A stretch of DNA of 63,860 nucleotides, filler included, from Chrysochromulina tobinii (Eukaryota): NCBI GenBank assembly GCA_001275005.1. It is 6 parts of 6 records of this genome, joined end to end, with 100 filler letters (N's around TTAATTAATTAA, not from the genome) between each part and the next. Parts side by side here need not be neighbours in the genome. Positions count along the whole stretch, not along the records: positions 20,613 to 37,382 come from JWZX01000799.1; 5 more parts are not named here. One strand, given 5' to 3'. This document shows positions 1 to 63,860 of the stretch, piece after piece (positions within the stretch are counted from its first letter, which is position 1; each line of letters starts with the position of its first letter). The notes beneath the pieces were generated by a model that was given only the letters and a program-made list of their open reading frames with translations, was not told the origin of the DNA and searched no databases. The position numbers and the translations under genes are program-made.

Positions 1-721
1 CGCCCTTGGATGCCTTCACCGACGCCGACATGAGGAAATTGCGACTCGACCAGCCCTCGAGCTGCTGCCACAACTCGTCGGCGGAGACATCATCTCCGCT
101 CCGATACTGGAACGTGTTCATCGAATCGTCCCTGAGCACACAACACTGCCATGTGCCGTTGCTCATGCGCCGCTCCCAGGTCTCTTGCTTCGTGCAGCCT
201 GTGAGCGCCCGAAATGGTTCTGCCACGGTGCCACCTGCGAGTGATCCATAGCCGCCAAGCATCTTGGCCATCGCTTTCTCAAGAAGCAGCGGCCACATCT
301 CGCCGTTTGGCTTTGCGAAGCACGGCACACCGCCGCGGAGGTGTTCGTATCCTGGAACGTAGTAGCCCGGCTGCAAATTCCTACACGGGACCCGCTCATC
401 AATCACGATTGGCAACGTCGAGCGCTTGCGGTGGTCATACAAGAGCACTGTGTAACGGCCGTCGGGCGCAGCCTCTGCGCCGTGGCCGAAGAAGAGGGCC
501 TCGATCTCCTCGGGGTAGTTGGCGAGGCATGACACTGCAGCGATCAGCCAGCAATCGCCGAGGGCCCCTTGCTTCAGGTCGCCCGAGTCGATGGTCCAGA
601 AGAGTGGCATGGGTGGCTCGTCCTTCCCACCGAGTCGCGAGGCAGGAACCCAGATGGGCTCGGCATCGTGCTTCGTGCCTTCTAGGGCGATCGAAGGCAC
701 GAAGGTATCGTCGTGGTACAT
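1..721 (-). CDS. Calpain-family (peptidase C2) cysteine protease, 3' end runs off the window
   Basis: Not in the ORF track. Manual minus-strand translation from ATG 721 gives MYHDDTF...DLKQGALGDCWLIAAVSCLA...GRYTVLLY...IVIDERVP...EMWPLLLEKAMAKMLGGYGSLAGG...RALTG, the calpain catalytic-Cys and WxxLLEKAxAK motifs. The frame is open to the window edge. An upstream exon is possible (CAG precedes the ATG). Confidence 0.92.
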   Translation of the reverse strand, partial: MYHDDTFVPSIALEGTKHDAEPIWVPASRLGGKDEPPMPLFWTIDSGDLKQGALGDCWLIAAVSCLANYPEEIEALFFGHGAEAAPDGRYTVLLYDHRKRSTLPIVIDERVPCRNLQPGYYVPGYEHLRGGVPCFAKPNGEMWPLLLEKAMAKMLGGYGSLAGGTVAEPFRALTGCTKQETWERRMSNGTWQCCVLRDDSMNTFQYRSGDDVSADELWQQLEGWSSRNFLMSASVKASKG

Positions 722-1005
722 CTGAGCGGCGGCGCGCGACGCGTGAGCTGTGCGGGAGCGCTCGGGAGCCCTCGCGCTCGGGAGCTTTTCCGTGCTCGCA
801 AAGTGCGGTTTCACGGTGCGTCCCGGTCCCGGAAAGTTGTCGCTCAGCTCGGCGAGCTACTCGAGCCACGACTGAAGGCGTTCGAGATTGAGAAGTTATA
901 AGTTAGAACTGTTTTTTGGTCAAACTCGAGGCGATCTGGCGTGGCCTCGCGCGAGCGACGCCGCCGAGCCACAGGACCAGGTCGGAACAGCGCTGCGCCT
1001 TCCAG

Positions 1006-1662
1006 ATGCTAACCGCGGCTTTCCTCTCACTCAGCTTGTTGCCACCGCTTAGCACGGTGCATAAGGAGCCGCTTCCATACACGCATCAACAAGTTACTCG
1101 CCGTGCATTACTTGGAGTGGCCCTAACCACGACGAGTGCGCTTCGAGCTGGTGCTAACGATGACAGATCCTCTGGCATCCCCGAATTCAAGAGCGTGGCC
1201 ACTCAGGTGGGCGGGGATGATTTTGTGAGCATTGGCAGTGCGGGGCTCAAATATAAGGAGGTACGCACTGGCTCAGGCGCCCTCGTGCAGGCCGGAGATA
1301 CGGTCGCCATTCAGTTTAGTGGAAGGTGCCTCAACCTCAACGGCAAACGTTTCATCTCGACGCAAGACGCGGCAGCACTGACCACGGGCCTGGCCATCTC
1401 CGAGCCCTTCACGTTCGTCGTCGGCAGCCCCACCGTCATTCCTGGCCTCTCGCAGGCGGTCGTGGGTATGAGCAAGGACGGCTATCGGCGGGTGGTGGTG
1501 CCGCAGGAGCTCGGGTACGATCCAGCGATGACGCTGCAGCCTTTGCCAGAAGATTTTGATCTGCAACGAGCGCTCGCTTCAATTGTGAAGAATCCAAATA
1601 GGGACGCGTCGCTCCTCTTCGACGTGAAGCTGGAGCGCATCAAGGCTCGGAACGAGAAGTGA
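1006..1662 (+). CDS. FKBP-type peptidyl-prolyl cis-trans isomerase, probably plastid/thylakoid-lumen targeted
   Basis: GLKYKEVRTGSG..VQAGDTVAIQFSG, PFTFVVGSPTVIPGLSQAVVGMSKDGYRRVVVPQELGY and LLFDVKL motifs. Hydrophobic N-terminus plus a TRRALL twin-Arg-like motif. Confidence 0.9.
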   Translation: MLTAAFLSLSLLPPLSTVHKEPLPYTHQQVTRRALLGVALTTTSALRAGANDDRSSGIPEFKSVATQVGGDDFVSIGSAGLKYKEVRTGSGALVQAGDTVAIQFSGRCLNLNGKRFISTQDAAALTTGLAISEPFTFVVGSPTVIPGLSQAVVGMSKDGYRRVVVPQELGYDPAMTLQPLPEDFDLQRALASIVKNPNRDASLLFDVKLERIKARNEK

Positions 1663-1976
1663 GCTCTACCCGATAGGAATCCTCGTACAATGTGTGTATG
1701 CCCCGATATCCATATACATCACTCCGACTTGACTTGGCTTGACTTGAGCTGTGGGGAACTTGTCACTTCCGTGAAAACACCCTTCTTTTATGAGAATCTT
1801 TTCCGCGGCCCCATCCATCCCACCACGAGCACCCGACCATGCCCACTCTCAGGACGCTGCTCTCGTTCGGACTTGTCAGCTGCGCGTTCGGTTTCAACGT
1901 GGCGACATTTCAGGTGGCGGGAGTGGCACGGCCAGCCTTGCGTGTCCGTCCGCCGGACATGTTCATCGGCTGAGCC

Positions 1977-2204
1977 ATGTCGACGGCGGTGAACTCACTC
2001 GTGTTCGCCACCGGGCTCACCGATGAAGTGACGGGCACTGGCTTCTTCCGTGAGAAGGTACGCCTGAGTCGCGAGCCCAAGACTGGTCTTCTGGCTGCCT
2101 ATCAAAGCGAACAGGCAACGCAGATCTTTCGCAACGTCTTGTTCTTCCTTGCTGCTGGTGCGCTGATTCAAGTCGCCAACAACTTTGATGAGCTGCGCAA
2201 ATAA
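1977..2204 (+). CDS. Small (75 aa) putative single-pass membrane protein
   Basis: ATG-started ORF with protein-like composition and a C-terminal hydrophobic stretch (IFRNVLFFLAAGALIQV). No family recognised. Confidence 0.45.
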   Translation: MSTAVNSLVFATGLTDEVTGTGFFREKVRLSREPKTGLLAAYQSEQATQIFRNVLFFLAAGALIQVANNFDELRK

Positions 2205-2693
2205 GTTCAACCACGCAAAGAGCGCTCCTTAGCAGATCACGCTGGAAAATGTAAGCTCCCCAATGACGGGCGTCTCCGACAAGCCATGACGGTATTGGAG
2301 ACGTGCCCAGAGCACCAGGAGCTCTGCAACTACAGCTGAACGCCTGTGTAGAAGCGCCGTACAACGGTATCCGGATACTCGGCTTTGAAGGCTTCCGGGG
2401 ATGAGGCCCGCCCTCTCTTTTTTCTTTTTAGAGCATCTCCAGGATTTTACATGCCTCGCCTCGACTGACCGCGGTCACAAATTCTTCGAACCCGTGGCGC
2501 TGTGGTGTACTCGCCCGTACGCGGTCGTACGGTCCTACTCCTCGGTAGGCGCTGGGCGTTGGGCCGTTGGGCTACATGGCTTACGTCGAGACGGTTTCTT
2601 CAAAATTGTTTCTCCGATCCGCCTAGTGTCGTTCCCCGGCCGGGCAGCGGCCCAACGCACCGTCCGAGCGCAGCTTCGCGACTAGCTCTAGCA

Positions 2694-3069
2694 CTACGAC
2701 TGCAACATCCTACGACTGTCTGTTGGTGCGAGGCGCAGCACGGATCCGGGCACGCGCTCCTCCCCGTCGTCCGCCGCGGCCCTGTCGGCGGCGAGCGTGA
2801 GCAAGAGCCAGACCAGGAACTCGGTGCGCGAGAGCCCCTGCAAGCGCGCGAGTTGGTCGACCTTGCGCCGCGCGCGGCTCCACAGCGCAGGCGCAGGCGC
2901 CACATAGTCCCATCCAGACACTTCGCCTCCTTGCGAATCCGAAGCCCGCAGCCCAATGCTGCCCTCGCCGCCGTCCAGAGGCTCAAGGTGCAGGTGTGAC
3001 GGGTATGCGAACACGTCGAGAAAAGGCAAGTCGCCACTGTTGAGGTCGGCAACTCCTCCGCCGCCGTTC

Positions 3070-3113
<44 letters not shown>

Positions 3114-5216
3114 GCCACCACCCGTGAAAGCACCGCTGCTCTCGGCGGCCGCGCCGCCGCTGCTGGCCACCTCTGGTTCCACCCTCCTCCGATGGGCCCG
3201 CGGGCGCAGCGGCGAGGGCACCTGCTTCGCGAGGAGCGCCGACCAGCGGATGTGCTCGAACCACGCGTGGGCGCGCATTGTGGCGGGATCGGCCAGACGC
3301 GAATGCTCGTCGCGCACCAGGAGGCGATCGACGAGCTCGCGCGCGCCAGCCGAGGGCGACGGCGGCGCGCCGTCCTGAGCGCTCTCGTCAGGCTCCGGAA
3401 TCTGGCCCTCGCCGCCGTGATCAGGCGGTGTGGCGCCCGGTACGGCGTCCGTGCCGCCGCCCAGTACGGCGCCCAGCTCGAGCGCGCCTGCGGGCCACGG
3501 CGCTCGCCACGGCGCTCGCTCACCGTGGAGGATTTCGTCGATGAGCCGAGCGTGCGCATGCATGTGCTTTTGGTCGGCGGGGTATGGAGGACGACCAACA
3601 AGGCACTCAAACATGAGCACCCCGTAGGACCACCAGTCCGCCGCCACCGTGTACCCCTTGCCTCGGAGCACCTCGGGGGCGGCCGCGAACGGCGTGCCCA
3701 CGACCGTGTAGGTGCGCCCTCCCGAGGTGAGTCGCTCATCGCGCTTGGCCGCGTTCAGGTCGGCGATCTTGACGTGACCGAGCGCGTCGATGAGCACATT
3801 CTCGGCCTTTATGTCGCGGTGGATCACGCCTGCGTCGTGTAGTGCCTCGATGGCGAGCAGCAGCTCAGCGCATACGAAGCACGCGGCAGGCTCGGGCAGC
3901 CGTCCATACGGCCCCGAGCGGATGTGCAGCCCGAGGTCACCGCCGGCACAGTAGTCCATCACGAGGTACAGGTGCTGGCGGGTCTGGAACGCGCTGTGAA
4001 GCTGGACGACGAACGGATGACACGTCAAGGATTCGTCAAGGATTCGTCAAGGATGCGTCAAGGATTCGTCAACGCAACGCACCTGGACGACGAACGGATG
4101 ACGAATCCTTGACAAGATGTCTCGTTCGGCACGCGCGCCGCGCAGAGCGGTCACGCCGCCCTCGGCAGTGGCCTGCTGCGGCCCGATGCGCACCGCCTTG
4201 AGCGCGACCTGCTGCTTCGTATCGCGGCGCACGGCCTTGATGACTGTACCGAAACCACCGCGGCCGAGAACCTTTCGCTGCTCGAAGAGGGCCGCTCCGA
4301 GGGCCGAGGTGAGCGCTTCGGAGACCTCGGCGGAATGCGACTCGGCGCTCGCGAGATCGAGCGCCGACTTGCCCGAGAAGACGCCCGCGCACGCGGTCAG
4401 CAGCGTGTCGGCGTGCGCGGCGAGTAGCGCTTCGACGACGCTCGCTTGTGCCTTGAGGCACGCCCAATGCAGCGGCGTCACGCCGAATCGGTCGGGCGCA
4501 TCCACGCTGGCGCCGTGGCGCACGAGCGCGCGGACCGCGTCCGCCTGGCCGTAGCCCGCCGCATAGTGCAACGCGGTCCGCCCGACAGAATCGCGGTGGT
4601 CGACGAGCACGGCCGGCGGCCGACGGCGGGAGGGGTGGGCGGCGCGCACGCCATTGCGCTCGCCCGCCGCCGCAGAAGAGGATGGCGCAGCGGCGGAGGG
4701 GGCAGAGGCGGCAGCTGAGGGTGGCAGGGGTAGGGCGCTCGGCTGCAGCGGCGAAGACGAAGAAACTGGCAAGTCGGCAGATGGCGCCGCGAGTGCGAGC
4801 TGCTCGCGCAGTCTGTCCCACTGCTTGAGCCGGGCCAAGTCGACTGGCTGCGCGGCCAGCCAATCCCTCGCTTGGATGGCGGAGGTGGGCGAGGTGGAGA
4901 GCGCGGATGAGTAGAGCCCGATGTCACCGACGTCAGCCAGCTCGCCGTTTCCCGCGAAGTCCGGAAAGATCACCGGGATGTGGATGGAGGGACTCCTGCT
5001 GGGGACTGGACTCCTTCCAGAGCCGCTGCTCTTCGCTGAGTGGGTCGCTTCATTCTCTGAGTCGCTGCTGTTCGACGGACGGATCCCCGAGCCAAACAAG
5101 CTCCACCCGCTCCCGCTCTGCGTCGGTGAGCGACGTTGCGCGGCCGCCACCGTCGCCACAATTGCAGCCATCAAGAATAGATTCGGAGGGGCTCGGCGAG
5201 TTTCGTCGTCGGACAC
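2694..5216 (-). CDS. Ankyrin-repeat AGC-group Ser/Thr protein kinase (2 exons; intron 4002-4082)
   Basis: Ankyrin motifs GRTALHYAA and GVTPLHWAC. Kinase motifs LGRGGFGTV, VALK, HPFVVQ|LHSAFQT, HRDIKAENVL, IADLN (DFG variant), VGTPFAAAPE, DWWSYG. A GT..AG intron joins two same-frame ORFs. Confidence 0.92.
4002..4082 (-). other. 81-nt spliceosomal intron with 20-nt flanking duplication and internal 11-nt repeats
   Basis: GTGCGT...CCAG. CTGGACGACGAACGGATGAC occurs at 4002-4021 and 4083-4102. The intron contains an in-frame stop. Confidence 0.88.
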
Positions 5217-5329
5217 CCTCCCCCCCCGTTTGATTGCATGTCTGCATTGCGCGCGTGCCGGAACCTTTCGGCCAACCGTCTACGTCTTCATTGCATGCTT
5301 GAGATTCTTTCTTGACTCTTAGTTTCCTA

Positions 5330-6877
5330 ATGCCCAACGCGGAGTACGTCGGGCCGATCGGCGTCTTCGCGCACGACTTCAAGAATGCGGAGAAGTTGCA
5401 GGCGGCGGCCCGCGGTTATCAAGGCCGTTGCGAAGTCAAACGAATGCACAAGTCGTGCTTGGTCATCATCGCGGCCTTGCGAGGCAAAAGGGCTCGGAGG
5501 GCCTATAGGAAGAAGGTGCGAGCCGCGGAGATAATTCAGAAGAGCGTGCGAAGGAAGCAAGCTGCGCTCGAGGAGAGCCGGTCGCGTGTCAAGGAGCTTT
5601 TCCGTGTCGAGGCCGCCCGCACGATCAAGCGCTTCATTGATGCTGTTGACGACGAGGATCTCGAGGCGCTGGGGAAGGTGGTCACCACCACCTCGACGCT
5701 GATCGTCGAGCTGCAGGGCGCGGGGGTGACCGTGTCGAATACGTACAAGGGCGTGCGCAGCTTCATCTCCAAGAAGCAGGAGGCGTCAAAGAAAGGGCTG
5801 CGCCACGTGAGCCTTGACGTGATGCCGCTGCGGCTCGTCGCAGAGTCCTTCACGTTCCCGCGCAGCGGCACCAAGCCTGCGCTGGTCGCGGAAGCCACGT
5901 ACGTGCGCGACGTGCAGGGTGGGCGGCTCCAGGCGCGCCTCGAGTACGTGGTCCGAACCGCCAACACCGAGGACCGTGAGAAAGGCCGCAAAGCCTGGGT
6001 ATTGCTCAGCATGGGTATCCCTCCCCAGTGTCACGTGGTCACGCACCGCATCATGCACCAAAGGGCGGACTCCTTTCTCGGGCTCACCGCACCGAACCCG
6101 GACGTTACATGCGAAACAACAGCCAAGATGGTGGGCTCGGCACCGCCGCCGCCGCCGCAGCAGCAGCAGCAGGAGGAGGAGGAGCCGCAGCCGCAGCCAC
6201 AGCTGCAGCTGCAGCAGCGGTCGGTGTCACTTCCCGTATTAAGCGTGCCGGCGAAGATCATGGTATACTCGCACGGGGCTGCCGACCAGGTCAAGCGGCA
6301 AGCAGCGAGAGGTTCGATCTTCTCGGATCCAGTACGCATCGAGGCAGCAGTGCTTGACCTCACGAGGTGGCTTGACGAACGCAGCCCGGCCGGGACTCGG
6401 CTCCAGCGTCCAGGCTCCAGGAGTCGGTCCAGGCTCCTGGCTCAGGCCTCAAGCAGCGGCCAGCATGGCTCCAGCCTGGAGCCATGGCCTCCAGAGTGCA
6501 CTCGCAGCCGCAGTAGGGACATTAGGGTGCTGCCGCCGCTGCCGCGTCTACCCGACTTACCGCTGTGGCTCCAGCCACCCGAGAGCCGCGCCATCGCCCG
6601 CGACCGGCGCGCCCTCAGCCGGCATCTCTCGCGCCAGTCAGTCGGTCGGTCGGGTATCTCGTGGTCGCACCATTCCGCGGTCTTCCGCCTCAAGTACAAT
6701 GGCAACCTGCGCACGGGAACCGGCATCCGGCTGGCGCCGACTGTGAAGCTGAAGGTGCCGCTGTGCGGCCACCCAGGACAGGCGACCGCCTCGGCGCTGC
6801 CGCTCATGAGCACGTTACCATCGAAGTTCGAGGCGGAGCCTGGAGAGGAGGCGGCCCTCTCCAACACCATTATTTGA
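5330..6877 (+). CDS. IQ-motif-containing protein of unknown function
   Basis: Long ORF with IQ-like motifs LQAAARGYQGR, IIAALRGKRARR and IQKSVRRKQ, followed by an NTF2-like or unknown region and a low-complexity tail. Confidence 0.65.
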   Translation: MPNAEYVGPIGVFAHDFKNAEKLQAAARGYQGRCEVKRMHKSCLVIIAALRGKRARRAYRKKVRAAEIIQKSVRRKQAALEESRSRVKELFRVEAARTIKRFIDAVDDEDLEALGKVVTTTSTLIVELQGAGVTVSNTYKGVRSFISKKQEASKKGLRHVSLDVMPLRLVAESFTFPRSGTKPALVAEATYVRDVQGGRLQARLEYVVRTANTEDREKGRKAWVLLSMGIPPQCHVVTHRIMHQRADSFLGLTAPNPDVTCETTAKMVGSAPPPPPQQQQQEEEEPQPQPQLQLQQRSVSLPVLSVPAKIMVYSHGAADQVKRQAARGSIFSDPVRIEAAVLDLTRWLDERSPAGTRLQRPGSRSRSRLLAQASSSGQHGSSLEPWPPECTRSRSRDIRVLPPLPRLPDLPLWLQPPESRAIARDRRALSRHLSRQSVGRSGISWSHHSAVFRLKYNGNLRTGTGIRLAPTVKLKVPLCGHPGQATASALPLMSTLPSKFEAEPGEEAALSNTII

Positions 6878-7265
6878 AGTTAAAGAGAACCGAGAACTAA
6901 CGCGAGAACACGTGTTAACAACCTCGATATTGCAGTCACTGCAACTGCGAACGGAAACGCACCGCGGCCACTATAGAGAATATAGACAATGCGCATCGCA
7001 CCCGCGGCCCCGGCGCGCACTCCGCCCCCCACTCGCGTCGAACTCGCCTAACTTCCAAACGGCTGCGCTAGCGGTAGCACACTGGCCACCCTGCCACTGG
7101 CCTCACAGCACTGCACACCCACACACCTCACAGGCCCACCTGCAGCCCCCACACGAGAGCGTGACCGATGGCGTCCACAGAGACAAGGGTGCATTTCGGG
7201 CGCTCGATGCGTACGGCTCAATGCGTACGGCTGTATCTCGCGAGGCGCACGGTAGCGCCGCGGCC

Positions 7266-8807
7266 TCACTTCGCCTGGATGCTGTACATGTCTCCGCCAG
7301 AGCCGAAGAGATTGCAGTGCACGTGCTTCCCGGCGGCGACAGCGTAAACCCGACCGTCGTCCATGGACTTGATGTCAGCAGTCACCATGGAGCCGGAGGT
7401 GACCATCGTGAACAGCGGCTCGGCTGCTTGCACGCCAAAGACGGCGATCTGTGGCGAGACGCCAGCACTCCCCCCCCACGTAGCCACCACGAAATGCTTG
7501 CCATCCTCGGAAGCTGCCATGGCGCTGGGCAGGTTCTGCACCGTAGAGCCAGCGTCGGAGGGATACGGGTACGTCCACAGCGGCGTCATCGGCGCCTTCA
7601 CATCGTGCAACATCACGGTCACCTGTGTGTACGTAAGCGCCGTCCAGCCAATCGCGAGCGTGTGCGAAGCTTCCCCAGCGGGCTCGGATGACCTCTGATG
7701 ACCTCCGATGACCTCGGATGATCTCGGATGAGCTCGGATGAGCTCGTCAGCTTGAATCGTCTGCACGCTGCACGCGGCAGCAAAGGCTGCACCCGGCGCA
7801 GGACCGTTCAGGCTGGCGACCTGGTCGTAGCTGGCCCCATCCTTGGACACGTGGAAGAGATCAAAAGTCTCGAAGCCATAGCCCATCACGGCGCCATCGC
7901 GCGAAAAGCAGAGGGTGCTCGTCGAAAAGTCGAACTTGTCCTGCCAGAGCAACGTGCCTGTTGAGCGCTTGATGACGGCCACGGCCACCTCCTTCGTGCC
8001 GGACACGACCGCCGCAAAGAGGTTGGTGGTGCTGATGAATGCCCGAATGTTGCTGTCCCCGAAAGTAGTGTTGTCGGCGTTCCACACACCCAAGAGTCCG
8101 CCTGTGGCCGCGTCCCATTCGTACATTTGCCCGTGGAAGCCGGTCTGGGCTGGGTACGGAGGGAGGGCGTATGTGACGGCGACGCTGACCACTTGCCCAT
8201 CGGGTGAGACCCCGATGGCGGTCGCGCCAACGTTGCGAATGACGGTCTCCCAAAGCTTAAACCCGGTGCTTGTCACGGTGGCAGTCACCGTGCACTGGGC
8301 CGCGTCGGCACCCACCGCACAGAGCGCGCTAGCCGTGATGTTTTCCGCCGACGCGCTGATGTAGCCTTGGCCCGATGCGGACCACACTACCGTGGAGCTG
8401 TTCGCGTTGTACACGTCCACTGCTGCCTCGGGCCCGCCGTTGTCGCCGAGACTCGCGGCGATGAACGGCACTGGGTCCAACGAACCGTCGCCGTACGAGA
8501 ACGTGGTGGTGTCGTAAATGGCTTCGTCGTCGGAGACGTGGAAGAGCACTTTCCCCGCGAGTGGCATGGGCGCTGACGGCAGCGTGACACGCTTCGTCGC
8601 GTTGTTGTGGATGGAGAAGCTATCCGACTCGGCTTTCCACTGCGCCAGTTGGCGCCGAACCTGTTCGTCGGGGGCGTTGCCGATCATCTGCCGCACCGTG
8701 TGCGGCAGCTCCTGCACTACTTGGCGGGGCACCAATGTGGCAGGGAAAGCGACCGCTACATGCAGGACGCACGCCAGACTCGTGGCAGCCCGAATAAACG
8801 ATGCCAT
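7266..8807 (-). CDS. Secreted beta-propeller-like (PQQ/WD-like) protein
   Basis: Signal-peptide-like MASFIRAATSLACVLHVAVA. Repeated TG.xLW and SxDG turns (TGFKLW, VSPDG, TGTLLW, FSRDG, SEDG). Confidence 0.7.
   Translation of the reverse strand: MASFIRAATSLACVLHVAVAFPATLVPRQVVQELPHTVRQMIGNAPDEQVRRQLAQWKAESDSFSIHNNATKRVTLPSAPMPLAGKVLFHVSDDEAIYDTTTFSYGDGSLDPVPFIAASLGDNGGPEAAVDVYNANSSTVVWSASGQGYISASAENITASALCAVGADAAQCTVTATVTSTGFKLWETVIRNVGATAIGVSPDGQVVSVAVTYALPPYPAQTGFHGQMYEWDAATGGLLGVWNADNTTFGDSNIRAFISTTNLFAAVVSGTKEVAVAVIKRSTGTLLWQDKFDFSTSTLCFSRDGAVMGYGFETFDLFHVSKDGASYDQVASLNGPAPGAAFAAACSVQTIQADELIRAHPRSSEVIGGHQRSSEPAGEASHTLAIGWTALTYTQVTVMLHDVKAPMTPLWTYPYPSDAGSTVQNLPSAMAASEDGKHFVVATWGGSAGVSPQIAVFGVQAAEPLFTMVTSGSMVTADIKSMDDGRVYAVAAGKHVHCNLFGSGGDMYSIQAK
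7682..7746. repeat. 6 x 10-nt GGATGACCTC-type tandem repeat, in frame inside the CDS
   Basis: ggatgacctc tgatgacctc cgatgacctc ggatgatctc ggatgagctc ggatgagctc, flanked by GCTCG at 7682 and 7742. Confidence 0.85.
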
Positions 8808-8984
8808 GTCGATGATTACTGTCGCGACGCTCGTACAGACAGAGCTTCCGTCCGCGGCCACGGAAAAACATGCATCACGGCCACAGAGGGGGGGGACTCT
8901 TTGTTCAGGGTACCCGGTAGTCAATTAGATTCGTCGCGGTCCCCCCGAACTTTGATCAGAACTTTGATCATTTCACACAGTCAG

Positions 8985-9061
8985 TCAATCAGTTTCGTCG
9001 CGGTCCCCCTGCGCTCACCTCACTTGCTCAAAGGACGGCTCCGCTCCCCTCGGTCAACACA
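8985..9061. repeat. Dispersed ~80-nt repeat, copy 1 (partial extra copy at 8921-8945)
   Basis: TCAATcAGTTTCGTCGCGGTCCCCCTG..GCTCACCT..CTCAAaGGACGGCTCCGCtCCCCTCGGTCAACACA matches 11618-11699. Confidence 0.85.
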
Positions 9062-9285
9062 AGTATACCGACTACTGTGTACTCGCCATCATGGTACTCG
9101 CTCGCTCGGCCCAGGCTCGGGCTACTCAATCTCAAATCTCAATTTCGCAAGTGAGGTCGAGGTCTCTCTTACCCTGAACCCCCCTCCCATTTCACACATT
9201 TAACCTCTGAAGTCTGATGATCCTCCGTCGACTGTCCACATTAGGGACCACTCTAAAATCCTCACACAAAATCATTCGTGGACGA

Positions 9286-11541
9286 TCACCCGGGAAGGAT
9301 CAAATTCTTGGGTGGTTCGCTTCCGCGCCGCGCCACCGCCATACGCGCCTGAGTCCCGCGCCGCGGTGGTCGAATGCCCAATTGCACGCCCAATAGACGG
9401 TAGATGAGGAAACCCATCAGGAACGCGAAGCCAAAGGGAGAGAGGAAGTAGAAGAAGTCAATCAACTCGATCGCATTGTGACGGCTCATCAGCCGGAGGA
9501 GGTGCTTGGAGAAGGGGCGCACCACCAGCCGGCGAATGCCGATGCGCACGCTCCCGAGAAACTCGGGGTACGGCCGCATGAGCAGCTCGACAACTTTCCG
9601 AAGATCCTCAGCTGGGATCAGGCGGTTTGAGTCGTACCACGGTTGATTCGCCCATCTCTCCCAATACCCAGGCGCATGTGAATGTACGCGTTTTGCGGTT
9701 GGCGGCGGCCTCGGTGTCGGTGGGTCTGTCTTGTCCTGCAGCTTGTGCTTCTGCCAGTTCGCCTTCAGCTTCTGCGCACTGTCGCTGTCGTCTGGATCGT
9801 TCTCAATCTCGTTCATGATTTCTTCTGCGTTCTTATACCTCTTCGCTTCGAACTCCGCCTGAGCCTTTTCGACGTCCGATGCCACCACTTCACCATGTTG
9901 CGCGGCGAGCACTTTATCTAGGGACCCGCACAAGCCGAGCAGCTTCGAAGCGGTAGCCGTCTTGTCGTGCTTCGCCACGAGCGTGTACAGCGTGCCCGCC
10001 CGCGCCACGTGCCATGACTCGTCCGTCGAAGCTTCAACATCCACGAGCGCGCACGCCGCTTTCAGGTCCTCCACCGTGCACTGTCCACCATCCGGCAAGG
10101 CGAACAGCGACGCGACAGAGAACAGCGAGAGAGGCTGAAGCCCCTGACCTGCCCCCCGGCACTCATTGGCACACACCTTTCTCATACCGTCGGCATTCTC
10201 GGCGCACTCCTGTAAGTGGACCCAGTGCTTGCACAGCTTGCGCGGCTCCAAGCCCTGACGAGTCACCGTCTTGGGGGAGTGGTGATGAACGGCGGTGCTG
10301 AACGGGGCTGCTGCCGCTGACGCCGCCGCCGCCGCCGCCGCTGACGCCGCTGACGCCGGTATGCTAGGGGTGGACGCGGGTGATGGACGAGGTTGCTTAG
10401 CCGGCTGCGGGACGTGCGCCTGGCCTGACTTTCCGCGAGTCATGGACTCGAGCGTCTGCTTGTCGTAGACCACGCGCCCGCCCGGCGCCACATTGATGTT
10501 ATCCTCGATAACCTTGCGGCTGCCCTTGCGAGCCATGAGGTCGTGCGTCTGCTGGTCGTAGATCACCTTGGCCCCCGGCGCCACGTAGATACCGTTCTCC
10601 TGAAGGTTGAGGTCGCCGCCTTCCGCCTCAAAGATACGCTTGAGGTTGCCGCCTTCCGCCTTCGCCTCCGCCACGTGGATGTGCTTCCACTCGCCCTCCG
10701 AGGCTGAAGGTTGCACGGAGCCTTGAGGCTTCACAATTGTGACCTCGCCCACCTCGGCCCACTTGCCACCGCCGGGCAACTCGGGCATCGTCGTCACCTT
10801 CCCGTCTGGGGTATTCTCGGTGAGCATGAAACGCACGCCTTGGGCCATGCTCTCGCTCAAGCTGACGAACCCGTCCTTGTTCGTGTCCGCCTTGAAAAAA
10901 AGCTCTCGTACCTTCTGCTTGGTCATCAAATAAGGTCCGTTTGGATCCGAGGTCATGTATCCCGGCGCCATATCGGTATCGATACGGACGCCGACGAGCA
11001 ACTCCTCGAACTGCTCCATCGTGAGAAGCGTCTCGCCGGCTGCATCCCGTGTTATTGAGTCCAGTTGAACTTCACTTACTTTCCCCCACTGGCCACCCGG
11101 TCGCGCCGTTTGAGTGGCCTGCGAATGCTGCTCTGCCGCCGCCTGCGCACCCCTCTGGCGGCGGCGGTTGCGTACGGCAGCGGCCGGCTCCGCTGGCGTC
11201 GGCACCACCTGCAGCAAAGGTGGCGGAGAGGGTGGTGGCAGCGGCTGCGGCGAGGGCGGCGGGGGTGGCGGCTCATCAATCTCGATGGGACTCTGCAGCA
11301 TCGCAGCCAGCTCGGGATCGAGGTCACCAAAATCGTCGACGTCGGCAACGCCGGAGCCCAAGCCCTGCGGCAGCGCACCCGCCTGCCTGACAAGACTGGC
11401 AAAGGTGGCAGACTCAGGGACCTCCTCGACCCCGTTCCGATGGATCGATGGAATGCCCGGAGTAGCGTACTCTCGGCGACCGGCTGGCTCCGCTGTGCCC
11501 GAAGCCACTATCAGGAAAAGCGATGATGCGCCCACAGTCAT
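9286..11541 (-). CDS. Predicted membrane protein with EF-hand and ShK-like domain
   Basis: Possible signal peptide MTVGASSLFLIVASG, EF-hand loop DTNKDGFVSLSE, ShKT-like CKHWVHLQECAENADGMRKVCANEC and a C-terminal hydrophobic segment. Start codon uncertain. Confidence 0.7.
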   Translation of the reverse strand: MTVGASSLFLIVASGTAEPAGRREYATPGIPSIHRNGVEEVPESATFASLVRQAGALPQGLGSGVADVDDFGDLDPELAAMLQSPIEIDEPPPPPPSPQPLPPPSPPPLLQVVPTPAEPAAAVRNRRRQRGAQAAAEQHSQATQTARPGGQWGKVSEVQLDSITRDAAGETLLTMEQFEELLVGVRIDTDMAPGYMTSDPNGPYLMTKQKVRELFFKADTNKDGFVSLSESMAQGVRFMLTENTPDGKVTTMPELPGGGKWAEVGEVTIVKPQGSVQPSASEGEWKHIHVAEAKAEGGNLKRIFEAEGGDLNLQENGIYVAPGAKVIYDQQTHDLMARKGSRKVIEDNINVAPGGRVVYDKQTLESMTRGKSGQAHVPQPAKQPRPSPASTPSIPASAASAAAAAAASAAAAPFSTAVHHHSPKTVTRQGLEPRKLCKHWVHLQECAENADGMRKVCANECRGAGQGLQPLSLFSVASLFALPDGGQCTVEDLKAACALVDVEASTDESWHVARAGTLYTLVAKHDKTATASKLLGLCGSLDKVLAAQHGEVVASDVEKAQAEFEAKRYKNAEEIMNEIENDPDDSDSAQKLKANWQKHKLQDKTDPPTPRPPPTAKRVHSHAPGYWERWANQPWYDSNRLIPAEDLRKVVELLMRPYPEFLGSVRIGIRRLVVRPFSKHLLRLMSRHNAIELIDFFYFLSPFGFAFLMGFLIYRLLGVQLGIRPPRRGTQARMAVARRGSEPPKNLILPG

Positions 11542-11617
11542 GGGAAAATATCGCGCGGCAGCAACGCACGATCTGCCCGACGCGGTCGCTTTCTCTTTCA
11601 TCAGCATGTCCAGAAGT

Positions 11618-11699
11618 TCAATTAGTTTCGTCGCGGTCCCCCTGTACGCCATGCTCACCTAAGTCTCAACGGACGGCTCCGCACCCCTCGGTCAACACA
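11618..11699. repeat. Dispersed ~80-nt repeat, copy 2
   Basis: Direct-orientation match to 8985-9061 with a few substitutions and indels. Confidence 0.85.
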
Positions 11700-11976
11700 T
11701 CCGTTGCCCCTCGTTTCTCATTGTGAATGGGGGCTCCTCCCACGCCGCCGGCCGACACGCCGACTCCCCTTGGGGAAAACGGCAATTGGAAAACGGAGAG
11801 GAGTGCTGCAGTGCTGGGCGCGGTGTTCACAAACTTTGTTTAGACTCTGGCTGTTGCATGTTTCTTCTCAGAAATGTTTGGACGTGCAAACTTCCGAACT
11901 TCCGAAACTCCCAAAACTTCCTCGACTCCTGCACTCGACTCCCGTGTGTGGTGTGGTCGATCCGAGGAGCAACAGC

Positions 11977-13728
11977 ATGGACGGCGTCGTCCGCCTGCTG
12001 CTCTGGCAGGTGCTGGGCGCGCCAGTCGTATCTTCCGATCCCACGCATGCGCACATCGAGCGCATTACCTTCAGCGTCAGCTTGGAAGGCGGTGGCGGGC
12101 CGTCATTTCAACAGCAGCCGCATCGGCAACAGCAACAGCGGCAGAGGAAGCTCTCAGATGTGGGTCCGCTGCCTAGCAAGGCGCTGCTGGCAGCCATGGA
12201 AGCATGCGGTGCCGGAGGCCTGGCGGACGAGATGCTCGCGCTCGAGCATCGAGGCGTCAAGATATGGATCACTGCAGACGTGCCCGAGGGATCGCAAACA
12301 TCGGGCCATGCTGTCCTGCGCGCCGTGGGCACGGACATGAGCTGCTTCACGCCAGCGCTGCAGCAGGAGCTGCAACACTTCGTGGTTCTCTCCGACCGGC
12401 CCAAACTTAGGTATGGCATCGTCGGCGCACCCGAGCCGCCCCCCTCGCCACCGCCACCACCAGACCCGAAGCCGCCGCCCTCGCCGCGTCCCTCACCACC
12501 GCCGCCCCACCCACCGCCACCGCCGAAACCATTTCCACCCGGTCACTGCACCCCGCCCTCCAAACCACCTCTACCACCTTCACCGCCGCCCCCCTCGCCC
12601 TCGCCGCCGCCGCCCGGGCCTAGGTCGCCGCCGCCCTCGCCGCCGCCACCACCCCATCCCAATCCGCCGCCGCCGCCGCCCGGTCCACCGCCACCATCGC
12701 CGCCATCGCCGCCGCCACCGCCGCCGCCACCACCACCTAATCAACCACCGCCAGAGTCGGCCAAATACACGCCCTTGGTGCTGGCGCTGATCTTCTTGCT
12801 TTTCATCTTGCTCTGTGCGTGCAAGGAGGCATGGAAGAGGCTGAAGCAGTCCAAGAGCAAGAAGAGTGCACACTATCAGCCCTTGTCAGAGGGGGGCAGT
12901 CCCTCCGAGGTATGCATTGCGGCCATCACAGAGTGGCTAAATGGCTGGAGTCTGAGTGGCTATCAGTCCTTCAATGACGATGAGCCCTTGAAGAGTCCTT
13001 CGAGGTCGAAGAGCCCCCCCCCAAAGGAAGGCCAATTCGGAAAGTACACTCTGGGCTCGTTCCGACTCCCAAGCACCTCCACACTCCTTCCTCCTGAGTC
13101 GAAAGACGCCCTCGTGACCGAAATTGAGGCCAAAAATCAGCGGAGTAGCCCGGAGGCGAGCACAAAAGGCAAGGGGGCCAAGGAACGAGAAGCGCAGGCG
13201 CAGGTGCAAGCAGCCAAGACCGAAGAGATCCGGTCGCGGTTGAACGAGCGGAAACGCGCTGCGGCCGAGGAGCTGGGTGCTAGCTCGGAAGGTCACTCTG
13301 CCAAGGAGACCCGATCTCCCCCCGCGAGCGCCGCCAAGGAGATCCGATCTCCCCCCGCGAGCGCCGCCAAGGAGATCCGATCTCCCCCCGCGAGCGCCGC
13401 CAAGGACAGCGGACCTCCCGCGAGCGTATCGGTTCCATCGCCATCGGCCGTTTTCCCTTCAGCTTCAGCTTCACCACCACGGGCGGCGCCGTCCGCGCTA
13501 TACTGCAACAAGTTCGAGGTGGCGGCGGCATCACTGGCGGCGGATCTGGCGGCGGCGCAGGCGGCGGCGGCAGAGAAGGCCAGAGCTGCCAAGATCACCG
13601 AAGCCGTGAGGTTGGGCCTGCTCCGTCTACCTGACGACCTGGATGACTTACGCGGACTCGCGCTGGCACGACCGAGGGCAGCCCTTGGCGATGCAAGCTC
13701 CCCAAAGAAGGCAACTCCCGGCAGCTGA
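11977..13728 (+). CDS. Proline-rich (extensin-like SPPP) single-pass membrane protein
   Basis: N-terminal hydrophobic segment, long PPSPPP tract, TM segment LVLALIFLLFILLCAC and a 33-nt x3 repeat (SAAKEIRSPPA) at ~13297-13405. Confidence 0.75.
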   Translation: MDGVVRLLLWQVLGAPVVSSDPTHAHIERITFSVSLEGGGGPSFQQQPHRQQQQRQRKLSDVGPLPSKALLAAMEACGAGGLADEMLALEHRGVKIWITADVPEGSQTSGHAVLRAVGTDMSCFTPALQQELQHFVVLSDRPKLRYGIVGAPEPPPSPPPPPDPKPPPSPRPSPPPPHPPPPPKPFPPGHCTPPSKPPLPPSPPPPSPSPPPPGPRSPPPSPPPPPHPNPPPPPPGPPPPSPPSPPPPPPPPPPNQPPPESAKYTPLVLALIFLLFILLCACKEAWKRLKQSKSKKSAHYQPLSEGGSPSEVCIAAITEWLNGWSLSGYQSFNDDEPLKSPSRSKSPPPKEGQFGKYTLGSFRLPSTSTLLPPESKDALVTEIEAKNQRSSPEASTKGKGAKEREAQAQVQAAKTEEIRSRLNERKRAAAEELGASSEGHSAKETRSPPASAAKEIRSPPASAAKEIRSPPASAAKDSGPPASVSVPSPSAVFPSASASPPRAAPSALYCNKFEVAAASLAADLAAAQAAAAEKARAAKITEAVRLGLLRLPDDLDDLRGLALARPRAALGDASSPKKATPGS

Positions 13729-14438
13729 TCTCCCAAAGAAGGCAGCTGATCTCCCGCAGTTGTTTGACGTGGCGTGCAGAGTCGCACCCCGCCTGTGCGC
13801 CTACGATGAACCCCGGCCTCGCACGTTGAGGCGCGATCATTTGTACATCGCGATTGCCATGTATGCTCCTGGTTCCGTTATGGCTTATTAGCTAATATAT
13901 ATACACTAATGTTACAGCATGACAGTGTGGGGCGTGTCCTTCCGACTGTCTTGTGGTGTGTCCCGGGTGTGCCGTGCTCGCTATACATGTCAGAACTCAA
14001 TCTTGAATCATTTTGCTAATATCTATCTCGTCACGCGAGTTGCTCGCGCGCATGCTCGCGCGTTAATCCCATTTAATCCGTACTAAAATATGGCGACCAC
14101 AGGACGCACCGCACTCGAGTCTCGACTACGAAACCGGCCTCGCCTGAGCCACCGCGCCGTGCTTTTGCCGTGCGGCACAAGCTGATACAATGTTTTTCCC
14201 CCCTTTCCGTACGAGTTACACATTACAGCTGCGACGAAACCGCAGAGTTCGAGAGTACGGTACACCGGCAACCGGGTGACGGTTCAATAGACCAAACCGT
14301 TTCAATTTGGAATTTCGCGTGCGCGTGCGTGGGGGGAGAATACATCCCAAAGCCGCACACATCCGGACACATCGGAAACGAAGGAAATATGATCCGAACT
14401 CCTCAAATCGAATCGAAGAAATCGAAGGAAACGAAGAG

Positions 14439-16543
14439 TTATACTCGTCGACTTTGTGTGATGTCGTTGTGGGTTCGGAGGGCGTCGCTTTGAGAGCGCG
14501 CTTGTTTGGTCGCGCCCGCGCCTGCCTCGCTCAGATGATAGGGCCAGGAGCGTACGCCGTCGAGCGAGCTAACGCAGTGCCTCCGCTGCGCGGCAATCCG
14601 CTCGCCCGCCGCGCCAGCCTCGCGCTCAAGACGGCGCTCGAGCTCGCGCATCTCCGAGACGCCCTGGGCGTCGTCTGGTTCGGTCGCGCCAAAGTGGTTG
14701 TCGAGCCCGCGATACACGACACGCGCGCTCTCGTCCATGATCGGCTCGCTGTCGGCGTGTACCTCAAGGAAAGTACACGTAGCCAGCTGCAGGACACTCA
14801 CCTGCCGTCAAGGAGCGAGCATGCGGTCATCAGTGGCAATCAAGCCACGCTCATGTTCGCCGTGCATGCATGTGGTCATCAGAGGCCATTCCGTTACGGC
14901 ACTCGCAGCGACGTGGCGAGCTGCGAGGCGGCCACGGCATGGTTCCGGTTTCGTCACGGAATGGTTCTCGTTTCGTCACGGAAGGGTTCTGGAGTCCGGA
15001 AGGGTTCTGGTTTCGTCACGGAAGGGTTCCGGTTTCGTCACGGAAGGTTTCTGGTTTCGTCACGGAAGGCGCTCACTGAATGGTTCTGGTTTCGTCGCAC
15101 GAGGGAGCCCTCGACGATTGCATGCGCGCTGTTGTGGCACACGAGCCCGTCATTCCGGTGCCCCTCCACGATGCAACTGGACAGCTTGAGCACCGCCTCA
15201 CCGCTCACGGCAGCGCCCAGAGCGTTGCACCGGAGGTCGCAGCACGAGACGGCGACCATCCCCGCCCCTCGCAGGAGTAATCCCATGTGACCGTTGTGCT
15301 CAATGACAGATCCCATCAGCTCGCTCGGCGCGCGGCTGAAGAACTTGAGGCCCGCGAGCGCGTTGCCAGCGACCAGGCAGTCGTGCAACCATAGCCGTGC
15401 CGCGTGCTGGACGGTCACACCCGACCTGAGATGGTCACGGATGTATGTGGCTCGGCACAGCACGCGTGCGTTGCCCTGCACCAGCAAGCCAGTCGACGGG
15501 CGCGCTGGTACGACGGCTGTGAATGTGAATGGTCCGTCGTTCACATTCACAGCTGGTACGACGGTCGCCGTTGCCGCCACCGAGAGCGCCGCCGCCGCCG
15601 CCGCCGCCGCCGCGCTTGTCGAGCCGGGGGGCGCGTGAGGGTCGGCCCAGCCTCGGCTCAGGACGCCCAGGATCTCGCTGCCCGAGATCGCAACCTCGGC
15701 GTGACCTCCCGCGCGCACGCCGCCGTGCACGACGCAGTCGTCGAGCGCCCAGATGCCTTGCTCGCCCACCGCCACACACCGATAGTCGGCCACCGGCGTC
15801 GCCCCCGGCGGCATGTCCGGGTCCTCTGCAGCATCGAACCCGCCACCCAACCCCACCGGGGGCGCTGCCGGCGCGCCGACGCCGCCTGTTGCGTCTGGTA
15901 GCGTGAGCGTGAGCCGGCACAGCTGCCCTCGGCCGTTGGCGAGCACCAGCTGCGCACGCAGCACGGTCGCCAGCGCGAGCACCGACGTGGCGCCACCCCA
16001 CGTCGCGGTGGGCACCTGTGCTGACGCAGCGCCTACGATTCGCACCGAGGCGCTCACCCTCAGTGTGCCCTCGTCGAAGATTCCAGCCGCGAGGCAGAGC
16101 GTGTCACCGTCGCGCGCGCTCTCGAGGGCTGCCCGAAGGCTCGCAAAGTGGCAGGCGGCGCCGCCCACACGCAGCGCGCGGGCGCTGCCCAAGAGACCGG
16201 AGCACGGCCATGAAGCATGCGGCAGCGGCAGTGAGGCCACTCGAAGCGCGTAGTACTCGAGCACACTGATCGTCGTGCCGACCGTGCGCGCCACCCGGGT
16301 AGACAGCTGGGACGGCCAGGGCATCCAGCCGCGTGCCTCGATCATCGCCTTAATGCACTGCTCAATGAGTGCGGTGCTTAAGATTTGCCTCAGCGCCTTG
16401 CATGTTCCTGAGAGCGCCGCGAGGGCTCCGTGACAAGAGACGCGCTCCGCAATCTCCTGGAGCAGCGCGTCTGGGATCATGTCGAGGCGGCTGGGCGAGC
16501 CGAGTTCCTCCAGCGTGTCGCCCATCATCTTGTCGCCCATCAT
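14439..16543 (-). CDS. F-box plus right-handed parallel beta-helix protein (FBXO10/11-like architecture); intron 14802-15076
   Basis: F-box LDMIPDALLQEI..LSGTCKALR, FASLRAALESARDGDTLCLAAGIFDE and PbH1-like repeats. A phase-0 GT..AG intron joins NHS|VSVLQLATC. Confidence 0.8.
14802..15076 (-). other. 275-nt intron filled with ~21-22-nt exon-derived tandem repeats
   Basis: GTGAGC...GGCAG. About 6 units of CCGTGACGAAACCAGAACC(C/A)TT resemble the exon end GTGCGACGAAACCAGAACCATTC. Confidence 0.7.
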
Positions 16544-17045
16544 CTTGCCCGCGGCGGCCGTGCCTATTGCATCGAGTTTCGAAGCAGTTCACGACCTAAT
16601 CTGCTGTGAGTTTGGCGCCATGTTGAGCTGGTGCGTTCGAGACGCAAAACTTCAAGGGTCTTGGGGAGAAGTTCCGTTGGGGATGTTGGGCTTTACCCGG
16701 TTCAAAAACACCGGGGATAGCCGGGACACACAAGCTACTGGGACCCGACAGTGTTGAAGGGACCCCGATGGTGCGATTGGGGAATTGAAGGCGTGTGGTG
16801 CCGACTGATGTGGTTGAGTATGACGGGGTGAGTTAGGTGGAGTGTTGTTGTTCTTTCTCAGTCTGGCTTCCCCAAGGCTTCCTCGTTGTTCTGTTTCACC
16901 TATACGATAGAGTCGACGTTGAGTCGGGGCTATAAGCCGTAGCTACGGTTACTGTAAATGCCGTGTGCCCCGCCCTCGAGGGGTCCGAGGTGTGACAACG
17001 GTGATCGGTCGTTGTCATCAGTCTGAGATCGGAGCCCCCGTCCTT

Positions 17046-18461
17046 TCAAGCCTTCGGCTTTATACCCTTGCCGCGCTTCTTCTTCTTCTTCTTCTGCAGA
17101 GCGTCGCCGGTCGAGAGCGTCCCTTCGTTTGAAGTCGCTTCGTCCTCGTCGGCCTCGAGCTCAGCCTCGATCTCGGCAGCGCCCGAATCCGAATCCACGG
17201 AGCTCGCCACTTCCATGGCCACGGCGGGTGCGATCTCGGGTGCGATCTCGGAGGATGCCGCGCCGGCCGCCTTCCCAAAGTGAAGCAGCAGATTGTTAGC
17301 AGGCATGTCTACCTTCTCGCGGAGCGGCAGCCCAAATCCCGCCGCGAGCTTCGCCAGCTCGCTCACGTCGCGCAGGCCCCATGCCGCGTTCGTCGTGCGC
17401 AACTTCTCGTCGAACTTGGCGTTGCCGGCGCCGCCGTCGGCGCCGACGTACTCGCCATCCACCCTGAAAGGGCCGTACAGCATCAGATGGCCTCCTTTTG
17501 CGAGCGCCTCCCCAGCACCTCGGAAGAGCCCGATTGAGCATTCCCAGGGAGTGATGTGCAGCGTGTTCACGCAGAAGATGAGCACGAACTTGCCGTTCTT
17601 GTCGGTCACCTCGACGGGCCAAGGCTGTGAGAGATCGAGAGCGACGGCCGGAAGGACGTTGTGGAAGACTTTGCAGCCGTGCTCGTCGATGTTGCCGAGC
17701 TCATCGAGCCCAGCTCGGATCCCGATCTTGCCGTGCTTACTCCACTGCTCGTCAGGGCTCGCGGCAACCTTTGGGACGAATTCGGATGGCTGCACGCTCA
17801 GGCGCGGATAGGCGGGCGCTACAAGTTCCATCAGAGCTCCCGTGCCTGTAGCAATCTCGAGGGCGGCGCCGCTGAACTCTTCGGCGTCGGGCAGCAGCCT
17901 GATCATGGCCTTCAGGATCGGGACGCGATTGCGCATCGAGCTCGGGTGATGCTGTTGGCCAACACCCTGGGCCGCCAAGACCGCGGCGATCAGCTCAGCG
18001 CTGACCTCGACGCTCTCCGCAGCCTCCGGTGTTGCCTTCTGCGGAGAGGCCAGCGCTGGCCGCGCTTTCGCCGCCGCCGCCTCATCGGCCGGCACCGCTG
18101 TCTCCGACTTTGCATGCTCAAGCAGCGCCGTGAGCTCTGCCTCCATTTCGGGGTTCAAGGCGGCCATGAAACCCCATTTTATGGCCGCTGCCGCCTGCTT
18201 CTTGGCTGCCGCCTCCTCTTTGGCTGCCTCGAGAGCGGCGGCAGCCGCCACCACCGCCTCCGACTTTGCATGCACGAGCAGCTTCTTGGCCATGCTGAAG
18301 AGCTCCGCCTCGATTTCGGCTTTCACGTCGGCAGCCATGGCCGCGGCCCTCTGCCGCTTAAGCGCATACACCTCTCTGGCCGTCTTGAGTTGCGCCGCCG
18401 CGGCGGCGATGGTCGCCGCCGCGGCGATGGGCGCTGCCTCGTACGATACCTGAGCCGGCAT
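17046..18461 (-). CDS. DUF938 / METTL26-like SAM-dependent methyltransferase with Ala-rich N-terminal extension
   Basis: RNRVPIL, LEIATGTG, QPSE, NTLHITPW..GLFRGAG..L..GG.LMLYGPF, NAKFDEKLR..WGLRD and DMPANN motifs. Confidence 0.88.
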   Translation of the reverse strand: MPAQVSYEAAPIAAAATIAAAAAQLKTAREVYALKRQRAAAMAADVKAEIEAELFSMAKKLLVHAKSEAVVAAAAALEAAKEEAAAKKQAAAAIKWGFMAALNPEMEAELTALLEHAKSETAVPADEAAAAKARPALASPQKATPEAAESVEVSAELIAAVLAAQGVGQQHHPSSMRNRVPILKAMIRLLPDAEEFSGAALEIATGTGALMELVAPAYPRLSVQPSEFVPKVAASPDEQWSKHGKIGIRAGLDELGNIDEHGCKVFHNVLPAVALDLSQPWPVEVTDKNGKFVLIFCVNTLHITPWECSIGLFRGAGEALAKGGHLMLYGPFRVDGEYVGADGGAGNAKFDEKLRTTNAAWGLRDVSELAKLAAGFGLPLREKVDMPANNLLLHFGKAAGAASSEIAPEIAPAVAMEVASSVDSDSGAAEIEAELEADEDEATSNEGTLSTGDALQKKKKKKRGKGIKPKA

Positions 18462-18608
18462 CAAGCACTCATCAAACGAGGCAAGTTTGACGAAATCGTG
18501 TTCGTGGCGAAGGTTGTCCTGTGAGTTGATGACTGCGGTTTTTATTTTCGAACGACTCGCGCGCAAACTTTGACTTGGAGTCTCCCGATCGCGGTCGAGA
18601 AGGTGTTC

Positions 18609-20216
18609 ATGAAGCGCTCAAGATCGGAGGCTGTGGCCGCCGTGAGCACGATCGCCGGCTCGCGTGAAGGCAAAGGTGGCTTTGCAGACGGCCCAGCCGC
18701 CGATGCGCGCTTCAATTGCCCTGGAAGCGCGGCGATCGATGCCGATGGCAATATCTTCGTGGCCGACGAGCACAACCACTGCATCCGCAAGGTCACTCCG
18801 GATGGCACGGTGAGAACACTCGCCGGCTCGCGTGAAGGCAAAGATGGCTTTGCAGACGGCCCAGCCGCCGATGCGCGCTTCAATCACCCTGGAAGCGCGG
18901 CGATCGACGCCGATGGTACTATCATCGTGGCCGACAAGGCCAACCACTGCATCCGCAAGGTCTCTCCGGATGGCACGGTGAGCACACTCGCCGGCTCGCG
19001 TGAAGGCAAAGGTGGCTTTGCAGACGGCCCAGGCGCCGATGCGCGCTTCAATCTCCCTGGAAGCGCGGTGATCGATGCCGATGGTACTATCATCGTGGCC
19101 GACATGTTCAACCACTGCATCCGCAAGGTCTCTCCGGATGGCACGGTGAGCACACTCGCCGGCTCGCGTGAAGGCAAAGATGGCTTTGCAGACGGCCCAG
19201 GCGCCGATGCGCGCTTCTATTGCCCTGCAAGCGTGGCGATCGATGCCGATGGCAATATCATCGTGGCCGACATGGCCAACTACTGCATCCGCAAGGTCAC
19301 TCCGGATGGCACGGTGAGCACACTCGCCGGCTCGCGTGAAAGTGAATGTGGCTTTGCAGACGGCCCAGCCGCCGATGCGCGCTTCCATGGCCCTACAAGC
19401 GTGGTGATCGATGCCAATGGCAATATCGTCGTGGCGGACTGGGGCAACGAATGCATCCGCAAGGTCACTCCGGATGGCACGGTGAGCACACTCGCCGGCT
19501 CGCGTGAAAGTGAATGTGGCTTTGCAGACGGCCCAGCCGCCGATGCGCGCTTCCATGGCCCTGCAAGCGCGGCGATCGATGCCAATGGCAATATCGTCGT
19601 GGCCGACGTGTTCAACCACTGCATCCGCAAGGTCTCTCACTGTGGCCTTTCACGCGGCCTGTGCTTGCCGCGCTGGTCCATCGACCCGTCGACAGCCCAG
19701 GAGGACATGCTCCACATGCTAGCGGACGACGCGTTTGCTGACGTGACCTTCGAGGTGGAGGGCGCGCGCATCACCGCCCATCGTGCCGTGCTCGTCAGCC
19801 GATCCGCGTACTTTCGAGGCATGTTCAAGTCGCCCTGCCGTGAGACGGCGCCAGACGCCGTCATCGTCGTCCGAGACACGACAATCGCCGCGTTCCGCAA
19901 GCTGCTGGCCTATCTGTATGGTGACAGACTCGAGCTGGACGACGACGTGGTGCTGGACGTGATGCAGAAGACCCGCGAGTACCAGCTGACGCGGGCGTTC
20001 AATATGTGCATGCGCTACTGCATCCAGCACGTCCGAAGCGCGACTGTGGTGCCGTGGCTCTTGGTGGCGGATGCAGCGCGGCTCGACGAGCTGCGTGAGG
20101 CGATGCTGCAGCACCTGAGGCGGCACCTTCGGTCGATACGGGCGGAGGCGCCCGAGGCTCTGGCCGCCTTGCGCGCGTCGCCCGACCTCATGCTCGAGCT
20201 CATCAACGCCTTGTGA
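18609..20216 (+). CDS. NHL-repeat (6-bladed propeller) plus BTB/POZ protein
   Basis: Six 56-aa repeats STLAGS..GFADGP.ADARF..P....DADG.I.VAD..NHCIRKV with a 168-nt period, then BTB ADVTFEVEGARITAHRAVLVSRSAYFRGMF. Confidence 0.95.
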   Translation: MKRSRSEAVAAVSTIAGSREGKGGFADGPAADARFNCPGSAAIDADGNIFVADEHNHCIRKVTPDGTVRTLAGSREGKDGFADGPAADARFNHPGSAAIDADGTIIVADKANHCIRKVSPDGTVSTLAGSREGKGGFADGPGADARFNLPGSAVIDADGTIIVADMFNHCIRKVSPDGTVSTLAGSREGKDGFADGPGADARFYCPASVAIDADGNIIVADMANYCIRKVTPDGTVSTLAGSRESECGFADGPAADARFHGPTSVVIDANGNIVVADWGNECIRKVTPDGTVSTLAGSRESECGFADGPAADARFHGPASAAIDANGNIVVADVFNHCIRKVSHCGLSRGLCLPRWSIDPSTAQEDMLHMLADDAFADVTFEVEGARITAHRAVLVSRSAYFRGMFKSPCRETAPDAVIVVRDTTIAAFRKLLAYLYGDRLELDDDVVLDVMQKTREYQLTRAFNMCMRYCIQHVRSATVVPWLLVADAARLDELREAMLQHLRRHLRSIRAEAPEALAALRASPDLMLELINAL

Positions 20217-20512
20217 TCGAATGTGATCGGACGGACCGTGGGACGGCAGTGGGACGGACGCTCCGGAGCGGATGCCCGGAGCGGATGGGCTGAAACTGGG
20301 CAAGATGCTCGGCACGATGCTGGACAGTCAGTCAGTTACAATGGACCCCAGTCCTGTACAGCTACGAGGAAGCGTGCGTACACCTCCACACCGTCAGAGA
20401 CGTACAGACGTTGACCAATGTTCAGTAAGTAAGTAAGTAAGTAACTCACGCCTATCGGCAGCGTACACGTGGCGAGAGGGATACCCCCAGGCATACTAAG
20501 CGTGTACGGTGG

Positions 20513-20612
20513 NNNNNNNNNNNNNNNNNNNNNNNNNNNNNNNNNNNNNNNNNNNNTTAATTAATTAANNNNNNNNNNNNNNNNNNNNNNNNNNNNNNNN
20601 NNNNNNNNNNNN
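20513..20612. other. Artificial contig-joining spacer (N44-TTAATTAATTAA-N44)
   Basis: 100-nt N run with a six-frame stop linker. Identical spacers recur four more times. Confidence 0.97.
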
Positions 20613-22276
20613 GGAGGGTCGCGCTGGCGCTGGGCGACGACTTTGGCGTGCTCTTCGTCGCGCTGTCGTACCGGTGGCTCACAAAGGAGCACCCCGACCC
20701 GGACGGCTTCCACCTCGGCATCGTGGCGTCGGTCGCCGAGCTCTACCTCAACCCGAGGGGGTGGACAGATGAATATGGGCTTGACCAATATTCGCAGCTC
20801 GCCGAGGCGTTCCGGGAGCACGGGCTCGGCCTCCCCGAGTTCGCGCTGTTCTGGGACTTTGCGAGCCTGCACCAGCCGCCGCGCACTGACGCCGAGGCGA
20901 AGCTCTTCCCCAAGGGCCTGCAGAACTCCAATGTGTGGTATGGCCACGCGCGCACCGTCGTGTGGATGCAGAGCGAGCTGCCCGAGGGGTTTGCGGCGCG
21001 GATGCGGGCGAGCGAGCCGCCCCTCGCGGAGACGTACGAGGACTCGGGCTGGTGCTACGTCGAGGCCGCCATCAGCGCCGCCATCAAGCCCGGCTTCCTG
21101 CGCCTCGACCTGGCCAAGCGTACGGAGCGGGCGATGGCGTGCGCCTACGGGCCCGGGGAGCCGTGGGATGAATCCGACGACTTGCTCGCGCGCGTGTGCG
21201 CGCGGCGTCGGCCGCCGCCGCCGTCGCCGGAAACGGTCCGGCGCCTGCTGCAGACGGAGAAGCGCTTCACCAACTCGTCCGACGTGAGCAAGGTCGCGGA
21301 CCTGTACGCGACCTTCTTCGGCAAGGTCACCAACGTTGGCGAGCTCAAGTTCGAAGGGCTCGAGTGGGGCGACGCCGACGTCGTCAAGCTGTGCGAGGTG
21401 CTGCCCCGCTTTGCGGTCTTGAGGACGCTCGACCTCTCCGAGAACAAGATCGGTCCGGAGGGTGCATCCGCACTAGGCGAGGTGCTCAAGGTCAACGCGG
21501 TGATGACCGAGCTCGAGCTCGGCGGCAACGAGATCGGCGACGAGGGTGCCAAGGCGATCGCGGAGGCACTGAAGGTCAACGCGGTGATGACCGAGCTCCA
21601 GCTCGGCGGCAACAAGATCGGCGACGAGGGTGCCAAGGCGATCGCGGAGGCGCTGAAGGTCAACGCGGTGTTGACCTCGGTGGACCTCCAGTACAACTCC
21701 ATCGGCCACGATGGTGCAAAGGCGATCGCGGAGGCACTGAAGGTCAACGCGGTGGTGACCACCCTCGTCCTCAGGGGCAACAACATCGGGGATGAGGGTG
21801 CCATCGCGATCGCGGAGGCGCTGAAGGTCACGGCGGTGATGACCACCCTCGACCTCGTAGGCAACAACATCGGGGTTGAGGGTGCCAAGGCGATCGCGGA
21901 GGCGCTGAAGGTCAACGCGGTCTTGACCGAGCTGTCCCTCTATCGCAACAACATCGGCGACGACGGTGCCAAGGCGATCGCGGAGGCACTGAAGGTCAAC
22001 GCGGTGGTGACCGCCCTCGGCCTCGGAGGCAACAACATCGGGGATGAGGGTGCCATCGCGATCGTGGAGGCGCTGAAGGTCACGGCGGTGGTGACCACCC
22101 TGGGCCTGAGCAGCAACAACATCGGGGACGAGGGAGCCACCGCGATCGCGCAGGCGCTGAAGGTCAACGCGGTCCTGACCAAGCTCAACCTCAAGTACAA
22201 CAGCATGGGAGATGCAGGGGAAAAAGCATTGCGAGACGCGGTGAAGGACCGGAGTGGATTTGAGTTGGAGCTGTAG
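20613..22276 (+). CDS. HET-like domain plus ribonuclease-inhibitor-type LRR (NLRC3-like) protein, 5'-truncated
   Basis: ALSYRWLTKEHPDP, LFWDFASLHQ and YEDSGWCYVE motifs, then ~10 28-aa LRRs (L.L.GNNIGDEGAKAIAEALKVNAVLT). The frame is open back to the contig start. Confidence 0.9.
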
Positions 22277-23071
22277 AAAATGATTGTGCGAGCACTGTGA
22301 ACATGTGTGGATCGCTGTTTTGGGTTCTGTGAAGATATTTCCTAATTTGGCAGCTGCCTTAAAAGGCGTTTTCAATAGGGTGCTGAAAAATTTACGCAAA
22401 GCGAGCGCGCGCTTCCACAGAGAAGTTCGCCTGAAAACACGCGAGGAGTGCTCGAGAAAATTGCTCGCCATGCTGGCCTTCTTCCAGACATCCGCGGCGC
22501 ACACGAAGGTCTCTCAAGCTCGCAGCTCATGAATAACATCGACGACGCCAAGAGCGCCCTCCGAGTCACCCTCCGAGCCGTCGCCAAGCCCGGACTCGCG
22601 ATCGAGCTGTGACGGCTGGCGCCCTAAGCCACGGCACGACGGCTGCCCATAGGTGCCTGTGCACCGCCTGCGCGCGTACCAGCCCGCCCGCCCGGTCAAT
22701 CTGGCCAAGATGGCGCGCAAGTGCGCACAACAGCGCTGGAGGCTGGCTGCAAACGCGCATCGCCAAGCAGGTGCGTGCTACGCTCGGTGACGCACCTGAG
22801 GGCTGGCTTTGTCACGCACCTCGACGTGTGCTACTGTACAAGGACGCCTTTTCACGTGCTCGAGGCCAGTCGGCGCCGCGTCACGCTCGCCGAGATGACC
22901 TGCGAAGAAAACACCCGCGCTGCAGTCGCGTAAACTACGCAGTAAGCAACGCAGACATATCGATCCTTCAGAGCACGAAAAACGCCACGACCCGCACGAC
23001 CCACGTCCGAGGAGAGCTGTATAAATAGAGTAAACGCTCGCCAGACGAGATGCGCCCACAGATCGCAACAG

Positions 23072-23551
23072 TCACGCAACCTTAATCGCGGCCCACCTTA
23101 TAGTTGGGTCCCTAAATAGTATAGGCGTTCTCTTTAGCTGCCCTTGGTCACTCCAAGTCCAAGTCGCCTCGCACACCTCGCTGAGGGCGCGGCGAAGCTG
23201 CCGATGCAGCCTGGGCGCGCCGAGATGTGCAGCTGCACGGTGAACGCTGCGCGCGCGCTGCGCGTCCCACGCGCCTCGGTCCAGCAGCAGCGAGACTAGC
23301 GCCGCCGCAAACTCGTCGCTTGTGCGCGCGATCGCGATCGCGCCGGGCGAGCGTGCCGTCAGTAGCCCGCGAGCGCCCAGGTGCGGCGTCGTCACGAGCG
23401 GTACCGCATGGCCCAGGGCTAGCATGCATTCGGTCGCGAGGCCTGAAGGCATAAGCACCGGTGCCGCGAGCACACGAGCCTCGAGCATCGCTGGACTCAA
23501 ATCCTCCACTCGTCCGAGCGACTCGACGCCCTCGGCACGTGACTCGCGCAC
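23072..23551 (-). pseudogene. Orphan C-terminal fragment of a GT4/GT-B glycosyltransferase-like gene
   Basis: ARVLAAPVLMPSGLATECMLALGHAVPLVTT..GARGL..IARTSDEFAAALVSLL.D..W resembles the GT4 nucleotide-sugar-binding domain. No in-frame upstream exon found. Confidence 0.55.
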
Positions 23552-23808
23552 CTGATGAGGGGGATAAGGGGCGCTGTGGAGAGCACTTGTATGCAGCTTA
23601 ATGTCCTCGGCACGTGACTCGCGCACCTGCACTCAGAGCCAATCAACGGTGATCCGAGTCAGTGGCCATCAATGGCCATCAGTGAGCTCGCGCACCTCCG
23701 CGCGGTCCTCATCAGATACTCATCAGATACTCATATTGATAGGTCATCAGAGGCCATCAGAGCTCAGAGGTCATCAGAGATCATCAGAGGTCATCAGAGC
23801 TCGCGCAC
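23552..23808 (-). repeat. Stack of three intron-like insertions, each starting at a copy of AG|GTGCGCGAG
   Basis: CTCGCGCACCT occurs four times (~23543, 23618, 23688, 23800). A 25-nt direct repeat lies at 23530-23554 and 23605-23629. Fillers are CTGATGACCT-type and the stack ends in CCCTCATCAG. Confidence 0.75.
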
Positions 23809-23967
23809 CTCCTTAGAGTAGTGAAAGTATGTCCCCCCCTAGAATTTAGAAAAGTGCGCCCGGTGTGCTCGGGCCTGAATACAACCTCGACGACGTCGGA
23901 ACGTATTACCGGAAAAGCAGGGAAAAGTGCGAAAACACCGGTCCCGCGCGCGCGGTCCCCGCACTGG

Positions 23968-25923
23968 TCAAGCATCCATCTCACCTGCTCCTCCTTCCTC
24001 ACCTTCCATGTCAGCCTCGTCCTCGGACGACACGGAGTCTGCTGCTGCAGTGGGCGCAAGGAGCGCCCGGCGCCCAAGCGGAGGCAGTCCACTTGCGGGC
24101 TTCCAGCGCACATACTTACGCAGCGGGGCGCAGTGCATCGCCGGCGCCTCGCGCACGGCTGTCGCCCAATCGCCGCTCGCCGCAAAGCCCGCCAAGATCT
24201 GAAAGACGGCAAGGCAAGTGAGGCTCGTCTTGCGCACACTCACGAGATCGTCCAGCGGCAGCCGCGCCGCGCGCACACCGTGCGCCTCAGCTACGCGCAG
24301 GGCCTCGCCCACCCGATCGGATGTGTTCACGTAGTCGACGAGGCCGCCGATGACGAGCACGTCGGTGGCGCCGATGCTTTGGAGCACCTGCTCCGCATCC
24401 GCGCTGAGGTACACGACGGCGCCCAGCTCGAAGGCGTGCCACGGCGCTTCGGGGATGCGGGCGAGGGTCCATCGATCCCAAGCGTGCGTGGCGAGGGCGG
24501 CGGCGATGGGAGGATGCGTTTCACACCCGAGCCCGCACGCGGCCAGTCGAAAGGGCGCGCGCAGCTGTCGGTTGTACCCGAAGACCTGCGCGAGCTGCTT
24601 CGCGAGCGCCGCGCACTCAGCCTCGTGCATCAGCGCACCAAAGGAGCCTAAGTCGAAGGCAACGGTCGCGCTATGCGCGGCGGCCGCCAGTGCTGCCTCG
24701 CCCTTCCGCTGCCGCCTCGACTGCCTCTGCACCGCACACACGAAGAGTGAGAGGCAGACGCCGCCGCCCGCGATGCCCGAGGGCGCGACGCGGATGCTCA
24801 CGCGCGCAGCAGAGGCCGGCTCTCCTGGCGCCGTCGCGGGCGGCTCTGATGGCGCCGTCGCGGGCGGCTCGGCTGGCGCCGTCGCGGGCGGTTCTGATGG
24901 CGCCGCCGGCGACGGCGCCGGCAAGGGCGCCACCAGCAATGCCGATGCCTCCAGCGACGTCGGCATCGTACCATCGGGCTTAGCGACCGGACGCGTCGCC
25001 GTTACGAGTGGCGCACTTGAGCCCTCCGTCTGGATCTGGTAAAAGGTGGTGATGAGCCCTGGCGATTCGGGCGCATCGCCCTTGCCAAGCGTAGCAGCCA
25101 CACAGCCAGCTCGCTCAAAGGCGCGGATCACCTCGGCGGCGTTGCTAAAGGTGGCCGAGGTGTCGGTTGCTCGGTCGCGGAAAGCCATCAGGCACACGCG
25201 CGGCGGCCCGCATGCCGATGCGCCAGCTACGGCGCTCGAGCTCGGTGGCGAATGCAGCAGCCCGGCAACGGTCGCGACGAAGGGCTCGACGAGGTCACGC
25301 AGCCACACGCACTCGGCCGCCAACACCACCTCGGCTTCCCGAGCGTCGTTAGGGTGCATCTGCTCCTCGAGAGGGCCGAGCCAATTCAGCGCTTGGGCAG
25401 CGATGGAGCCCGTGCCCACCTTGACCGCGCCGCGCCACGCGCGCCCTACGGCCGGTGCCTCCGCCTCCGCCGCTCCGGACGGGTAGGTGCCGTTTTGAGC
25501 GTCCACGCCGGCGCCGGCGTTGGCCTGGACGTTGGCGGCGAGCGTCGTGGACACAACCGCGGGTACATCGGTCACGAGGACGTGAGCTCCGGCCGCCGCG
25601 GCGCACAGGCCAAGCAGACCTATCCCCGAGCCGAGCTCGACGACCCGACGGCCACGCAATGTGCTCGTGAGCCAGCTGTGCGGGCTCGGCTGCCGTAGCA
25701 GCTCGATACAAGCCCAGGAGCCCTCCCACATCAGGCTGCCCGTCGACGCAGCGACCGAGTAGTCCGCGTCAAAGAAGCACGGATCCACCTGGTCCCATTC
25801 TTCCTCAATGTTCCGGCGCTGCACCACCAGACGAACGCCATGCACCGTGGCCGTCACCGCCACCGACGCGCAGCCACCACCGACCTGCACCGCCGTCGGC
25901 GGCGCCGTCAACGTCGACACCAT
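23968..25923 (-). CDS. Fusion: Methyltransf_16 (METTL21-like) domain plus TRM10-type SPOUT tRNA m1G9 methyltransferase
   Basis: STGSLMWEGS, RRVVELGSGIGLLG, VLVTD, LNW, AAECVW. Then VAFDLGSFGALMHEAE..LAKQL...YN, VVYLSADAE, VLVIGGLVD, ARLPL and LT..VFQIL....DW..A. A terminal intron 23839-23984 with stop at 23813 is possible. Confidence 0.88.
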   Translation of the reverse strand: MVSTLTAPPTAVQVGGGCASVAVTATVHGVRLVVQRRNIEEEWDQVDPCFFDADYSVAASTGSLMWEGSWACIELLRQPSPHSWLTSTLRGRRVVELGSGIGLLGLCAAAAGAHVLVTDVPAVVSTTLAANVQANAGAGVDAQNGTYPSGAAEAEAPAVGRAWRGAVKVGTGSIAAQALNWLGPLEEQMHPNDAREAEVVLAAECVWLRDLVEPFVATVAGLLHSPPSSSAVAGASACGPPRVCLMAFRDRATDTSATFSNAAEVIRAFERAGCVAATLGKGDAPESPGLITTFYQIQTEGSSAPLVTATRPVAKPDGTMPTSLEASALLVAPLPAPSPAAPSEPPATAPAEPPATAPSEPPATAPGEPASAARVSIRVAPSGIAGGGVCLSLFVCAVQRQSRRQRKGEAALAAAAHSATVAFDLGSFGALMHEAECAALAKQLAQVFGYNRQLRAPFRLAACGLGCETHPPIAAALATHAWDRWTLARIPEAPWHAFELGAVVYLSADAEQVLQSIGATDVLVIGGLVDYVNTSDRVGEALRVAEAHGVRAARLPLDDLVSVRKTSLTCLAVFQILAGFAASGDWATAVREAPAMHCAPLRKYVRWKPASGLPPLGRRALLAPTAAADSVSSEDEADMEGEEGGAGEMDA

Positions 25924-26107
25924 TTATGCCTCGTGCTCGCGCATTTTTCCAAACGCGGTACTGTACACAGATCACAGCTCTTCTTGAGGCTCTGCAGAGA
26001 AACCTCAGGGACGTGTCACGGCCCGAGCGCCATCAGCGGAGAAGTGAACTCTGTGCTGTGCTGTGGAATGTTACCGGTAAATGGTTGCCGACCGGTAGCA
26101 AAAATCC

Positions 26108-27802
26108 ATGCCGCCTCGTGGAAAGGCGCCCGCGCGTGGCGGTGCCAAATCGCTCTTAGGGGCGGCGGACCTGGCCAAGGCTTCGCCCGCACGCGCCAAG
26201 GCATCGCCCGCACGCGCCAAGGCTTCGCCCGCACGCGCCAAGGCATCGCCCGCACGCGCCAAAGCATCGCCGGCACGCGCCAAGTCTCCTGCGAAGGCCA
26301 AGTCACCGGCTCGCGCACCCCGCTCGTCCCCACCGACGAAGCTGGAGCCGAGCGTTTACGAGACGGAGCTCAAGGGCTGGCAGACGAGCACGGCGCCAGC
26401 GGCGCACAGCGAGTACGAGTTCGGCGGCCCGCTCGGCGCTGTCGCCATCATTATCTTTCTGCCGCTCGTCGTGTACATGCTCTACTTTGGGTGCACCAAA
26501 GCGGATTGCGTCACAAAGTGGAGCGATGCGTACGAGTTGCCGTTGAAGCTGTACGCCGGGCTGACCGGCCCGAACAGCCCTTCGCTGTGGTCGTGGAAGG
26601 CCTTCCTCGCCGTCTTCCTCTGGATCAAGCTGCACTTTATTCTCTACCGCGTGCTCCCGGGCGCAACGGTGCCGGGCGTCAAGCTGGCCGACGGCTCGCA
26701 CCTGAACTATTACATCAACGCGCACCTGGCCTTTTGGCTGTGCGTGGCCGTGTTCGTCGTGCTGCCTGCTGCTGGCCTCTACTACAAAGAGCCCTCCACC
26801 ATCACCCTGTCGCTCGTGTACGACCACTACCTCGAGCTCACCAGCGCGGCTATCGCCTACTCGTTCGCGATGGCCGCGTACTGCTACGCGGCCTCCTTCC
26901 GGCGCGGCGAGCTGCTTGCGGCGGGTGGACAGACCGGCAACGCAGTGTACGACTTCTTCATCGGGCGCGCGCTCAACCCGCGCATCGGCATGCTCGATCT
27001 GAAGGTCGCGTGTGAGTTGCGCCCGGGTCTCATCGGATGGATGCTTCTCAACCTGGGCATGGCGTTCAAGCAGTACGAGCGTGACGGGACCGTCTCGGGC
27101 TCGATGATAGCCGTCAACTTGGGCCAGGCGTACTACGTGTGGGATGCGCTCGCCAATGAGCAAGCGATCCTCACCACCATGGACGTCACCACCGACGGCT
27201 TCGGCTTCATGCTCGCCTTTGGCGACCTCGCGTGGGTGCCCTTCACTTATTCACTGCAGGTGCGCGCCCGCCGCCGCCACCGCCCGCCGCTCGCCCGCAG
27301 CTGCTCGCCCGTAGCTGCCATCATTAACGCAACGCTCACCCCTCGCTCTCCCTCGCTTTCCTCCCAGGCGCGCATCCTCGTCGACCACGACCCGCAGCTG
27401 CCCTGGTGGGCTCTCGTCCTGGTCCTCGCTCTCAACGTCCTCGGGCTCTGCATCTTCCGCGGCGCCAACTCAGAGAAGGATGCCTTTCGGCGCAACCCGA
27501 ACGCCCCCGAGGTGGCGCACCTGCAGTTCCTTCCGACCAAGCGCGGCACGCGCTTGCTCACTTCCGGCTGGTGGGGCATGGCGCGCAAGATCAACTACAC
27601 GGGCGACTGGCTCATGGGCCTCTCATGGTGCCTGACCTGCGGAGGCGCCTCGCCCGTCGCCTATTTTTACGCCATCTATTTCGCAGTGCTCCTGATCCAC
27701 CGCGCGGTGCGCGATGACCACTTCTGCTCTGTCAAGTACGGTGCAGACTGGGAGACGTACAAGCAGAAGGTGCCCGCTGTCTTCGTGCCGGGCATCATCT
27801 GA
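26108..27802 (+). CDS. ERG24: Delta(14)-sterol reductase (ERG24/LBR/TM7SF2 family); in-frame intron 27260-27367
   Basis: YEFGGPLG, YDFFIGRALNPR, DLK..ELRPGLIGW, TTMDVTTDGFGFMLAFGDLAWVPFTYSLQ|ARIL, IFRGANSEK and SGWWGMARKINYTGD motifs. Confidence 0.95.
   Translation: MPPRGKAPARGGAKSLLGAADLAKASPARAKASPARAKASPARAKASPARAKASPARAKSPAKAKSPARAPRSSPPTKLEPSVYETELKGWQTSTAPAAHSEYEFGGPLGAVAIIIFLPLVVYMLYFGCTKADCVTKWSDAYELPLKLYAGLTGPNSPSLWSWKAFLAVFLWIKLHFILYRVLPGATVPGVKLADGSHLNYYINAHLAFWLCVAVFVVLPAAGLYYKEPSTITLSLVYDHYLELTSAAIAYSFAMAAYCYAASFRRGELLAAGGQTGNAVYDFFIGRALNPRIGMLDLKVACELRPGLIGWMLLNLGMAFKQYERDGTVSGSMIAVNLGQAYYVWDALANEQAILTTMDVTTDGFGFMLAFGDLAWVPFTYSLQVRARRRHRPPLARSCSPVAAIINATLTPRSPSLSSQARILVDHDPQLPWWALVLVLALNVLGLCIFRGANSEKDAFRRNPNAPEVAHLQFLPTKRGTRLLTSGWWGMARKINYTGDWLMGLSWCLTCGGASPVAYFYAIYFAVLLIHRAVRDDHFCSVKYGADWETYKQKVPAVFVPGII
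26172..26320 (+). repeat. 21-nt tandem repeat encoding (AKASPAR)n
   Basis: GCCAAGGC(T/A)TCGCCCGCACGC, about 5 copies plus degenerate AKSPA units. Confidence 0.9.
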
Positions 27803-28073
27803 GCGTACGTAAGCATGCACAGGGAGGGATCTCAATTGGATCTCCAGCTCTCTCGCACGAAAGACTCGTTGCGCTGTCGGAGCGCGCGAGACGAAGGAAA
27901 TGCCGTGAAGGACGGAAGAGGGAGAGAGAGAGAGAGAGAGAGGAGCACTTATTCTTATTTGGCTTTTGGGTACGTGTTGTGAAGATAGCCTGCTCCCATG
28001 TGCTCCCACTTCAAGAGAGGAACTTACTGTGGAACGCTCATTCACACTCCTGGTCGAACGGTTTCCAGCGCGG

Positions 28074-31000
28074 ATGGAAGCCTTCCGCGCCGCCATCAAA
28101 GCGGCGGTGACGGCCAATGGCGGCGAGCCACACCATGCAATTCGGCATGAGCTGCGCGGGAGGCAGCCGTGGGTCGGTGACGGCTGGGTGGATGGTGACC
28201 TCGAGCTTCTTGCGCTCGCCATGTCCATCCGGCCGTGCCAACCCGACGAGGTCATCATCACATCGGCCGAGCGTGGCGATTGGTTTGGCGTCGTCCTCTC
28301 CGGCTCGCTCGCCGTCGAGAAGAAGGGCGCGCAGCTCGCCGTGCTCGGCCTGGGCGACGTTGTCGGCGAGATGGCGGCGCTGCACCCAGCAGCCGAGCGG
28401 TGCGCTACCGTGCGAGTGCGGGGGGCGAGTCCGAGCCGTCTCGCAACGATGACGACGAAGCAGCTGCAGAACTTTGTGCGCGACTGGCCGGGCCTTGGCA
28501 CGCGGCTCTTGCGCACGCTGGGGCGCATCGCAGCCGTGCGCCAGCTCGAGAATGGAAGGAGCGACCTATGCGCCTTGGTGCCGAGGAGCATAGAGTGGTC
28601 GATGACCGTGCCTGACCCTTCGACGGAGAAGTTCGATCGCTTCGACCTGCACGAGGCGTACCGCGCGCGGCTGGCGACGCACCTCTGCCGGCAGCTGGAG
28701 GTGGCGCCGGCGAGCGCGGGCCGCTTCGATGACGCCGAGCTCTCACTGCTCGTCGACCGCGCGCAGTTCCAGCCATTCCGCTCGGGACAGCGCCTCGTCG
28801 GCGAAGGCGAGCACATCGACAGCGTGATGGTGCTCCTTCTCGGCTCCGCCTCCTTCGAGCGCTGGTCCGTCGAGGTGGGCGAGGGCGGCGTCCTTGGCGC
28901 CCATGAGTTCTTCGGAGTGCCGTCGCTGAGCGCCGCCTCGGCGGTTGTGGCCAAAGGGGACGGTGTGCTCGCAGGCTGGACAACCCTGCATTTAACCGAA
29001 CTGATGGCGCATGACGGTCCGCTGATGATGCCGCTGATGACCTCGGATGACCTCTGATGACCTCTGATGGCGCACGACGGTCCGCTGATGGCCTCTGATG
29101 ATCCTCTGATGACCTCTGATGATCCTTGATGACCTCTGATGATGATGACCTCTGATGATCCCTGATGAACCGTCCAAAGAGTTCCCTCGGATGGCCTTTG
29201 ACGAACCTCTGATGGCCACTGATGAACCTCTGATGACCTCACTCATCAGGCCCGCTCGCGTACAAGCTCATCCAGTTCATCGGCCGCTTCGCGATGGGCA
29301 TCGGCGCGACCCTCTGCCACGTCCTCCGCGAAGACGCTGTGCATGCAAACACCATGCCGCAGCGCGAGTTCCGTGCGGGGGTTGGAGGCTCGCATAAGCG
29401 TGCTGGTGGCGTGCGATACGTGGTCATTGGCGGCAGCGGCAGCAACGGCGGCGGCAGCGGCAGCAGCAGCGGCGGCAGCGGCGGCAGCAGCGGCAGCGGC
29501 GGCAGCGGCGGCGGCGGCGGCGGCGGCGGCGGCAGTTCGGCAGCGGCCGAGGCTGTGTACATAGAGAAGATGCAGCAGCAGGCGGAGCGGCTACGTGCCC
29601 AGCTGAGCGAGAATGAGCGGCTGTCCGCCGCGCTGCAGGTGAGTGTCGTTAATTGCCTCTGATTGCCATTGATTACCACTGATTGCCACTGATTGCCACT
29701 GATTGCCAGCTGAGCGCGAGTGAGCGGCTGTCCGCCGCGCTGCAGGAGAAGACCCACGCGTCCGCGCGCTATCGGCTGCAGGTGAGTGTCGTTAATTGCC
29801 TCTGATTGCCACTGATTGCCACTGATTGCGTCCGCGCGCTATCGGCTGCAGGTGAGTGTCGTTAATTGCCTCTGATTGCCATTGATTGCCACTGATTGCC
29901 ACTGATTGCGTCCGCGCGCTATCGGCTGCAGTACGCCGCCGCAGCCAAGCGGCTCGAGCAGCGCGACGTTGACAATCGACGGCTACAGACCGAGCTGGAA
30001 GCGGCGTACACGCAGCTCGAGCAGCAGCGGGGCGCGAGCTCGGAGGCGCATGCCATCCTCGAAGAGCTCGCGGGTGTGGTTACGGCCGTGCTGGACGATC
30101 TGCCCAATCTGGATCACGAGATCCGTTCGCCCAACACGGCGCCCAATCTGGAGCACGAGGTCGGCCCGATCGGGTCGCCCGACACGGCGCCCGCGTACGG
30201 CTCCGCACCTTCGGATCTCGGCGAGGGCGAGGGCGCGCTCACGACGGCGCGCACCCCCAGGCAGCTGGCGCCCACGACGGCGCTCCCGAGCCTGCGCGCC
30301 GCCCTGAGCGCCGCCCTGCTCTCCGCGGTGCGCCTGCTGAGGGAGCACGCGCTCACGACGGCGCTCACGAGCACGCCCACGACGGCGCTCGAGCGGCCGC
30401 ACCCCAACTCGCCCGTCGGGTCCGCGCGCCAAGCGGCGCTCTCGCCGCCCAAGACGGCGCTCTCGCCGCCCAAGACGGCGCTCTCGTCGCTTGGGTGCAG
30501 CTCGGCCGGGGAGGCGCCCAAGACGGCGCCCAGCCTCCACAGCAGGCGCGGTTTCGCCAGCCGTGCCGCGTCCCTCGCCCACGACGGCGCGTGCGAGCCC
30601 GGGGCACCGGGCGCCCAAGACGGCGCCAGCGCGTGCAGCGCGACCGCGATGCTCGCAGACGCAACCGGCGGCGCTCGAGACGGCGCGAGCGCCGTCGTGA
30701 GCACCACCGACGCGCAGCCGGCCGCCCCGCCGGTGCACCACGCGAAGAGCGGCGCGGCGGCGCCCTCTCAGAACAGGGGGGCAACGGGCACGACGGGGAC
30801 GACGGGCGCCGCCGCGGGCGCGCCAGGCGCCGCCGCGGGCGCGCCTGCCACGCGCGAGTCCGTGTGCGAGATTGGCGTGCAGGCGGGCGGCTACCGCGTG
30901 CCTTACCCGAGCGTGGCTGCAGCGCCCCTGAGCGGCGAGGAGACGACACGCCCTCTGAGCCGCGCGTCTGCGCTGGTGCGTCGGGCGCACTCGAGCACGC

Positions 31001-32199
31001 AGACGAGCACGCTTGGAGTCGGCACCGCGCGCAGCCGTCTAGAAACCTTTGCCGCCCAGACGCAGACGGAAGAGAGCTTCCTCGACGGGATGGCGGTGAC
31101 GCGCCCGCCTCGCATGGCGGCGGGGGTGTACGGCGCACCCCACCCGAGCGCCGTCCTGAGCGACGCGGCCACTGCAGAGGTGATCCTCGAGGCCCTCGAT
31201 GCCGCTCGGTACGGCGCTCCTGCACGGCACGAGTTCGTGTGTAACGGCTCGTCGGCCGTGACGCAGAAGCAGACGCCCGTACCGTCCACTCAGCCATCGA
31301 CTCGGCCTTCGACGGCCGCCTCACGCCCTTCACGCCCATCCACAGCGGGTGGCGGACGCGTCTACCCCTCGTCCTTGAGCGCCGGCGTGGCCGCCTCGAC
31401 CATGTACGCGGCGCTGCCACGGAGCACCTCCTCACCCACTTGCCGGCCGGCCTCGGCGACGCCGACCAGCATGGCCTCGGCGACGCCGACCAGCATGGCC
31501 TCGGCGCAGTCGAGCACGACCAGTACGGCCGGGCCGCTCGCCATAGCCGTGGCCATCACAGCAGCGGGCGGCGCCGGTGCTCGCCACGGCGCCGGCGCTC
31601 GCCCCTCTTCCGCACTGGAAGGCTCGTTACGCTCCAAGGGGAAGCTCCCTGAGCGCCGTCCTGAGCGAGGCTCCCTCAGCTCGCCCAGCGCCGTGGCGAG
31701 CACCGGCGCCGTGTCGAGCACCGGCGCCGTGGCGAGCACCGGCTCCCTTGGCTCGCTCAGCGCGTCCCAGTTCCAAAAGGCACGTTTCCACGGGCCGCTG
31801 CCTATGGTGCGCCTCGTTCAGGGCTTCAGCCAGAGCGGCACCCCTCATCGGCTGCACAGCATCGAGTCCGAGGCCGACCTCGAGCGGCAGCTGCAGCAGC
31901 TGGGCCTGCCGCCCTCGACCCGCTGGGTGCCCAATCCGGCGCCCAACCCGACGCCCAAGACGGCGCTCGGGCCCAGCCCGTGCAGCAGCGCCCTCACCTC
32001 GTGCCACGCGTCGCGCCCGGGCTCGGCGCACGCGCCGTGCTGGGCACCGGGCTGCCACGCGTCGCGCCCGGGCTCGGCGTTGCCCGCCTCGGGCAGCGCC
32101 GGCTCGGCCGTTGGCTCGGCCGTTGGCTCCTCGTCCCGCGCCGGCTCAGCCTCGCACGTCCGCACGGAGCTGCCCGGCTCTATAGAAGGGGAAGAGTAG
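28074..32199 (+). CDS. Protein with two cyclic-nucleotide-binding-like domains, a coiled coil and a low-complexity tail; introns 29017-29249, 29639-29745, 29782-29931
   Basis: ERGDWFGVVLSGSLAV..LGLGDVVGEMAAL..RCATV and a second repeat LVGEGEHIDSVMVLLLGS..GGVLGAHEF. Three ORFs are joined in frame by GT..AG introns. Confidence 0.8.
29017..29249 (+). other. 233-nt phase-1 intron made of CTGATGACCT-type repeats
   Basis: G|GTCCGCTGATG...ACTCATCAG|GCCCGCT restores DG-PLAYKLIQF. Confidence 0.75.
29639..29931 (+). other. Three near-identical introns (29639-29745, 29782-29851, 29852-29931) around a 36-nt exon
   Basis: Each starts GTGAGTGTCGTTAATTGCCTCTGATTGCCA, continues with (CTGATTGCCA)n and ends in a copy of the preceding exon's 3' end. 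All are phase 0. Confidence 0.88.
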
Positions 32200-32487
32200 C
32201 TACTAGTGCCTCGAACCAGCAGGTTTCCCACATCCCAGGCGTTCCGTCGAATTGCCGGCGGCGCCGAGCCGAGACGAGAGTTAGAGATCTCGACGGTGCG
32301 ACCGCCGACCGCATTAAAACATTTCAACATAGTTTCATAGTTTCATATTACGTACACTGCGTCTCGGGACTCACGCCGCGGGGGCCGCGAGCTCCGGTCG
32401 GCTTTTCAGGACCTCCCAGAGCTCCTCCCGCGTGCCGCCCCGAAAGGAAAGCGGCCGCCGGCGCGCCGCCTGGCCGCTCCTCCGAGC

Positions 32488-33360
32488 TCAAAAATTGTCC
32501 TTCATGCGGCGCAGCCTTGCAAACGTCTGCTCCTCCGTCTCGTGGTCCGGCACGCCCACATGTGCTCGCAACGCTGGGCTCGCGGGGCGGAGGAACGGGT
32601 TCGTGGCAATCTCATACCCGATCGTCGACGGCACGGTCGGCTTTCCAACGGCACGCAGCTCGGTGATCTCGCGCGCGCGCGCCTGCAGCGCCTCGTTCTG
32701 CGGCTCGACACTGAGGGCGAAGCGCAGATTGGACGCGGTGTACTCGTGAGCACAGTACACGGCCGTTTCCGGCGGGAGCGCCGCCAAACGCTGCAGCGAC
32801 GCCCACGCTTGCTCGGGAGTTCCCTCGAAGAGGCGGCCGCAGCCGAGAGCGAAGAGCGCGTCACCCACGAAGGCAACTTGCAGCGAGGGCACGTGATACG
32901 CCACGTGGCCGAGCGTGTGCCCCCCAACGTCGAGGACGTGCACCTCGTGCTCGCCAAACTGGAAGCAGTCGCCACCGCTCACTGGCCGCTCGATGGACGG
33001 GATCTTGTGGGCTTCCGCTGCCGGCCCGATGATCTCGCACCCATACAGCTGCTTCAGTTCCACATTGCCGCCCGCGTGGTCGGCATGATGGTGCGTGTTG
33101 AAAATGTGCGTCAGCTTCCAGCCGCGCCGCGCGCACGCGGCAGCAATCGGGGCGACCTCCGGCGTATCGATTGCGGCTGTACACCCCGTTGCGCTGTCGT
33201 GGAGTAAGTACCCGTAGTTATCGGTCAGGCACCCAAACTGCTCCACCTCTAGCGTGCTGACTGAAGCACCGGCCGTCAGGCTGCGGGAGCGCCCAGCCGA
33301 CGCGGCCACAATGGCCGCGGCGCTGGCCGCCCGGCCGATGAGCGCGAATGCACGCGCCAT
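32488..33360 (-). CDS. gloB: Hydroxyacylglutathione hydrolase (glyoxalase II), probably organelle-targeted
   Basis: DNYGYLL, THHHADHAGGN, GHTLGH, FVGDALFALGCGRLFEG, YCAHEYT and E.ATNPFLR motifs. Confidence 0.96.
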   Translation of the reverse strand: MARAFALIGRAASAAAIVAASAGRSRSLTAGASVSTLEVEQFGCLTDNYGYLLHDSATGCTAAIDTPEVAPIAAACARRGWKLTHIFNTHHHADHAGGNVELKQLYGCEIIGPAAEAHKIPSIERPVSGGDCFQFGEHEVHVLDVGGHTLGHVAYHVPSLQVAFVGDALFALGCGRLFEGTPEQAWASLQRLAALPPETAVYCAHEYTASNLRFALSVEPQNEALQARAREITELRAVGKPTVPSTIGYEIATNPFLRPASPALRAHVGVPDHETEEQTFARLRRMKDNF

Positions 33361-33906
33361 GTTTAGTTCACGAGACAGCTGTATTCATACTCACACCTTC
33401 CGCTTTTGAAGGCTGCCGAAGCGTGCTTCGACCGGGGAGCGTCGAAATGAAAGTCAACATCTCACGAAACTCTTGCGAAATGTGTGACCGTGCCCCATTT
33501 CACGTAAGTGGCGCGTGGGCACTCGCACTCGCCACCTCCCGCGTCGCCCGGGCGGTGCAAGCAAAGCAAGCAAGGGCGGTGCGGGCTCCGGCTCTGATTA
33601 TCAGCCCCCCGCGCCCCGCGCGGCGCGGGTGTGAATCTTTATTTACAAGTCGATAAGACGAGACTTGCGGGTCCACATGAGACCACGAACGTCTGAAAAG
33701 CATGGCCACAGCGCGCACAGCCGACACAGCGTCACCCCAACGCAAGGGCGAAGGGGTTGCACAGACCCCACAAATAGTATGGGGGGTGGGCGTTCCCGTC
33801 CTTGTCCGACCGCCTCTCGTTCTCTTAACGTTCTCTCCATTGCTCGCAGCAGCCCAGAGTGCGGCGACAGACTCTCTTGTGAGTTGAGTCTCTCACGCAG
33901 CCTTTC

Positions 33907-35948
33907 TCACATCTCGGCCACTTTGAGGTCCTGTGCGAGCATCTTGGCCGCGATGGGGTGGTAGTTCGATCGGTGCTCGAGAAAGGTTTGGACGGCGAGC
34001 TCGCGCTGCGCCTCCCAGCCGTAGAGCGCGCGGTAGAGCGGGCGCACGAACTTCATGCGCCCTTGCTCCGTGACGAAACCAAGCACCTGTGGAATGATGA
34101 ACTCGGCGCGAGAGAGGATGCAGATGCGCTGCCAGCGCAAGCGCACCTCGGCATTCTTGGAGGCACTGAGCTCATACAGCCGATCCATCTTCTCGAGCGC
34201 GCGGAGCGCCAGCGGCGCCCCTTTGCCCTCGAGCGCGCGCGCGAGCAGCGTCTCCCAAAAGAAGATGCGCAGCTGGCTCGGCCACCCCTTGTACTCGGCC
34301 GCGGAGGCGTCGAGTGACAAGTCGTCCGCGGCGAGCTCTGCCATCCAACGGTCAGCGAGCACGGTGCACGTCGCCCCAAGGGAGGGGTCGAGGACCGGCG
34401 TCACCGGCGGCATACCCGGTGTTTTGAACCACGCGTCCCAGTCGACTGAGCTCGCGTCGATCTCGCGCCCTTCACACCACTTGAGGAAGCATTCACGGAA
34501 GTCGGCGGACGTGAGCGTGCGCCGCTTGAACGTGCCGATGTAGTGCGCGGCGAACTGCTCAAAGATGGGGCGTCCGCCCACGATGGCGCTCAGGTGGCAG
34601 AGGAGCGAGAGGCCCTTTTCGTACGGCACCGCGCTGAACGAGTCATCTGGATCGATGCCATCCAGCGGCGGGATGAGCCGGGTGAGCGGGTTGGTCGGCC
34701 CGAAGGTGGCGACATCGTCGGCGAGGTGCGTGAGCGCCTGCTGCACCTGGAAGTCGAAGAAGGCGTCGCACCGCTCGGCGGGCTCGAGGTGTGCGAGCGT
34801 ACTCGTCTCGAGCCACCGCGTCCACCCTTCGTTGAGCCAAAAGTGCTCCCACGTCAGGTTCGTCACCAGGTTGCCCGTCCAGGAATGCGCGACCTCGTGG
34901 CAGATGACATTGGCCAGCGAGCGGTCGCCCGCGAGCAGCGTGGGCGTCGCAAAGGTGAGGCACGGGTTCTCCATGCCGCCGTACGGGAAGCTCGGCGGCA
35001 TGCAGAGGATGTCGTACCTGTGAACAGAGCACCGAGCACAGAGGGACCTGTGAAGAGGGACCTGTGAAGAGGGACGCTGTGAAGAGGAAGCTGTGAAGTT
35101 TCGAGGGAGATGGGTGGCTCGGCGCGTCCTGCGCGCAGATGAGAGGGTCGGCTGCGGAGGGCGCACCGCCCCCACGCGTACGGCGTCTGCGTGAGCTCCT
35201 CCGCCTTGGCCACGAAGCGCTCGGCTTCTGCGAACTCCCAAGCGGCGGCCTCGACGACACTCGGCTCAGCCCAAACGGTCGTGCGCGAGCCTACGTTGAT
35301 GCCACGCACGTCGCCGACGGCGAGGGCGAGTAGGTACGACGAGAGCGGGCACGTCTGCTCGAAGGTGAAGGTGCGCAGCGGAACGCCGCCCACGACGCTG
35401 GCGACCGGCGAGCCCACGGCCACCGCGCTCATCAGGGCCGTGGCCCACTCCGGCACCCGGACCGTGGCGTCGTACGTAAACTTGGCGGCCGGCCCGTCAG
35501 GGCACGGGAGCATGGAGCGCGCGTGGATGGCCTGGCACTGGCTGAACATGAACGGCCTCTCCTTGCCCGCGGTCTGGGCGGGCGGCAGCCACTGCAGTGC
35601 CGACGACTTGGGCGAGGTGGCGTAGGTGACGGCGACCTCGAGTGCTCGGCCCTGCTCCCCGAGCCCCTCGGGCAGCGTGATGGCGCACGCGACACCGAAT
35701 GCAGCATGTGCTGGCCTCATCGTGTGCGGCGCGGGTGCGCCGCACACGGTCACGGAGCGCACCTCAAGCTCGGACGAGGTGTCCAGGACGAGCTCAGCCA
35801 CCCGGTGCTCAGCGACGTCCACAGTCCAGGTGGCGACGCCTTCGAGGACATGGCGCTCAAAATCGACTGACAGGCTGAGGTTGAGGTGCTTGTAGACGAA
35901 GGACGCGTGGTTCGAGAGCGACGACTTATCGATGCGACAGTCGGCCAT
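33907..35948 (-). CDS. LTA4H: Leukotriene A4 hydrolase-like M1 aminopeptidase; intron 35018-35166
   Basis: ALQWL.P.QTAGK..PFMFSQCQAIHARS, YAWGR|YDIL, PPSFPYGGMENP, HEVAHSWTGNLVTN..W.HFWLNEG, VPYEKG and QGRMKFVRPLY motifs. Confidence 0.95.
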
Positions 35949-36083
35949 TCTTCACAAATGGCGAACGCAATCAGCGATGCGGAACATCCTCGCCACGCAG
36001 CGCCTGAATAGGCGTGCGAGGGTCGGGAAGTGGCCCCCACGAACCCCCCCTCGTGGCCGTTACGCTTCCTCCTCCTTCGAAAC

Positions 36084-36265
36084 ATGCGTGTCTCGACAGC
36101 CTCGACGATGGCCGCGACGGCGGGCGGCCTCGCTGGCCTCTGCCTTCTCCGCTGCCGCCGCGCTGCGTCAACGTTCAGAGCCGGCGGCGGCGTCGCGTTC
36201 GAGACCCTCGACGTATTCACCACGCGCCGTTTCGGTGGCAACCCGCTTGCCATCGTACCCGAGTC
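36084..36265 (+). pseudogene. 5' portion of a PhzF-family epimerase/isomerase gene, interrupted by a repeat array
   Basis: Transit-peptide-like leader, then FETLDVFTTRRFGGNPLAIVP matching the PhzF N-terminal DVFT..F.GNPLAV motif. Homology stops where the array begins. This could be exon 1 of an intact gene. Confidence 0.7.
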
Positions 36266-36670
36266 ACGTTGGGCGAACGCCCAACAACTCTAGTTGGGCG
36301 AATCCGAATGCCCAACAACTCTAGAATCCAACTCTACACGCGCTAATACCGAGTCGTCGGGGGAAAGCCCAACAACTGCCGGAATCACTCCAGACGCGCT
36401 AATACCGAGTCGTCGGGGGAAGGCCCAACAACTCGCGGAATCACTCCCGACGCGCTAATACCGAGTCGTCGGGAGAACGCCCAACAACTCGCGGAATCAC
36501 TCCCGACGCGCTAATACCGAGTCGTCGGGAGAACGCCCAACAACTCGCGGAATCACTCTAGACGCGCTAATACCGAGTCGTCGGGAGAACGCCCAACAAC
36601 TCGCGGAATCACTCCAGACGCGCTAATACCGAGTCGTCGGGAGAACGCCCAACAACTCGCGGAATCACTC
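36259..36670. repeat. Tandem array of 6 x 56-nt units plus two degenerate hairpin units
   Basis: ACGCGCTAATACCGAGTCGTCGGGAGAACGCCCAACAACTCGCGGAATCACTCCCG starts at 36338, 36394, 36450, 36506, 36562 and 36618. Confidence 0.95.
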
Positions 36671-37382
36671 ACTCTCTCTCTCTCTCTTGGGACCAAAAAA
36701 GCGGTTAGCGAGATCTGCCGTCATCTGTGTCTTATATCCAGAGTTGAATTCGGCCGCAATAAGCACCGTGTTGGCACGCGTGTAACCAAGAGATTCGTCG
36801 AGGCGCTCAAATGAGAGGACGAAGGGGGTGGTATAGATGAGTCCGCTCAGTGTGAGGGTGACTCCCGTGTAGAAGCAAGCGCCCTCCTGGTCTACGTATT
36901 GTTGGAGCGCCCAGGCGAGGTCGAGCTCACTACGATCACGATCACGTTTTGTTGGCCCTTTTTGGCGCAGTCGTCGCGCAAGTGTCAAACGCAGGGGGTG
37001 GTCGCTAGCTTCCGCGGCGGCGCGGGTGGCGGCGGCGTGAGTACGGCGCACGTCTGTGTCGGCCTCCCATCGCGCCCGCGTATAGACGATCGTGAAGACC
37101 TTGTCCTGGTCGAGCCCGGCCGTCGTGTTCCAAATCAGGGGAACCACGTGGAAGGTGCCGACGTCGTACGTGCAACATGACCCACGGATCGCCCAGTTGC
37201 GGTCGATGGAGTACGCCCACGGATTGCCCCACGTGCCACCTGGGCGCACGTCGAGCTGCAGGCGGAGGGGCGGTAGTGGTGGCGGCGGCTCGACCCCGAC
37301 TGGCCACTCGGCGAGTTGCAGGCGCCGCTCGAGCTCGCCGCCGCGCCAGGGCACAAGGCCACGCTGGTGGACCACTTGCGCG
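36665..37382 (-). CDS. HNH/His-Me-finger-like endonuclease domain protein, 5'-truncated by contig end
   Basis: LDL...QQYVDQEGACFYTGVTL...LSFERLDESLGYTRANTVLIAAEFN resembles the Q.G.C.YSG..SLERLD..GY..N HNH-like family. A degenerate upstream copy reads QRGL..PWAYSIDR..Y..VVPLIWN. Confidence 0.7.
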
Positions 37383-37482
37383 NNNNNNNNNNNNNNNNNN
37401 NNNNNNNNNNNNNNNNNNNNNNNNNNTTAATTAATTAANNNNNNNNNNNNNNNNNNNNNNNNNNNNNNNNNNNNNNNNNNNN
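37383..37482. other. Artificial contig-joining spacer
   Basis: N44-TTAATTAATTAA-N44. Confidence 0.97.
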
Positions 37483-39568
37483 ACTCCGCAAGCACGGACG
37501 TGAACGTGATCGGCATCGTCGCGCTGCCCGTCGCCATGAGCATGCCGCCCTTCAAGACCACGAGCGCTGGCGCAACCGACGAGTTCGTCGGGATGGAAAA
37601 AATGGAAGTTCCGGGCGCGATGGTGAGCGTGACACCCGAGGGCACGAAGACCTGCGTGGCCATCAGGTACGAAGTGCTCGAAACGAGGTTCGTGCTGGCA
37701 GAAAGCGTTCCGCCGAGCATGACCGTCGTCGGTGCGAGCGTCGCGAATGGCGAGGCCGGAAGGGCGGTGCACGTGCGGCCGGCCATGTTGCCGCTGCACG
37801 CGAGCCACGAGTAGCCGGCGAGCCAGTTGTCCGTCGAGGAGGCGAACGCGCCCTTGCACGTCACCGACGAGAAGAAGGCGTCGCCGTTGGGGGGTGCGTC
37901 CTTGGTGCCCGTGCACGCCGCGCCGGTGGCGGATGGCAGAGGGTTGAAGGTGGCGGAGCCCTCCGCGAGGTCAGTGGTGGCGACCGCAACGAAGCCGGGG
38001 GGACCAGAAACCGCCGTCCACGTGTCCGCGACTGTGCAGGCGGCGACGCCGGAGCCGCCGGCTTGCAGAGCGAACTGCAAAAAAGGCTGCGTCGTGTCGA
38101 TGATGTTGTTGGCCGAGAAGTAAAAGTAGCCGGGGTTCGAAATGCTGACCGACGCCGCCGGCAGCGTCTGCGTGTAGCTCATCGAGCCGCAGTCCTCGAA
38201 GAGGAGGCCGTGCAAGTTCGGGAAAGCGAGGATGCCGTTGCCGAACTTGCCACCCGTGCCGTCGTTGACGTGGATCAGCTCGCCCGTACGCGCGCCAGTG
38301 CCGGTGCCTCCGCCGATCAAGGTGAACGAGTAGAAGGCCGGGTGCGAGCGCGGGGTCACGTCCTGATTCGAGCCGACGCCCGAGTCGATCTCCATCGAGT
38401 GGTCGCCCGTCAGGCCCTCGATGACAAACAGGAACTGGCCCTTGCCAATGTAGCCCTGGTCCGTGTCGAAGCCGTCGTCGCCCACGAAGAGCACCGACAG
38501 GTACTTGACGTTCACCGTGCCGCCGAAGAACTCGAAGCCATCGTCGAGGTTGAAGGCCACCTCGCAGTGGTCGACGATGGTGCCGGAGCCGACGCCGCCG
38601 AAGGTGATGCCGTTGATCTCGTTGTTCGCGCCCACGATCGCGCCGCCGTGCCACACGCGCACGTACTGCAGGGTGCCGGACGAGTCGGTCGGGTTGGTGC
38701 CGCCGTACGTGCGGCCGGTGATGCCCTCGATTTCGGTGGTGGTCGCCACGTTGGTCGGCGCGTTGCCGAGCAGGATGAGGCCGCCCCACTTGCCGCGCGT
38801 CTCGAGCACGGTATCCGCGCTGGTAGAGTCAGTCGACACCGACGACGACGACGACACGGTGGGGTTGAAGGCAGTGAAGGTGATCGGCGAAATTGAAGTG
38901 CCAAGTGCTAAGACCCGTCCCCCCTTCTCGATGATCAGGGCTGGCGCACCGCTGCCATCGGCAGCCAACGGCGAGGCGTAAATGGTCACGCCCGCCTGAA
39001 TGGCCAAGGTGATGCCCGACGGAACGAACGTCTGGCACGTGAGCACGTAGAGCGCACCTCTGTAGAGCCTCCTGTCTGCCGAGAGGGTGCCGCAAAGAGC
39101 GACGGGGTCGTCAGAGTCGCCAGGGTCGGCCGCCGAGGGGCACGTAGACGTCGAGCTGACAAAGCCCGGGCGGTTGGGCAGGTTGAAGAACGACCAGCCA
39201 TCGAGCCAGTTGACGCTGCCGAACGCGCCCTTGTACGTGGTCGCGCTGAAAAAGACGTCGCCGTTGGGCACCGGGTCGACGTTCGAGTACGCGGCCGGGC
39301 CGCACGCGCGCGGGTCGATCGGACTAGTGCTGGTCTCGGTGAACGTGCCTCCTGAGATGAGCGGATTCGTGTTGACAAAGGCCGGCGCCGTGCCAGTGCA
39401 TGGCGACACAATTTGGAAGCCGGCGGTGGGGCTCTCGATGATGTTGTTCGACGAGAAGAACAGGTACGTGTCCAGCGACGCCGACGACGCCGGCAGCACC
39501 GACACAATGGACGGCGCGGCGCTGCCGCTGCTGCTGCAGGTGTCGATGCGGATGCCAGGGTGCGTCGC
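37483..39568 (-). CDS. Internal fragment of a repetitive beta-helix surface protein (paralogue or part of the 39669-46622 gene)
   Basis: Frame open across the whole contig. GKWGGLILLGNAPTN..DSSGTLQYVRVWHGG..NEINGITFGGVGSGT..DDGFEFFGGTVNVKYL is highly similar at DNA level to 43100-45790. Confidence 0.88.
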
Positions 39569-39668
39569 NNNNNNNNNNNNNNNNNNNNNNNNNNNNNNNN
39601 NNNNNNNNNNNNTTAATTAATTAANNNNNNNNNNNNNNNNNNNNNNNNNNNNNNNNNNNNNNNNNNNN
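39569..39668. other. Artificial contig-joining spacer
   Basis: N44-TTAATTAATTAA-N44. Confidence 0.97.
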
Positions 39669-42600
39669 GATGGTCGTGGTCGGGATGGCCTTGACGATCG
39701 TCGTCGCCTTCTTCTGGCGGAGCTTAAAGGTGCACACGATGATGGCGACGAGGAGCACGAAGGCAGTCACGCCCACCGCAACGCCGATCACCACACCCTG
39801 GGACACGCCGTCCCCGCTGCCCGCGCTCAAAGCCAGGCTGCCGGAGTTGATCGGCGGCGGGGGCGGAGCCGGCGGGGGCGGAGCGACGGCGATGGCCGTC
39901 GGTGCGACGTTGGCAACGGTCAGCACGGTGACGCCAAGGGCAGCGCTGAGTACGGCAGGCGTCCTCGCGAGTGTCGTCGCCCCAGCATTTGCCGCCGCCA
40001 GGCTCGGGTACACGATGGTGGCCTGGATGCCAACTGAGGCGGTGTAGACATTGAGCGTGATCACGGACGGGAACACGTTCATCTGGGTCGCCAGGCGGCT
40101 CTTGAATGCGTTCTGATCGAAGCTCGACACGTCGCCCGCCACGGTGAAGGTCGCTGTGATGGCGGCAACGTAGCTTGCGCCCGGCAGCAACGGCGGCGGC
40201 GGCCGCGGCGGTGGCCGCGGCGGCGAGGCCGGTGGCGAGGGTGGCGACGGTGGCGAGGCCGGTGGCGAGGGCGGCGAGGGCGGCGCCCGCGGAAACGCGA
40301 CGAGGGAGACGATGAGCTGGGGCGCTTCGCCCGTGGTGGAGAGGTGCGACTGCATGCCGCAGCCGTCGGAAAAGGTCGGCACTACGATCCAGCCGTAGTT
40401 GGGCGTGCCCGAGAGCCACGCCCTGACATTGTCGGTCACATCCACCGTGTGGGGGCCGGCCATGCACGGCATGTTGTGATCCGCCGCGCCGTAGGTGCTC
40501 GACGAGCCGCCAGTGATGCTGGTGGGCACGTACGGCAGCGAGACGTACGAGGTGGACATGCTCCACGGGACGAGGAGCTCGTGCAGCTCGCCCATGTTGC
40601 CCGGCGAGTTGCCGTCCCCGCCGATAACGTACCGGAGGGTCGCGGCCTGGAAGCGGCCCGCTGGAATCCCCGAAATGTTGAACCAGAGCAGCACGTAGTC
40701 GCGGTCCGTCTCATCTCGTGAGTTGCCGTCCCACCAGATGACGTTGTTCGGGTAGGGCGCTTGCGCTTGCACAGTTGTGGGCTGCGTCGAGCGGATCCAG
40801 GTCGACATGGAGGCGCTTGGGCCGGTGATAATGATGGCGTCGAGTGGCGGCGGGGGCGGCGGTGGTGGCTTGGGCGGCGGGCGGGGCGGCGAGGGCGGCC
40901 GCGAGGGCGGTGAGGGCGGCGCGGGCGGCGCTTGCTGATAGAAGACCCGCAGGTTGACGCGCCGGTCGGCGGGCGAGTTGCAGGAACGGAGAGCAGCACC
41001 GTTGTTGCCGCCCGTGGGCACCCAGATCCAGCCGTGGTTCGGTCCGCCCGATTGCCAGGCACCGACGGACATGGTGACGTCGATCTCATACCAGCCGGCC
41101 GGGGTGGCTGGTGCGATGCCAACCTCCACGGATCTGTAGTCCTCGTTCACGAGGAGGCCTCGGTTGCCCGCGAAGCTGTTGTACGTCGTGGTCGTGGCAG
41201 CCCATGGTTTGAGGATTTCGTGCAGGCTAGCATAGTCCCCGACGGAATCGGCCGAGGCCGAGAGGTCGACGAAGTAGCGAAGCTTGGCGCTCGTGATGAT
41301 ATCGTGCGGCTGGACGTGGTAACGCGCATTCCCAATGATGTCGGTGAACTGCACGAGGACATAGTCGCGGGTGCCAGCAACCTGCAGGCCATCCCACCAC
41401 AGATTCGTTGATTGCCACATGGCGGTATTCGGGGTACTCGATCTCAGCATCGTCGACTGGCACCCGCCGGAGACGGTGGCCGTCTCGCTGTTGAAATCGC
41501 GCATCCCGATGACCAGGGGCGAAGGCGACATGGGCGGCGGGATGGTGTAGGGGGGACGAGGCGGCGGCGAGGGCGACGGCGGCGCAAGAGGCGGGGTGGG
41601 CGGCGACGGCGGCGCGGGCGGCGCGTCAAAGTGCACCTCGAGCGCAGGCTGCTGCGCAACCGTAGCCCAATTTGCGGTGTAAATGCCGCAGCCGTCGCCA
41701 AAGGTCGGCACGAGGACCCAGCCGTGATTGGGCGTGCCCGTGAGCCACCTGTTGATGCTCGGCGTCACGTCGAGGGTTAGCGTGGCCCCGGCGAGAGGCG
41801 TAAAGACGTCGTTGACCGACGGGCCCCAGTACGTGTCGATGACCGCCAGAGGAAAGGGAAGAGGCATCTGCGGCATCGGCAGGTTGTTGTACGTCACGGT
41901 GCTCGCATTCCAGCCGCGGCGGAACTCGTGCATCTCCGCCACGTCGCCAGGGTTTGACACGGTGTAGCGGAAGAGCGCGCGGGAGATGGGAGCCATGCCC
42001 GATAGCGCGCTCAGGTCGAACTTGATCAGCGCGAAATCGACGTCGGTCCTGTGAGGGCGGCAGGTGGTCACGGGAGGAGAGAAGAACATGTGTGAGCAAA
42101 GGAGCGGAACGACGTCGGGATGAGGCCGGTGGGAGCAGCAGCTGATTTAGCTGAGCCGAACACGAGGGCAGAGAGAAGGTTTGTGCGCCGCTGGTGCGCG
42201 CGCACGCTGAATTTCCGTCCCAGACGGTCTCGGTGGCGGTGGCGAAGTTGATGGCCGGAGCAGTCATGCGCAGCCGCGCGTGCTGGGCGTTGCGGATCGT
42301 CATGACCGTGAACGGTGCGCGGGGCGGCGAGGGCGGCGGCGAGGGCGGCGGCGGCGGCGGCGGCGGCCGCGCGGGCGGCGAGGGCGGCCTGGGCGGCTGC
42401 TGCGCCACAAGCACGACCAGGTTGATGCGACGGTCTGGCGGCGCGCTGCACGAGCGCATCTGGGAGCCATCGTCAGATCCACCGAGAGACTGCGGCGATG
42501 GCATCCAGATCCAGCCGTTGTTGGTGTTGACGCCGCTGACCCAGCTCCGGACGCTCGCCGTCACATCGATTTCGAACCAGCCCGACCGATTCGCGAACGT

Positions 42601-45600
42601 GGTCGCAATCGCTGGCGTGCGGTACTCGGCCTCGTTGAGGCCTTGCGCGCCCACGAAGGTGCGGAACGTCGTGGAGCTCGCGTCCCACTCTTTCGAGATC
42701 TCGTGCACCTGGGCGGTGGCGCCTGGCGCGTCGGCGAAGAATGTTGGGTCCACGTAGTACCGGAGCGTCGCGCGTTGGATATACTCGTGCGGGCGCAGCT
42801 GGTTCGGCCCGGACCCGATGATGTCGGGGAACTGCACGAGCACCGAGTCGAAGTGGCCGACGGAGCTCTGCCCGTCCCACAACAGGCCCGTGTCTTGGGC
42901 GCCGATGTAGTCGGGCGTGTCGGAGCGGATCCACGTCGACTGGCAGCCGCCCGTGTAGCTCGAGTTTTCGCTGTTGTATGTGTATGTCAAGGACGGGAAG
43001 CTATCGAACGACGGCGGCGGCAACAGGGGCGGCGGCGACGGCGGCGGCGGCGGTGAAGGCGGCAGCGGGGGGCAGGTGAAGCTGGCGTTGACAAAGCCTC
43101 GACGGTTGGGCAAGTTGAAGAGCGACCAGCCATCGAGCCAGTTGACGCTGCCGAACGCGCCCTTGTACGTGGTCGCGCTGTAGAAGGCGTCGCCGTTGGG
43201 CACCGGGTCGACGTTCGAGTACGCGGCCGAGCCGCACGCGGGGCGCGGGTCGATCGGAACCATGCTGGTCTCGGTGAACGTGCCACCTGCGATGAGCGGA
43301 TCCGCGTTCACAAAGGTCGGCACCGTGCCATTGCATGGCGCCACAATTTGGAAGCCGACGGAGGGGTTCTGGATGATGTTGTTCGACGAGAAGAACAGGT
43401 ACGTGCCCAACGACACAGACGACGCCGGCAGCACCGACACAATCGAGGGCGGTGTGTCCTGGATCGCGCCGGCAGAGGTGTCGATGCAGGTATCGATGCG
43501 GATGCCAGGGTGCGTTGCGACATTGGCGAGGATGAGGTTGCCAAACTTGCCGCCCGTGGCCGTGCGCATGCGCATCATCGCGTTGCTCACGCGCATCGAG
43601 AGGGCGCCCGCGCCCACGAGGGTCATGCCGTAAAAGGCCGGGTGCGAGCGCGGCGTGCTCCCGTACCTCGAGTCCATCTCCGCGCCGTGGTTGCCCACAG
43701 CGCCGAGCAGAGCGAACAGGAACTGGCCCTTGCCGACGTAGCCCTCGTCCGTGTCGAAGGCGTCGTCGCCCGCGAAGAGCACCGACAGGTACTTGACGTC
43801 CACGGTGCCCCCGAAGAACCCGAAGCCGTCGGCCGCGTTATACGCCACCTCGCAGTACGCGACCGTCGTGCCGGAGCCGACGCCGCCAAAGGCGATGCCA
43901 CTGATGAGGCCGTTATTGCTCATTACACCGCCATGCCACACGCGCACGTACTGAAGAGTGCCCGACGAGTCGGTCACCACGGTGCCGCCGTACGTGTAGC
44001 CGGTGGAATATTGCAAGGCATACAGCTGCGTGGTGGTCGGCACGATGGTCGGCGCGTTGCCGAGCAGGATGAGGCCGCCCCACTTGCCGCGCTCGCCCAG
44101 CGCAAAGGCATTGCTGGAGAAGTATGGCACGGCGGTGGCGGAGCCGCTCAGTGCGCTCTCAGAGAGAATGGTCGTCAGAGTGATCGGGCTGCTCGCCGTG
44201 CCCGCCGCCAAGAGCATGCCGCCCTTCAAGACCACGAGCGCCGGAGCGGCAACGCCGTTGGGCACGGGCAGCGCAAAGATGGTGGTGCCGGCAGGGATCG
44301 TGAGCGTGACACCCGATTGCACGAAGACCTGGGAGGCGAGAATGTACGAGATGTTCGAGCCGAGGGCCGTGTTGGAAGAATAGTTGCTCGACAGCAAGGC
44401 GACATTCGGAAGCAGTGTCGCAAACGGCGGCGTCAGGGCCGCTCTCGCAGCGCTAGAAGCGCACGTGGATCCAACCATCTTGCCGCTGCAGGCGAGCCAC
44501 GAGTAGCCGGCGAGCCAGTTGCCCGTCGAGGAGCTGAACGCGCCCTTGCAGCTCACCAACGAGAAGAAGGGGTCGCCGTTGGGTGCTGCGTCCTTGGTGC
44601 CCGTGCACGCCAAGCCGCTGGCCAACGGCAGAGGGTTGAAGGTGGCGGAGCCCTCCGCGAGGTCAGTGGTGGCGACCGCAACGAAGCCAGGGGCGCCAGA
44701 GACCGCCGTCCACGTGTCCGCGGGCGTGCAGGCGGCGACGCCAGAGCCACCGGCGAACAGAGCGAACTGCGACGCAGCCGTCGCCGTGTCGATGATGTTG
44801 TTGGCCGAGAAGTACAAGTATCCGGGGTCCGAAATGCTGACCGAGGCCGCCGGCAGCGTCTGCGTGTAGCTCAGCGTCGAGCCGCAGTCCTCGAAGAGGA
44901 CGCCGTTCAGGTGCGGGTGCGCGAGGATGCCGTTGCCAAACTTGCCACCCGTGCCGTCGTTGACGCGCATCAGCTCGCCCGCGCGCGCGCCAGTACCGGT
45001 GCCTCCGCCGATCAAGGTGAACGAGTAGAATGCCGGGTGCGAGCGCGGGGTCGCGTCTTGATTCGGGCCGAGGCCCGAGTCGATCTCCATCGAGTGGTCG
45101 CCACCCAGGCCCTCGATGACGAACAGGAACTGGCCCTTGCCGACGTAGCCCTGGTCCATGTCGAAGCCGTCGTCGCCCATGAAGAGCACCGACAGGTACT
45201 CGACGTTCACGGTGCCGCCGAAGAACTCGAAGCCGTCGTCCACGTTGAACGCCACCTCGCAGTGGTCGACGACGGTGCCGGAGCCGACGCCGCCGAAGGT
45301 GATGCCGTTGATCTCGTTGCCCGCGCCCATGACCGCGCCGCCGTGCCACACGCGCACGTACTGCAGGGTGCCCGACGAGTCGGTCGGATTGCTGCCGCCG
45401 TACGTGTAGCCGGTGATGCCCTCGATCTGCGTGCTGGTCGCCACGTTGGTCGGCGCATTGCCGAGCAGGATCAGCCCGCCCCACTTGCCGCGCGTCGCAA
45501 GAACGGTAGAGTCGGTCGACACCGACGACGACGATGACTCGGTGGGGTTGAAGGCAGTAAAGGTGATCGGCGCAGTCGCAGAGCCCTCGGCGAGCAGAGA

Positions 45601-46622
45601 GCCGCCCTTCTCGATGATCAGGGCGGGCACGCCGCCGCCACCGGCAGCCACCGGCGAGGCGTAAATCGTGACGCCCTGCGCGATACGCAGCACGATGCCC
45701 GAGGGCACGAACACCTGGCATGTGAGAACGTAGGTTGGACCCCCCGCGAAGAGGAACGTGTCTTCCGAGAGGGTGCCGCACAGAGCAGGCGGCGAAAAAA
45801 AGGGGCTGACGCGATTGGTCGTCGTGTTGTCGCCGAGCTGGCCGTTGCCGTTGGAGCCCCAGCACTTGAGGGGCGTGCTGTTCGTCAGGTACGCGCACGT
45901 GTGGGAGTACCCGAGCGCCAGCAGCCCGACGGCGCCCCAGAAGTTGATCGTGGTCGGGGTGGCGCGTTGGGTCGTAGTCCCGTCGCCGAGCTGGCCGTTG
46001 CCGTTGGAGCCCCAGCACTTGAGGAGCGTGCTGCTCGTCAAGTACGCGCACGTGTGGTAGTACCCGAGCGCCAGCAGCCCGACGGCGCCGCCGACGTCGA
46101 TCGTGGTCGGGGTGGCGCGTTGGGCCGTAGTCCCGTCGCCGAGCTGGCCGTTGCCGTTGTAGCCCCAGCACTTGAGGATCGTGCTGCTCGTCAGGTACGC
46201 GCACGTGTGGTAGATCCCGAGCGCCAGCAGCGCGACGGCGCCGCCGACGTCGATCGTGGTCGGGGTGGCGCGATTGGTCGTCGTATTATCGCCAAGCTGG
46301 CCGTAGTTGTTGTAGCCCCAGCACTTGAGGATCGTGCTGCTCGTCAGGTACGCGCACGTGTGGGAGTACCCGAGCGCCAGCAGCCCGACGGCGCCGCCGA
46401 CGTTGATCGTGGTCGGGGTGGCGCGTTGGGCCGTCGTGCCGTCGCCGAGCTGGCCGTAGTAGTTGTCGCCCCAGCACTTGAGGAGCGTGCTGTTCGTCAG
46501 GTACGCGCACGTGTGGTGGTATCCGAGCGCCAGCAGCCCGACGGCGCCGCCGACGTTGATCGTGGTCGGGGTGGCGCGTTGGGCCGTCGTGCCGTCGCCG
46601 AGCTGGCCGTACCTGTTGGCGC
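39669..46622 (-). CDS. Giant modular cell-surface protein: RCC1-like repeats, 2 beta-helix modules, 4 DNRLRE-like domains with SPPP linkers, and TM; intron 42049-42205; truncated at both ends
   Basis: RCC1 repeats HTCAYL...LKCWG.N..GQLGDGTT with a 153-nt period, two beta-helix modules, four T.IRS..WDG..LVQF..ATLRY..HE..W..IDVT..V..W.SG..N.GW domains and TM VVIGVAVGVTAFVLLVAIIVC. The intron restores WDGNSA|TDVDF. Confidence 0.88.
45810..46622 (-). repeat. 153-nt tandem coding repeat (RCC1-like blades), about 5 copies
   Basis: CAGCACTTGAG anchors at 45860, 46013, 46166, 46319 and 46472. Confidence 0.92.
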
Positions 46623-46722
46623 NNNNNNNNNNNNNNNNNNNNNNNNNNNNNNNNNNNNNNNNNNNNTTAATTAATTAANNNNNNNNNNNNNNNNNNNNNN
46701 NNNNNNNNNNNNNNNNNNNNNN
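46623..46722. other. Artificial contig-joining spacer
   Basis: N44-TTAATTAATTAA-N44. Confidence 0.97.
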
Positions 46723-48307
46723 GGCGCCCCCGGTGCCGCTGCCGCCGCTGCCGCCCCTGCCGCCGCTGCCGCCCCTGCCGCCCCTGCCGCCCCTGCCGCC
46801 CCTGCCGCCCCTGCCGCCCCTGCCGCCGCTGCCGCCGCTGCCGCCGCTGCCGCCGCGGCGTCGTCTCGTAACGAATCCGCGGCAGGGTTGATGAGGGACG
46901 CAATCATAGGCAATCAACATGCAATCAACAGTAACGAATCCGCGGCAGGGTTGCTCGTGTTCCGCTCCGCTGGTCGTACAGAATTGCTCCGCTGCCTCGG
47001 CTGGCGCGTTTATTCAGATCCGTTCCAAGTTGAACAAGCCGTGGCTGTGCTCGAGGCGGCCGGCCAGTACGAGCGAGCCGCAATCACAGCCATCTTCCAA
47101 AGCGGCGCGCATCCGGCGTACGATGAGCTGGGGCGAGCGGTGCGCTGCCTGGAGCGAGGTGGTGCGGCGAGCGCGGCGACGGCGCCCGAGCGTTCCTCGG
47201 CGCTCCGCATGATGGCGATGGTGCTCGCTGGCTTCCAGCCACGCGCACCTCTGTGGTGGTCGACTGTGCACTCGACCGCTGCCTCACTCTCGTCGCCGCA
47301 CCTGCGCCTGCTGCTCGCCGTCCTGTGCTCGTCCCTCTCGAGCATCGGCCTCAGCGGGAATCACTCGGGGGTCCGCAGCAGTACTGACGGCGGCAGCGGC
47401 GGGGGAAGGGGCAGCGGCGCCGGCGCCGGCGCCGGGGGCCTCGTGCGTGACACCTCGTTGGACTCATCGGGGCCCGATGTGATCGACATCTCCCCCTCCA
47501 CCTCGCCAGTCCCCAGCTCTCCCCCCTATTCTCCCCCCGTGCGCTCTCCGGTGCTACGAGGCACGCCGATGCGCTCGGGTGCCGACTTCGTCGGCGTCGC
47601 CGTCGGCCCCGAGCCGCCCCACGTTACCACGTCGATCCCTGGTGGAGGGCACGGCGCACATTTAGAGCACGGCGCACATTCAGAGCACGGCGACTCTTCA
47701 CAGATGCTGCAGCAGCTGGTGGTGGAGGCAGAGGGAGGCGCGCTCGATGGCGATCCGCACGGCGGCGCGCTCTCGGCTGCCGATGACTTTTACACCGACG
47801 CCCTCGCGATGGCATGCCGCTTCCTCCCCGACACACAGCTCCGCTCCCTCCTGCGCCGCCTGGTGACCGTAGCACGCGACGCTGGCTCGCTCGGCGCTCT
47901 CAGCCTAACGGGTCTCGGTCCTTCAGCGGTGCCCCTCCTCCAAGCGTACTTGGATCGAACTGCCGACGTGCAGTCGGTTGTGCTGCTCTGTGCGCACGGG
48001 CCTGCCTCTCTCCTCCGCCACGAGCGCGTGCAGCGATGGTTGAAGCTGTACGCGGAGATGCTCAACCAGTGGCGCTTATACCACGCGCGCTGTGCGCTCG
48101 ACATCGCGGTGGCCGCGAAGCTGAGGGAAGCTGGGCCGCCGCTGCCGCCGCCGCTGCCGCCGCCGTCTGCTTCGTTGCGCCCGAGCCTGGCGACCCTTGT
48201 GGAGCCCAGTGCACAGGTGTACGCGCGCTGTGGCTACTGTGCCAACCCGTTGACGACCAATGGGGCGCGCCATCTTGGGCGCTCTCCCGCGTCGGAGAGC
48301 GGCGGGA

Positions 48308-48341
<34 letters not shown>

Positions 48342-48843
48342 AAACGGCGGGAGCGGGAGCGGGAGCGGCGGTGGCGGCGGCGGCGGTGGTGGCATCGGCA
48401 GCGGAGGCGCCGGGGGTCGCGCGGGCGGCGGCGACGGCCCCGGGGGATCAGGGGGGTTTGGCGGCGGCGGTGGCTCTCCAATGGCACTCACGAGCCGACA
48501 ATCGACGTCTGCGCGCGGCGCTCCCAAGGCCACTCGCTGCCCGAATCCACGCTGCCTCAAGCCGCTCCCCCGATGCGCCGTCTGCCAGCAGCATCTCGGC
48601 TGCCCTGATCCCGACCCGCTCGGACGGCCTTCGCCGGACGTCGACGCGCCCGCCGGCGCGCCCGACGAGGCGTGGGGTGCCATCTCGTCGGCCTTTGGCC
48701 ACTGGATGGTGTGGTGCCAGCACTGCCGCCACGGAGGGCACGCCTCACACATCCTCGAGTGGTTTGAGCAGCACAACGAGTGTGCCGTCTCGGGCTGCTC
48801 GTGCAAGTGCGCACAGCTCGACCGCGCTGCATTGTCAACATAA
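46723..48843 (+). CDS. MIOS: GATOR2 complex protein MIOS/Sea4, C-terminal part (5'-truncated)
   Basis: LQAYLDRTADVQS, W...Y.EMLNQWRLYHARCALD and C-terminal CLKPLPRCAVC...WMVWCQHCRHGGHASHILEWF..H.ECAVSGCSCKC zinc/RING domain. Confidence 0.9.
46868..46953. mobile_element. 40-nt antisense insertion with 23-nt target-site-like duplication
   Basis: GTAACGAATCCGCGGCAGGGTTG at 46868-46890 and 46931-46953 flanks ATGAGGGACGCAATCATAGGCAATCAACATGCAATCAACA. Confidence 0.75.
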
Positions 48844-49119
48844 GACGTTTTCCTTTTCGTCGCATGGGTTTTGTCGGTGCCCGATCTAATGGGTAACATC
48901 AAACATGTACAGGACTGTGTGGCTTTGGCGAAATTTCTATAAACCACGAAATCTCTACAAATCTCTGCATGACTGTGATCGAACCCCGGACGACCAAAGC
49001 CAATATGCTCCCGGCGCCGGACTAGGCGACACACCACCTTCAAATTCGAAATTCCCCCACCGCACACCACGCAGGGGATCCCTTCATTATACGTATAGCG
49101 CGGCTCATTTATAACTCAC

Positions 49120-52008
49120 TCACTCAGCCAATATTCTCGCCCACGACGAACGCCTGTGGAGCTTTGTCGAGTTGGCAAGGAAGGTCCACGCCGTCTCGTA
49201 GGTAGGATGGAATTCGGGCTGGTAAGAGATGTCCGCCGCGCCAGTGAGCTTCGAGAAGAGCGGCTCGGCCTTCTCCCACTCCGCGTCGCTGATCGGCTGG
49301 TCGAGCCGCTCGGCCATCCCAAGCATTCGGAACATGAGCGAATTCGGTAACCATTGGAGCAGTCTTGTCTGCCGCGTGTCCTTGATGCCTCGCTGGAATT
49401 CATGAATCATTTGTCCATTGAGGGACGTGCGCACATTCTTGCGCGTGACGCCCACTAGAATTTGGCTGAACGGAGGGTCAACGACTGCGTGCGCGCCGTA
49501 GCATTCCTCGGAGGTCCTATAGGGCGTGACGCGTGACTTTTTCCTGCGACAGGGCACGCCACCGGCGGGCCAGCAGCAGCAGCACGTGGCGCACACGCAC
49601 ATGAGCACCAAGACAAGCAGCAGCAGCAGGAAAAGCACGAAGAGTGCAATCGTCGGCAGAGAGTTGACGTGGTTGGGGACGTCGTAGATTGAGGTCAACC
49701 AGAAATTGAGCGCCGGAAGCTCGAGCACCCCAGCGTCGGTGTTCATCCGTTTCGGCTCGTCCATGGCCTCCCGGAGCGTCTGGTTGTCGAAGGGACGCGA
49801 CCAGGCACCTGCTCGCACCCGCCACGTAGGCAGCTCTGCAAAGCCCCAGAACGTGAAGCCCACATGGAGCAACACGGTCCACGGCATCCACCAGAGCGTG
49901 GCCTCGATCAGCTTGTACGAGTAGGGTTGCGGCGTCGTGTGCAGGTAGAGCAGCGCGAAGCGCTCGCACAGCCACGAGCCGATGAAAAAGGCTGCTCCGG
50001 TGAGGTAGAGGATGGGGAGCACGCCAGCGTACGCAATCACAATGAAGAAATGCGCGTACGCGGTGCCAAGAAACGTGGGAAGGTCAAATTGGGGGCCAGA
50101 ATACAGCTTCTCCATGTCAGCGCGGTGGCGTTTGCCGTTCGCCGAGCAGCGCTTCTTGCAGTTAAACATGATGTACGGCACCCAGGGGGCCGTGAGGGCA
50201 GTGATCGCCTCAACGACCATTGCGGAGACGAGCAAAGTGCCCACGTCGAGGTGCCACAGCCATGACATCGTGAGGTGCGGGCCACGCATGATGAGGCCCT
50301 TGGGCCCGATGCCGCAGCAGATGAGCTTCGGGCACTGGCAATCGGGTTCATAGGAGCGATAGAACTCGGGCGGCGGCGCGGCCATCAGCAGGAGGGTGAC
50401 GAAACCCGTGTTGAACGCCTGCGCAAGGAAGATGGTCACCACTTGGTTCTGATGCCTGCCAGAGAGGGTTGGGTAACGCCCGAAATCACCAAGGGTGCTG
50501 ACGATCATCCCTATCGACGTGTTCACCATCACGAGGATGATCGAGGCGAGGAGAGGGAAGAGGCTGTCCACCATAATCTTCTTCGTCTCGGGGTCCCACT
50601 CGTTGAACAGTGCGTCTGGGTCCATCTTGGCCGCCTCTACCCCGATGATGACGCCGAAGCTGACGGGAAGGATGGCGACGAGCAATGCAGTCGCGATCAG
50701 GCGGCGACAGAAGGTGGTGAACGCCTTGAAGTCGAGGCGCAGCAGCCGATACGGCAAGTTCTCGTGCAGCACGTCGCGCGGATGCGGCGGCACGAAGGCG
50801 CGAAGCCGCCATCCTTTGTCACAGCAGCCACTCGGCGTCGTGCTGCGGAAGCGCCTCGCCTTGGGCTGCGTGATGTAGCCCCAGCCTCCTGGGTACAGTT
50901 CGAGCGCGGCGTTGCGTACGGGCTGCTCTTCAAAGATGACAAAGGCGCCGCAAACGTTCGTGATGGACGTGCTGGTAGTGATGGCCTTGCGCGTCTTCTT
51001 CAATCGCGAAGAGAGGCTCTCAATCTTAGTCTTGAGTTTTCCGATCACCTGCGTTTGCCGCCACACGGCAGGCCGTTCCTTGCGGAGCGCATTTTCGATG
51101 CGCAACTTGCGCTCAATGATGGCGTACTCGCGCTCGAGGGGAGTCTGCTGGACCGCATTGCGCAGCACGCTTGCGCAGTCCGTGATCAGGGCCACGTCCC
51201 ATACGGCGCACTCCTCGCGGCTCTTGCCGGTCGCCGCGGCGACGATAGTCTCGAGGTGCTCCTTGATCTCTTCCTTGGTTGCGTCTTGAGGCATGCCGTG
51301 CAGCTGGATCGCATACTCCGAAGTGAAGACATTGTTCGCCTCGTTGATGTCGTTGATCGATTCCACGCGGTTTCGGAAGCGCCGGACGCCCAGGAACAAC
51401 AGCACCGAGAAGAGCGCCTCGAGCAACCCGGCTACCGTGTTCATCGTCTTGCACCCGTCGTCACGGCATTCCGAGCGAGCGGCGATGGACAATTGGAGCA
51501 ACGCGGTTGGGTAGGTGTCCAACGCAACCGCCGAGAAGACTTCATGTGCGCGCGCGGCGGAGAAGGCGTACGATGGTACTGAGAGGAGCGCGCCCAAGAG
51601 GCAGTAGCCCGCGCAAAACTTGAGAAAGTCGAGGTACAAGGTCGGAACGAGGCCCACGGCATCGAGCACGTCGTTGGCAGGCGCGAGGAATTTCAGCTTT
51701 TCCACGGCGCCGTCGGCGCGCTTCTTGCGAGGGTGCACGGTGTTTGCTTGCTCCTCGGCTCTCTCTTTGGCCCACTTGAGCCACTCCTTGAGCTCACTGC
51801 GGGTCTTTACCTCCGGTTCGGCGGCCTCGGCAGCCAGTTTGGTAGCGGCCGCGGCCGCAATATCGGCTGCGGCTGCATTACGGAGCACCAGCATTTCGTC
51901 ATGCCGCAGCGCGCATTTTCCAATTTGGTTGAGCATCTCGCTCACGGCGTTCTGATCAGGAGGTGCTTTGTCAGTGCCATCCTCCTTCTTGGGCTCCACC
52001 TCGGCCAT
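49120..52008 (-). CDS. OSCA/TMEM63 (CSC1)-like multi-pass ion channel
   Basis: About 10 TM segments. LYLDFLKF, SEYAIQLHGMP, GAFVIFEE, PHPRDVLHENL, AQAFNTG, LYSGPQFDL, YAGVLPILY and ERFALL..PQPY motifs. Confidence 0.8.
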   Translation of the reverse strand: MAEVEPKKEDGTDKAPPDQNAVSEMLNQIGKCALRHDEMLVLRNAAAADIAAAAATKLAAEAAEPEVKTRSELKEWLKWAKERAEEQANTVHPRKKRADGAVEKLKFLAPANDVLDAVGLVPTLYLDFLKFCAGYCLLGALLSVPSYAFSAARAHEVFSAVALDTYPTALLQLSIAARSECRDDGCKTMNTVAGLLEALFSVLLFLGVRRFRNRVESINDINEANNVFTSEYAIQLHGMPQDATKEEIKEHLETIVAAATGKSREECAVWDVALITDCASVLRNAVQQTPLEREYAIIERKLRIENALRKERPAVWRQTQVIGKLKTKIESLSSRLKKTRKAITTSTSITNVCGAFVIFEEQPVRNAALELYPGGWGYITQPKARRFRSTTPSGCCDKGWRLRAFVPPHPRDVLHENLPYRLLRLDFKAFTTFCRRLIATALLVAILPVSFGVIIGVEAAKMDPDALFNEWDPETKKIMVDSLFPLLASIILVMVNTSIGMIVSTLGDFGRYPTLSGRHQNQVVTIFLAQAFNTGFVTLLLMAAPPPEFYRSYEPDCQCPKLICCGIGPKGLIMRGPHLTMSWLWHLDVGTLLVSAMVVEAITALTAPWVPYIMFNCKKRCSANGKRHRADMEKLYSGPQFDLPTFLGTAYAHFFIVIAYAGVLPILYLTGAAFFIGSWLCERFALLYLHTTPQPYSYKLIEATLWWMPWTVLLHVGFTFWGFAELPTWRVRAGAWSRPFDNQTLREAMDEPKRMNTDAGVLELPALNFWLTSIYDVPNHVNSLPTIALFVLFLLLLLVLVLMCVCATCCCCWPAGGVPCRRKKSRVTPYRTSEECYGAHAVVDPPFSQILVGVTRKNVRTSLNGQMIHEFQRGIKDTRQTRLLQWLPNSLMFRMLGMAERLDQPISDAEWEKAEPLFSKLTGAADISYQPEFHPTYETAWTFLANSTKLHRRSSWARILAE

Positions 52009-52367
52009 TTGTGAGCAGAGGTCGGAGGGGGCGGCGCAGGGTTACACTCGCAGAACAAGTACGTTCCGGGGAACTAGCAGAATTTGCGGCCTGTCCACCC
52101 GTCTTCGCATGCGGGAGTGGCGACGCGGATGACGAGGCGCAACGGCTGCGCTTCCGATCAAGTACGTACCGGTAGATTCCGTCGGCGCTCAATGAATCGC
52201 GCCGAACTTTCTAGATACCAATTTTGGTCTCAGAGCGGCGCGCTTTCTGCTTTTAAATTCATGTGGGGCTCCACATTCATTTTATAGCTGTGCCGGTTCA
52301 CACTCGAGATTGGACTTGCGCTTGACTTGCCTTTGACGACGTTCGTGTTTGTGCCCGCCGGAAGTCC

Positions 52368-53294
52368 ATGAAGCAGTACGCACTGTGCAACCATGCGTCC
52401 TCCGAGCAAAGTCCAGTTTTGCGACGCTCATGGGAGAGCCCCGACCCGCTGCTCCGCACGCTCGGAGTGCGCTACCTTCAGATTGGTGGCGACATTTGGA
52501 ATCGTTGTCACGAAGGGTGGCTGAACATTGACGCGGCGTTCAAGAGCGAGGGACTTCATGGTGAATCCCAATTCGGCACGGACGATAAGGGTGGGCACAA
52601 CATGGCCATCTCATTCTCTGAGATCACCGTGCTGCCATTTGCTTCCAATAGTGTGCAGATGGTATACTCTGAACACATGATCGAACACATGCTCCCCGAT
52701 GCGGGTAGCAACCTGCTCCACGAGGCCTACCGCGTGCTCGTGCCGGATGGCATCCTCCGGCTCGCGACACCCGACCTGAGAAGGTACATGCTTGGCTACG
52801 TCGAATCCGGGGCGCGAGGCCAGGGCGGCACCAACGCCTTCTTGCGCGTGCATAGCCAGCGCTTTGGACCGATGCAGCAGCCGCGGCACCGACCGCCAAC
52901 CGACGCGACGATCGTCAACAATATCTTCCGCAATTACGGGCACAAGTGGGTGTACGACTTTGAGGAGCTGCGCTCGCGCGCGGTCGACGCGGGGATCGCA
53001 GCCGAGGATGTGTGCCAGAGCGATCGAGTTGGTCGCGGGCTCCCGCAAGCACTGCAACGGGCGCGCGACCGCGCCACCCACCCGCGCAATGAGTCGCTAG
53101 CGTGTTGGCTCGATCAAGCCGTGCGTGAGGATGAGTCGCTCTACGTGCACCTCGTCAAGCGCCGCCCGTGGCCGCCGAGCAATCGCTCCCACGTGCCCCC
53201 CTTTTGCCGGCCCGTGAGGGACTGGCTGCCATGCCATCCGGGGACGAGGGGCCGTGGGGGGCGGAGGCGTGGGGCGGGGGTCATGGGGCTCTAG
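52368..53294 (+). CDS. Class I SAM-dependent methyltransferase (type 11-like)
   Basis: LQIGG..GWLNID and LPFASNSVQMVYSEHMIEH..LLHEAYRVLVPDGILRLATPDL, then GHKWVYD. Confidence 0.85.
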   Translation: MKQYALCNHASSEQSPVLRRSWESPDPLLRTLGVRYLQIGGDIWNRCHEGWLNIDAAFKSEGLHGESQFGTDDKGGHNMAISFSEITVLPFASNSVQMVYSEHMIEHMLPDAGSNLLHEAYRVLVPDGILRLATPDLRRYMLGYVESGARGQGGTNAFLRVHSQRFGPMQQPRHRPPTDATIVNNIFRNYGHKWVYDFEELRSRAVDAGIAAEDVCQSDRVGRGLPQALQRARDRATHPRNESLACWLDQAVREDESLYVHLVKRRPWPPSNRSHVPPFCRPVRDWLPCHPGTRGRGGRRRGAGVMGL

Positions 53295-53488
53295 AAAAGT
53301 TTGTCTAATGTCTCACCGGACTGGAATTCCTACCTGACGAGGCGGGTGGGGGGTGGGACGCTAGAGCGAGTGGGGATGTCTGTTTTGGCTGAGGTTTTTT
53401 GGCGCGAAGACGCGTTCTGCTTCTCTCGCGCGCCTCAATCCCTCAGCAAAAGAGGCAAGTTTTTGCTCGGGCGCTCGTCGCCCTGGTC

Positions 53489-56400
53489 ATGATCAATGAT
53501 CAGCTGCGCCGGACGATTGCGCCGGGCTCGCAAGCGCAGGAGCTCTGCTACGAGTCATGCTCGTCCACGAGCTCCGCTCCTGACGACGACGTGGCCGCTG
53601 CCTTCGGAGGCCGCGGCGGCAGCGGCCGATGGTCGCCCTTCACTGCAGGCAGCACGGCAGCCATGCCAAGCTCGCCATTTCTTGCCTCGCCAGACGGTAA
53701 CTCGTCCTCGTGCGGCGGGAGTGCTGTGGCGCTCACGCCCGAGCTGCGACCGGCCGAGGCTCCCGTCGCGCTCGAAGACTGGTCACCGACGAGTGGCGAC
53801 ATACTTGCACCGAGTGCAACCGTAGAGGCTGCTGCTGCGCAGGCAGCAGAGACAGCGGTGCTGATCTCGCCACCGGCAGTTGGACAGGCTCGGCAGCCCG
53901 CCTCGTCAGCGCTGACTGCACGCCAACTGCTCTTGGCGATGGACGCGGATGGCGCCGCACCAGCGGCCTCGGAGGATGCGGCGCTGGCCGGGGCGGCGCT
54001 GGCCATGGCGGCTGAGGCGCTTCCTTTTGGCTCGACTGCGATCCCGCTTTGCCCTGTGGGTGACGAGCCGCGTATGCGTGCTCAGCTGAGCCGCTGCCGC
54101 GCGCAGCTCCAAGCGGCACAGGTGCAGCTGCAGCTGGCGACCTCGCAACTGGGCGCTACGAGTGAACGGCTAGAGTGCTGCGAGAGGGAGCATGCAACGC
54201 TCACACATAAGGTGGCCGAGCTCGAGACGGTTCAGCGGGCGCTCGGAGTCACCGAGGGCTCCACCGAGGAGGCCGACGGCCACGGCGTGCTCGGCGGCGC
54301 CGTCGCGGGCGCCCGAGCGGCCCGTGTGATCCCTTCTCTCGATGCCCTGCGAGGGGCTGTGGGGCGCCTCGCCGACGAGCGGATCGAGGCGCTCGAGACG
54401 GCGCTCAGCACCAAGGACGCGCAGCTGCACGAGCTGCAGGCGCTCGCGTGGGGCGCGTATGCCGACGACAGCGCCGTCGCGGCCGAGGTGCAGCGGTTAC
54501 ACATCTGATGACATCTGATTACACATCTGATGACATCTGACATCTGATGATATCTGATTGCCTCCCTCATCAGGTGCAGCGGTTACACGACGAGTTGGCG
54601 CATGCATCCTCCAAGCATCGACAGCTCACGGCGCACGCACAGGCGGCAGAAGCCACGTTCGCTGAGAGGGTTCGCAACTCTCATGCCGAGCAGGAGGAGC
54701 TCCGCGCGAGCATCGCCGCCCTAACGGCTCAGCTCCGCTCCCAGCAGGCGTCGGAGGCGTCTCTGCGTGCGGCGTACGAGGACGTGAAGGCATCAGCAAG
54801 TGCGAGCGCGGCGGAGGCGGCGAGGCTGGCTACGGTCGAGGCAAGGTTACTCGCCACGCTAACGGATCGGGAGCAACAGCTGCACGTGGCCATCGCACAG
54901 CTCGAAACCCACGCCGCCGAGATCGATGCCTTACGGCGCGGCTCGTCCGCCCATCAGCTCTCCGCGCGCTATGATGAGCAGATCGAGATGCTCCAACGGC
55001 AGGTAAGCGAGCAGGCCGCGCGGGATGCGCAGGCGCTGTATCAGGCGCAGGCGGCCGTTGAGGCGGCGAGGGCGGAGGCGCGTGAGGCACACGAGCGCGC
55101 CCGCCGCAGCCGCGAGCTCGCGGAGTGCCTCGAGATCGAGCAGGCGGCCCATTCACAGACCAGGGCGCAGGCGGCCGAGCGGTTGGCGGCGATGGCCGAG
55201 CGCGAGCGGGCGTTGCTCAAGGAGCTCTCCACTGTCCAGAAGCAGCAGCAGCAGCAGCAGCAGCAGATTCAGCAGCAGCAGCAGCAGATCAAGCAGCAGC
55301 TCAACGCTGCGCCCAACTCGCCTGCTGTCCACACAGCCGGCGGTTGCGCATGGATCGAGGACAGCACGATGAGCGCCTTCCCCAACCCAGTCACCGCGTC
55401 GCCGCCCTCGCCCCCCACCGCGAACGCCGACAGCGGCAGCGCCGGCAGCGATGGGCTCGAGCCGGAAGGGGACGCTGCATCGGGGGGTCTCCCCGTCGTT
55501 TCTTCGCCGCCAGCCCAGGGACTCGTCCTTCCTAATATGGGACTCGTCCTGCCCGAGTCGCTCGTCGCGTCGTCGTGGTCACCGCCCTCGGCTTCGTCAA
55601 CCTCCTCGGCACGCTCGACGCACTCTTTGCGCTCCACGCGCGCCATGCCGATGTCGCCCTTGCCGCTCGCGCCGCCGCCGCGCGGCCTCGAGGCCATGCT
55701 GCAGTCGGCTCAACGTGAGATCGAGGGGCTGCACGACGTGGTGCGTCAGCAGATGCACGTTCAGGGCGTCCTCGAGAACGAGCGCGCGGCCGTGCTCGAG
55801 CGTGAGCAACGGGCGGTCAGCGAGCACGTCGCGCTGCTCGCGCACACCGAGAGGCTAGAGACCTTGCTTGACGACGCTCGCCAGACGGCGACCCGAGCGC
55901 GTTCGCAAGCGGCGCAGGAGGTCGAGGCACGTGCGGCCGTTGAGGCGCAGCTCTCGGAGGCCAAGGCGCGCACAGCGCAGCTCGAGGCCAAGCACGCGCA
56001 GCTCGAGGCGAGCGCCGCCATGCAGCTCGAGACGGCCGTTCGGCAGCTGACCGACACGGTGGCCGCTCATCTCACGGAGATCTCGATGATGCGAGAGGTG
56101 GCCGAGCGCGAGAAGGCTGAGCTCAAGAGCGAGCTCAAGGCGCAGCATGCAATCGCGCTCAAGGCCGCCGAGGAGCGGCTGCACAACGCGCCGCCGCCGC
56201 GCCAGCCGCCTCAGCCGCATCACGACGCGCTGCTCGGCGAGGTGCCCAGCACGGCGCTCGAGACGGCGCTCCATAATAGGCAGGAGGTGCCCAGTGCGGC
56301 GCCGCCCCTCGGCGAGGCGCTTCGTCAAACCTCGGAGCTGTGGGGACAGCCGAGCGCAGAGGCGGCGGCGGCGGTGGGCGCGGCGATGGGCGCGGCGGTG

Positions 56401-59400
56401 GGCGGCCTCGGGCTGCCGAGCAGTGCGGCTGAGGAGGCGGCGAAGCTCGAAGCGGACGCTAGGCTACAATGCCTTTCCACAGAGCTGCGCTCGTACGAGT
56501 TGACGCAGCTCGCAGAGGCCGCCGACCGTGCGGGTCTCTCCGCGCGCCTCGAGCGCGCCGTGATGGCCGCGGCGCTGGCAGACGAGCGTGCGGACTCAGC
56601 GGAGGCAGCTCTCAAAGAGGCGCGTGCGGAGGCGGCGAGGGCGGCAGCGGTCGCCGAGATGGCGCAGGCGGAGGCAGCGCAGGCGACGGCGGCCGCGGCC
56701 GCCGCGGCCATGGCCCGTTTGCCCACCCTCGCAATGAGTAGCCGCTCGCCCTCACCGCGGCGAGACGAGGAGGACGAGGCTGCTGACAGCGCCTCGAGGG
56801 CGGTCGTCTCGCGTGTGATCGCGTCGGAGGCGCGCCTTTCGCCTTGTCTCTCGCTCGAGCACCAGCACGGCGCCGTCCCAAGCGCTGCCGCCGCGCTCGT
56901 CGTGACATCTGCGACGCCCGCAGGCGGTGACGGGGGCGGCCTCCGCGGCAGCGCCGATGATGAGGGGGGGGGCAGCGCCGGAGGCGTGCTCTTGTCTCCA
57001 GCGCCGTCTCACATGATGCGCTCCCCTCCAGTCGGCCACGCAAGCAGCAGCAGCAGCTGGCGCCACATGATGCGCCACGGGCCTCTCGGCTCCCCCGCGA
57101 CTAAGAGCCGCATGGAACGGCTCGAGAGGCATGCAGAGCGCTCGGCGGCACAGCACGCGCGCGAGGCGACTGGGCTGCGCGCCAAGGTCGAGGCGCTTGA
57201 GGAGCAGCTGCTCGCTTTTGGGAAAGGTCTTTGGCAGCCCACCCAGATGTACAGCTCCACTCCACTGCGGAGCTCGCTCGCATTCTCACCTGGAGATGCC
57301 GAGGCGCTCGCATTCTCACCTGGAGATGCCGACTCGCCGAGCGACACGTCATCAGCCGAGGCGCCCAGCGGCATGCAGCTTGACACGTCATCAGCCGAGG
57401 CGCCCAGCGGCATGCAGCTTGACACGTCATCGGCCGAGGCGCCCAGCGGCATGCAGCTTGAGGAGAAGGGCAAGCTCCTCGACGCGCCCAAGTCGGCGCC
57501 CAAGTCGGCGCCCAAGTCGGCGCCCATGTCGGCGCTGGCCGCGCGACCCACCGACAAGCCGACGGACAAGGACGCTTCGAAAGGCGTGGGCCGAACGCCC
57601 CTCATCGATGCCGCTCGCAGCGGCCAGCTGAATGTGGCGGCGGTGCATCGGCGTGTGCAGGCGGAGGCGGCGGCCATGCGCGCGGCGCTCGCCGCGGCGC
57701 TCGCCTCTCTCGAGGCCGAGTTGGTGGCTGAGAGGGAGGCGCGCCGTGCTGAGCGCGCGGACGCGCAGGAGATGCAGACGGAGCTGCAGGAGATGCAGAC
57801 GGAGCTCGAGGCGGCGAAGGCGCACGCCCAGCAGCAGCACGATCAGCTCATGGCGATGCACCAGGCGGCTGCGTCGCTCGGCCGTCGGCATGGCAACAGC
57901 GCGCTCGACTCGGCGCTCGCCGAGGCCCATGCGGCTGAGGCGCAGGCGCTCAACTCGGCGCTCGCCTTGCGCCAACAGCTCGCGACTGAGCAGAGACGAG
58001 CGGCCGTTCGTGAGAAGGAGGCAGCTGCCCTCGTCGAATCGGCCGAGGCGAAGGCTGTCACGCTGCAGCTCGCACTCGACGATGCCCGTGCGGCGGCCGA
58101 GGAGGCGGCGGCCGAGCACGCCGCCGCGATGGCGGCGGCGACGGAGGCGGCACGTCAAGAGGAGGCGGCGGCCAAGGCGGCGGAGGGGGAGCGGGACGAG
58201 GCGGAGAGGCGGCGGGCGGAGGCCGAGGCCAGCCGAGAGGAGGTGGAGGTACGCCTGGCGCACGCCGAGGCGAAGGTGCGTGGCGCGGAGGCGGCCAAGC
58301 TGGAGGCGGAGGCAAGGCAGCAGGAGGCACAGGCGGCCAAGCTGGAGGCGGAGGCGAGGCAGCAGGAGGCACAGGCGGCGCGAGAGCAAGCGGAGCTCGC
58401 AGCCGCTACTGCCGAGGAGCAGCGTCAAGCGATCGAGGAGCAGCTGCGGCTGCTGCTGACCTCCGAGCAGACTGTACGTGAAGCAGAGGGACGAATGCTT
58501 GCGGTGAAGCAGGCGTCGCCTCGAGCGCGCGCCATCTCGAGCGCGTTACAGCCGCCAGTCGAGCAGGCGGCATCGCCTCGGCGACGCCCTGACGTGGACC
58601 AGACGTCGCCAAGACGACGCGAGGTAGAGCACCGAGCCCTAGCAGCGGAAGACCAAGCACGGGCAGCGGAGCTGCTCGTTCAGGACGCCGAGCGAGCGCA
58701 GAGGACGGCCGAGGCAGCGCGCGAGGCGGCGGAGTCCGCGCTCGAGACGGCGCTCGTGGCTTCGGAGGCACGCGTGCAGGCCGCGCAGGAGCAGCAGCGC
58801 GCGCTCGAGACGGCGCTCGAGGCGGCGGAGCGCCGATGCCTTGCGGCGGAGCGCGATGCGGAGCGGCTCGAGGAGGCCAGGGCGCGGGCCGAGGATGCGC
58901 TGGCCCATGCGAAGCGGGTACAGGAGGCCGAGATGGCGGCGCAGCAGGCGGAGCTGGAGGCGAGGGATGCGCAGCACGCGGCTGAGCTAGGTACGCTGGA
59001 GGCAGAGAGGCAGAGGGAGCAGCGGGCGGCCTCGGCGGCGCGGGAGGCGGAGGAGGCGGCGCGCGCGGCCGAGAAGGCAGCGAGGGAGGCGGAGGCGTGC
59101 GCGGTCGGCAAGGCGGCGGAGGCGGCGGCCCGTGAGGCGGCCGTGTGGCAGATGCGCCAGGCTGCTGAGCGAGCCTCGATTGCATTGCAGTCGCAATCAG
59201 AGGAGGATCAGCAGCGGGCGGCCTACGAGACAGCTCAGGCGCGTGCCGCCGCTCAGGCGGCCGCCGAAGCTGCCGCCGCTCAGGCGGCGGCCAAGGCGGC
59301 GGCCGAGGCGGTGGCGGCCAAGGCCACCGCGGCGCTGGCGCAGATGGACAAGGAGGCGCACCAGCATCGGAGGGAGCATGAGGCGGCGATGGCTGCCGCA

Positions 59401-62068
59401 GCTGAGGCATTGCGGGAATCCGAGGTCGCGTGGCAGGCCGCGTGCCTGCAGGCGGCGGCAACCCAGGAGGCCTTGTGCGCGTGCGAGGCGGCCAAGGCGG
59501 CGGCAGAGGCGGACAAGGCGGTGCTCGCGGCTGTCGCCGACGCGGCCGAGAAAGCGAGGCTCGCCCTCGAGGCCGACAAGGCCACGGCAGAGGCGGCCAG
59601 GGCGGCGGCGCAGGCGGAGGAGCTCCGGCTTCTGCAGGAAGCGCTCCGGTGTGAACGAGAACGGTGTGAATCACAGGCGGAGGAGCTCCGGCTTCTGCAG
59701 GAAGCGCACGCGGCGATGGTGCAGGAGGCGGAGGAGGGGGGCAAGGCCCGTGACGCGCTAGCGTCGTCACAAGCGGCGCTAGTTGAGGCACAGGCGGCGG
59801 TGGCGGAGGCGCAGTCGGAGCGGGCGGAGTCCTTCGCGGCGTACGAGGAGATGAGGGCGAGCTACGAGGAGATGAAGGCGAGATGCGAGGAGATGAAGGC
59901 AGCGCAAGCCGAGGCGGAGACGGCACGAGCGCTGGCGGAGGCGGCGGCTCGTCGAGCCATTACGGCTCTAGCGGAGGCGGAGGCGAAACGAACCGAGGCG
60001 GAGTGGAGCCAGACGGAGGCTGAGGCGGCACTGGCTGAGGCACAGTCGCAGCGACACCTGAGTGAGCAGCGGCAGCAGGAGGAGCAGCTGGAGCTGCAGC
60101 AGGCTGCTGCCGAGGTGGGCACACTCAGCGTGCGGGAGCAAGAGACCTCGGTGCGCCTCCGAGCGACCTCGACGGAGCTCGAGGCAGCGAGATCGCGCCT
60201 CGACGAGCTCACACGGGAGCTCAGCGGAGCTCGAGCGAGCTCGAGCGAGCTCGCGCGGGAGATCGAGGTCCTCAGGCGGGAAGCCGCCGAGCTGCACGCC
60301 GCCGCACACTCCGCCGCCCTCACAGCCGCGGCAAAAGATGCAGATTTGCACGCGGAGCGGGAGGAGGTGGCTCGGGCGGCGCGGCTGACTCGCGTAGAGG
60401 CGGCCGCTGCTTGCGAGGCTCTGAGCGTCGAGCTGGGCGAGGCTGAGAGGGAGGCTGTGAAGAGGGAGGATGTGAAGAGGGAGGCTGAGAGGGAGGCTGG
60501 CTCGCAGCTCGCCCACGCACAGCTCCAGCTGGCCAGGATGCACGATGAGCTGGACGGCATGCTCGCCGAACGAGACGCCGTGGCCATCGAGCGCGATGCG
60601 CTGCAGTCGACGCTCGCCACAACGCGCGCCAACGGCTCTGTGGAATCCCGAGCCTTGATTGAGAGTCATGCGGCACAGGTGCAGCGCATGCAGAGCCTCG
60701 AGCGCGCGCGCGCCGCCGCCACTGAGAAGCAGCTCGAGGCGGCGACGACGGCGCGCGAGGCGCTGGTGCGCGAGGTGGAGCAGCTCCGTGCGGCAGCGCT
60801 ACCCGTCGCGGACGAATTGGAACGGTTACGAGTTTCGTTCGACGAATTGGAGCGGTTACGAGTTTCGTTCGAGGCGGCCGAGGCTCGCACTGCGGAGCTC
60901 GAGCGTTCACAGCGCGAGGCGGCGGCGAGGTCCGCGGGGGCTGAGGCCGACGGGCAGCGGCGCAGTTTGATCGTCCGGCGGCTGCTGGGTGCGGAGCTGC
61001 GTGCTTGCGAGCAGAGCGAACAGCGCGTGGCCGCCGCAAGCGCCGTCACGAGCGCGGCCCTACTGGCAGCCGAGGAGGCGCTCGCGACGGCGCGCCGCAC
61101 GGCCACGCGCGAGGCCGAGGAGGCGGTCGCGGCCGCACGCGCCGAGTGCCGGCGCGAACACGAGCAGTCGTTGCAGGCGCACCGCGCCGCGTGGCAAGCA
61201 GAGACGGCGCGCGAAACGGCCGCCGCTCTCGAAGCAGCGGCGACACACGAAGCGGCGGCGGTGGCGGCGGCGACGGCGGCGGCGGCGGCGGCGGCGGCCG
61301 CGCTTACGAGTCAGTCGGACGAGCAACTCGCCGAGGTGCGTTCCGCTTACGAGCGCCAAGTGACGCAACTGCAGATGAGCCTCGCCGAGCTGCAGGCCGC
61401 GCATGCCGCGGCGCTCACGACGGCGCCGCTGCTCGAGGCCGATCGGCTGGCGACGAAGCTCGCGGAGGCGCAGCTGGCGCACGAGGTGGCGCTCACGACG
61501 GCGCTCGACGCCGCCCAGGCGGCCCACGAGAGAGCGCTCGACGCGGCGCTCAGCGAGCTCCACAGTCGGCACGAGGCAGCCTTCGAGGGGGCACGGAGCA
61601 GCCACCTCGCCGAGCTGCGGGCGCTCGAGACGGCGCGCGCGGCGGCGGAGGCACGCCTCGCCGAGCTGCAGGCGCTCGAGACGGCGCTGCGCGCCTCCGA
61701 GGCCAAGCTCGAGCTCGAATCTCAACAGAGGAGATCTGTGGAGGAGGCGCTCGAGACGGCGCTGCGCGCCTCCGAGGCCAAGCTCGAGCTCGAATCGCGT
61801 CGTTGTGAGCGCGCCTCGCGGGAGGCGGCGAGCGCGGCCGAGGCGGCGGAGGCGGCGGAGGCTCGGCACGCGGCGGCCTTGGAGTCGGAGCGTTCGGCCG
61901 CCGAGGCGAAGGTGCAGGAGGTCATGCAAAAGGCGGCCGAGGCTGCTGAGGCGACGCACATGCAGATGCAGCAGGTGGTCGATCAGATGAGTGATGCGTT
62001 CGAAGCGCGCCTCGCGAGTGCGCTGAATGAGGCCGCCGCCGCCGCCGCCAAGCAGACGAGCGAGGCGG
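53489..62068 (+). CDS. Very large Ala/Glu-rich coiled-coil protein (>2800 aa), 3'-truncated; intron 54488-54573
   Basis: Two ORFs joined in frame by a phase-0 intron (AAE|VQRLHDEL). Heptad-like A/E/R/Q composition and many internal tandem duplications. Confidence 0.8.
54488..54573 (+). other. 86-nt intron with 17-nt flanking duplication
   Basis: AGGTGCAGCGGTTACAC at 54486-54502 and 54572-54588. Filler is (ATCTGATGAC)n ending GATTGCCTCCCTCATCAG. Confidence 0.9.
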
Positions 62069-62168
62069 NNNNNNNNNNNNNNNNNNNNNNNNNNNNNNNN
62101 NNNNNNNNNNNNTTAATTAATTAANNNNNNNNNNNNNNNNNNNNNNNNNNNNNNNNNNNNNNNNNNNN
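62069..62168. other. Artificial contig-joining spacer
   Basis: N44-TTAATTAATTAA-N44. Confidence 0.97.
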
Positions 62169-62170
62169 TC

Positions 62171-63860
62171 CGCGGGTGGCTCGTGCGGCGTGACCTGGGT
62201 CGCTTTGCGCCCCCCCGCGGCACTGCATTTGGCATTTTGGCGCGGGCCTATTTGCCAGAGAAGACTCCGGAAAAGGCCCCGGGTGATTCTGTTTGCAAAG
62301 TGGGAAGATGGGCGGCGCCGGCGATTTCTATGCCGAGCGTCTACTCTCGCCCGAAAAAGGCAACGCGCCGAGGCACGCGCAGCAGCTCGCGGGTCAGTGT
62401 CGCCCTCGTCGCTGCACTCGTCAGTGGGGCGGCGGCCATGCCCGCCCGCGACGGATATTCTGCTCAGCAGGCTTCGGTGCCGTACACGCGTGCGATGCTG
62501 TACGAGGGCTTGCCGGCTCATAACGTCGCACTGCTGGACGAGCTCATGGGCAATGTGCTGGCGACGGCGTCGATGACCAAAGTTGACATCGCCTTCGAGA
62601 AGTATTGGAAGCCGATTGCGGAGGCGTATGGCTGGCCCGAGATCATCGAGACGGATGACCCCGAGCGTGGCGGCAAGCTAGTCACCTTCGTGCTCAAGTT
62701 GCTCGAGGACAAGCGGCTGGTGGCCGACTCCATCCAGTCGTACGTTTGGGGCCTCAGATGGAAGATGAAGCTGGCGCACCAAGCGGACCCCGTGTACGGC
62801 CTGATGAACTGGCACCACTTCATGACTAGCGTCCGCGTTCGTGCTCATGTCCCGCACGAGCCGCGACGCGCTCTCCCTCTCCGGCTCATCATCGCAATGC
62901 TGGCGACGATCGACGTGGACGTCTTCTGGGAGGTCCAGTTTGCCGTCTTCATGCTCATCCTCCTCGGCACCTTTTCGCGCTCGGAGTGCCCTTGTCCGAA
63001 GACGTTCACGGGCAAGGAGAAGTGGGACCCGACCAAACACTGGATGGTGCAAGACATCCTGATCAAGTTGGTCGCCGGGACTTACGTTCTCGCGGTGCGC
63101 TTCAAGAAGATCAAGCAAGATCGGCGCATTGAGAGGGCGGCGGCGCGCGGTGACCATCGCCTGGAAGTCAAGCACGGCGAAGCGGCCAAGGGCGGCTCGG
63201 ATTGGTCTTACATCGGTGACGCGCCTGGAAACGCGCTCAGCCCCTTCATGTGGTACCAACGGCTGATGCGCTTTTACTCGGGCCCCCGACCGGCGGAGAC
63301 CCCTTTCTTCATGGCTAAGGACCGGGTTCGGCCTTACACGTACTCAGCCGGCCTCAAGGACTTACAGGTCATGCTCAAGCGCGTGTCGCCGGACGATACG
63401 GACTTCGCCCTTCATGGGGTGCGAGTCGAGGGCTGGAACCGGGCGGCGGCGGACAATGCCGCGCTGGCCGAAGCCCACGGCGGGTGGAAGCCGGGGAACG
63501 CCTCGCGCTACTCCCGTTTCCAACTCGCCGATGTTTTCACGATCTTCCCCAAGATGGTCTCGTCAGGACCAACGGACGTCCCCATGGTGGCGTGCTGGCC
63601 GGCGGAGGACACGCCGAGCGATGCTGGGCTGGTGGAAGAGGGGGAGGACGTGGAGGACGAGGTCGAGGACGACGAGGAAGACGGCGGGGAGGACGGTGAC
63701 GACGGTGCTGGGGCTATGCCACAACCCGGGGTCCCGCCCGCGGTTACGACGCAGCTGGCAGATGGTCAGCCTGGAGTCGCGGCTCTGCCGCTGCTCGGGC
63801 AGCCTGTGGTGGCGCCTGTCGAGTCCGAGTCAGACGGGTATGTGGGGGCGGCGATTCGCA
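62171..63860 (+). mobile_element. Tyrosine recombinase ORF (DIRS/Ngaro/Crypton-type element), open at both ends
   Basis: Not in the ORF track. Manual translation in the frame of ATG 62546 gives DSIQSYVWGLR (core-binding region), LGTFSRSE (R, 62978), RFKKIKQD (K), FALHGVR (HxxR, 63413), AHGGW (63476) and SRY (Y, 63509), then an acidic tail. Confidence 0.85.

What the first reader, a model, noticed from the sequence alone, without database searches (positions are those of the whole stretch)
4002..54588. Recurrent intron-generating system: exon-duplicating insertions filled with ~10-nt CTGAT(G/T) repeats
Seen: at least seven independent loci (4002, 7682, 14802, 23552, 29017/29639, 46868, 54488) share a design. 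An insertion is flanked by a direct duplication of host coding sequence of variable length (17, 20, 23, 25 and ~40 nt in the clearest cases) and is filled with short reiterated units, mostly CTGATGACCT, CTGATTGCCA or CTGATGACAT. Two polarities occur: (A) new GT donor plus an acceptor copied from the upstream exon's CAG, and (B) a donor copied from the downstream exon's GT plus a shared ...CCTCATCAG acceptor. The unit contains CTGAY, matching the branch-point consensus, and CTGATGA...TCATCAG forms a short terminal inverted repeat. Known: introners in Micromonas and Aureococcus are non-autonomous DNA transposons that co-opt a short fixed-length TSD as a splice site. Inference: long variable duplications plus stuttered filler fit staggered-break or target-primed reiterative synthesis better than DDE cut-and-paste, so this may be a distinct route to intron gain.
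Basis: partly seen in the sequence, partly recalled or inferred. Interest (0 to 1): 0.9.

Follow-up and report, generated by a model that had tools for sequence, protein, structure and literature searches.

The report
Introns built from copied intron halves
In this alga-type genome many gene interruptions are bracketed by an 11-48-base copy of the gene's own sequence and are missing from related genes; they were likely made by sloppy DNA repair that pastes in one end of another intron and takes the second splice signal from the copied stretch, which would be an undescribed mass route to new introns.

Summary
Real, and wider than reported. Exact or near-exact exon duplications flank inserts at 4002, 23552, 29639, 29782/29852, 46868 and 54488. 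14802 and 29017 carry only decayed copies; 7682 has none. Excision restores reading frames. In 154 metagenome loci plus the window, 126 of 292 repeat arrays have a flanking repeat of 12 or more bases, against 22 of 1457 controls; 47 curated events run from 11 to 48 bases with no fixed length. Relatives are uninterrupted at 4002, 29017 and 46868, and a 96%-identical kinase carries such an insert at a site empty here. Corrections: no terminal inverted repeat; the 10-mers are not required (an unrelated 45-base filler leaves the same footprint); the 4002 filler is copied from its own exon; 46868 is antisense and probably unspliced. Best reading: microhomology-primed repair synthesis captures half an intron; RNA-templated insertion is the main rival. 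Splicing of these introns was not shown by RNA. The scan noted the footprint before on another piece of this genome (e1-2577349). Not found in print in ten searches.

The parts
4002..4082 (-). Type A intron (81 nt) in an ankyrin-kinase gene: new GT donor, 11-nt stutter, acceptor from a 20-nt copy (4002-4021) of the upstream exon end (4083-4102)
   Evidence: excision gives 0 stops, retention 1; P0084, P0085, P0149 run through with one copy
4099..4113 (+). Exon stretch whose 15-nt reverse complement forms the filler unit of the 4002 intron (local inverted template)
   Evidence: 15-nt exact inverted match; its first 11 nt occur 0 times in 154 loci and 4 times in the window; hairpin z -5.28, 0 of 200 shuffles
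7683..7746 (+). 10-nt family array, antisense to ORF 7266-8924, in frame and stop-free, no flanking duplication; does not fit the design
14802..15076 (-). Predicted 275-nt compound intron: 22-nt stutter resembling the adjacent exon (14933-15069), decayed 25-nt copy of the downstream exon start (14911-14935), CTGAT units
   Evidence: donor 15076 gives 0 stops, donors 14935 and 14919 do not; 17 of 25 match
23552..23626 (-). Type B insert (75 nt): donor from a 25-nt duplication (23605-23629 and 23530-23554); filler is the second family's core joined to the first family's acceptor
   Evidence: host is a glycosyltransferase fragment with no upstream exon found; length is 3n, so the frame test is uninformative
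23684..23812 (-). 10-nt arrays between further copies of a 16-nt donor-like stretch upstream of the 23552 insert
29017..29249 (+). Predicted 233-nt intron in a cNMP-binding gene: about 21 units, an internal 27-nt copy of exon end plus donor, family acceptor; only a decayed copy of the downstream exon start
   Evidence: retention gives 24 stops; P0019 (62% identical) aligns gap-free across the junction
29639..29745 (+). Type A intron (107 nt); 40-nt duplication 29599-29638 / 29706-29745 with 2 mismatches
29782..29931 (+). Two back-to-back type A introns (29782-29851, 29852-29931) on one 24-nt duplication; first 30 nt identical to the 29639 intron, 143 nt upstream
   Evidence: all four introns out gives 1266 codons with 0 stops, keeping any one gives 5-24 stops
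46868..46953 (-). Type-B-shaped insert in antisense orientation in a MIOS exon: 23-nt duplication (46868-46890, 46931-46953), 40-nt filler, 63 nt in frame; probably kept as 21 extra residues
   Evidence: 5 of 5 aligned relatives are open across the site
54488..54573 (+). Type B intron (86 nt): donor from a 17-nt duplication (54486-54502, 54572-54588), units that reuse the end of the duplicated stretch, family acceptor
   Evidence: excision gives 0 stops over 8589 nt, retention at least 8 in every frame

Best explanation
These inserts are bracketed by an 11-48-base copy of the host exon, carry one splice site of their own and are absent from related genes; they are likely new introns made by microhomology-primed repair synthesis that copies one end of an existing intron into a broken exon. 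Inferred steps: (1) a break or staggered nick pair opens an exon; (2) a free end primes on 2-5 matching bases in a template, most often one of the very abundant CTGAT-array introns, sometimes the neighbouring intron or the exon's own hairpin; (3) the polymerase copies about 25-185 bases, slipping on the 10-11-nt units and switching templates; (4) it rejoins 11-48 bases behind where it left, which makes the duplication; (5) selection keeps products in which the copied part gives branch point plus donor and the duplicate gives CAG (type A), or branch point plus acceptor and the duplicate gives GT or GC (type B), and which reach about 60 bases; antisense products survive only in frame. Each new intron would be a new template, so the process would feed itself without a transposon. 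Shown: duplications, polarity, frame restoration, absence in relatives at protein level, junction microhomology, mosaic fillers. Inferred: splicing, the enzyme, and a DNA rather than RNA template.
For: 126 of 292 arrays with a flanking repeat of 12 or more nt vs 22 of 1457 swapped-flank controls. Type B 53 of 96 anchors vs 12 of 500; type A 31 of 83 vs 3 of 500. 47 curated events: median 21 nt, commonest length only 5 of 47. Junction microhomology mean 3.3 nt in the 13 of 47 events where the filler starts directly in units, vs 1.0 for simulated blunt joins, p 4e-5. Fixed-end overlap: AG before the site in 12 of 26 type B, GT after it in 10 of 21 type A. Local templates: 15-nt inverted copy at 4002; donors of different sites within 3 kb share 25 or more nt in 3 of 21 pairs vs 6 of 823 distant pairs, Fisher p 0.001. 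Mosaic filler at 23552 and a second filler family, 15 of 33 vs 1 of 300. Gain, not remodelling: P0085 (72%) and P0149 (68%) are open across 4002, P0019 across 29017, five MIOS relatives across 46868; P0020 (96%) has a family insert and a repeat of about 20 nt at a site empty in the window and in three other homologues. SD-MMEJ is described as priming on 1-4 bp repeats and leaving direct or inverted templated insertions (PMC7407515, passages).
Against: No RNA contig was listed across any duplication-flanked intron, so splicing is inferred; P0084 may be a transcript or an empty allele. Local inverted templating is not general: 0 of 47 curated events reach 9 nt and 1 of 68 non-family inserts reaches 12 nt vs 1.2% of controls (the family events were selected for generic filler, and 4002 itself was filtered out of the 68). 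The rank test for near vs far donors is not significant (p 0.13), and the 25-nt cut-off for acceptors is not either (1 of 35 vs 9 of 1951, p 0.16; rank test p 1e-4). Copies stop at the template's splice site: in 34 of 45 events the duplicate starts at or inside the final AG, and even the antisense insert at 46868 ends there; that suits an excised-intron RNA template. The second family has a fairly fixed 5' edge (12 of 15 within 0-19 nt of its core), like a discrete element. Outgroup evidence is from predicted proteins, not aligned DNA.
Confidence: 0.5

Rival explanations
1. Target-primed reverse transcription: a non-LTR or other reverse transcriptase copies excised intron RNA (or short SINE-like RNAs derived from introns) into staggered nicks, giving long variable duplications, truncated copies and priming by a few matching bases.
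For: Variable duplications; type B has a fixed 3' end at AG and a variable 5' edge; no template exon bases carried over in 34 of 45 events; the antisense insert at 46868 also ends at the acceptor; a few end sequences recur at unlinked loci (one 12-nt donor 4 times, another 3 times among 83). Non-LTR-derived introners are reported, about 5% of classified cases (PMC12130899, passages).
Against: Type A has the opposite polarity (fixed 5' end). No poly(A) or simple tail at the 3' junction of type B. 12 of 13 confidently oriented events are sense. The 4002 filler is an inverted copy of its own exon, which no intron RNA supplies. No reverse transcriptase family among 30 window ORFs or 76 of 246 long locus ORFs scanned, a small sample of the genome.
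Confidence: 0.3
2. Old introns remodelled: partial recombination with cDNA or local duplication puts a copy of the neighbouring exon into an intron that was already there, and the arrays expand afterwards by slippage.
For: AG|GT context is common at the sites; array length differs between relatives at a shared intron (L006 vs L008); tandem re-iterations of whole introns are frequent.
Against: Relatives lack the interruption at 4002, 29017 and 46868, and the window lacks the one in P0020. P0149 and P0085 look genomic (contigs to 6019 and 3060 nt, frames that run into non-homologous sequence; inference). An antisense insert cannot come from an old intron at that site.
Confidence: 0.1
3. A classical introner family (non-autonomous DNA transposon) whose copies later decayed and re-duplicated.
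For: One splice site comes from the duplication, as in known introners; Chrysochromulina and other haptophyte MAGs have introner families, one with a 4-bp TSD (PMC9860276).
Against: No fixed duplication length, no terminal inverted repeat, no end-to-end family.
Confidence: 0.04
4. A dedicated reiterative polymerase (telomerase-like, internal RNA template) adds 10-nt units to broken ends.
For: Strict period: 1069 of 1195 CTGAT spacings between 8 and 13 nt are exactly 10; 2-5 nt priming overlap with the unit.
Against: At least seven unit variants are common; other fillers have no units or locally derived ones; the fixed donor and acceptor ends would need a second template.
Confidence: 0.04
5. 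Assembly artefact of repeat arrays.
For: Contigs break in the arrays, and the longest listed contigs of run X1 do not span 29428-29902; the window is a gapped scaffold.
Against: Copies differ by mismatches in 28 of 47 curated events; excision restores frames; two events recur verbatim in separate records (L052/L062, L106/L132); 14 DNA runs hold 0.96 of the words of 26100-36000, though these may not be independent.
Confidence: 0.02

Closest known systems
Intron gain by staggered double-strand-break repair, Daphnia pulex (PMC4202315; reviewed in PMC3443670)
   Same: A copy of the adjacent exon end at the far side of a new intron; internal repeats in young introns (55 of 90 there); gains that differ between close relatives.
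   Different: Repeats there are 4-12 bp (33 cases) and fillers are AT-rich with mostly unknown source; here 11-48 nt, with fillers traceable to shared intron-end families, neighbouring introns or the host exon, in two polarities.
Introners / introner-like elements (Micromonas, Aureococcus, Symbiodinium, Polarella glacialis, Chrysochromulina MAGs; PMC9860276, PMC12130899, bioRxiv 10.1101/2020.10.14.339549)
   Same: One splice site carried in, the other taken from the target duplication, in either polarity; many related introns in unrelated genes.
   Different: Known TSDs are fixed per family (3-9 bp; 3, 4, 5 or 8 nt in Polarella); copies match end to end. Here only one end is shared. The 2022 survey required similarity at both intron boundaries (section 15), so half-copies would likely be missed.
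[quoted passage not shown]
   Same: Short microhomology priming, direct or inverted templated insertions, several rounds of synthesis, partial tandem duplications with inserts from nearby or ectopic donors.
   Different: Not reported, in the passages read, as a systematic source of spliceable introns; the enzyme was not tested here.
Tandem genomic duplication of an AGGT exon segment (PMC3443670)
   Same: Splice signals arise from duplicated exon sequence.
   Different: There the intron is only the duplicate; here foreign filler supplies the branch point and one splice site, and duplication lengths show no strong bias to 3n (19 of 47).
10-11 bp tandem repeats enriched in Emiliania huxleyi introns (Read et al. 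2013; recalled, paper not held)
   Same: 10-11-nt period, intron location and strand bias, as I recall it.
   Different: I recall no link there to exon duplications or intron gain; unit sequences were not compared.

Membership tests
Introner (DNA-transposon/MITE type) | Short fixed-length target-site duplication (3-9 bp) | tested here: not met
   11-48 nt, median 21, commonest length 5 of 47; shorter ones were below the detection cut-off
Introner (DNA-transposon/MITE type) | Terminal inverted repeats | tested here: not met
   4 of 26 type B, 0 of 21 type A
Introner (DNA-transposon/MITE type) | Copies similar from end to end | tested here: not met
   one end is a locus-specific exon copy; several unrelated fillers
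Introner (DNA-transposon/MITE type) | One splice site taken from the duplication | tested here: met
   GT or GC at the copy start in 21 of 26 type B; CAG or TAG at the copy end in 19 of 21 type A
Introner (any type) | Presence/absence at orthologous sites | tested here: met
   protein level only: P0020 vs window, P0084, P0085, P0149; P0019; MIOS relatives
Introner (any type) | Spliced out of mRNA | tested here: inconclusive
   RNA contigs of X15/X16 skip two ordinary introns but none was listed across the duplication-flanked ones; frame restoration
Introner (any type) | Autonomous partner element | tested here: inconclusive
   no transposase or reverse transcriptase family in 30 window and 76 locus ORFs; no whole genome held; pattern absent from viral contigs
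Staggered-break intron gain (Daphnia type) | Direct repeat of the adjacent exon end at the opposite intron end, above chance | tested here: met
Staggered-break intron gain (Daphnia type) | Short repeat (4-12 bp) and locus-unique filler | tested here: not met
   45 of 47 are 12 nt or longer; fillers fall into shared families
Non-LTR / SINE retroposition | Variable-length duplication with one truncated end | tested here: met
Non-LTR / SINE retroposition | One polarity with a poly(A) or simple-repeat 3' tail | tested here: not met
   two opposite polarities; type B ends in a splice acceptor
SD-MMEJ / polymerase theta end joining | Microhomology at junctions | tested here: met
   3.3 vs 1.0 nt, 13 of 47 scorable events, p 4e-5
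SD-MMEJ / polymerase theta end joining | Insertions templated from flanking DNA | tested here: inconclusive
   clear at 4002; near-donor excess 3 of 21 vs 6 of 823; no general inverted excess
SD-MMEJ / polymerase theta end joining | Dependence on polymerase theta | not testable with these tools
   needs genetics

The most novel reading that the evidence does not exclude
Introns beget introns directly: the ends of existing introns, possibly as excised intron RNA, are copied into exons at staggered breaks, with the 11-48-base duplication supplying the missing splice site, as an ongoing, self-amplifying, transposon-free source of a large share of this lineage's introns.
Probability: 0.3. Interest if true: 0.9.

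Novelty: new variant of a known kind. Interest (0 to 1): 0.72.

Why it matters
Most gained introns have no known source. Here the source sequence, both junctions and the order of copying can be read at dozens of loci in under 0.4 Mb of enriched DNA, and gains differ between relatives whose proteins are 96% identical. That makes repair-templated or RNA-templated intron gain directly testable in an organism that is held in mixed culture with DNA and RNA runs. It would also explain where 10-nt intronic arrays come from and why end-to-end introner screens could miss a whole class.

Tried and rejected
No whole genome is held for the window and the records behind the loci are not held, so counts rest on 154 pattern-selected loci plus the window (389,027 nt, overlaps included) and give no genome-wide rate. 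The three-unit pattern is absent from viral contigs. RNA: the lay at 88% likeness was swamped by repeat-family contigs; 83 joints were not shown; RNA cover of the cNMP gene was thin; run X21 gave only short fragments. No RNA was laid on 1-18600 or 46730-57200, which leaves splicing at 4002, 7682, 14802, 46868 and 54488 open. A search for longer kinase relatives found only a 33%-identical insect kinase. General inverted local templating: rejected. Terminal inverted repeat: rejected. Two-step origin through an in-frame tandem duplication: not supported (19 of 47 lengths are 3n; junction overlap blurs this). The protein atlas gave no taxon signal. 'Haptophyte' comes from note e1-2577349 and from my recall of such repeats in Chrysochromulina; I did not test it. 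Five locus pairs from different records were aligned: none showed a clean presence/absence of a duplication-flanked intron. Grouping loci as culture-type for rests on record names only.
Full report
1. Observation. The window is GC-rich eukaryotic DNA with ordinary genes on a gapped scaffold. Exact or near-exact duplications flank inserts at 4002 (20 nt), 23552 (25), 29639 (40, 2 mismatches), 29782/29852 (24, three copies), 46868 (23) and 54488 (17). CTGATGA is over-represented, 36 vs 6.98. 7682 has no duplication and lies antisense in an open frame. 29017 and 14802 have decayed copies only.

2. Are they introns? Removing the insert gives 0 stops for the kinase (1 if kept) and for the coiled-coil gene (8 or more in every frame if kept). 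The cNMP gene gives 1266 codons without a stop when all four inserts are removed and 5-24 stops if any one is kept; donor 15076 with acceptor 14802 gives 0 stops. P0084, 99% identical, reads through the 4002 site with one copy of the duplicated peptide; it may be a transcript or an empty allele. RNA contigs of runs X15 and X16 skip two ordinary introns, but none was listed across the duplication-flanked ones; that lay was swamped by repeat contigs. Splicing is therefore inferred. The 46868 insert has no exact register, is antisense to MIOS and is in frame; it is probably retained.

3. Scale. Summed contig depth in run X1 is about 84,000 over the 29017 array against about 120-130 in nearby single-copy bins, so the arrays are very common in the sample. 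Of 292 arrays, 126 have a flanking exact repeat of 12 nt or more, against 22 of 1457 swapped-flank controls; these include tandem re-iterations and are not all independent. Anchored tests: 53 of 96 acceptors and 31 of 83 donors, against 12 and 3 of 500. After dropping re-iterations, duplicates that contain units, nested hits and spans of 260 nt or more (27 of 53 and 10 of 31 rows dropped), 26 type B and 21 type A events remain, 11-48 nt, median 21. Span is 62 nt or more in 46 of 47, and duplication and filler lengths are inversely related (rho -0.40, p 0.005), which fits a minimum intron size but may partly reflect how the boundary was called. 12 of 13 confidently oriented events are sense (32 of 45 were not confident).

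4. Gain. P0085 (72%) and P0149 (68%) are open across 4002, P0019 (62%) across 29017, and five MIOS relatives across 46868, where the alignment in the linker is loose. P0020 (96%) carries three family acceptor units and then restarts about 20 nt upstream in a shifted frame, at a site that is empty in the window, P0084, P0085 and P0149; its donor would be GC (inferred from the translation). This is protein-level evidence; five DNA pairs showed no clean empty site.

5. What the filler is. The common unit has a strict 10-nt period with many variants and contains CTGAT, which fits the branch-point consensus (established knowledge). It is not required: an unrelated core of about 45 nt shows the same duplication in 15 of 33 anchors vs 1 of 300, and the 23552 insert joins that core to the first family's acceptor. 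At 4002 the unit is a 15-nt inverted copy of the adjacent exon, found in none of the 154 loci. The intron at 29782 shares its first 30 nt with the one 143 nt upstream; near donors share 25 or more nt in 3 of 21 pairs vs 6 of 823, though the rank test is not significant. Inverted local templating is not general (0 of 47; 1 of 68). Where the filler starts directly in units (13 of 47), the junction overlaps the unit by 3.3 nt vs 1.0 expected. There is no terminal inverted repeat.

6. Mechanism. I favour microhomology-primed repair synthesis that leaves the exon, copies one end of an intron and rejoins 11-48 nt behind (0.5). It accounts in one scheme for both polarities, mosaics, local templates and antisense products. 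Target-primed reverse transcription of intron RNA (0.3) explains better why copies stop at splice sites (34 of 45), but selection for splicing forces that in sense inserts, and only 46868 is a selection-free case. Remodelling of old introns (0.1), classical introners (0.04), a telomerase-like enzyme (0.04) and artefact (0.02) fit worse. No reverse transcriptase or transposase family appeared in 30 window and 76 locus ORFs.

7. Known systems. PMC9860276 (passages, section 15, supplement searches) gives 3-9 bp TSDs, lists haptophyte families and needs similarity at both intron ends; three motif searches in its one held supplement, which was cut when stored, found nothing, so the full lists may still hold these introns. 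bioRxiv 10.1101/2020.10.14.339549 (abstract, section 5): fixed TSDs of 3-8 nt. PMC12130899 (passages): no mention of haptophytes in the main text; supplements not read. PMC4202315 (passages): 4-12 bp repeats. PMC3443670, PMC7407515, PMC11282704, PMC4580454, PMC8379373, PMC12480563 (passages) and PMC8469720, PMC11782384 (abstracts; the latter reports 4-30 bp repeats near the borders of 213 assorted introns) do not describe this system in what I read. Ten searches turned up no description; the library lacks most subscription papers, and the Emiliania genome paper is recalled only. The scan's note e1-2577349 reports a 15-nt case and over a hundred related introns for another piece of this genome; it gave me the dinoflagellate lead and the taxon, and I count it as a lead, not support.

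8. Verdict. A real, recurrent, lineage-specific intron-gain footprint. It works like an introner in how it gets its splice sites and like break repair in its junctions, and it is a member of neither as defined.

Noticed in passing
window 8930-9009: 16-nt duplication around a 48-nt AT-rich filler with short internal repeats, just upstream of ORF 7266-8924; no splice register.
   Followed up: no
window 15504-15564: 13-nt duplication around a 35-nt palindromic filler, 48 nt in frame in a beta-helix gene; looks like another locally templated insert.
   Followed up: no
window about 35016-35166 (-) and 27257-27367 (+): Two ordinary introns skipped by RNA contigs. The first carries a 14-nt stutter of its own acceptor region at 35040-35098.
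   Followed up: partly
window 57275-57461: In-frame tandem duplications (30 nt twice, 39 nt three times) in the long coiled-coil gene; the 39-nt unit holds the antisense family heptamer.
   Followed up: no
window 36306-36670: 56-nt tandem array, 6.5 copies, 94% matches, next to a CT run.
   Followed up: no
window 20513, 37383, 39569, 46623, 62069: Five scaffold gaps, each two runs of 44 N around 12 bases; the MIOS frame starts at one.
   Followed up: no
window codon within 4099-4113: P0084 has Lys where the window has Arg, inside the stretch that pairs with the 4002 filler; the hairpin may have overwritten the exon.
   Followed up: no
window 23014-23554: Run X1 holds a contig with 18 differences and 15 gap letters here: a second copy of the glycosyltransferase fragment.
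   Followed up: no
L009 and L077: Homologous element with repeat-rich ends and a swapped interior, carrying a CTGAT array of different length.
   Followed up: no
L106 vs L132; L006 vs L008: A 21-nt tandem duplication in one record only; an 80-nt difference in array length at a shared intron.
   Followed up: partly
L044:1040, L068:1597, L068:3375, L058:607: Duplication-flanked inserts with other short stutter units outside the CTGAT family.
   Followed up: no

What the first reader, a model, noticed from the sequence alone, without database searches (positions are those of the whole stretch)
4002..4113. Kinase intron built from an inverted, reiterated copy of its own upstream exon
Seen: the intron's 3' 20 nt duplicate the upstream exon end (GTCATCCGTTCGTCGTCCAG on the minus strand). 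Its interior is about 4 copies of GTCAAGGATTC on the plus strand, the exact reverse complement of exon bases 4100-4113 (GACGAATCCTTGAC). Almost the whole intron is therefore locally templated. Inference: snap-back or template-switch synthesis during break repair (polymerase-theta-like templated insertion) created a spliceable intron with no foreign element.
Basis: partly seen in the sequence, partly recalled or inferred. Interest (0 to 1): 0.78.

Follow-up and report, generated by a model that had tools for sequence, protein, structure and literature searches.

The report
Intron stitched from its own exon
An 81-base intron in a kinase gene of the alga Chrysochromulina is cut out of the RNA, and 68 of its bases are forward or reversed copies of the exon next to it, so it is likely a DNA-repair scar that became an intron, in a genome where several other likely introns carry the same kind of long duplication.

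Summary
Window 4002-4082 (minus strand) is a GT-AG intron in an ankyrin-kinase gene of Chrysochromulina tobinii, skipped in RNA contigs of 2 of 3 runs laid. It has an 11-nt donor leader, 48 nt of a repeated inverted copy of exon bases 4099-4113, two spare bases and a 20-nt copy of the exon end. No 10-mer of the array occurs elsewhere in the window. Orthologues on long contigs read through the site, so the intron was probably gained.

The claim 'no foreign element' is only partly supported. The donor leader has no local template. Five other loci in the window have 16-25-nt duplications, mostly around a shared TGAY-repeat filler; the scan noted that family earlier in this genome (e1-2577349). 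One of 14 conspecific database proteins runs into what looks like that shared filler at this same site. The exon codons that served as template are unusually rare, so copying may have gone both ways.

Best reading (0.45): staggered break, fill-in, fold-back and repeated re-priming between two GTCA motifs. Polymerase theta was not tested. A new variant of break-repair intron gain.

The parts
4002..4082 (-). 81-nt GT-AG spliceosomal intron, phase 0, inside the kinase domain
   Evidence: RNA contigs of X14 and X15 skip it; stops in all frames; KOO35641.1 joins here
4072..4082 (-). 11-nt donor leader GTGCGTTGCGT; no local template of 6 nt or more; varies between strains
   Evidence: run-on peptides VRCV, VHCV, VRAL
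4024..4071 (-). 4 x TGACGAATCCT plus TGAC: repeated inverted copy of exon 4099-4113; second unit has one substitution in this strain; last unit puts a branch-point-like TTGAC about 24 nt before the AG (motif recalled, not tested)
   Evidence: perfect second unit in 8 of the 12 VxCVDESLT-type run-on proteins
4022..4023 (-). 2-nt spacer; on the + strand 4018-4027 reads TGAC-AC-GTCA, a 4-bp fold-back
   Evidence: sequence
4002..4021 (-). 20-nt exact copy of the exon end; supplies the AG acceptor
   Evidence: D3
4083..4102 (-). original of the duplicated 20 nt (end of exon 1); begins at the second GTCA of the template
4099..4113 (-). 15-nt exon template bounded by GTCA at both ends, 11 nt apart; codons for L-S-R-I-R-H are rare for this gene
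4083..5171 (-). exon 1: ankyrin repeats and kinase N-lobe (363 codons from the first ATG)
2694..4001 (-). exon 2 frame: rest of the kinase domain and C-terminus (435 codons; the NCBI model removes a further short piece, not examined)
29639..29745 (+). predicted intron, same layout: GTGAGT donor, TGATTGCCAC filler, 25-nt exact (about 38-nt imperfect) copy of the upstream exon end
   Evidence: frame restored; splicing not tested
29782..29931 (+). two head-to-tail predicted introns (70 and 80 nt), each ending in a 24-nt exon copy; their 5' 30-36 nt match the intron 143 nt upstream
   Evidence: splicing not tested
54488..54573 (+). predicted intron, mirror layout: 17-nt duplication supplies the GT; family filler ends in CCCTCATCAG
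   Evidence: splicing not tested
46868..46953 (-). 23-nt duplication around family filler without a clean GT..AG placement
23552..23808 (-). stacked units with 16-25-nt duplications and mostly family filler; intron status not supported by the frame test

Best explanation
This spliced intron is likely the scar of one break-repair event in the kinase exon, in which fill-in of a staggered break would duplicate 20 exon bases and a slipping repair polymerase would copy the neighbouring exon backwards four times between the two copies. Shown: the intron, its splicing, the 20-nt direct copy, the 15-nt inverted match, and that the duplication starts at the second GTCA of the template. Inferred steps: (1) two nicks about 20 nt apart, or an equivalent staggered end, are filled in; (2) the + strand end at TGAC (4018-4021) gains two bases and folds back to make GTCA; (3) that GTCA primes on the TGAC at 4110-4113, copies 11 nt to the next TGAC, slips back and repeats; (4) an untemplated or slipped 11-nt leader supplies a GT donor, the duplication supplies the AG, the array supplies length and a TGAC branch-like motif, so the insertion is removed without changing the protein and survives. 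The same duplication-plus-filler process likely works across this genome, usually copying filler from other introns; here it used the local exon. The polymerase is not identified.
For: Anatomy and chance tests. Splicing in 2 of 3 RNA runs laid. Gain: of 23 non-conspecific homologues among P0005-P0021 and P0035-P0048 that cover the site, 19 read through it and none breaks exactly there; six read-through clusters have members on contigs of 8-57 kb, probably DNA. The local type is common and diverse in the species: 13 of 14 run-on proteins among 15 listed of 21 cluster members, in four variants. The unit is not more family-like than chance: 150 of 689 background TGAY 11-mers are as close to family units, and 173 of 886 coding windows align as well to family arrays. 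Duplication lengths in the window vary (20, 25, 24, 17, 23, 16-25), unlike the fixed 3-8-nt duplications of described introner classes. Proximity templating elsewhere: 29782 and 29852 share their 5' part with the intron 143 nt away. Precedent: snap-back and multi-round templated insertions (PMC2943611, passages); tandem duplications from fill-in of staggered breaks (PMC8355091, passages).
Against: The donor leader has no local template. P0054, one residue different from the window's exon 1 over 298 aligned residues, ends VMGTDDP-stop, the peptide signature of the shared filler (TDDH/TDDL-stop in L072 and L087 arrays), so a family-type intron may exist at this site; it is one protein on one 1,561-nt contig. 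A TGAY pair 10-11 nt apart, the hallmark of the family, is rare outside arrays (13 in 125,654 nt), so a purely local event hitting one needs a selective filter. The template codons are rare (P 0.0009-0.002 by resampling; rank 2 of 450 windows; noticed by eye before testing; another cluster, LVGRPP, is rarer with no intron). P0019 has K for R inside the template and reads through. Four homologues break 2-15 nt downstream, so an older, shifted intron is not excluded. Only 1 of 9 candidates checked has an inverted local match above 7 nt (two of the nine had imprecise ends). No intron-free allele was seen as DNA.
Confidence: 0.45

Rival explanations
1. Family first: a short introner-like insertion with the shared TGAY filler made the intron and the 20-nt duplication; a later break inside the intron was repaired by fold-back onto the exon and replaced the filler.
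For: P0054's run-on peptide looks like family filler at the same site. Same layout as 29639-29745. Stereotyped family end CCCTCATC(AG) at 54488, 46868, L072 and L096. Earlier scan note e1-2577349 (unchecked lead). Chrysochromulina introners that carry the donor and take the acceptor from the duplication are published, with 4-nt duplications.
Against: Family type is 1 of 14 run-on proteins and shares an exon-1 variant (I84V) with local-type alleles, which fits a derived state as well. No family word of 10 nt survives in the window's intron. One short contig, protein level only.
Confidence: 0.25
2. A replication template switch (forward, one inverted 15-nt copy, return 20 nt upstream) made a 48-nt insertion, and ordinary slippage between its two TGAC ends later expanded it to four units. 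No break and no repair polymerase are needed.
For: The 15-mer has 4-nt terminal repeats that suit slippage; the last 33 nt of the exon are the most period-11 part of the coding region (14 of 22 matches, reached by 3 of 1,325 windows). Template switching between inverted repeats changes coding DNA in yeast (PMC8604942, abstract).
Against: It does not explain the leader, nor the many similar duplications around non-local filler in the same window. No unit-number variation could be seen, because run-on peptides stop in the third unit.
Confidence: 0.15
3. An older intron lay at or near this site; repeated local copying between intron and exon (both directions) overwrote it and rewrote several exon codons.
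For: Rare codons in the template; R/K variation there; four homologues interrupted 2-15 nt downstream; exon and intron can form a long hairpin (z -4.4, expected from the repeats).
Against: 19 of 23 homologues read through and none breaks at this position. A 3' end equal to the upstream exon end is what an insertion leaves behind.
Confidence: 0.1
4. Target-primed reverse transcription made the insert: a nick primes on RNA (the gene's own transcript here, other introns elsewhere) and the enzyme reiterates a short unit; the second nick gives a variable-length duplication.
For: Variable 16-38-nt duplications and simple-repeat tails are typical of non-LTR insertion (recalled). The inverted array would be the copy of a sense transcript. 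Non-LTR introners exist (about 5% of classified cases, PMC12130899, passages).
Against: No poly(A) tail, no element body and no reverse transcriptase link were found; nothing tested here separates an RNA from a DNA template.
Confidence: 0.05

Closest known systems
[quoted passage not shown]
   Same: New intron flanked by a direct repeat, read as fill-in of a staggered break with inserted DNA; different introns at one position ('parallel gains') are mentioned in the review.
   Different: The repeat here is 20 nt and supplies the acceptor; the insert source is identified and is the adjacent exon in reverse, reiterated; the review's examples with a known source are mitochondrial DNA.
Synthesis-dependent MMEJ / polymerase-theta templated insertions (PMC2943611, passages)
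   Same: Fold-back priming on a few bases, inverted repeat product, multiple rounds giving overlapping copies of nearby sequence.
   Different: Described at induced breaks in Drosophila, not as intron birth in the passages seen; no genetic link to polymerase theta exists here.
Introners that carry one splice site and co-opt the other from the target duplication, including Chrysochromulina sp. family 5 (10.1101/2022.06.06.494994, passages; 10.1101/2020.10.14.339549, parts 1-2 of 4)
   Same: Donor from the insert, acceptor from the duplicated target, mRNA unchanged.
   Different: Published duplications are fixed at 3-8 nt and copies resemble each other; here 20 nt, variable across loci, and this intron has no sister copy in the window.
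Intron gain by tandem duplication of an AGGT-containing exon segment (review PMC3443670)
   Same: Duplicated exon sequence provides a splice site.
   Different: The target reads CAG-CT, not AGGT; the donor and 61 nt come from the insert, not from the duplication.
10-11-bp tandem repeats in Emiliania huxleyi introns (Read et al. 2013; recalled, paper not held)
   Same: Period 11 array in a haptophyte intron, oriented with TGAY on the sense strand like the other arrays in this window.
   Different: As recalled, no origin from the flanking exon was shown there; not checked.

Membership tests
U2-type spliceosomal intron | GT..AG ends, removed from RNA at those ends | tested here: met
   contigs of RNA libraries, 2 of 3 runs
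U2-type spliceosomal intron | branch point used | not testable with these tools
   TTGAC about 24 nt before the AG is only a motif resemblance (recalled consensus)
Recently gained intron | absent at this position in orthologues | tested here: met
   19 of 23 homologues read through, none breaks at the site; DNA origin of the contigs inferred from length
Recently gained intron | intron-free allele in the same species | tested here: inconclusive
   P0019 reads through with K for R, but it may come from a transcript and its tail looks chimeric
Introner (transposon-made intron) | sequence-similar copies at other loci | tested here: not met
   no 10-mer of the array elsewhere in 64 kb; whole genome not held, so the test is limited to the window
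Introner (transposon-made intron) | one splice site taken from a target duplication | tested here: met
   20-nt duplication supplies the AG
Introner (DNA-transposon type) | fixed short duplication and/or terminal inverted repeats | tested here: not met
   duplications of 16-25 nt exact, variable between loci; no terminal inverted repeat at the intron ends
Shared TGAY-filler family of this genome | long target duplication supplying one splice site | tested here: met
Shared TGAY-filler family of this genome | filler sequence related to TGATKRCCWC arrays | tested here: not met
   similarity not above background; only the TGAY start and the 10-11 period are shared
SD-MMEJ / polymerase-theta templated insertion | insert is a direct or inverted copy of sequence within about 20 nt, with short priming repeats | tested here: met
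   15-nt inverted match 16 nt from the junction, GTCA/TGAC at both ends
SD-MMEJ / polymerase-theta templated insertion | dependence on polymerase theta | not testable with these tools
   no genome held; no statement on haptophyte POLQ
AGGT tandem-duplication intron | both splice sites from a duplicated AGGT | tested here: not met
   exon 2 begins CTT; donor lies in the insert

The most novel reading that the evidence does not exclude
Chrysochromulina makes introns without a transposon: staggered breaks duplicate 15-40 nt of target, and a slipping repair polymerase fills the gap from the nearest template with TGAY every 10-11 nt, mostly another intron, sometimes the exon itself. The apparent introner family is then a self-spreading repair template. 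This kinase site holds both outcomes as segregating alleles (local inverted array and family filler), which would also explain the 10-11-bp intron repeats of haptophytes.
Probability: 0.25. Interest if true: 0.85.

Novelty: new variant of a known kind. Interest (0 to 1): 0.58.

Why it matters
Most newly gained introns have no traceable source, and break-repair gain rests on short flanking repeats and very few sourced cases (five in the 2012 review's table). Here 84% of a spliced intron maps to the adjacent exon in a pattern that spells out the synthesis steps. The species is culturable and wild alleles differ at the site, so the origin of this intron, and of the long-duplication introns around it, can be tested with population sequencing and paired nicks.

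Tried and rejected
No whole genome was held and metagenome records could not be searched by handle, so the genome-wide count was limited to the window plus L072. DNA reads of other strains on the kinase site, and RNA on 22,300-36,250, were not obtained, so alleles were seen only as proteins and the other introns' splicing is untested. Metagenome scan with the kinase exon: of 80 loci only L001 is this locus (99.98% identical); L072/L073/L076 are one other locus of the same organism. Viral contigs: 0 hits for two filler patterns. GTDB genomes: 17 hits, of which two (L087, L096) look like haptophyte filler by eye and the rest like bacterial repeats. 'Longer' homologue search gave only animal RSKs. 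Rfam: 0 hits in the window. Idea that the unit derives from the shared filler: not above background. Idea that 14802-15076 is a second locally templated intron: its 15-nt direct match may be the first array unit left in the exon, so not counted. Frame test failed for 23552-23808; the 35018 row had wrong ends and was dropped. RNA fold follows from the repeats and is not evidence of function. Assembly artefact rejected: same intron in L001, in 13 run-on proteins with strain variants and in P0004/P0030. Literature: ten searches showed no paper on exon-templated or long-duplication introns in haptophytes; the library lacks most subscription papers, Read 2013 and Li 2009 were not held, and supplements of the introner papers, which list Chrysochromulina families, were not seen and may bear on novelty.

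Full report
What is there. The window is from Chrysochromulina tobinii or a very close strain: the exon-1 protein falls in a 90% cluster with KOO35641.1 of that species, and a neighbouring ORF clusters with KOO35643.1; GC of 60-74% fits the published 63.4% (PMC4580454, passages). The gene on the minus strand encodes ankyrin repeats and a Ser/Thr kinase; Pfam Pkinase positions 1-62 are in exon 1 and 64-263 in exon 2. Between them lies an 81-nt GT-AG intron, 4082 to 4002, with stops in all three frames. Removing it gives 399 + 435 open codons against 399 + 11 unspliced. Contigs of RNA runs X14 and X15, from two studies, skip exactly these 81 nt; X13 shows no joint and X12 was not read. These are contigs, and DNA can be present in RNA libraries, but the NCBI model joins at the same place.

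Anatomy. In gene orientation: an 11-nt donor leader (4082-4072); four 11-nt units plus TGAC (4071-4024); two bases; then 20 nt (4021-4002) identical to the exon end (4102-4083). One unit plus the next TGAC is the exact reverse complement of exon 4099-4113, which begins and ends with GTCA. The 20-nt duplication starts at the second of these GTCA motifs. So 68 of 81 nt are local copies (one mismatch) and 13 are not. The 11-mer has 5 hits in the window, all here, against 0.64 expected; no 10-mer of the array occurs elsewhere in the window. A whole-genome check was not possible.

Was it gained? Of 23 homologues from other lineages that cover the site (among P0005-P0021 and P0035-P0048), 19 read through without a break and none breaks at this position; four break 2-15 nt downstream and seven others do not cover it. 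One of the 19 is a eukaryotic gene model (Prymnesium parvum) and says nothing about introns. Six read-through clusters have members on contigs of 8-57 kb, which I take as DNA called without splicing; that is inference. The closest (82% over the matched part of exon 1) reads through. Gain in this lineage is the simplest reading. The nearby breaks leave room for an older shifted intron or a local hot spot.

Alleles. Gene callers run from exon 1 into the intron, so database proteins show its first bases. Of 21 cluster members 15 were listed; one is the spliced model and 14 run on. Four are window type, five have a perfect second unit, three also differ in the donor, one has a shorter leader: 13 of 14 carry the inverted array. 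The mismatch in the window's second unit is therefore a strain variant. The fourteenth, P0054, differs from the window's exon 1 at one residue and ends VMGTDDP-stop. TDDH-stop and TDDL-stop are what the shared filler arrays of L072 and L087 encode, and no such ending occurs in the six frames of the window. This points to a second, family-type intron at the same site, on the evidence of one protein from one 1,561-nt contig. P0019 reads through with K for R inside the template; it may be a transcript.

The wider pattern. The window has 37 clusters of exact repeats of 14 nt or more, 35-300 nt apart. Most are coding or array-internal. By eye, six loci are a duplicated target around TGAY-rich filler: the kinase, 8930, 23.5-23.8 kb, 29.6-29.9 kb (three units), 46.9 kb and 54.5 kb. 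With GT..AG placement and 15 nt or more there are 9 clusters, of which 3 are coding repeats, 1 is array-internal and 5 remain; 10 Markov simulations gave none. Removal restores long frames at 29.6-29.9 kb (134 + 767 codons) and 54.5 kb (365 + 809), not at 23.5 kb; none of these was tested on RNA. Two layouts recur: duplication gives the AG and the insert gives the donor (kinase, 29639, 29782, 29852), or duplication gives the GT and the insert ends in CCCTCATCAG (54488, L072 12884). At 46.9 kb the same footprint lacks clean splice sites. An earlier scan note on this genome (e1-2577349) reports the same footprint in over a hundred lake-metagenome introns; I confirmed the footprint in this window but not that count. 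Only the kinase intron has an inverted local match above 7 nt (1 of 9 checked; two had imprecise ends).

Is the kinase filler a family copy? Not by the tests run. The unit is two edits from the nearest family units, but so are 150 of 689 background TGAY 11-mers; 173 of 886 coding windows align to family arrays as well as this exon does. What is shared is the TGAY start, the 10-11 period and the orientation, and a TGAY pair at that spacing is rare outside arrays (13 in 125,654 nt). Either selection keeps only inserts with such a motif, or the process prefers it.

Direction of copying. The template codons for L-S-R-I-R-H are rare: P 0.0009-0.002 by resampling, 0.005-0.007 for the four not forced by the two GTCA, rank 2 of 450 windows. 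I noticed this by eye before testing, and a rarer cluster exists elsewhere in the gene. Orthologues mostly have S, A or T and V where this protein has R and I. The exon end is also the most period-11 part of the coding region. So the exon may have been partly rewritten against the array, as template switching does in yeast genes (PMC8604942, abstract), or a rare pre-existing proto-repeat may have invited the event. This is not resolved.

Mechanism. Fill-in of staggered ends makes small tandem duplications (PMC8355091, passages; in that system polymerase alpha-primase and NHEJ, with theta as back-up). Fold-back priming and repeated rounds make inverted, overlapping copies of nearby sequence (PMC2943611, passages). 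Read on the + strand, the insert starts at the end of the duplication with TGAC-AC-GTCA, continues as four 11-nt copies templated between the two exon motifs, and ends in a leader without template. I put this one-event repair origin at 0.45, family-first with later overwriting at 0.25, replication switch plus slippage at 0.15, an older overwritten intron at 0.10 and RNA-templated synthesis at 0.05. The sequence relations are shown; breaks, enzymes and order of events are inferred. No evidence on polymerase theta in haptophytes was found.

Comparison. It works like break-repair intron gain and like a templated insertion; it is not a member of the described introner classes, whose duplications are fixed at 3-8 nt and whose copies resemble each other, nor of AGGT duplication introns. 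Replitrons and fungal stwintrons were read as leads and do not match (passages). The 10-11-bp intron repeats of Emiliania are recalled, not read. Ten searches found no account of this anatomy in haptophytes, within the library's limits; introner supplements were not seen.

Verdict. Real, spliced, probably gained, and unusually legible. A new variant of a known route. Interest 0.58: the single intron is a clean example, and the two allele types at one site make the origin of the genome's long-duplication introns testable, but the key allele rests on one protein and the enzyme is unknown.

Noticed in passing
window 29639-29931 (+): Three predicted introns around a 36-nt exon; the last two are head to tail with no exon between them, each ending in the same 24-nt exon copy. 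Both must be removed for the frame to stay open.
   Followed up: partly
window 14802-15076 (-): 275-nt intron skipped in X15 RNA; a 22-nt array continues the last 22 nt of the upstream exon, followed by family filler. An upstream GTGCGA 24 nt earlier could be an alternative or original donor.
   Followed up: partly
window 7683-7746 (+): Family-type 10-mer array that stays in RNA contigs (X15 contig spans 7241-8850 without a gap); it lies inside the minus-strand ORF 7266-8807.
   Followed up: no
window 8930-9065: 16-nt duplication around TGAY-rich sequence upstream of ORF 7266-8807; RNA contigs pile up here with many loose ends, suggesting a multi-copy element or a 5' UTR intron. No Rfam hit.
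   Followed up: partly
window 28.9-29.25 kb (+): Long family array ending in CACTCATCAG; no GT donor near it keeps the frame except far upstream, several GC donors do.
   Followed up: partly
window 35018-35166 (-): Predicted intron in an aminopeptidase-like gene (label from recalled motifs) whose 3' part holds about four copies of a 14-nt unit resembling its own acceptor.
   Followed up: no
family filler ends, e.g. window 54555-54573 and 29232-29250: The stereotyped end TCATCAG is the reverse complement of the unit start CTGATGA, so the acceptor itself looks like a fold-back of the filler.
   Followed up: no
proteins P0044, P0047, P0048 and members: Another haptophyte lineage has the kinase interrupted 9 nt downstream (after LQQ), with at least three different run-on peptides, some starting like the downstream exon: possibly several intron alleles at one site there too.
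   Followed up: no
L081, L082, L083, L085, L088, L090: Bacterial intergenic repeats of the type CACTGATT(A/G)CCACTGAT resemble the haptophyte filler; chance or convergence not assessed.
   Followed up: no
L072 vs L076, 2.0-4.7 kb: Two assemblies of the same organism are nearly identical except for one divergent block of about 2.6 kb, perhaps a paralogue or divergent haplotype.
   Followed up: no
L072 10622-10750, 12670-13010, 17321-17460 region: More family introns or stacked units with exon duplications of 10-33 nt, one where a T-to-A difference in the copy creates the AG.
   Followed up: partly

What the first reader, a model, noticed from the sequence alone, without database searches (positions are those of the whole stretch)
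29599..29931. Three sibling introns within 300 nt, two abutting with a zero-length exon
Seen: an identical 30-nt 5' end (GTGAGTGTCGTTAATTGCCTCTGATTGCCA) occurs at 29639, 29782 and 29852. Each intron ends with a copy of its own upstream exon (~40 nt with 2 mismatches for the first, GCGTCCGCGCGCTATCGGCTGCAG for the others). The last two join as CAG|GT, a recursive-splicing-like site. The first two have different duplicated flanks, so they are separate insertions of one donor sequence 36 nt apart. This is the strongest local evidence that the intron sequence is being copied to new sites.
Basis: seen in the sequence. Interest (0 to 1): 0.8.

Follow-up and report, generated by a model that had tools for sequence, protein, structure and literature searches.

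The report
Introns copying themselves into new sites
In a single-celled alga, three short look-alike inserts in one gene, predicted to be introns, each sit between two copies of the gene's own coding sequence and belong to a family found at about 35 unrelated places, some present in one allele and absent in another; they likely arise when DNA repair copies part of an existing intron into a new site, which would be a way of gaining introns without a transposon.

Summary
Removing all three inserts restores a 1,211-codon frame that matches uninterrupted relatives. The host is a haptophyte.

The shared 5' end is not local: a 19-mer marks about 35 unrelated target sites. At 26 clean sites the insert is the 5' part of a sibling intron between two copies of 15-42 nt of exon, with microhomology at the joint (2.5 nt versus 0.6 by chance). 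Empty alleles exist, some copies carry pieces of their parent's flank, and mirror-image inserts supply the acceptor instead.

Allelic proteins order this locus as none, then intron 1, then introns 2/3. The abutting pair is a same-site stack, seen at 10 of 35 sites; recursive splicing is untested.

Best reading (0.5): microhomology-guided template switching during repair, filtered by selection. Rivals: reverse transcription (0.2), a Replitron-like HUH element (0.2). No inverted termini, fixed duplication length or A-tail. This scan noted the mirror form earlier in the same genome (e1-2577349).

The parts
28074..32199 (+). Host gene: cyclic-nucleotide-binding domain protein with a coiled-coil-like and low-complexity C-terminal part; 1,211 codons after removing four predicted introns
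   Evidence: Frame test; Pfam cNMP_binding; uninterrupted relatives P0154, P0142, P0141
29017..29249 (+). Upstream predicted intron of the mirror type (donor from a short exon duplication, acceptor carried by the insert), decamer array inside
   Evidence: Only donor among four tested in 29005-29030 that opens the frame, and it gives the junction peptide of P0142/P0154; corrects the GC donor at 28975 that I first favoured
29599..29638 (+). Exon end duplicated by insert 1 (40 nt, ends CAG)
29639..29745 (+). Insert 1, predicted intron, phase 0: 67-nt copied core (GT donor plus array of branch-point-like decamers) and 40-nt exon copy supplying the acceptor; the oldest of the three
   Evidence: 2 mismatches between copies, one in each by comparison with P0146
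29707..29709 (+). Alternative CAG acceptor inside insert 1; its use would leave a 71-nt intron and an in-frame 12-residue repeat
   Evidence: use untested
29746..29781 (+). 36-nt exon (12 codons); its last 24 nt are the stretch duplicated by inserts 2 and 3
   Evidence: Same peptide in uninterrupted relatives
29782..29851 (+). Insert 2: 46-nt core plus perfect 24-nt exon copy
29852..29931 (+). Insert 3: 56-nt core plus perfect 24-nt exon copy; its first 58 nt equal the first 58 nt of insert 1 with one mismatch
4002..4082 (-). Unrelated-sequence insert with the same anatomy (own GT, 20-nt exon copy at its 3' end) splitting a protein kinase domain
   Evidence: Pkinase profile positions 1-64 and 55-263 lie on either side
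23552..23808 (-). Stack of three abutting mirror-type units, each starting at the same duplicated AG|GT word
54488..54573 (+). Mirror-type insert: 17-nt duplication supplies the donor, the insert supplies the acceptor

Best explanation
The three inserts are predicted spliceosomal introns that likely arose when repair or replication synthesis left the exon, copied part of an existing intron and re-entered the exon 24-40 bases upstream, leaving a duplicated exon end that would serve as the new acceptor. SHOWN: duplication-core-duplication anatomy at 26 clean sites; single-copy empty alleles; short homology at both joints; parent-derived extra bases in some copies; clustering; mirror forms; copies in both orientations. 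INFERRED: the template is the continuous donor locus (DNA, or its unspliced transcript) rather than an excised intron; the machinery is the host's own end-joining or template-switching polymerase at a staggered break; selection keeps the outcomes that splice out cleanly or keep the frame. At this locus: intron 1 came first; synthesis paused at the next exon's end, jumped to intron 1's donor by a shared 7-nt word, copied 58 nt, and returned on a 2-nt match, giving insert 3; insert 2 is a second round at the same site or a re-duplication between the 24-nt repeats. The decamer array likely makes these introns good donors because any fragment carries branch-point-like words.
For: (1) 91 stretches in metagenome contigs hold the 19-mer; 36 site keys, 35 after merging one allele pair. 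(2) 26 of 36 keys are clean (10 dropped: 6 weak or short duplications, 4 flagged as inside a stack or beside an array); duplication 15-42 nt, median 23.5; core 32-140 nt. (3) Core-to-duplication microhomology averages 2.46 nt against 0.64 +/- 0.20 (largest of 2,000 null draws 1.58). (4) The base after the site is G in 17 of 23 and GT in 12 of 23, against 23% and 5% for CAG background; the 6 sites without G share 7.0 nt of upstream exon with another family site against 5.3 (p about 0.01). (5) Neighbour pairs share words across the donor's splice site: 7 nt here (chance 0.009), 5 nt in L051, 7 nt into the exon for a mirror pair in L024. (6) Empty alleles: L016/L051 (this family), L020/L010, L025/L021, L006/L077, L031/L009, L045/L029. 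(7) Parent-derived bases: L051 to L060 (11 nt), L004 to L076 (13 nt), L001 to L038 (9 nt exact), and in L017 a copy that runs 24 nt into the donor's next exon. (8) At least 10 of 35 sites have another family site within 3.2 kb. (9) 5 of 36 keys lack AG before the insert. (10) Mirror (30), same-type (28) and both-sites-from-duplication (4) forms with many different ends among 109 filtered inserts. (11) In L044 a 1,015-codon open frame holds 10 copies of a second intron family's core, 9 antisense and 1 sense, with no stop. (12) Templated insertions by repeated microhomology priming are a described footprint of polymerase theta (PMC9962433, passages).
Against: The templated insertions described in the passages I read are 3-10 nt and copied from the flanks, not 30-140 nt from other genes. 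Donors are always intron-family sequence, even in non-splicing contexts, which hints at a preferred mobile core rather than random templates. 10 of 26 joints show no measurable microhomology. Over all 20 CAG sites the sharing of upstream exon words is not significant (p 0.07-0.08); only the post-hoc non-G subset is. The microhomology null is approximate because extending a duplication absorbs chance matches. The L017 exon-carrying copy lies in a repetitive gene and may be gene conversion. P0146 could be a partly spliced transcript rather than a genomic allele. 47 of the 109 mined inserts were left unclassified and include mis-parsed duplicates. No repair gene was examined.
Confidence: 0.5

Rival explanations
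1. Target-primed reverse transcription: a retroelement's enzyme nicks the exon, the free end primes on intron RNA (excised, circular or still in pre-mRNA) by a few matching bases, and the staggered second nick makes the long variable duplication.
For: Variable 15-42 nt duplication, 3' microhomology and a variable repeat tail resemble non-LTR insertions (own knowledge; data). All 36 keys start at the donor GT (by construction of the search). Either orientation is allowed. A circular intron would also present acceptor joined to donor and could give stacks (intron circles: PMC10996645, listing only). The two introner surveys include non-LTR-derived families (PMC12130899, passages).
Against: No A-tail (longest A run 1-2 in 26 of 26), no fixed 3' end, no RNA fold above shuffles (z 0.64 to -0.76). 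Strong clustering near donors and one copy carrying the donor's next exon do not fit an excised intron. No reverse transcriptase among 72 window frames, which covers only 64 kb.
Confidence: 0.2
2. A non-autonomous copy-and-paste element moved by an HUH endonuclease of Replitron or Helitron type: precise left end placed just after AG, fuzzy right end carrying the parent's flank, variable duplication.
For: Replitron-1 of Chlamydomonas reinhardtii inserts right after RG, carries variable parent-derived sequence at its right end and makes variable-length duplications; one Replitron protein was recovered from Chrysochromulina tobinii (PMC10288648, passages and section 9). Here 31 of 36 keys follow AG and several copies carry parent flank. 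The second family has a short recurring core bounded by palindromic words.
Against: No terminal direct repeat (0 of 26) and no hairpin (stems 2-5 bp) at the right end. 5 of 36 keys are not after RG. Mirror-type inserts have the fixed end on the other side, and at least 15 different left ends occur among 28 same-type inserts, so many families would be needed. AG preference is also what selection for an acceptor gives.
Confidence: 0.2
3. Local slippage or assembly duplication only: the three copies are a local tandem expansion and the third may not exist.
For: The window has 156 tandem-repeat rows; stack copy number differs between assemblies; inserts 2 and 3 could be two alleles joined by an assembler; no reads were seen.
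Against: The family stands at about 35 unrelated sites with their own duplications; L030 has the same triple; inserts 2 and 3 differ by a decamer that 3 shares with 1. This rival can still hold for the third copy alone (my estimate 0.1-0.15).
Confidence: 0.03
4. A classical introner: a miniature DNA transposon moved by a DDE transposase.
For: Carries one splice site and takes the other from the duplication, as in described introners, including a Chrysochromulina sp. family.
Against: No terminal inverted repeat (0-1 nt in 26 of 26); duplication 15-42 nt and variable, against 3-9 nt and fixed per family; element length not conserved (32-140 nt).
Confidence: 0.03

Closest known systems
[quoted passage not shown]
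   Same: Haptophyte host; sequence-similar introns at unrelated sites; donor carried, acceptor recruited; no inverted termini; about 70 nt.
   Different: That family has a 4-nt duplication; described duplications are 3-9 nt. Here 15-42 nt, variable, with junction microhomology, variable element length, parent-flank carry-over and mirror forms. That survey removed low-complexity families, and its successor lists 0 families for Chrysochromulina tobinii (PMC12130899, supplement row); whether the window is that species is not established.
Intron gain by repair of staggered double-strand breaks in Daphnia pulex (PMC4202315, passages)
   Same: [quoted passage not shown]
   Different: Daphnia repeats are 4-12 nt, and the passages I read name no intron donors; here the repeat is 15-42 nt and the filler is traceably a piece of another intron.
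Replitron-1 / Replitron-N1 of Chlamydomonas reinhardtii (PMC10288648)
   Same: Precise left end after RG, fuzzy right end with parent flank, variable duplication, copy-and-paste.
   Different: Replitrons are 0.9-3.6 kb with terminal direct repeats and a right-end hairpin and are not reported there as making introns; these inserts are 30-140 nt, lack both features and occur in mirror form.
Intron gain by tandem genomic duplication of an AGGT-bearing exon segment, and intron transposition (review PMC3443670, passages; Oikopleura reverse-splicing proposal in PMC4122922, passages)
   Same: An exon duplication supplies one or both splice sites; new introns resemble older ones.
   Different: Here both happen in one event: a duplication with a copied intron fragment between the copies. 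Reverse splicing would give whole introns, sense only, without duplication; antisense in-frame copies exist.
Polymerase-theta templated insertions (PMC9962433, passages)
   Same: Microhomology priming, repeated re-alignment, direct-repeat insertions.
   Different: Described as 3-10 nt from the immediate flanks; not linked to intron families in what I read.

Membership tests
Introner (broad sense: repeated sequence that creates introns at new sites) | Similar introns at many non-homologous gene positions | tested here: met
   About 35 target sites share the 19-mer, 7 the exact 30-mer
Introner (broad sense: repeated sequence that creates introns at new sites) | Recent gain shown by empty sites | tested here: met
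   L016 versus L051; uninterrupted proteins P0154, P0142, P0141 and partly interrupted P0146
Introner (broad sense: repeated sequence that creates introns at new sites) | Spliced out of the transcript | tested here: inconclusive
   Removal restores the frame and the relatives' peptide; no RNA reads were seen
Introner (broad sense: repeated sequence that creates introns at new sites) | End-to-end similarity of a defined element | tested here: not met
   Only the 5' 19-30 nt are shared; cores run 32-140 nt and end at varying points
MITE-type introner (DDE DNA transposon) | Terminal inverted repeats | tested here: not met
   0-1 nt in 26 of 26 cores
MITE-type introner (DDE DNA transposon) | Short duplication of fixed length (3-9 nt) | tested here: not met
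   15-42 nt; literature range
SINE / non-LTR retroposed copy | Variable-length duplication with 3' microhomology | tested here: met
   the feature list is from my own knowledge
SINE / non-LTR retroposed copy | Fixed 3' end or A-rich tail; structured RNA head | tested here: not met
   A runs of 1-2; fold z-scores 0.64 to -0.76
SINE / non-LTR retroposed copy | Partner reverse transcriptase in the genome | not testable with these tools
   No genome held; none among 72 window frames
Replitron (HUH copy-and-paste) | Left end immediately after RG; fuzzy right end from parent flank; variable duplication | tested here: inconclusive
   31 of 36 after AG, 5 not; parent flank in 3-4 copies; selection for an acceptor predicts the same AG bias
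Replitron (HUH copy-and-paste) | Short terminal direct repeats and right-end hairpin | tested here: not met
   0 of 26; stems 2-5 bp
Replitron (HUH copy-and-paste) | Cognate Rep transposase with matching ends | not testable with these tools
   No genome held
Recursive splice site (zero-length exon) | Acceptor directly followed by donor (YAG|GT) | tested here: met
   CAG|GT at 29851/29852
Recursive splice site (zero-length exon) | Splicing intermediate joining the upstream exon to the internal GT | not tested

The most novel reading that the evidence does not exclude
This alga gains introns by a self-seeding process that needs no transposon: ordinary introns rich in branch-point repeats act as templates that host repair copies into duplicated exon ends, each new intron becoming a donor, so that parent-to-daughter chains can be read from the sequence, and the same process also writes intron fragments into proteins and builds stacks of abutting introns that must be spliced recursively or as one.
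Probability: 0.4. Interest if true: 0.85.

Novelty: new variant of a known kind. Interest (0 to 1): 0.66.

Why it matters
How new spliceosomal introns arise is a long-standing question, and most recent gains have no identified source. Here the source, the target and the empty allele can all be seen, with short-range and cross-gene parent-daughter links. The footprint joins three mechanisms usually treated apart (break repair, exon duplication, intron copying). Such families would be missed by introner surveys that filter low-complexity repeats, so this route may be undercounted. Segregating presence/absence alleles make template type, rate and enzyme directly testable. The stacks offer a compact natural test of recursive splicing in 60-80 nt units.

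Tried and rejected
No whole genome is held for this window, so no genome-wide count; raw reads and RNA reads could not be obtained, so copy number and splicing stay open. Two viral-contig scans found nothing. I first read the upstream intron as GC-AG from 28975 (donors tested only to 29010); relatives' proteins moved it to GT at 29017. A first automatic catalogue (432 groups) was too noisy and was filtered to 109. The first polymorphism listing was cut from view and redone with stricter filters; many of its 52 rows are mis-pairings of satellite arrays, and I count only 6 locus pairs read by eye. mis-parsed one stack (L010); one search gives the corrected counts. Overall upstream-word sharing was not significant. 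Prefix identity did not single out the neighbours as closest relatives. Candidate antisense inserts turned out to be sense or self-templated; 156 of 162 adjacent arrays share a strand, and of the 6 exceptions only the L044 cluster held up. RNA folding gave nothing above shuffles. Look-ups of earlier findings by sequence and by seven words were empty. Not in print as far as searched: ten full-text searches gave no description of 15-45 nt duplication-flanked satellite introns in haptophytes; the library lacks most subscription papers, I did not read the Chrysochromulina nuclear genome papers, the 2022 supplement was cut when stored, two files of the 2025 supplement were not searched, and bioRxiv supplements are closed.

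Full report
OBSERVATION. The 30-mer stands at 29639, 29782 and 29852 only, with none expected by chance. Insert 1 is 107 nt and ends in a 40-nt copy of the preceding exon with two mismatches. Inserts 2 and 3 are 70 and 80 nt and each end in a perfect 24-nt copy of the 36-nt exon's end. Each core is a GT donor followed by 3-5 decamers holding a branch-point-like word (the likeness to the YTRAY consensus is from my own knowledge). The window is a chain of contigs joined by N runs; the locus lies in the piece 20613-37382.

GENE AND HOST. Leaving any insert in closes the frame; removing all three opens it. With one more intron at 29017-29249 the gene gives 1,211 codons and carries a cyclic-nucleotide-binding domain. 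A neighbouring gene's nearest named relatives are Haptolina ericina (74%) and Prymnesium parvum (64%), so the host is a haptophyte. The genus Chrysochromulina is my inference; no call names the species.

ORDER OF EVENTS AT THIS LOCUS. Public proteins show three states. P0154 (1,109 aa, contig up to 5,979 nt) and P0142 read through all four intron positions, and P0141 through the three of the finding. P0146 starts inside insert 1's decamers and reads straight through the position of inserts 2/3. P0162 starts inside insert 1 and stops inside insert 2. The order none, 1, then 2/3 follows, with the caveat that these records could be transcripts. Insert 3 equals the first 58 nt of insert 1 with one mismatch, and the two target exons end in the same 7 nt (chance 0.009 for two CAG sites). 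L030 repeats the triple.

THE FAMILY. One scan of metagenome contigs gave 91 stretches with the 19-mer: 127 hits in 38 upstream contexts including the window, about 35 distinct targets. At the 26 clean sites the anatomy is constant: exon end, copied core starting at GT, second copy of the exon end. The duplication is 15-42 nt and the core 32-140 nt. Ten keys were left out (six weak duplications, four flagged as inside a stack or beside an array). There are no inverted termini, no A-tail and no stable fold. L016 lacks the second of two members that L051 has 166 nt apart, and shows a single copy of the duplicated word, so the duplication is made on insertion.

JUNCTIONS. Where the core meets the second exon copy, the exon matches the core's expected continuation by 2.46 nt on average against 0.64; 10 of 26 show none. 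On the other side the target continues with G in 17 of 23 and GT in 12 of 23 cases (background 23% and 5%); several of these are existing intron donors, read by eye. The six targets without G share longer exon ends with another member (7.0 versus 5.3 nt, p about 0.01, a post-hoc subset), although the same test over all CAG sites is not significant. Five of 36 keys have no AG before the insert, so AG is not required for entry.

GENEALOGY AND CLUSTERING. Some cores carry bases that belong to another site's duplicated exon before switching to their own: L051 to L060, L004 to L076, L001 to L038. In L017 a copy continues 24 nt into its presumed donor's next exon. At least 10 of 35 sites have another member within 3.2 kb, all in the same orientation; with tens of members in a genome of roughly 60 Mb (size inferred from the relatives listed) about one in a hundred would. 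Copying is thus both local and between genes.

WIDER PROCESS. A filtered survey of the fetched DNA gave 109 duplication-flanked inserts: 28 of this type, 30 mirror-image (donor from the duplication, acceptor carried), 4 with both sites from the duplication, 47 unclassified. Ends are many. Five more empty/filled pairs concern these forms. The window itself has such inserts at 4002-4082, 23552-23808, 29017-29249, 46868-46953 and 54488-54573. In L044 a second family's core sits ten times, nine antisense, inside a 1,015-codon open frame; the footprint therefore does not depend on orientation or on making an intron.

THE STACK. Ten of 35 sites have abutting units, and four differ in unit number between assemblies (1 to 4). 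In some stacks the units re-enter the exon at different points (L029, L010), which suggests repeated rounds rather than plain doubling. Removing inserts 2 and 3 as one 150-nt intron or in either order gives the same mRNA, so the zero-length exon needs no function. Recursive splicing is neither shown nor excluded. Insert 1 also has an inner CAG whose use would add 12 residues in frame.

MECHANISM. I commit to microhomology-guided template switching by host repair or replication synthesis at a staggered break, with a continuous donor template and selection for clean splicing (0.5). Reverse transcription primed at the target (0.2) explains the variable duplication and the precise GT but not the clustering or exon carry-over. 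A Replitron-like HUH element (0.2) matches the one-sided signature well but lacks its terminal features and does not explain mirror forms. No mobilising enzyme lies among 72 long frames of the window, which says little about the genome.

COMPARISON AND NOVELTY. It works like an introner but fails the tests for MITE-type introners and for a defined element. It is closest to repair-associated intron gain in Daphnia, with longer repeats and an identified intron donor. The 2022 survey excluded low-complexity families, and the 2025 dataset lists none for Chrysochromulina tobinii. Papers seen: passages of 10.1101/2022.06.06.494994, PMC9860276, PMC12130899, PMC8469720, PMC4202315, PMC3443670, PMC4122922, PMC9962433; parts 1-2 of 4 of 10.1101/2020.10.14.339549; part 1 of 5 of PMC11282704; passages and section 9 of PMC10288648; supplement rows of PMC9860276 and PMC12130899; listing only for PMC10996645. 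Verdict: real, a new variant of a known kind, interest 0.66.

Noticed in passing
L044:11900-12990 (also L033:3400-3560): A second intron family's ~25-nt core occurs ten times (nine antisense, one sense) inside a 1,015-codon open frame, several copies flanked by duplications that keep the frame; intron-family DNA appears to be written into a protein. The core is bounded by two palindromic hexamers.
   Followed up: partly
window 23552-23808 (-): Three abutting mirror-type units with different fillers, just downstream of the stop of a methyltransferase-like gene; a second zero-length-exon stack in the same contig.
   Followed up: partly
window 46868-46953 (-): 63-nt insert with a 23-nt duplication whose filler stops one base short of the usual acceptor AG and offers no splice pair.
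   Followed up: partly
window 4002-4082 (-): 81-nt insert with an 11-mer array and 20-nt duplication splits a protein kinase domain; same anatomy, unrelated filler.
   Followed up: partly
P0155 (relative of window 28074-29260): In a lineage lacking the 29017 intron, the frame breaks a few codons further on in satellite-like residues, suggesting an independent insertion close to the same site.
   Followed up: no
L014 minus strand, offset about 1549: A family-like core starts with GA instead of GT, directly in front of an existing donor.
   Followed up: no
L065 versus L038: Polymorphic 122-nt insertion with an 8-nt duplication and no decamer array; looks like a different kind of element.
   Followed up: no
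L010 2003(+) and about 6300(-): Two mirror-type introns on opposite strands 4.3 kb apart share 52 identical bases; one is absent in L020.
   Followed up: partly
window N runs (20513-20612 and four more): The window is six contigs joined by N spacers with a 12-nt stop linker; coordinates across them are not genomic distances.
   Followed up: yes
window 36306-36670: 56-nt tandem array of 6.5 copies that has one more unit in L030.
   Followed up: no

Follow-up and report, generated by a model that had tools for sequence, protein, structure and literature searches.

A gene for a doubled PacI-type nuclease between inverted hairpin arrays in Chrysochromulina tobinii: a candidate low-copy selfish element that breaks a PhzF gene

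What has broken a PhzF-family gene in the alga Chrysochromulina tobinii, and might the nuclease gene that ends beside the break, separated from it by a tandem array of hairpins, belong to a mobile element? The window (the whole stretch of DNA that was analysed, 63,860 nucleotides of assembly GCA_001275005.1 in six joined parts) holds a host PhzF-family 5′ fragment on the plus strand at 36084..36256, a leader and the first ~20 domain codons ending in ...GGNPLAIV. It is divergent from a host leukotriene-A4-hydrolase-like M1 aminopeptidase on the minus strand, outside the element (33907..35948; Pfam Peptidase_M1_N, Peptidase_M1 and Leuk-A4-hydro_C). Beyond the fragment, all on the minus strand, come an outermost modified array unit (36257..36292), a degenerate unit with part deleted (36293..36330), six 56-nt units (36331..36670), a (GA)n tract (36672..36687) that links the last conserved codons (GPKR) to the array, and a reading frame (36665-37375, TGA at 36665-36667) that stays open into an N run. 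This run (37383..37482, unstranded, with a 12-nt all-frame stop linker) is a contig join, not biology, and conceals the 5′ 86% of the nuclease gene; the five N runs (window 20513, 37383, 39569, 46623 and 62069) carry an identical 12-nt stop linker, so that neighbours across them are meaningless. The genes flanking the locus encode the M1 aminopeptidase and a glyoxalase II, flank sequence recurs in mixed-culture and freshwater runs, and close relatives of the frame cluster with two named C. tobinii proteins, all of which suggests a freshwater haptophyte, Chrysochromulina-like, as the host. Elsewhere, window 37483-46622, on contigs separate from the element, encodes large repetitive proteins that bear CBM96, RCC1 repeats and long repeats rich in beta structure, and intron-like stretches of short repeated motifs occur at window 35020-35170 and at 11040-11170 of another locus (L007, below), with inverted copies in the latter.

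A metagenome scan reduced 53 candidate stretches to seven loci (L001-L007), of which L001 is the gap-free contig of the window locus: window 26724-37382 matches it at 99.4% (10.7 kb), and the window beyond the N-run gap has no match to L001 1-10000. PhzF homology stops at 36256, and the element/host junction lies at 36256|36257; the original prediction, made from the window alone, had rightly placed the end of PhzF at the start of the element, at a position (36259) that is here corrected to 36256. Full-length relatives (P0059-P0062) carry PF02567 and read ...GGNPLAIV then YDEEKQLT, and lake RNA contigs from two studies (runs X16 and X17) agree with the window as far as 36256, beyond which they run on in frame with YDEEKQLT. 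This empty allele, found with the same breakpoint in 2/2 lake RNA runs examined, shows that the proposed interruption is a true break and not an intron. In a DNA run (X1) that is perhaps the window's own source, one contig spans the whole stretch across the junction, and the empty allele is not among the X1 contigs examined. A contig from an RNA library that may hold DNA (X12) reads across the junction unspliced, and a spliceosomal intron in PhzF is rejected, the 3′ part being absent from the 11 kb of L001 and the lakes carrying an uninterrupted allele. That 3′ part, which had been expected at the other end of the element, is absent from L001-L007 and from the window and does not lie beside the upstream array (L001 1-11180). 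One further record, P0069, is a PhzF 3′ part with ~three codons missing, behind 58 foreign residues whose match to the array is weak (4 mismatches in 30 bases, equalled by 7/300 shuffles and 4/470 natural pieces).

The window's share of the interrupting gene (36665-37382, minus strand) is the 3′ end, 238 codons, of an L001 frame at 5045-10717 that encodes 1,890 amino acids counted from the first ATG, with two SAP domains (Pfam, E 3e-11), seven AP2 repeats and two nuclease domains. The AP2 repeat profile matches five plant AP2 structures, the best being AtERF1 (E 4e-7), and Pfam AP2 is matched by 2/7 repeats taken singly, both below the cut-off. This protein (P0093) and six near-identical 1,890-aa records come from 23 contigs, the longest contig measuring 6.1-6.5 kb for 6/7, as expected if assemblies break at arrays on either side of the gene. 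Between L001 and L002 the nuclease core differs by 7, 5 and 22 bases at codon positions 1, 2 and 3, respectively, and the core reads as being under purifying selection. Three longer relatives found carry SAP, AP2 or OTU and no other Pfam domain, among the best 7,995 candidates scored. N-terminal parts vary widely across the family (OTU, SAP, an intron-containing insert, LRR), and L002 appears to carry a spliceosomal-type intron. As separate observations, the AP2 region of L003/L004 differs from that of L007 (8879-9602) by a 724-nt segment inverted between assemblies of one locus, either a real polymorphism or a misassembly in repeats, and L006/L005 hold at 5225-5263 a single family hairpin. 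It lies on the sense strand in this case and precedes by ~260 nt a gene with the family N-terminal module at its start and BspA-type leucine-rich repeats at its end. By its module order, this BspA-repeat gene appears to be a case of domain shuffling in which the promoter-side hairpin was retained.

The window frame (P0001) has no Pfam match and does match phage endonuclease families (PHROGs, E 3.5e-9). A profile search at E<=0.001 gathers 1,081 relative clusters, an uncurated family with no Pfam model that takes in Polarella glacialis and, judged by fold, klosneuviruses and pithoviruses, and whose architecture is tandem zinc-finger plus PacI-type domains (P0098-P0237), the zinc-finger part not being evident in P0001. 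Among 140 proteins scored, drawn from the best 150 relatives and five close ones, three have four domains and 125 have two; in both domains of the latter, Q, C, S-x-E-R, Y, N, E and N are each kept in 91-100% of rows, and His is absent. In a 120-row alignment, E192 is kept in 117, R193 in all 120, Y200 in 116 and N213 in 112; PacI is the best PDB sequence match of that profile (E 5e-4), with identical spacing, and its D92, R93, Y100, N104 and N113 align with E192, R193, Y200, N204 and N213. The C-terminal domain occupies 36743..36889 on the minus strand (Q165, C169, S190, E192, R193, Y200, N204, E211 and N213 of P0001) and a diverged N-terminal copy 37127..37366 on the same strand (Q6, S-I-D-R at 58-61, Y72, N85), which keeps D-R, Y72 and N85 with a longer loop, its Q6, Y72 and N85 columns aligning to the first repeat of the family. 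A model built with the family alignment has a pLDDT of 85.6; the top rows of its Foldseek search against the PDB are all HNH domains, none at E<=0.001, and a structure search of viral proteins gives 11 matches at E<=0.001, one of them named HNH endonuclease, the best being full-length tandem-domain giant-virus proteins of Yasminevirus (E 3e-6, TM 0.55), Fadolivirus and Pithovirus.

On these alignments and folds, the domain encoded in the window reads as a His-Me finger of the His-less PacI type, doubled, at the C-terminal tip of a SAP/AP2 protein. The earlier call of an HNH-like nuclease agrees with the PacI alignment, the model and the HNH fold matches, and holds as regards the His-Me finger; what it missed is the His-less PacI type, the doubling and the 1,890-aa SAP/AP2 context. 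The two His-less domains are predicted to form a single-chain equivalent of the PacI dimer that would cleave the two strands of the DNA, a Tyr standing in for the catalytic His. In PMC5714182 the PacI group (His-Me finger group 20) is described as mainly viral, and the Tyr that takes the place of the catalytic His is considered a possible nucleophile, HUH-like; the same residue is treated as a general base in PMC4081073.

The array itself is as first described. Tandem Repeats Finder (TRF) reports a 56-nt array at 36306-36670 with 6.5 copies and 94% matches, and the full 11-bp stem pattern has 5 matches in the window and 0 in 100 shuffles. Each of the six full units of the window (seven in L001) comprises an imperfect inverted 11-bp motif pair, a 6-nt loop and a ~28-nt linker, and together they are likely the right subterminal array of the element. 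The nuclease stop does lie in the innermost unit, as had been noticed, and the further statement that units differ in loop and linker applies except to one full unit of six (36351-36378), which differs in the outer stem pair too. The outermost modified unit was assigned from sequence, the empty allele and fold (profile match, E 3e-8); its perfect hairpin (36268-36285) is set 11 nt in from the junction and does not start exactly where PhzF ends, as had been thought. A CRISPR array, also dismissed at the outset, is rejected, the linkers being near-identical, without unique spacers. The arms contain CCGAC and CAACA, which we take to be plant AP2 binding cores and thus a lead.

In L001 the gene stands between two sets of such repeats. 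Upstream and inverted are three 56-nt units (4226-4384), two single hairpins and three 55-nt sister units (4600-4756); downstream, at 10719-11182, are seven units and two modified ones. These inverted arrays lie ~7 kb apart with one 1,890-aa gene between them, and they appear to flank it in the manner of subterminal inverted repeats. A contig of single-copy depth spans the left junction in X1, a run in which the array unit has a depth of ~1550 as against 73-92 for single-copy DNA, a rough estimate of about 18-20 units; 17 full A-type units are seen in three arrays, and because this is close to the depth estimate the array is probably confined to nuclease genes of the family. In the sequence examined, then, the array is not independent of the nuclease family. 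A ~80-nt direct repeat in L001 (2709-2790 and 2833-2911), at 10-20 times single-copy depth in X1, seems to be another small dispersed repeat, possibly an intron-borne element.

In a second copy, L002, the frame is followed by seven units and then by a metallophosphoesterase gene cut after the GNHD region, with a 26-nt host duplication and filler at the junction. Another ~30 outer bases are common to L001 at its left end and L002 at its right (0/5000 shuffles score as high), and since the window's right end is without them, the element end there may be truncated or rearranged. In two records from other assemblies (P0009 and P0020, 2/8 tails tested) the tail continues into the array, with which it agrees at 30 bases out of 30. 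All seven loci are alike as far as the (GA)n tract and then diverge within a few bases. In 5/7 (L003, L004 and L007 at one site, L005 and L006 at another) no array follows the stop, and these sister sites part from each other 3 nt after it; the prediction's question whether the array always accompanies the frame is thus answered in the negative, and, two distinct sites lacking it, the comparison points to an array-less sister subfamily and to an array that is dispensable for the family. The L007 copy has a host gene upstream, a Smr/CCCH gene downstream, and neither array nor TET gene. In L006/L005 a SET-domain gene is represented by its C-terminal half (866-1345), which starts 3 nt past the nuclease stop; as an aside, the TAG there might also serve as a splice acceptor, in which case this nuclease copy would lie within an intron. 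Junctions thus cluster just past the stop codon or the array at four distinct sites. A target-site duplication (TSD), another expectation of the original prediction, is not found at plausible ends in a search for repeats of 4-12 nt, nor do the bases at the PhzF junction recur at the left end.

The reading we favour, to which we give about an even chance of being right, is of a low-copy selfish element in which a nuclease gene between inverted hairpin arrays spreads by cutting and repair. The AP2 repeats would bind the 11-bp motifs of the arrays, holding the nuclease at the element's own ends; the tandem nuclease would cut both strands; and the host DNA break would be healed using an element end as template or partner. 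Ends joined by repair would leave junctions without a TSD, occasional filler or duplicated host sequence, and separated host-gene halves, the last either through a one-ended event or if the mobile unit extends beyond the 11 kb seen. Since the remainder of PhzF does not adjoin the left L001 array, a simple cut-and-paste of the 7-kb unit is not established. The broader proposal that the locus is the end of an unrecognised mobile element with a virus-related nuclease is upheld by the His-Me finger, the PhzF break and the confined array. For the element as a whole no DDE, HUH, RT, recombinase or capsid match was found: 14 long L001 frames (1-10717) give no Pfam transposase match, although introns, divergence or a longer element could hide such a gene, and the full-length proteins have only SAP, AP2, OTU and nuclease domains, with no HUH Rep and no helicase. 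A Penelope-like or non-LTR retroelement is rejected, there being no RT domain in the three longer relatives (3/3) or L001 and no Rfam match to ribozyme motifs. In listings from searches of the open-access literature, no description of such an element appears.

A bolder version, which we consider unlikely, would make this a new class of eukaryotic transposon of giant-virus derivation whose sole enzyme is the tandem PacI-type His-Me finger; its catalytic Tyr would nick single-stranded end hairpins and become covalently linked to them, as in HUH enzymes, the AP2 repeats reading the arrays. A good deal less remote, though still doubtful, is that the locus forms the right-hand terminus of a conventional DNA transposon of greater length (KDZ/Zisupton, EnSpm or Plavaka type), with its transposase further upstream or in trans, the SAP-AP2-nuclease and TET/JBP-like genes as accessories and the arrays as ordinary subterminal repeats. 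In its favour is an L001 frame on the plus strand (2945-4111) with an H-x-D...H pattern like that of TET/JBP 2-oxoglutarate dioxygenases, which ends ~120 nt from the left array and ~95 nt outside the left end's shared outer segment. In fungi, DNA transposons of several lineages with defined TSDs (KDZ, EnSpm, Plavaka and others) carry TET genes as passengers (PMC12730594). The genes of L001 2300-4135 have extra copies in X1, partial second ones in the case of the TET/JBP-like gene, as would suit a larger element, and the missing half of PhzF could lie at a distant true end, as P0069 may indicate. SAP and OTU, both found in family members, are Zisupton-type accessories. Against this, the TET call has an Atlas score of 0.88 (below the 0.9 line; 176 features, Tet_JBP on 16% of the cluster) and no Pfam or PDB match, the 14 frames are without a transposase, and the L007 copy sits between host genes with neither array nor TET gene. 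For KDZ/Zisupton in particular, SAP, OTU and a TET-like neighbour are present, and within L001 neither a transposase match nor an 8-bp duplication about the 7-kb unit is seen; for EnSpm/CACTA and Plavaka, with their 2-3 bp TSD, the ends seen read otherwise, being without a duplication of 4-12 nt and not CAC..GTG, TGT..ACA or CATCA..TGATG, though the far end may lie outside L001.

There may also be no discrete element at all, a reading we hold to be improbable, in which a resident, domain-shuffling nuclease family has had its neighbours broken by ectopic recombination or repair at fragile arrays. The separated PhzF halves, the wide differences among N-terminal parts, the inversion between L003 and L007 inside the AP2 repeats, and the duplication and filler at the L002 junction would all suit such a history, but the clustering of junctions at four distinct sites and the symmetry of the arrays about the gene would not. 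That the locus is what remains of a giant virus or Polinton-like virus (PLV) once endogenised, its terminal or origin repeats surviving as the arrays, seems to us highly improbable. The closest full-length structural matches are giant-virus proteins and the PacI group is mainly viral (PMC5714182); yet 2.9 million viral contigs hold no relative or array (one single-hairpin match), the GC content of 0.67 equals that of the host flank, L002 appears to have a spliceosomal-type intron, and no capsid, packaging ATPase, polymerase or integrase match lies within 11 kb. Cryptophytes and haptophytes are described as having HNH genes carried by PLVs (PMC12220804), but in the 11 kb of L001 no PLV gene is present. 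We give least credence of all, very little indeed, to the array as a set of repeated functional RNA hairpins in a 3′ UTR, close to the repeated structured RNAs of the original prediction. The minus (mRNA) strand does fold better into a repeated hairpin (z -6.25, versus -3.17 for the plus strand), and of 37 non-Watson-Crick cells on this wobble strand, spread over five stem positions, 24 are G-T, 1 is A-C and 12 are other. Single units nevertheless fold weakly (z -1.4), Rfam has no match to the array, and among 15 hand-picked units and hairpins 0/11 pairs changed on both sides, covariation being equal to that of shuffles (209/500). In L001 the wobble strand is the outward-running strand at both ends; the inverted upstream arrays are antisense to the gene, and the mRNA strand there would read the non-wobble side. 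The G-T bias, drawn from related rows whose cells are not independent, fits single-stranded DNA too and is a modest hint of single-strand folding that is not specific to RNA.

Returning to an element that spreads by cutting and repair, comparison with known systems suggests where it would belong. With PacI (PDB 3ldy/3m7k) the window nuclease shares the His-less active site, its spacing and viral relatives; unlike PacI, it has two domains per chain, with Glu for Asp in the C-terminal one, and is fused behind SAP and AP2 repeats in an array-flanked algal nuclear gene. Phages have free-standing HNH-AP2 homing endonuclease genes, of which the PacI-like kind is rare and differs in presence from genome to genome (PMC12724721). 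Like these genes (PHROGs 99, 953, 3322 and 3118), the element combines a nuclease with an AP2 module, is variably present and needs no transposase, and by this analogy it would work most like a free-standing phage AP2-nuclease gene; unlike them, it has seven N-terminal AP2 repeats and inverted hairpin arrays, and in place of one cognate allele it shows four unrelated 3′ flanks, with PhzF and phosphoesterase genes broken. Terminal inverted repeat (TIR) transposons (EnSpm/CACTA; TET-bearing KDZ and Plavaka; PMC12730594) likewise have inverted repeat-rich ends and many DNA-binding modules, and resemble the element in SAP/OTU domains and a TET/JBP-like neighbour, but here no DDE transposase match or TSD is seen and the termini do not fit. 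HUH transposons (Replitrons, Helitrons, IS91, IS200/IS605) have imperfect hairpins near an end and possibly share a catalytic Tyr with it, and in them a TSD is usually absent and one end sharply defined (PMC10288648); they differ in having an HUH Rep/helicase, for which no counterpart is seen here, and single hairpins with short direct repeats in place of inverted tandem arrays.

Eukaryotic DNA transposons are known to use DDE or HUH enzymes (PMC10288648). Tyrosine recombinases are a third known kind. The unit described here is polymorphic, breaks genes and resides in the nuclear genome of an alga, and between its inverted hairpin arrays there is nothing but a virus-related nuclease of PacI type joined to a long run of AP2 repeats; set beside known mobile nuclease genes, it appears to be an undescribed variant of that kind. 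If the protein moves the element, it would add a route of mobility in eukaryotic genomes, and if the transposase reading is true, this would be the first HNH-fold enzyme to act as a transposase. The element also supplies a testable function for an uncurated family of 1,081 clusters that extends over giant viruses and at least one dinoflagellate, and a direct test of whether the PacI-type Tyr acts as general base or nucleophile, a matter on which PMC5714182 and PMC4081073 differ. With its modular AP2 repeats, such a nuclease could serve as a programmable cutter.

Follow-up and report, generated by a model that had tools for sequence, protein, structure and literature searches.

The best-described relatives of the intron class reported here are introners, which, as far as the available parts of PMC9860276, 10.1101/2020.10.14.339549 and PMC12130899 go, comprise many related introns that carry one splice site with them and take the other from the duplicated target. 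According to the same portions of these sources, introners also share with the present class an unchanged mRNA, a GC content below that of the exons and an occurrence in haptophytes. Their target-site duplications (TSDs) are given there as 3-9 nt and fixed per class (3-9 bp in PMC9860276, 3-8 nt in 10.1101/2020.10.14.339549), whereas in the present class the copy is 11-55 nt long, members have just one end in common and their bodies are of low complexity. A Chrysochromulina introner pictured in the available part of PMC9860276 has a 4-nt TSD and a polarity opposite to that of the present class. The filters described there demand similarity at both ends and remove repeat-rich families, so that this survey would skip the present class. 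The survey's genome list includes C. tobinii, a name that occurs nowhere else in the examined text.

Other routes of intron gain share different features with this class. In Daphnia, staggered double-strand breaks are described with a direct repeat of the adjacent exon at the intron's far end, internal repeats and a repair model (PMC4202315; PMC3443670, both in the parts available), all of which recur here. In Daphnia the repeats measure 4-12 bp, and most inserts are of unknown origin (available part of PMC4202315); the present class, by contrast, has longer repeats and inserts that derive from other introns, a derivation traced for two pairs. Tandem genomic duplication of an AGGT exon segment also draws its splice sites from a duplicated AG/GT, and those of our introns in which both sites are copied match it directly (PMC3443670, in part). 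It differs in that the copies here are separated by foreign filler containing branch-point-like units, usually with an acceptor or donor that is foreign as well, and in that 27/45 targets among the matches listed have no AG before the first copy. Intron transfer and transposition likewise use an existing intron as the source of a new one; in the portion of PMC3443670 available, transfer is paralogue recombination and transposition moves a whole intron without a long duplication. Here, in contrast, what passes between unrelated genes, on ~14 nt of homology, is a partial copy. Microhomology-mediated template switching with templated insertion (MMBIR/FoSTeS) is known as a sporadic mutation. It shares with the present class a duplication together with an insertion templated elsewhere and microhomology at the junctions, but here it would recurrently give functional introns from a genome-wide donor pool. 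The Emiliania genome paper reportedly describes 10-11 bp tandem repeats in introns, which may be related filler. Our literature search, whose coverage excluded most subscription journals, found no description of the present class.

An 86-nt intron spliced from RNA

The window, i.e. the whole stretch that was analysed, is 63,860 nt of Chrysochromulina tobinii DNA (GCA_001275005.1), and all coordinates count along it (Table 1). A sequence-only reading had proposed a precise 86-nt intron whose donor comes from a duplicated target and whose splicing restores the uninterrupted sequence and links two frames, and had named an RNA junction at 54487/54574 as the check. Four of 21 sequencing runs were compared over 53700-55200, namely two of the six RNA runs (X13 and X14) and the DNA runs X10 and X21. 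The RNA contigs of both X13 and X14 skip exactly 86 nt and contain the junction (shorter side 68 and 255 letters), which confirms the proposal in each of these respects. In X10, which may be the window's own source, one contig covers all 1501 bases with 0 differences and the intron present; X21 is without a piece across the site (0.03 of words; repeat and chance pieces only) and so offers no evidence. Neither DNA run shows the junction. With its GT..AG ends, its removal from the RNA of both runs and its presence in DNA, this is a spliceosomal intron, probably of U2 type.

Removal of the intron fuses ORF 53393-54508 in frame with ORF 54541-62124; if it is kept, the frame ends at the TGA at 54506. 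Since the RNA contigs skip the 86 nt, the two ORFs are one gene of at least 2829 codons. Two separately transcribed genes are refuted for X13 and X14 by the contigs spanning the junction. The downstream coding part is likely a coiled coil. No Pfam family was found in the host gene, the lone match being a weak coiled-coil below the cutoff, and no full-length homologue was found in a search that took in proteins of 584-2000 aa, shorter than this one. Named relatives are Prymnesium and Haptolina for the neighbouring gene and an Isochrysis homologue for the host gene, which places the host among the prymnesiophyte haptophytes. Frameshifted partial paralogues of the host gene (P0085, P0099, P0100 and P0087) have the intron in one gene call and lack it in two. 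The adjoining genes are free of introns: 49123-52008 (minus) has a weak match to OSCA/TMEM63-type 7TM proteins and 52371-53291 encodes a Methyltransf_11 protein, and contigs as long as 34 kb contain relatives at 85-98% identity.

Table 1. Positions of the intron, its parts, its host gene and related elements in the window.
Feature	Position	Strand	Description and basis
Upstream coding part of host gene	53489..54487	+	333 codons from first in-frame ATG (putative start); covered by RNA contigs within 53700-55200
Downstream coding part of host gene	54574..62061	+	at least 2496 codons, low-complexity, enters N gap
Intron	54488..54573	+	GT..AG, spliceosomal, phase 0, 86 nt; skipped in 2/2 RNA runs compared
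First copy of 17-nt repeat	54486..54502	+	exon-end AG plus 15 nt forming intron head with GT donor
Second copy of 17-nt repeat	54572..54588	+	acceptor AG plus first 15 nt of downstream exon
Filler	54503..54553	+	degenerate ~10-nt units on CTGA; repeat analysis
Perfect 2 x 22-nt tandem	54497..54540	+	across target/filler junction; local slippage
Family 3′ terminus CTGATTGCCTCCCTCATCAG	54554..54573	+	branch-point-like CTGAT, pyrimidine run, CAG acceptor
Mirror-type candidate intron	4002..4082	-	81 nt; 20-nt duplication, 11-nt units; splicing predicted
Three stacked inserts	23543..23810	-	target repeated four times; repeat analysis
Three mirror-type candidate introns	29639..29931	+	107, 70 and 80 nt; copy of upstream exon end 24-39 nt
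Duplication with filler	46868..46953	-	23-nt duplication; terminus cut short at shared CA, without acceptor AG

The intron is 44% GC in a 2-kb bin of 69%. It is flanked by a direct repeat, as in break-repair intron gain, which is exact over 17 nt with a period of 86, and only one of the 18 equivalent cut registers gives GT..AG, thereby defining the intron. The 17-nt duplication containing AG/GT claimed from the sequence therefore stands as a repeat, but not as the unit of duplication: copies in the family described below start at GT and, because AG precedes the first copy in only 18/45 family sites without a preceding element (G in 35/45; both among the matches listed), the duplicated stretch in the strict sense is 15 nt, with a shared AG in addition. 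Filler and family terminus make up the other 71/86 nt, so this is not the purely duplicated exon of a tandem genomic duplication.

The same reading had described CTGATGA and TCATCAG at the ends of the filler as inverted; an inverted-repeat pair of transposon type is not supported. The filler itself starts AT; CTGATGA lies at 54505 and recurs at 54527 and 54544, three times in all, and is thus a repeat unit, not a terminal inverted repeat. A hairpin is likewise rejected, the fold z-score of the intron (0.48) being no better than shuffles. Rfam gave no match over the intron, its two chance-level matches both lying away from it. A second TTACAC is indeed present, as had been noted, but in place of re-use from the target it belongs to the perfect 22-nt tandem, i.e. 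to local slippage. The general branch-point consensus is CTRAY, and the CTGAT 20 nt before the intron's 3′ end is presumably branch-point-like on that basis.

Homologues of the host gene at about 36-47% identity, among them the Isochrysis transcriptome entry P0091, are continuous through the intron site in one frame. Because P0093 and P0101 enter intron-like sequence at a shared later point and P0098 begins in intron-like sequence, these three gene calls look genomic and are probably DNA-derived. Their continuity favours a gain of the intron in this lineage, at a date that the homologues do not fix. A close paralogue, P0085/P0100, also reads through the site; its cluster-mate P0099 contains the intron, and P0085/P0100 may therefore be spliced transcripts. 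The evidence for an empty site thus comes from distant homologues, together with one close paralogue that is ambiguous.

The intron class and its duplications

The last ~40 nt of the intron are found in 311 contigs of X10 with a summed depth of 24,676, compared with 35.5 on the flanks, a crude sign of many places and not a copy number. An exact scan with the 20-nt terminus gave at least 136 loci, in metagenomes of mixed cultures and of other origin. The numerous related copies within genes by which introner surveys recognise their families are thus present (at least 136 loci; 311 X10 contigs), and the 86-nt intron is a clean, RNA-confirmed member of a class with introner-like splice-site logic. 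Among the matches listed are 174 distinct terminus sites, followed by GT in 104 and by GC in 30; 104 sites were kept after 9 had been left out for short flanks and 61 because repeat filler follows them. The bases right after CAG are copied upstream in 49/104 exact-terminus sites among the matches listed (null 0.24%). With a relaxed terminus and the window included, an upstream copy was found in 64/118 sites among the matches listed (null 0.54% of 930). In these 64, again among the matches listed, the duplication is 11-55 nt long (median 23) and the intron copy begins GT or GC in 61. An anchored duplication is absent from the other 54/118 sites among the matches listed, which counts against the template-switching reading given below, detection being blind to copies under about 9 nt in these sites.

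Removal of the insert opens the frame in 24/30 scorable cases, compared with 6/30 unspliced, and the antisense frame is also open in 17/30 (all among the matches listed), which makes the frame test soft in GC-rich DNA. No improvement of the donor after insertion was detected at +3..+6 among the matches listed (11/240 vs 36/1053, p = 0.44). In four cases the intron copy has GT where the exon has GC, and in one the reverse holds, too few to interpret; two of the four are the L051/L110 pair discussed below. Viral contigs gave 0 matches for two patterns.

Could these be classical introners? Such an element would be a short non-autonomous transposon with its own ends and a dedicated enzyme, carrying the acceptor and taking the donor from the target-site duplication. 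The terminus is conserved in many places, the splice-site logic is that of Symbiodinium and Polarella classes 4/5 and 6/8/10 (10.1101/2020.10.14.339549, in the part available), and introners are known in marine Chrysochromulina MAGs (PMC9860276, likewise in part). The duplication, however, is 11-55 nt and not fixed at the 3-9 nt of TIR and MITE elements, and there are no terminal inverted repeats. Nor is the 5′ end shared: heads are locus-specific exon copies, so the similarity to both splice boundaries that the introner survey uses is lacking, and among the matches listed only L051/L110 are alike end to end among different loci. Moreover, bodies are mosaics with exon pieces of other genes, and the mirror forms use other heads. 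We therefore regard a classical introner as very unlikely, and its TIR-element form as largely refuted.

In the mirror forms a 5′ head is carried in and the acceptor comes from a copy of the upstream exon end, and in the both-sides forms the copy supplies both splice sites. Rough type counts A/B/mid are 41/17/18, with 187 unclassed, of 263 among the matches listed. Four mirror candidates lie in the window. Splicing of the three on the plus strand is predicted from the frame, which has 0 stops after their removal and at least 7 before, and L060 contains the 29639 head again. In two places (window 46.9 kb and L041) the terminus is truncated at a microhomology of 2 nt.

Several further repeats were observed. 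Arrays of 10-, 22- and 14-nt units at 29001-29249, 7685-7742, 14933-15069 and 35040-35098, some ending in an acceptor-like CAG, are likely more introns of the same kind with other unit sequences. A second recurrent 3′-end family, a GCAAGTGCTC-based motif running to CAG with the same repeat units, occurs in L007, L041, L047, L118 and the window at 23552-23610 (minus). L021 near 309 and the 3′ part of L089 have duplications that are not GT-initial and join at AG/CAG; the donor would sit within the copy, adding a few codons. Long tandem arrays at 18642-19638, 21479-22206, 45829-46610 and 36306-36670 have periods of 168, 84, 153 and 56 nt, and the first three look like protein repeats (by eye NHL-, LRR- and RCC1-like).

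Neighbouring elements share filler in 7/59 pairs, compared with 1.5% of 9887 (0/2000 permutations; among the matches listed), but such sharing is a minority, with a median shared extra length of 0 and the 7 pairs coming from 5 loci, 3 of them from L079. Stacking raises the possibility that old introns were remodelled: insertion would be mimicked if a local tandem duplication spanned the acceptor, the old head was lost and the minisatellite evolved in concert. Consistent with this, 15/60 duplications among the matches listed directly follow another terminus copy, stacked inserts are common, alleles vary in the length of their filler (L002 and L004 by 80 nt), and neither presence/absence of a whole element nor an empty allele was found in 13 overlapping locus pairs (7 in a smaller set) among the matches listed. 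Yet the 86-nt intron has a perfect duplication with no older intron beside it, three probably genomic homologues are without an intron at the site, and unrelated genes hold near-identical introns, so that remodelling seems quite unlikely. The pair L037/L089, considered as an empty allele, proved to be a shared segment joined to different upstream genes. L037 (minus, from ~605 of the reversed locus) and L089 share >500 nt, introns included, with unrelated upstream sequences, and in L037 the join comes immediately behind the CAG of an intron, a hint that the same copying process also shuffles exons.

Exon fragments carried between genes

In two cases an intron holds an exon piece of an unrelated gene, joined at 13/14-13/15 nt of homology. 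Both donor-recipient pairs were picked by inspecting ranked lists, two being found among the matches listed, and among 1496 draws of random exon-intron pairs their scores, 10 and 9, were attained in 0.6% and 2.1%. In the first, L110, a gene with a C2 domain, and the unrelated L051 have 73-nt introns identical at 71/73 positions. The intron head matches L110's exon at 19/20 nt and L051's at 11/12 and, as the match spans 20 nt of the one exon and 12 of the other, L110 is the donor. In the second, L134's own 25-nt copy switches at a 13/15 homology into 9 nt of exon sequence of L074, a gamma-tubulin complex protein gene, and continues with L074's filler and then the terminus. Homology lies on both sides in L110/L051 and at the copy end in L074/L134. 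From the latter position we infer extension of a sense-strand 3′ end on an antisense template, which in this one clear pair points to donor DNA rather than intron RNA as the template. A donor of the 86-nt intron was not found, the best local alignments among the at least 136 loci being generic arrays.

At a little better than even confidence, we propose that DNA template switching, primed by homology, makes a copy of part of an existing intron while duplicating the target, and that products which splice cleanly are kept by selection. The observations behind this are the precise splicing, the class with its common terminus, ~10-nt filler and variable duplication and, in the two pairs of other loci, filler copied between unrelated genes with donor exon sequence included. 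Synthesis would start from the sense-strand 3′ end that lies at the duplication's far end; a short homology would select the donor, whose antisense DNA strand would be the template, and copying would run through CAG. The copying end of the broken or stalled DNA would then rejoin its own gene at a G or AG followed by GT, upstream of its departure, by microhomology-mediated template switching or synthesis-dependent repair. Such a switch out and back upstream would yield a duplication and an insert without a staggered cutter and in either polarity. Slippage would reshape the filler and selection would retain copies that begin GT or GC, which would leave the mRNA unchanged and explain the precision of insertion. 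Stacking at existing introns would follow from the ready homology that their termini offer. Each new intron could in turn serve as a donor, with no transposase or fixed master element required. Junctions at the copy end fit this scheme, with a mean microhomology of 2.5 nt against 1.27 for a blunt-join null (40/60 scorable, p = 0.001) and at least 4 nt in 11/40 against 6.8% under the null, all among the matches listed. The sharing of filler between neighbours and the three continuous homologues also count in its favour; the small number of donor-recipient pairs and the 13 locus pairs lacking presence/absence of a whole element count against it. The donor-site consensus accounts equally well for the G or AG that precedes the first copy.

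RNA could also have been the template. A reverse transcriptase would prime at a nick opposite GT and copy an excised intron or pre-mRNA backwards from CAG, ending by microhomology annealing with a variable target duplication as in LINE/SINE retrotransposition. Hallmarks of target-primed reverse transcription are a fixed 3′ end, a variable 5′ end, a long and variable duplication and 5′-junction microhomology. The present class has each of these, its fixed 3′ end being the acceptor, and so shares with SINEs and retroposed RNA the variable TSD, 5′ truncation and microhomology. The whole 73-nt intron was copied in L110/L051, and same-locus pairs lie on one strand in 42/43 cases among the matches listed. 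LINE and Copia elements are known in other haptophytes (PMC12480563, in the part available). The terminus-side junction falls exactly after CAG in the scored sites, as an excised-intron RNA template predicts too; the duplication search was anchored on this CAG. Other features sit poorly with RNA. The 13/15 homology in L074/L134 is at what would be the end of reverse transcription, not its start, and a random template reaches it in ~2% of draws. There is no poly(A) or other tail, no master body and no sign of a Pol III or structured-RNA origin (mosaic bodies, no Rfam match). Mirror forms and termini cut at microhomology demand extra assumptions here, whereas these and the both-sides forms agree with a DNA process that is independent of RNA ends. 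On balance we consider RNA-templated insertion unlikely, though not negligible.

Beyond DNA template switching as the route of single insertions, a wider claim, which we advance tentatively and at somewhat less than even confidence, is that of a self-propagating intron system free of transposase. In it, repeat-filled introns would act as genome-wide repair templates, breaks in exons would pick donors by ~14 nt of homology, and spliced products would become donors that carry a piece of host exon.

Implications for intron gain

Where most new introns come from is not known (PMC4202315 and PMC3443670, in the parts available). Recent surveys credit transposons, and repair that copies existing introns would be a third route of intron gain. 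Such a class would multiply introns without a transposon and leave traceable links between donors and recipients, and introner searches filter it out by design. Its members also break gene models, as in the unspliced gene calls P0084 and P0099, which stop inside the intron. The host is a freshwater alga that carries many young copies and grows in mixed culture, so population sequencing offers a way of testing intron gain by repair. If the proposal is true, introns beget introns, and their genealogy would be readable from the exon fragments they carry.
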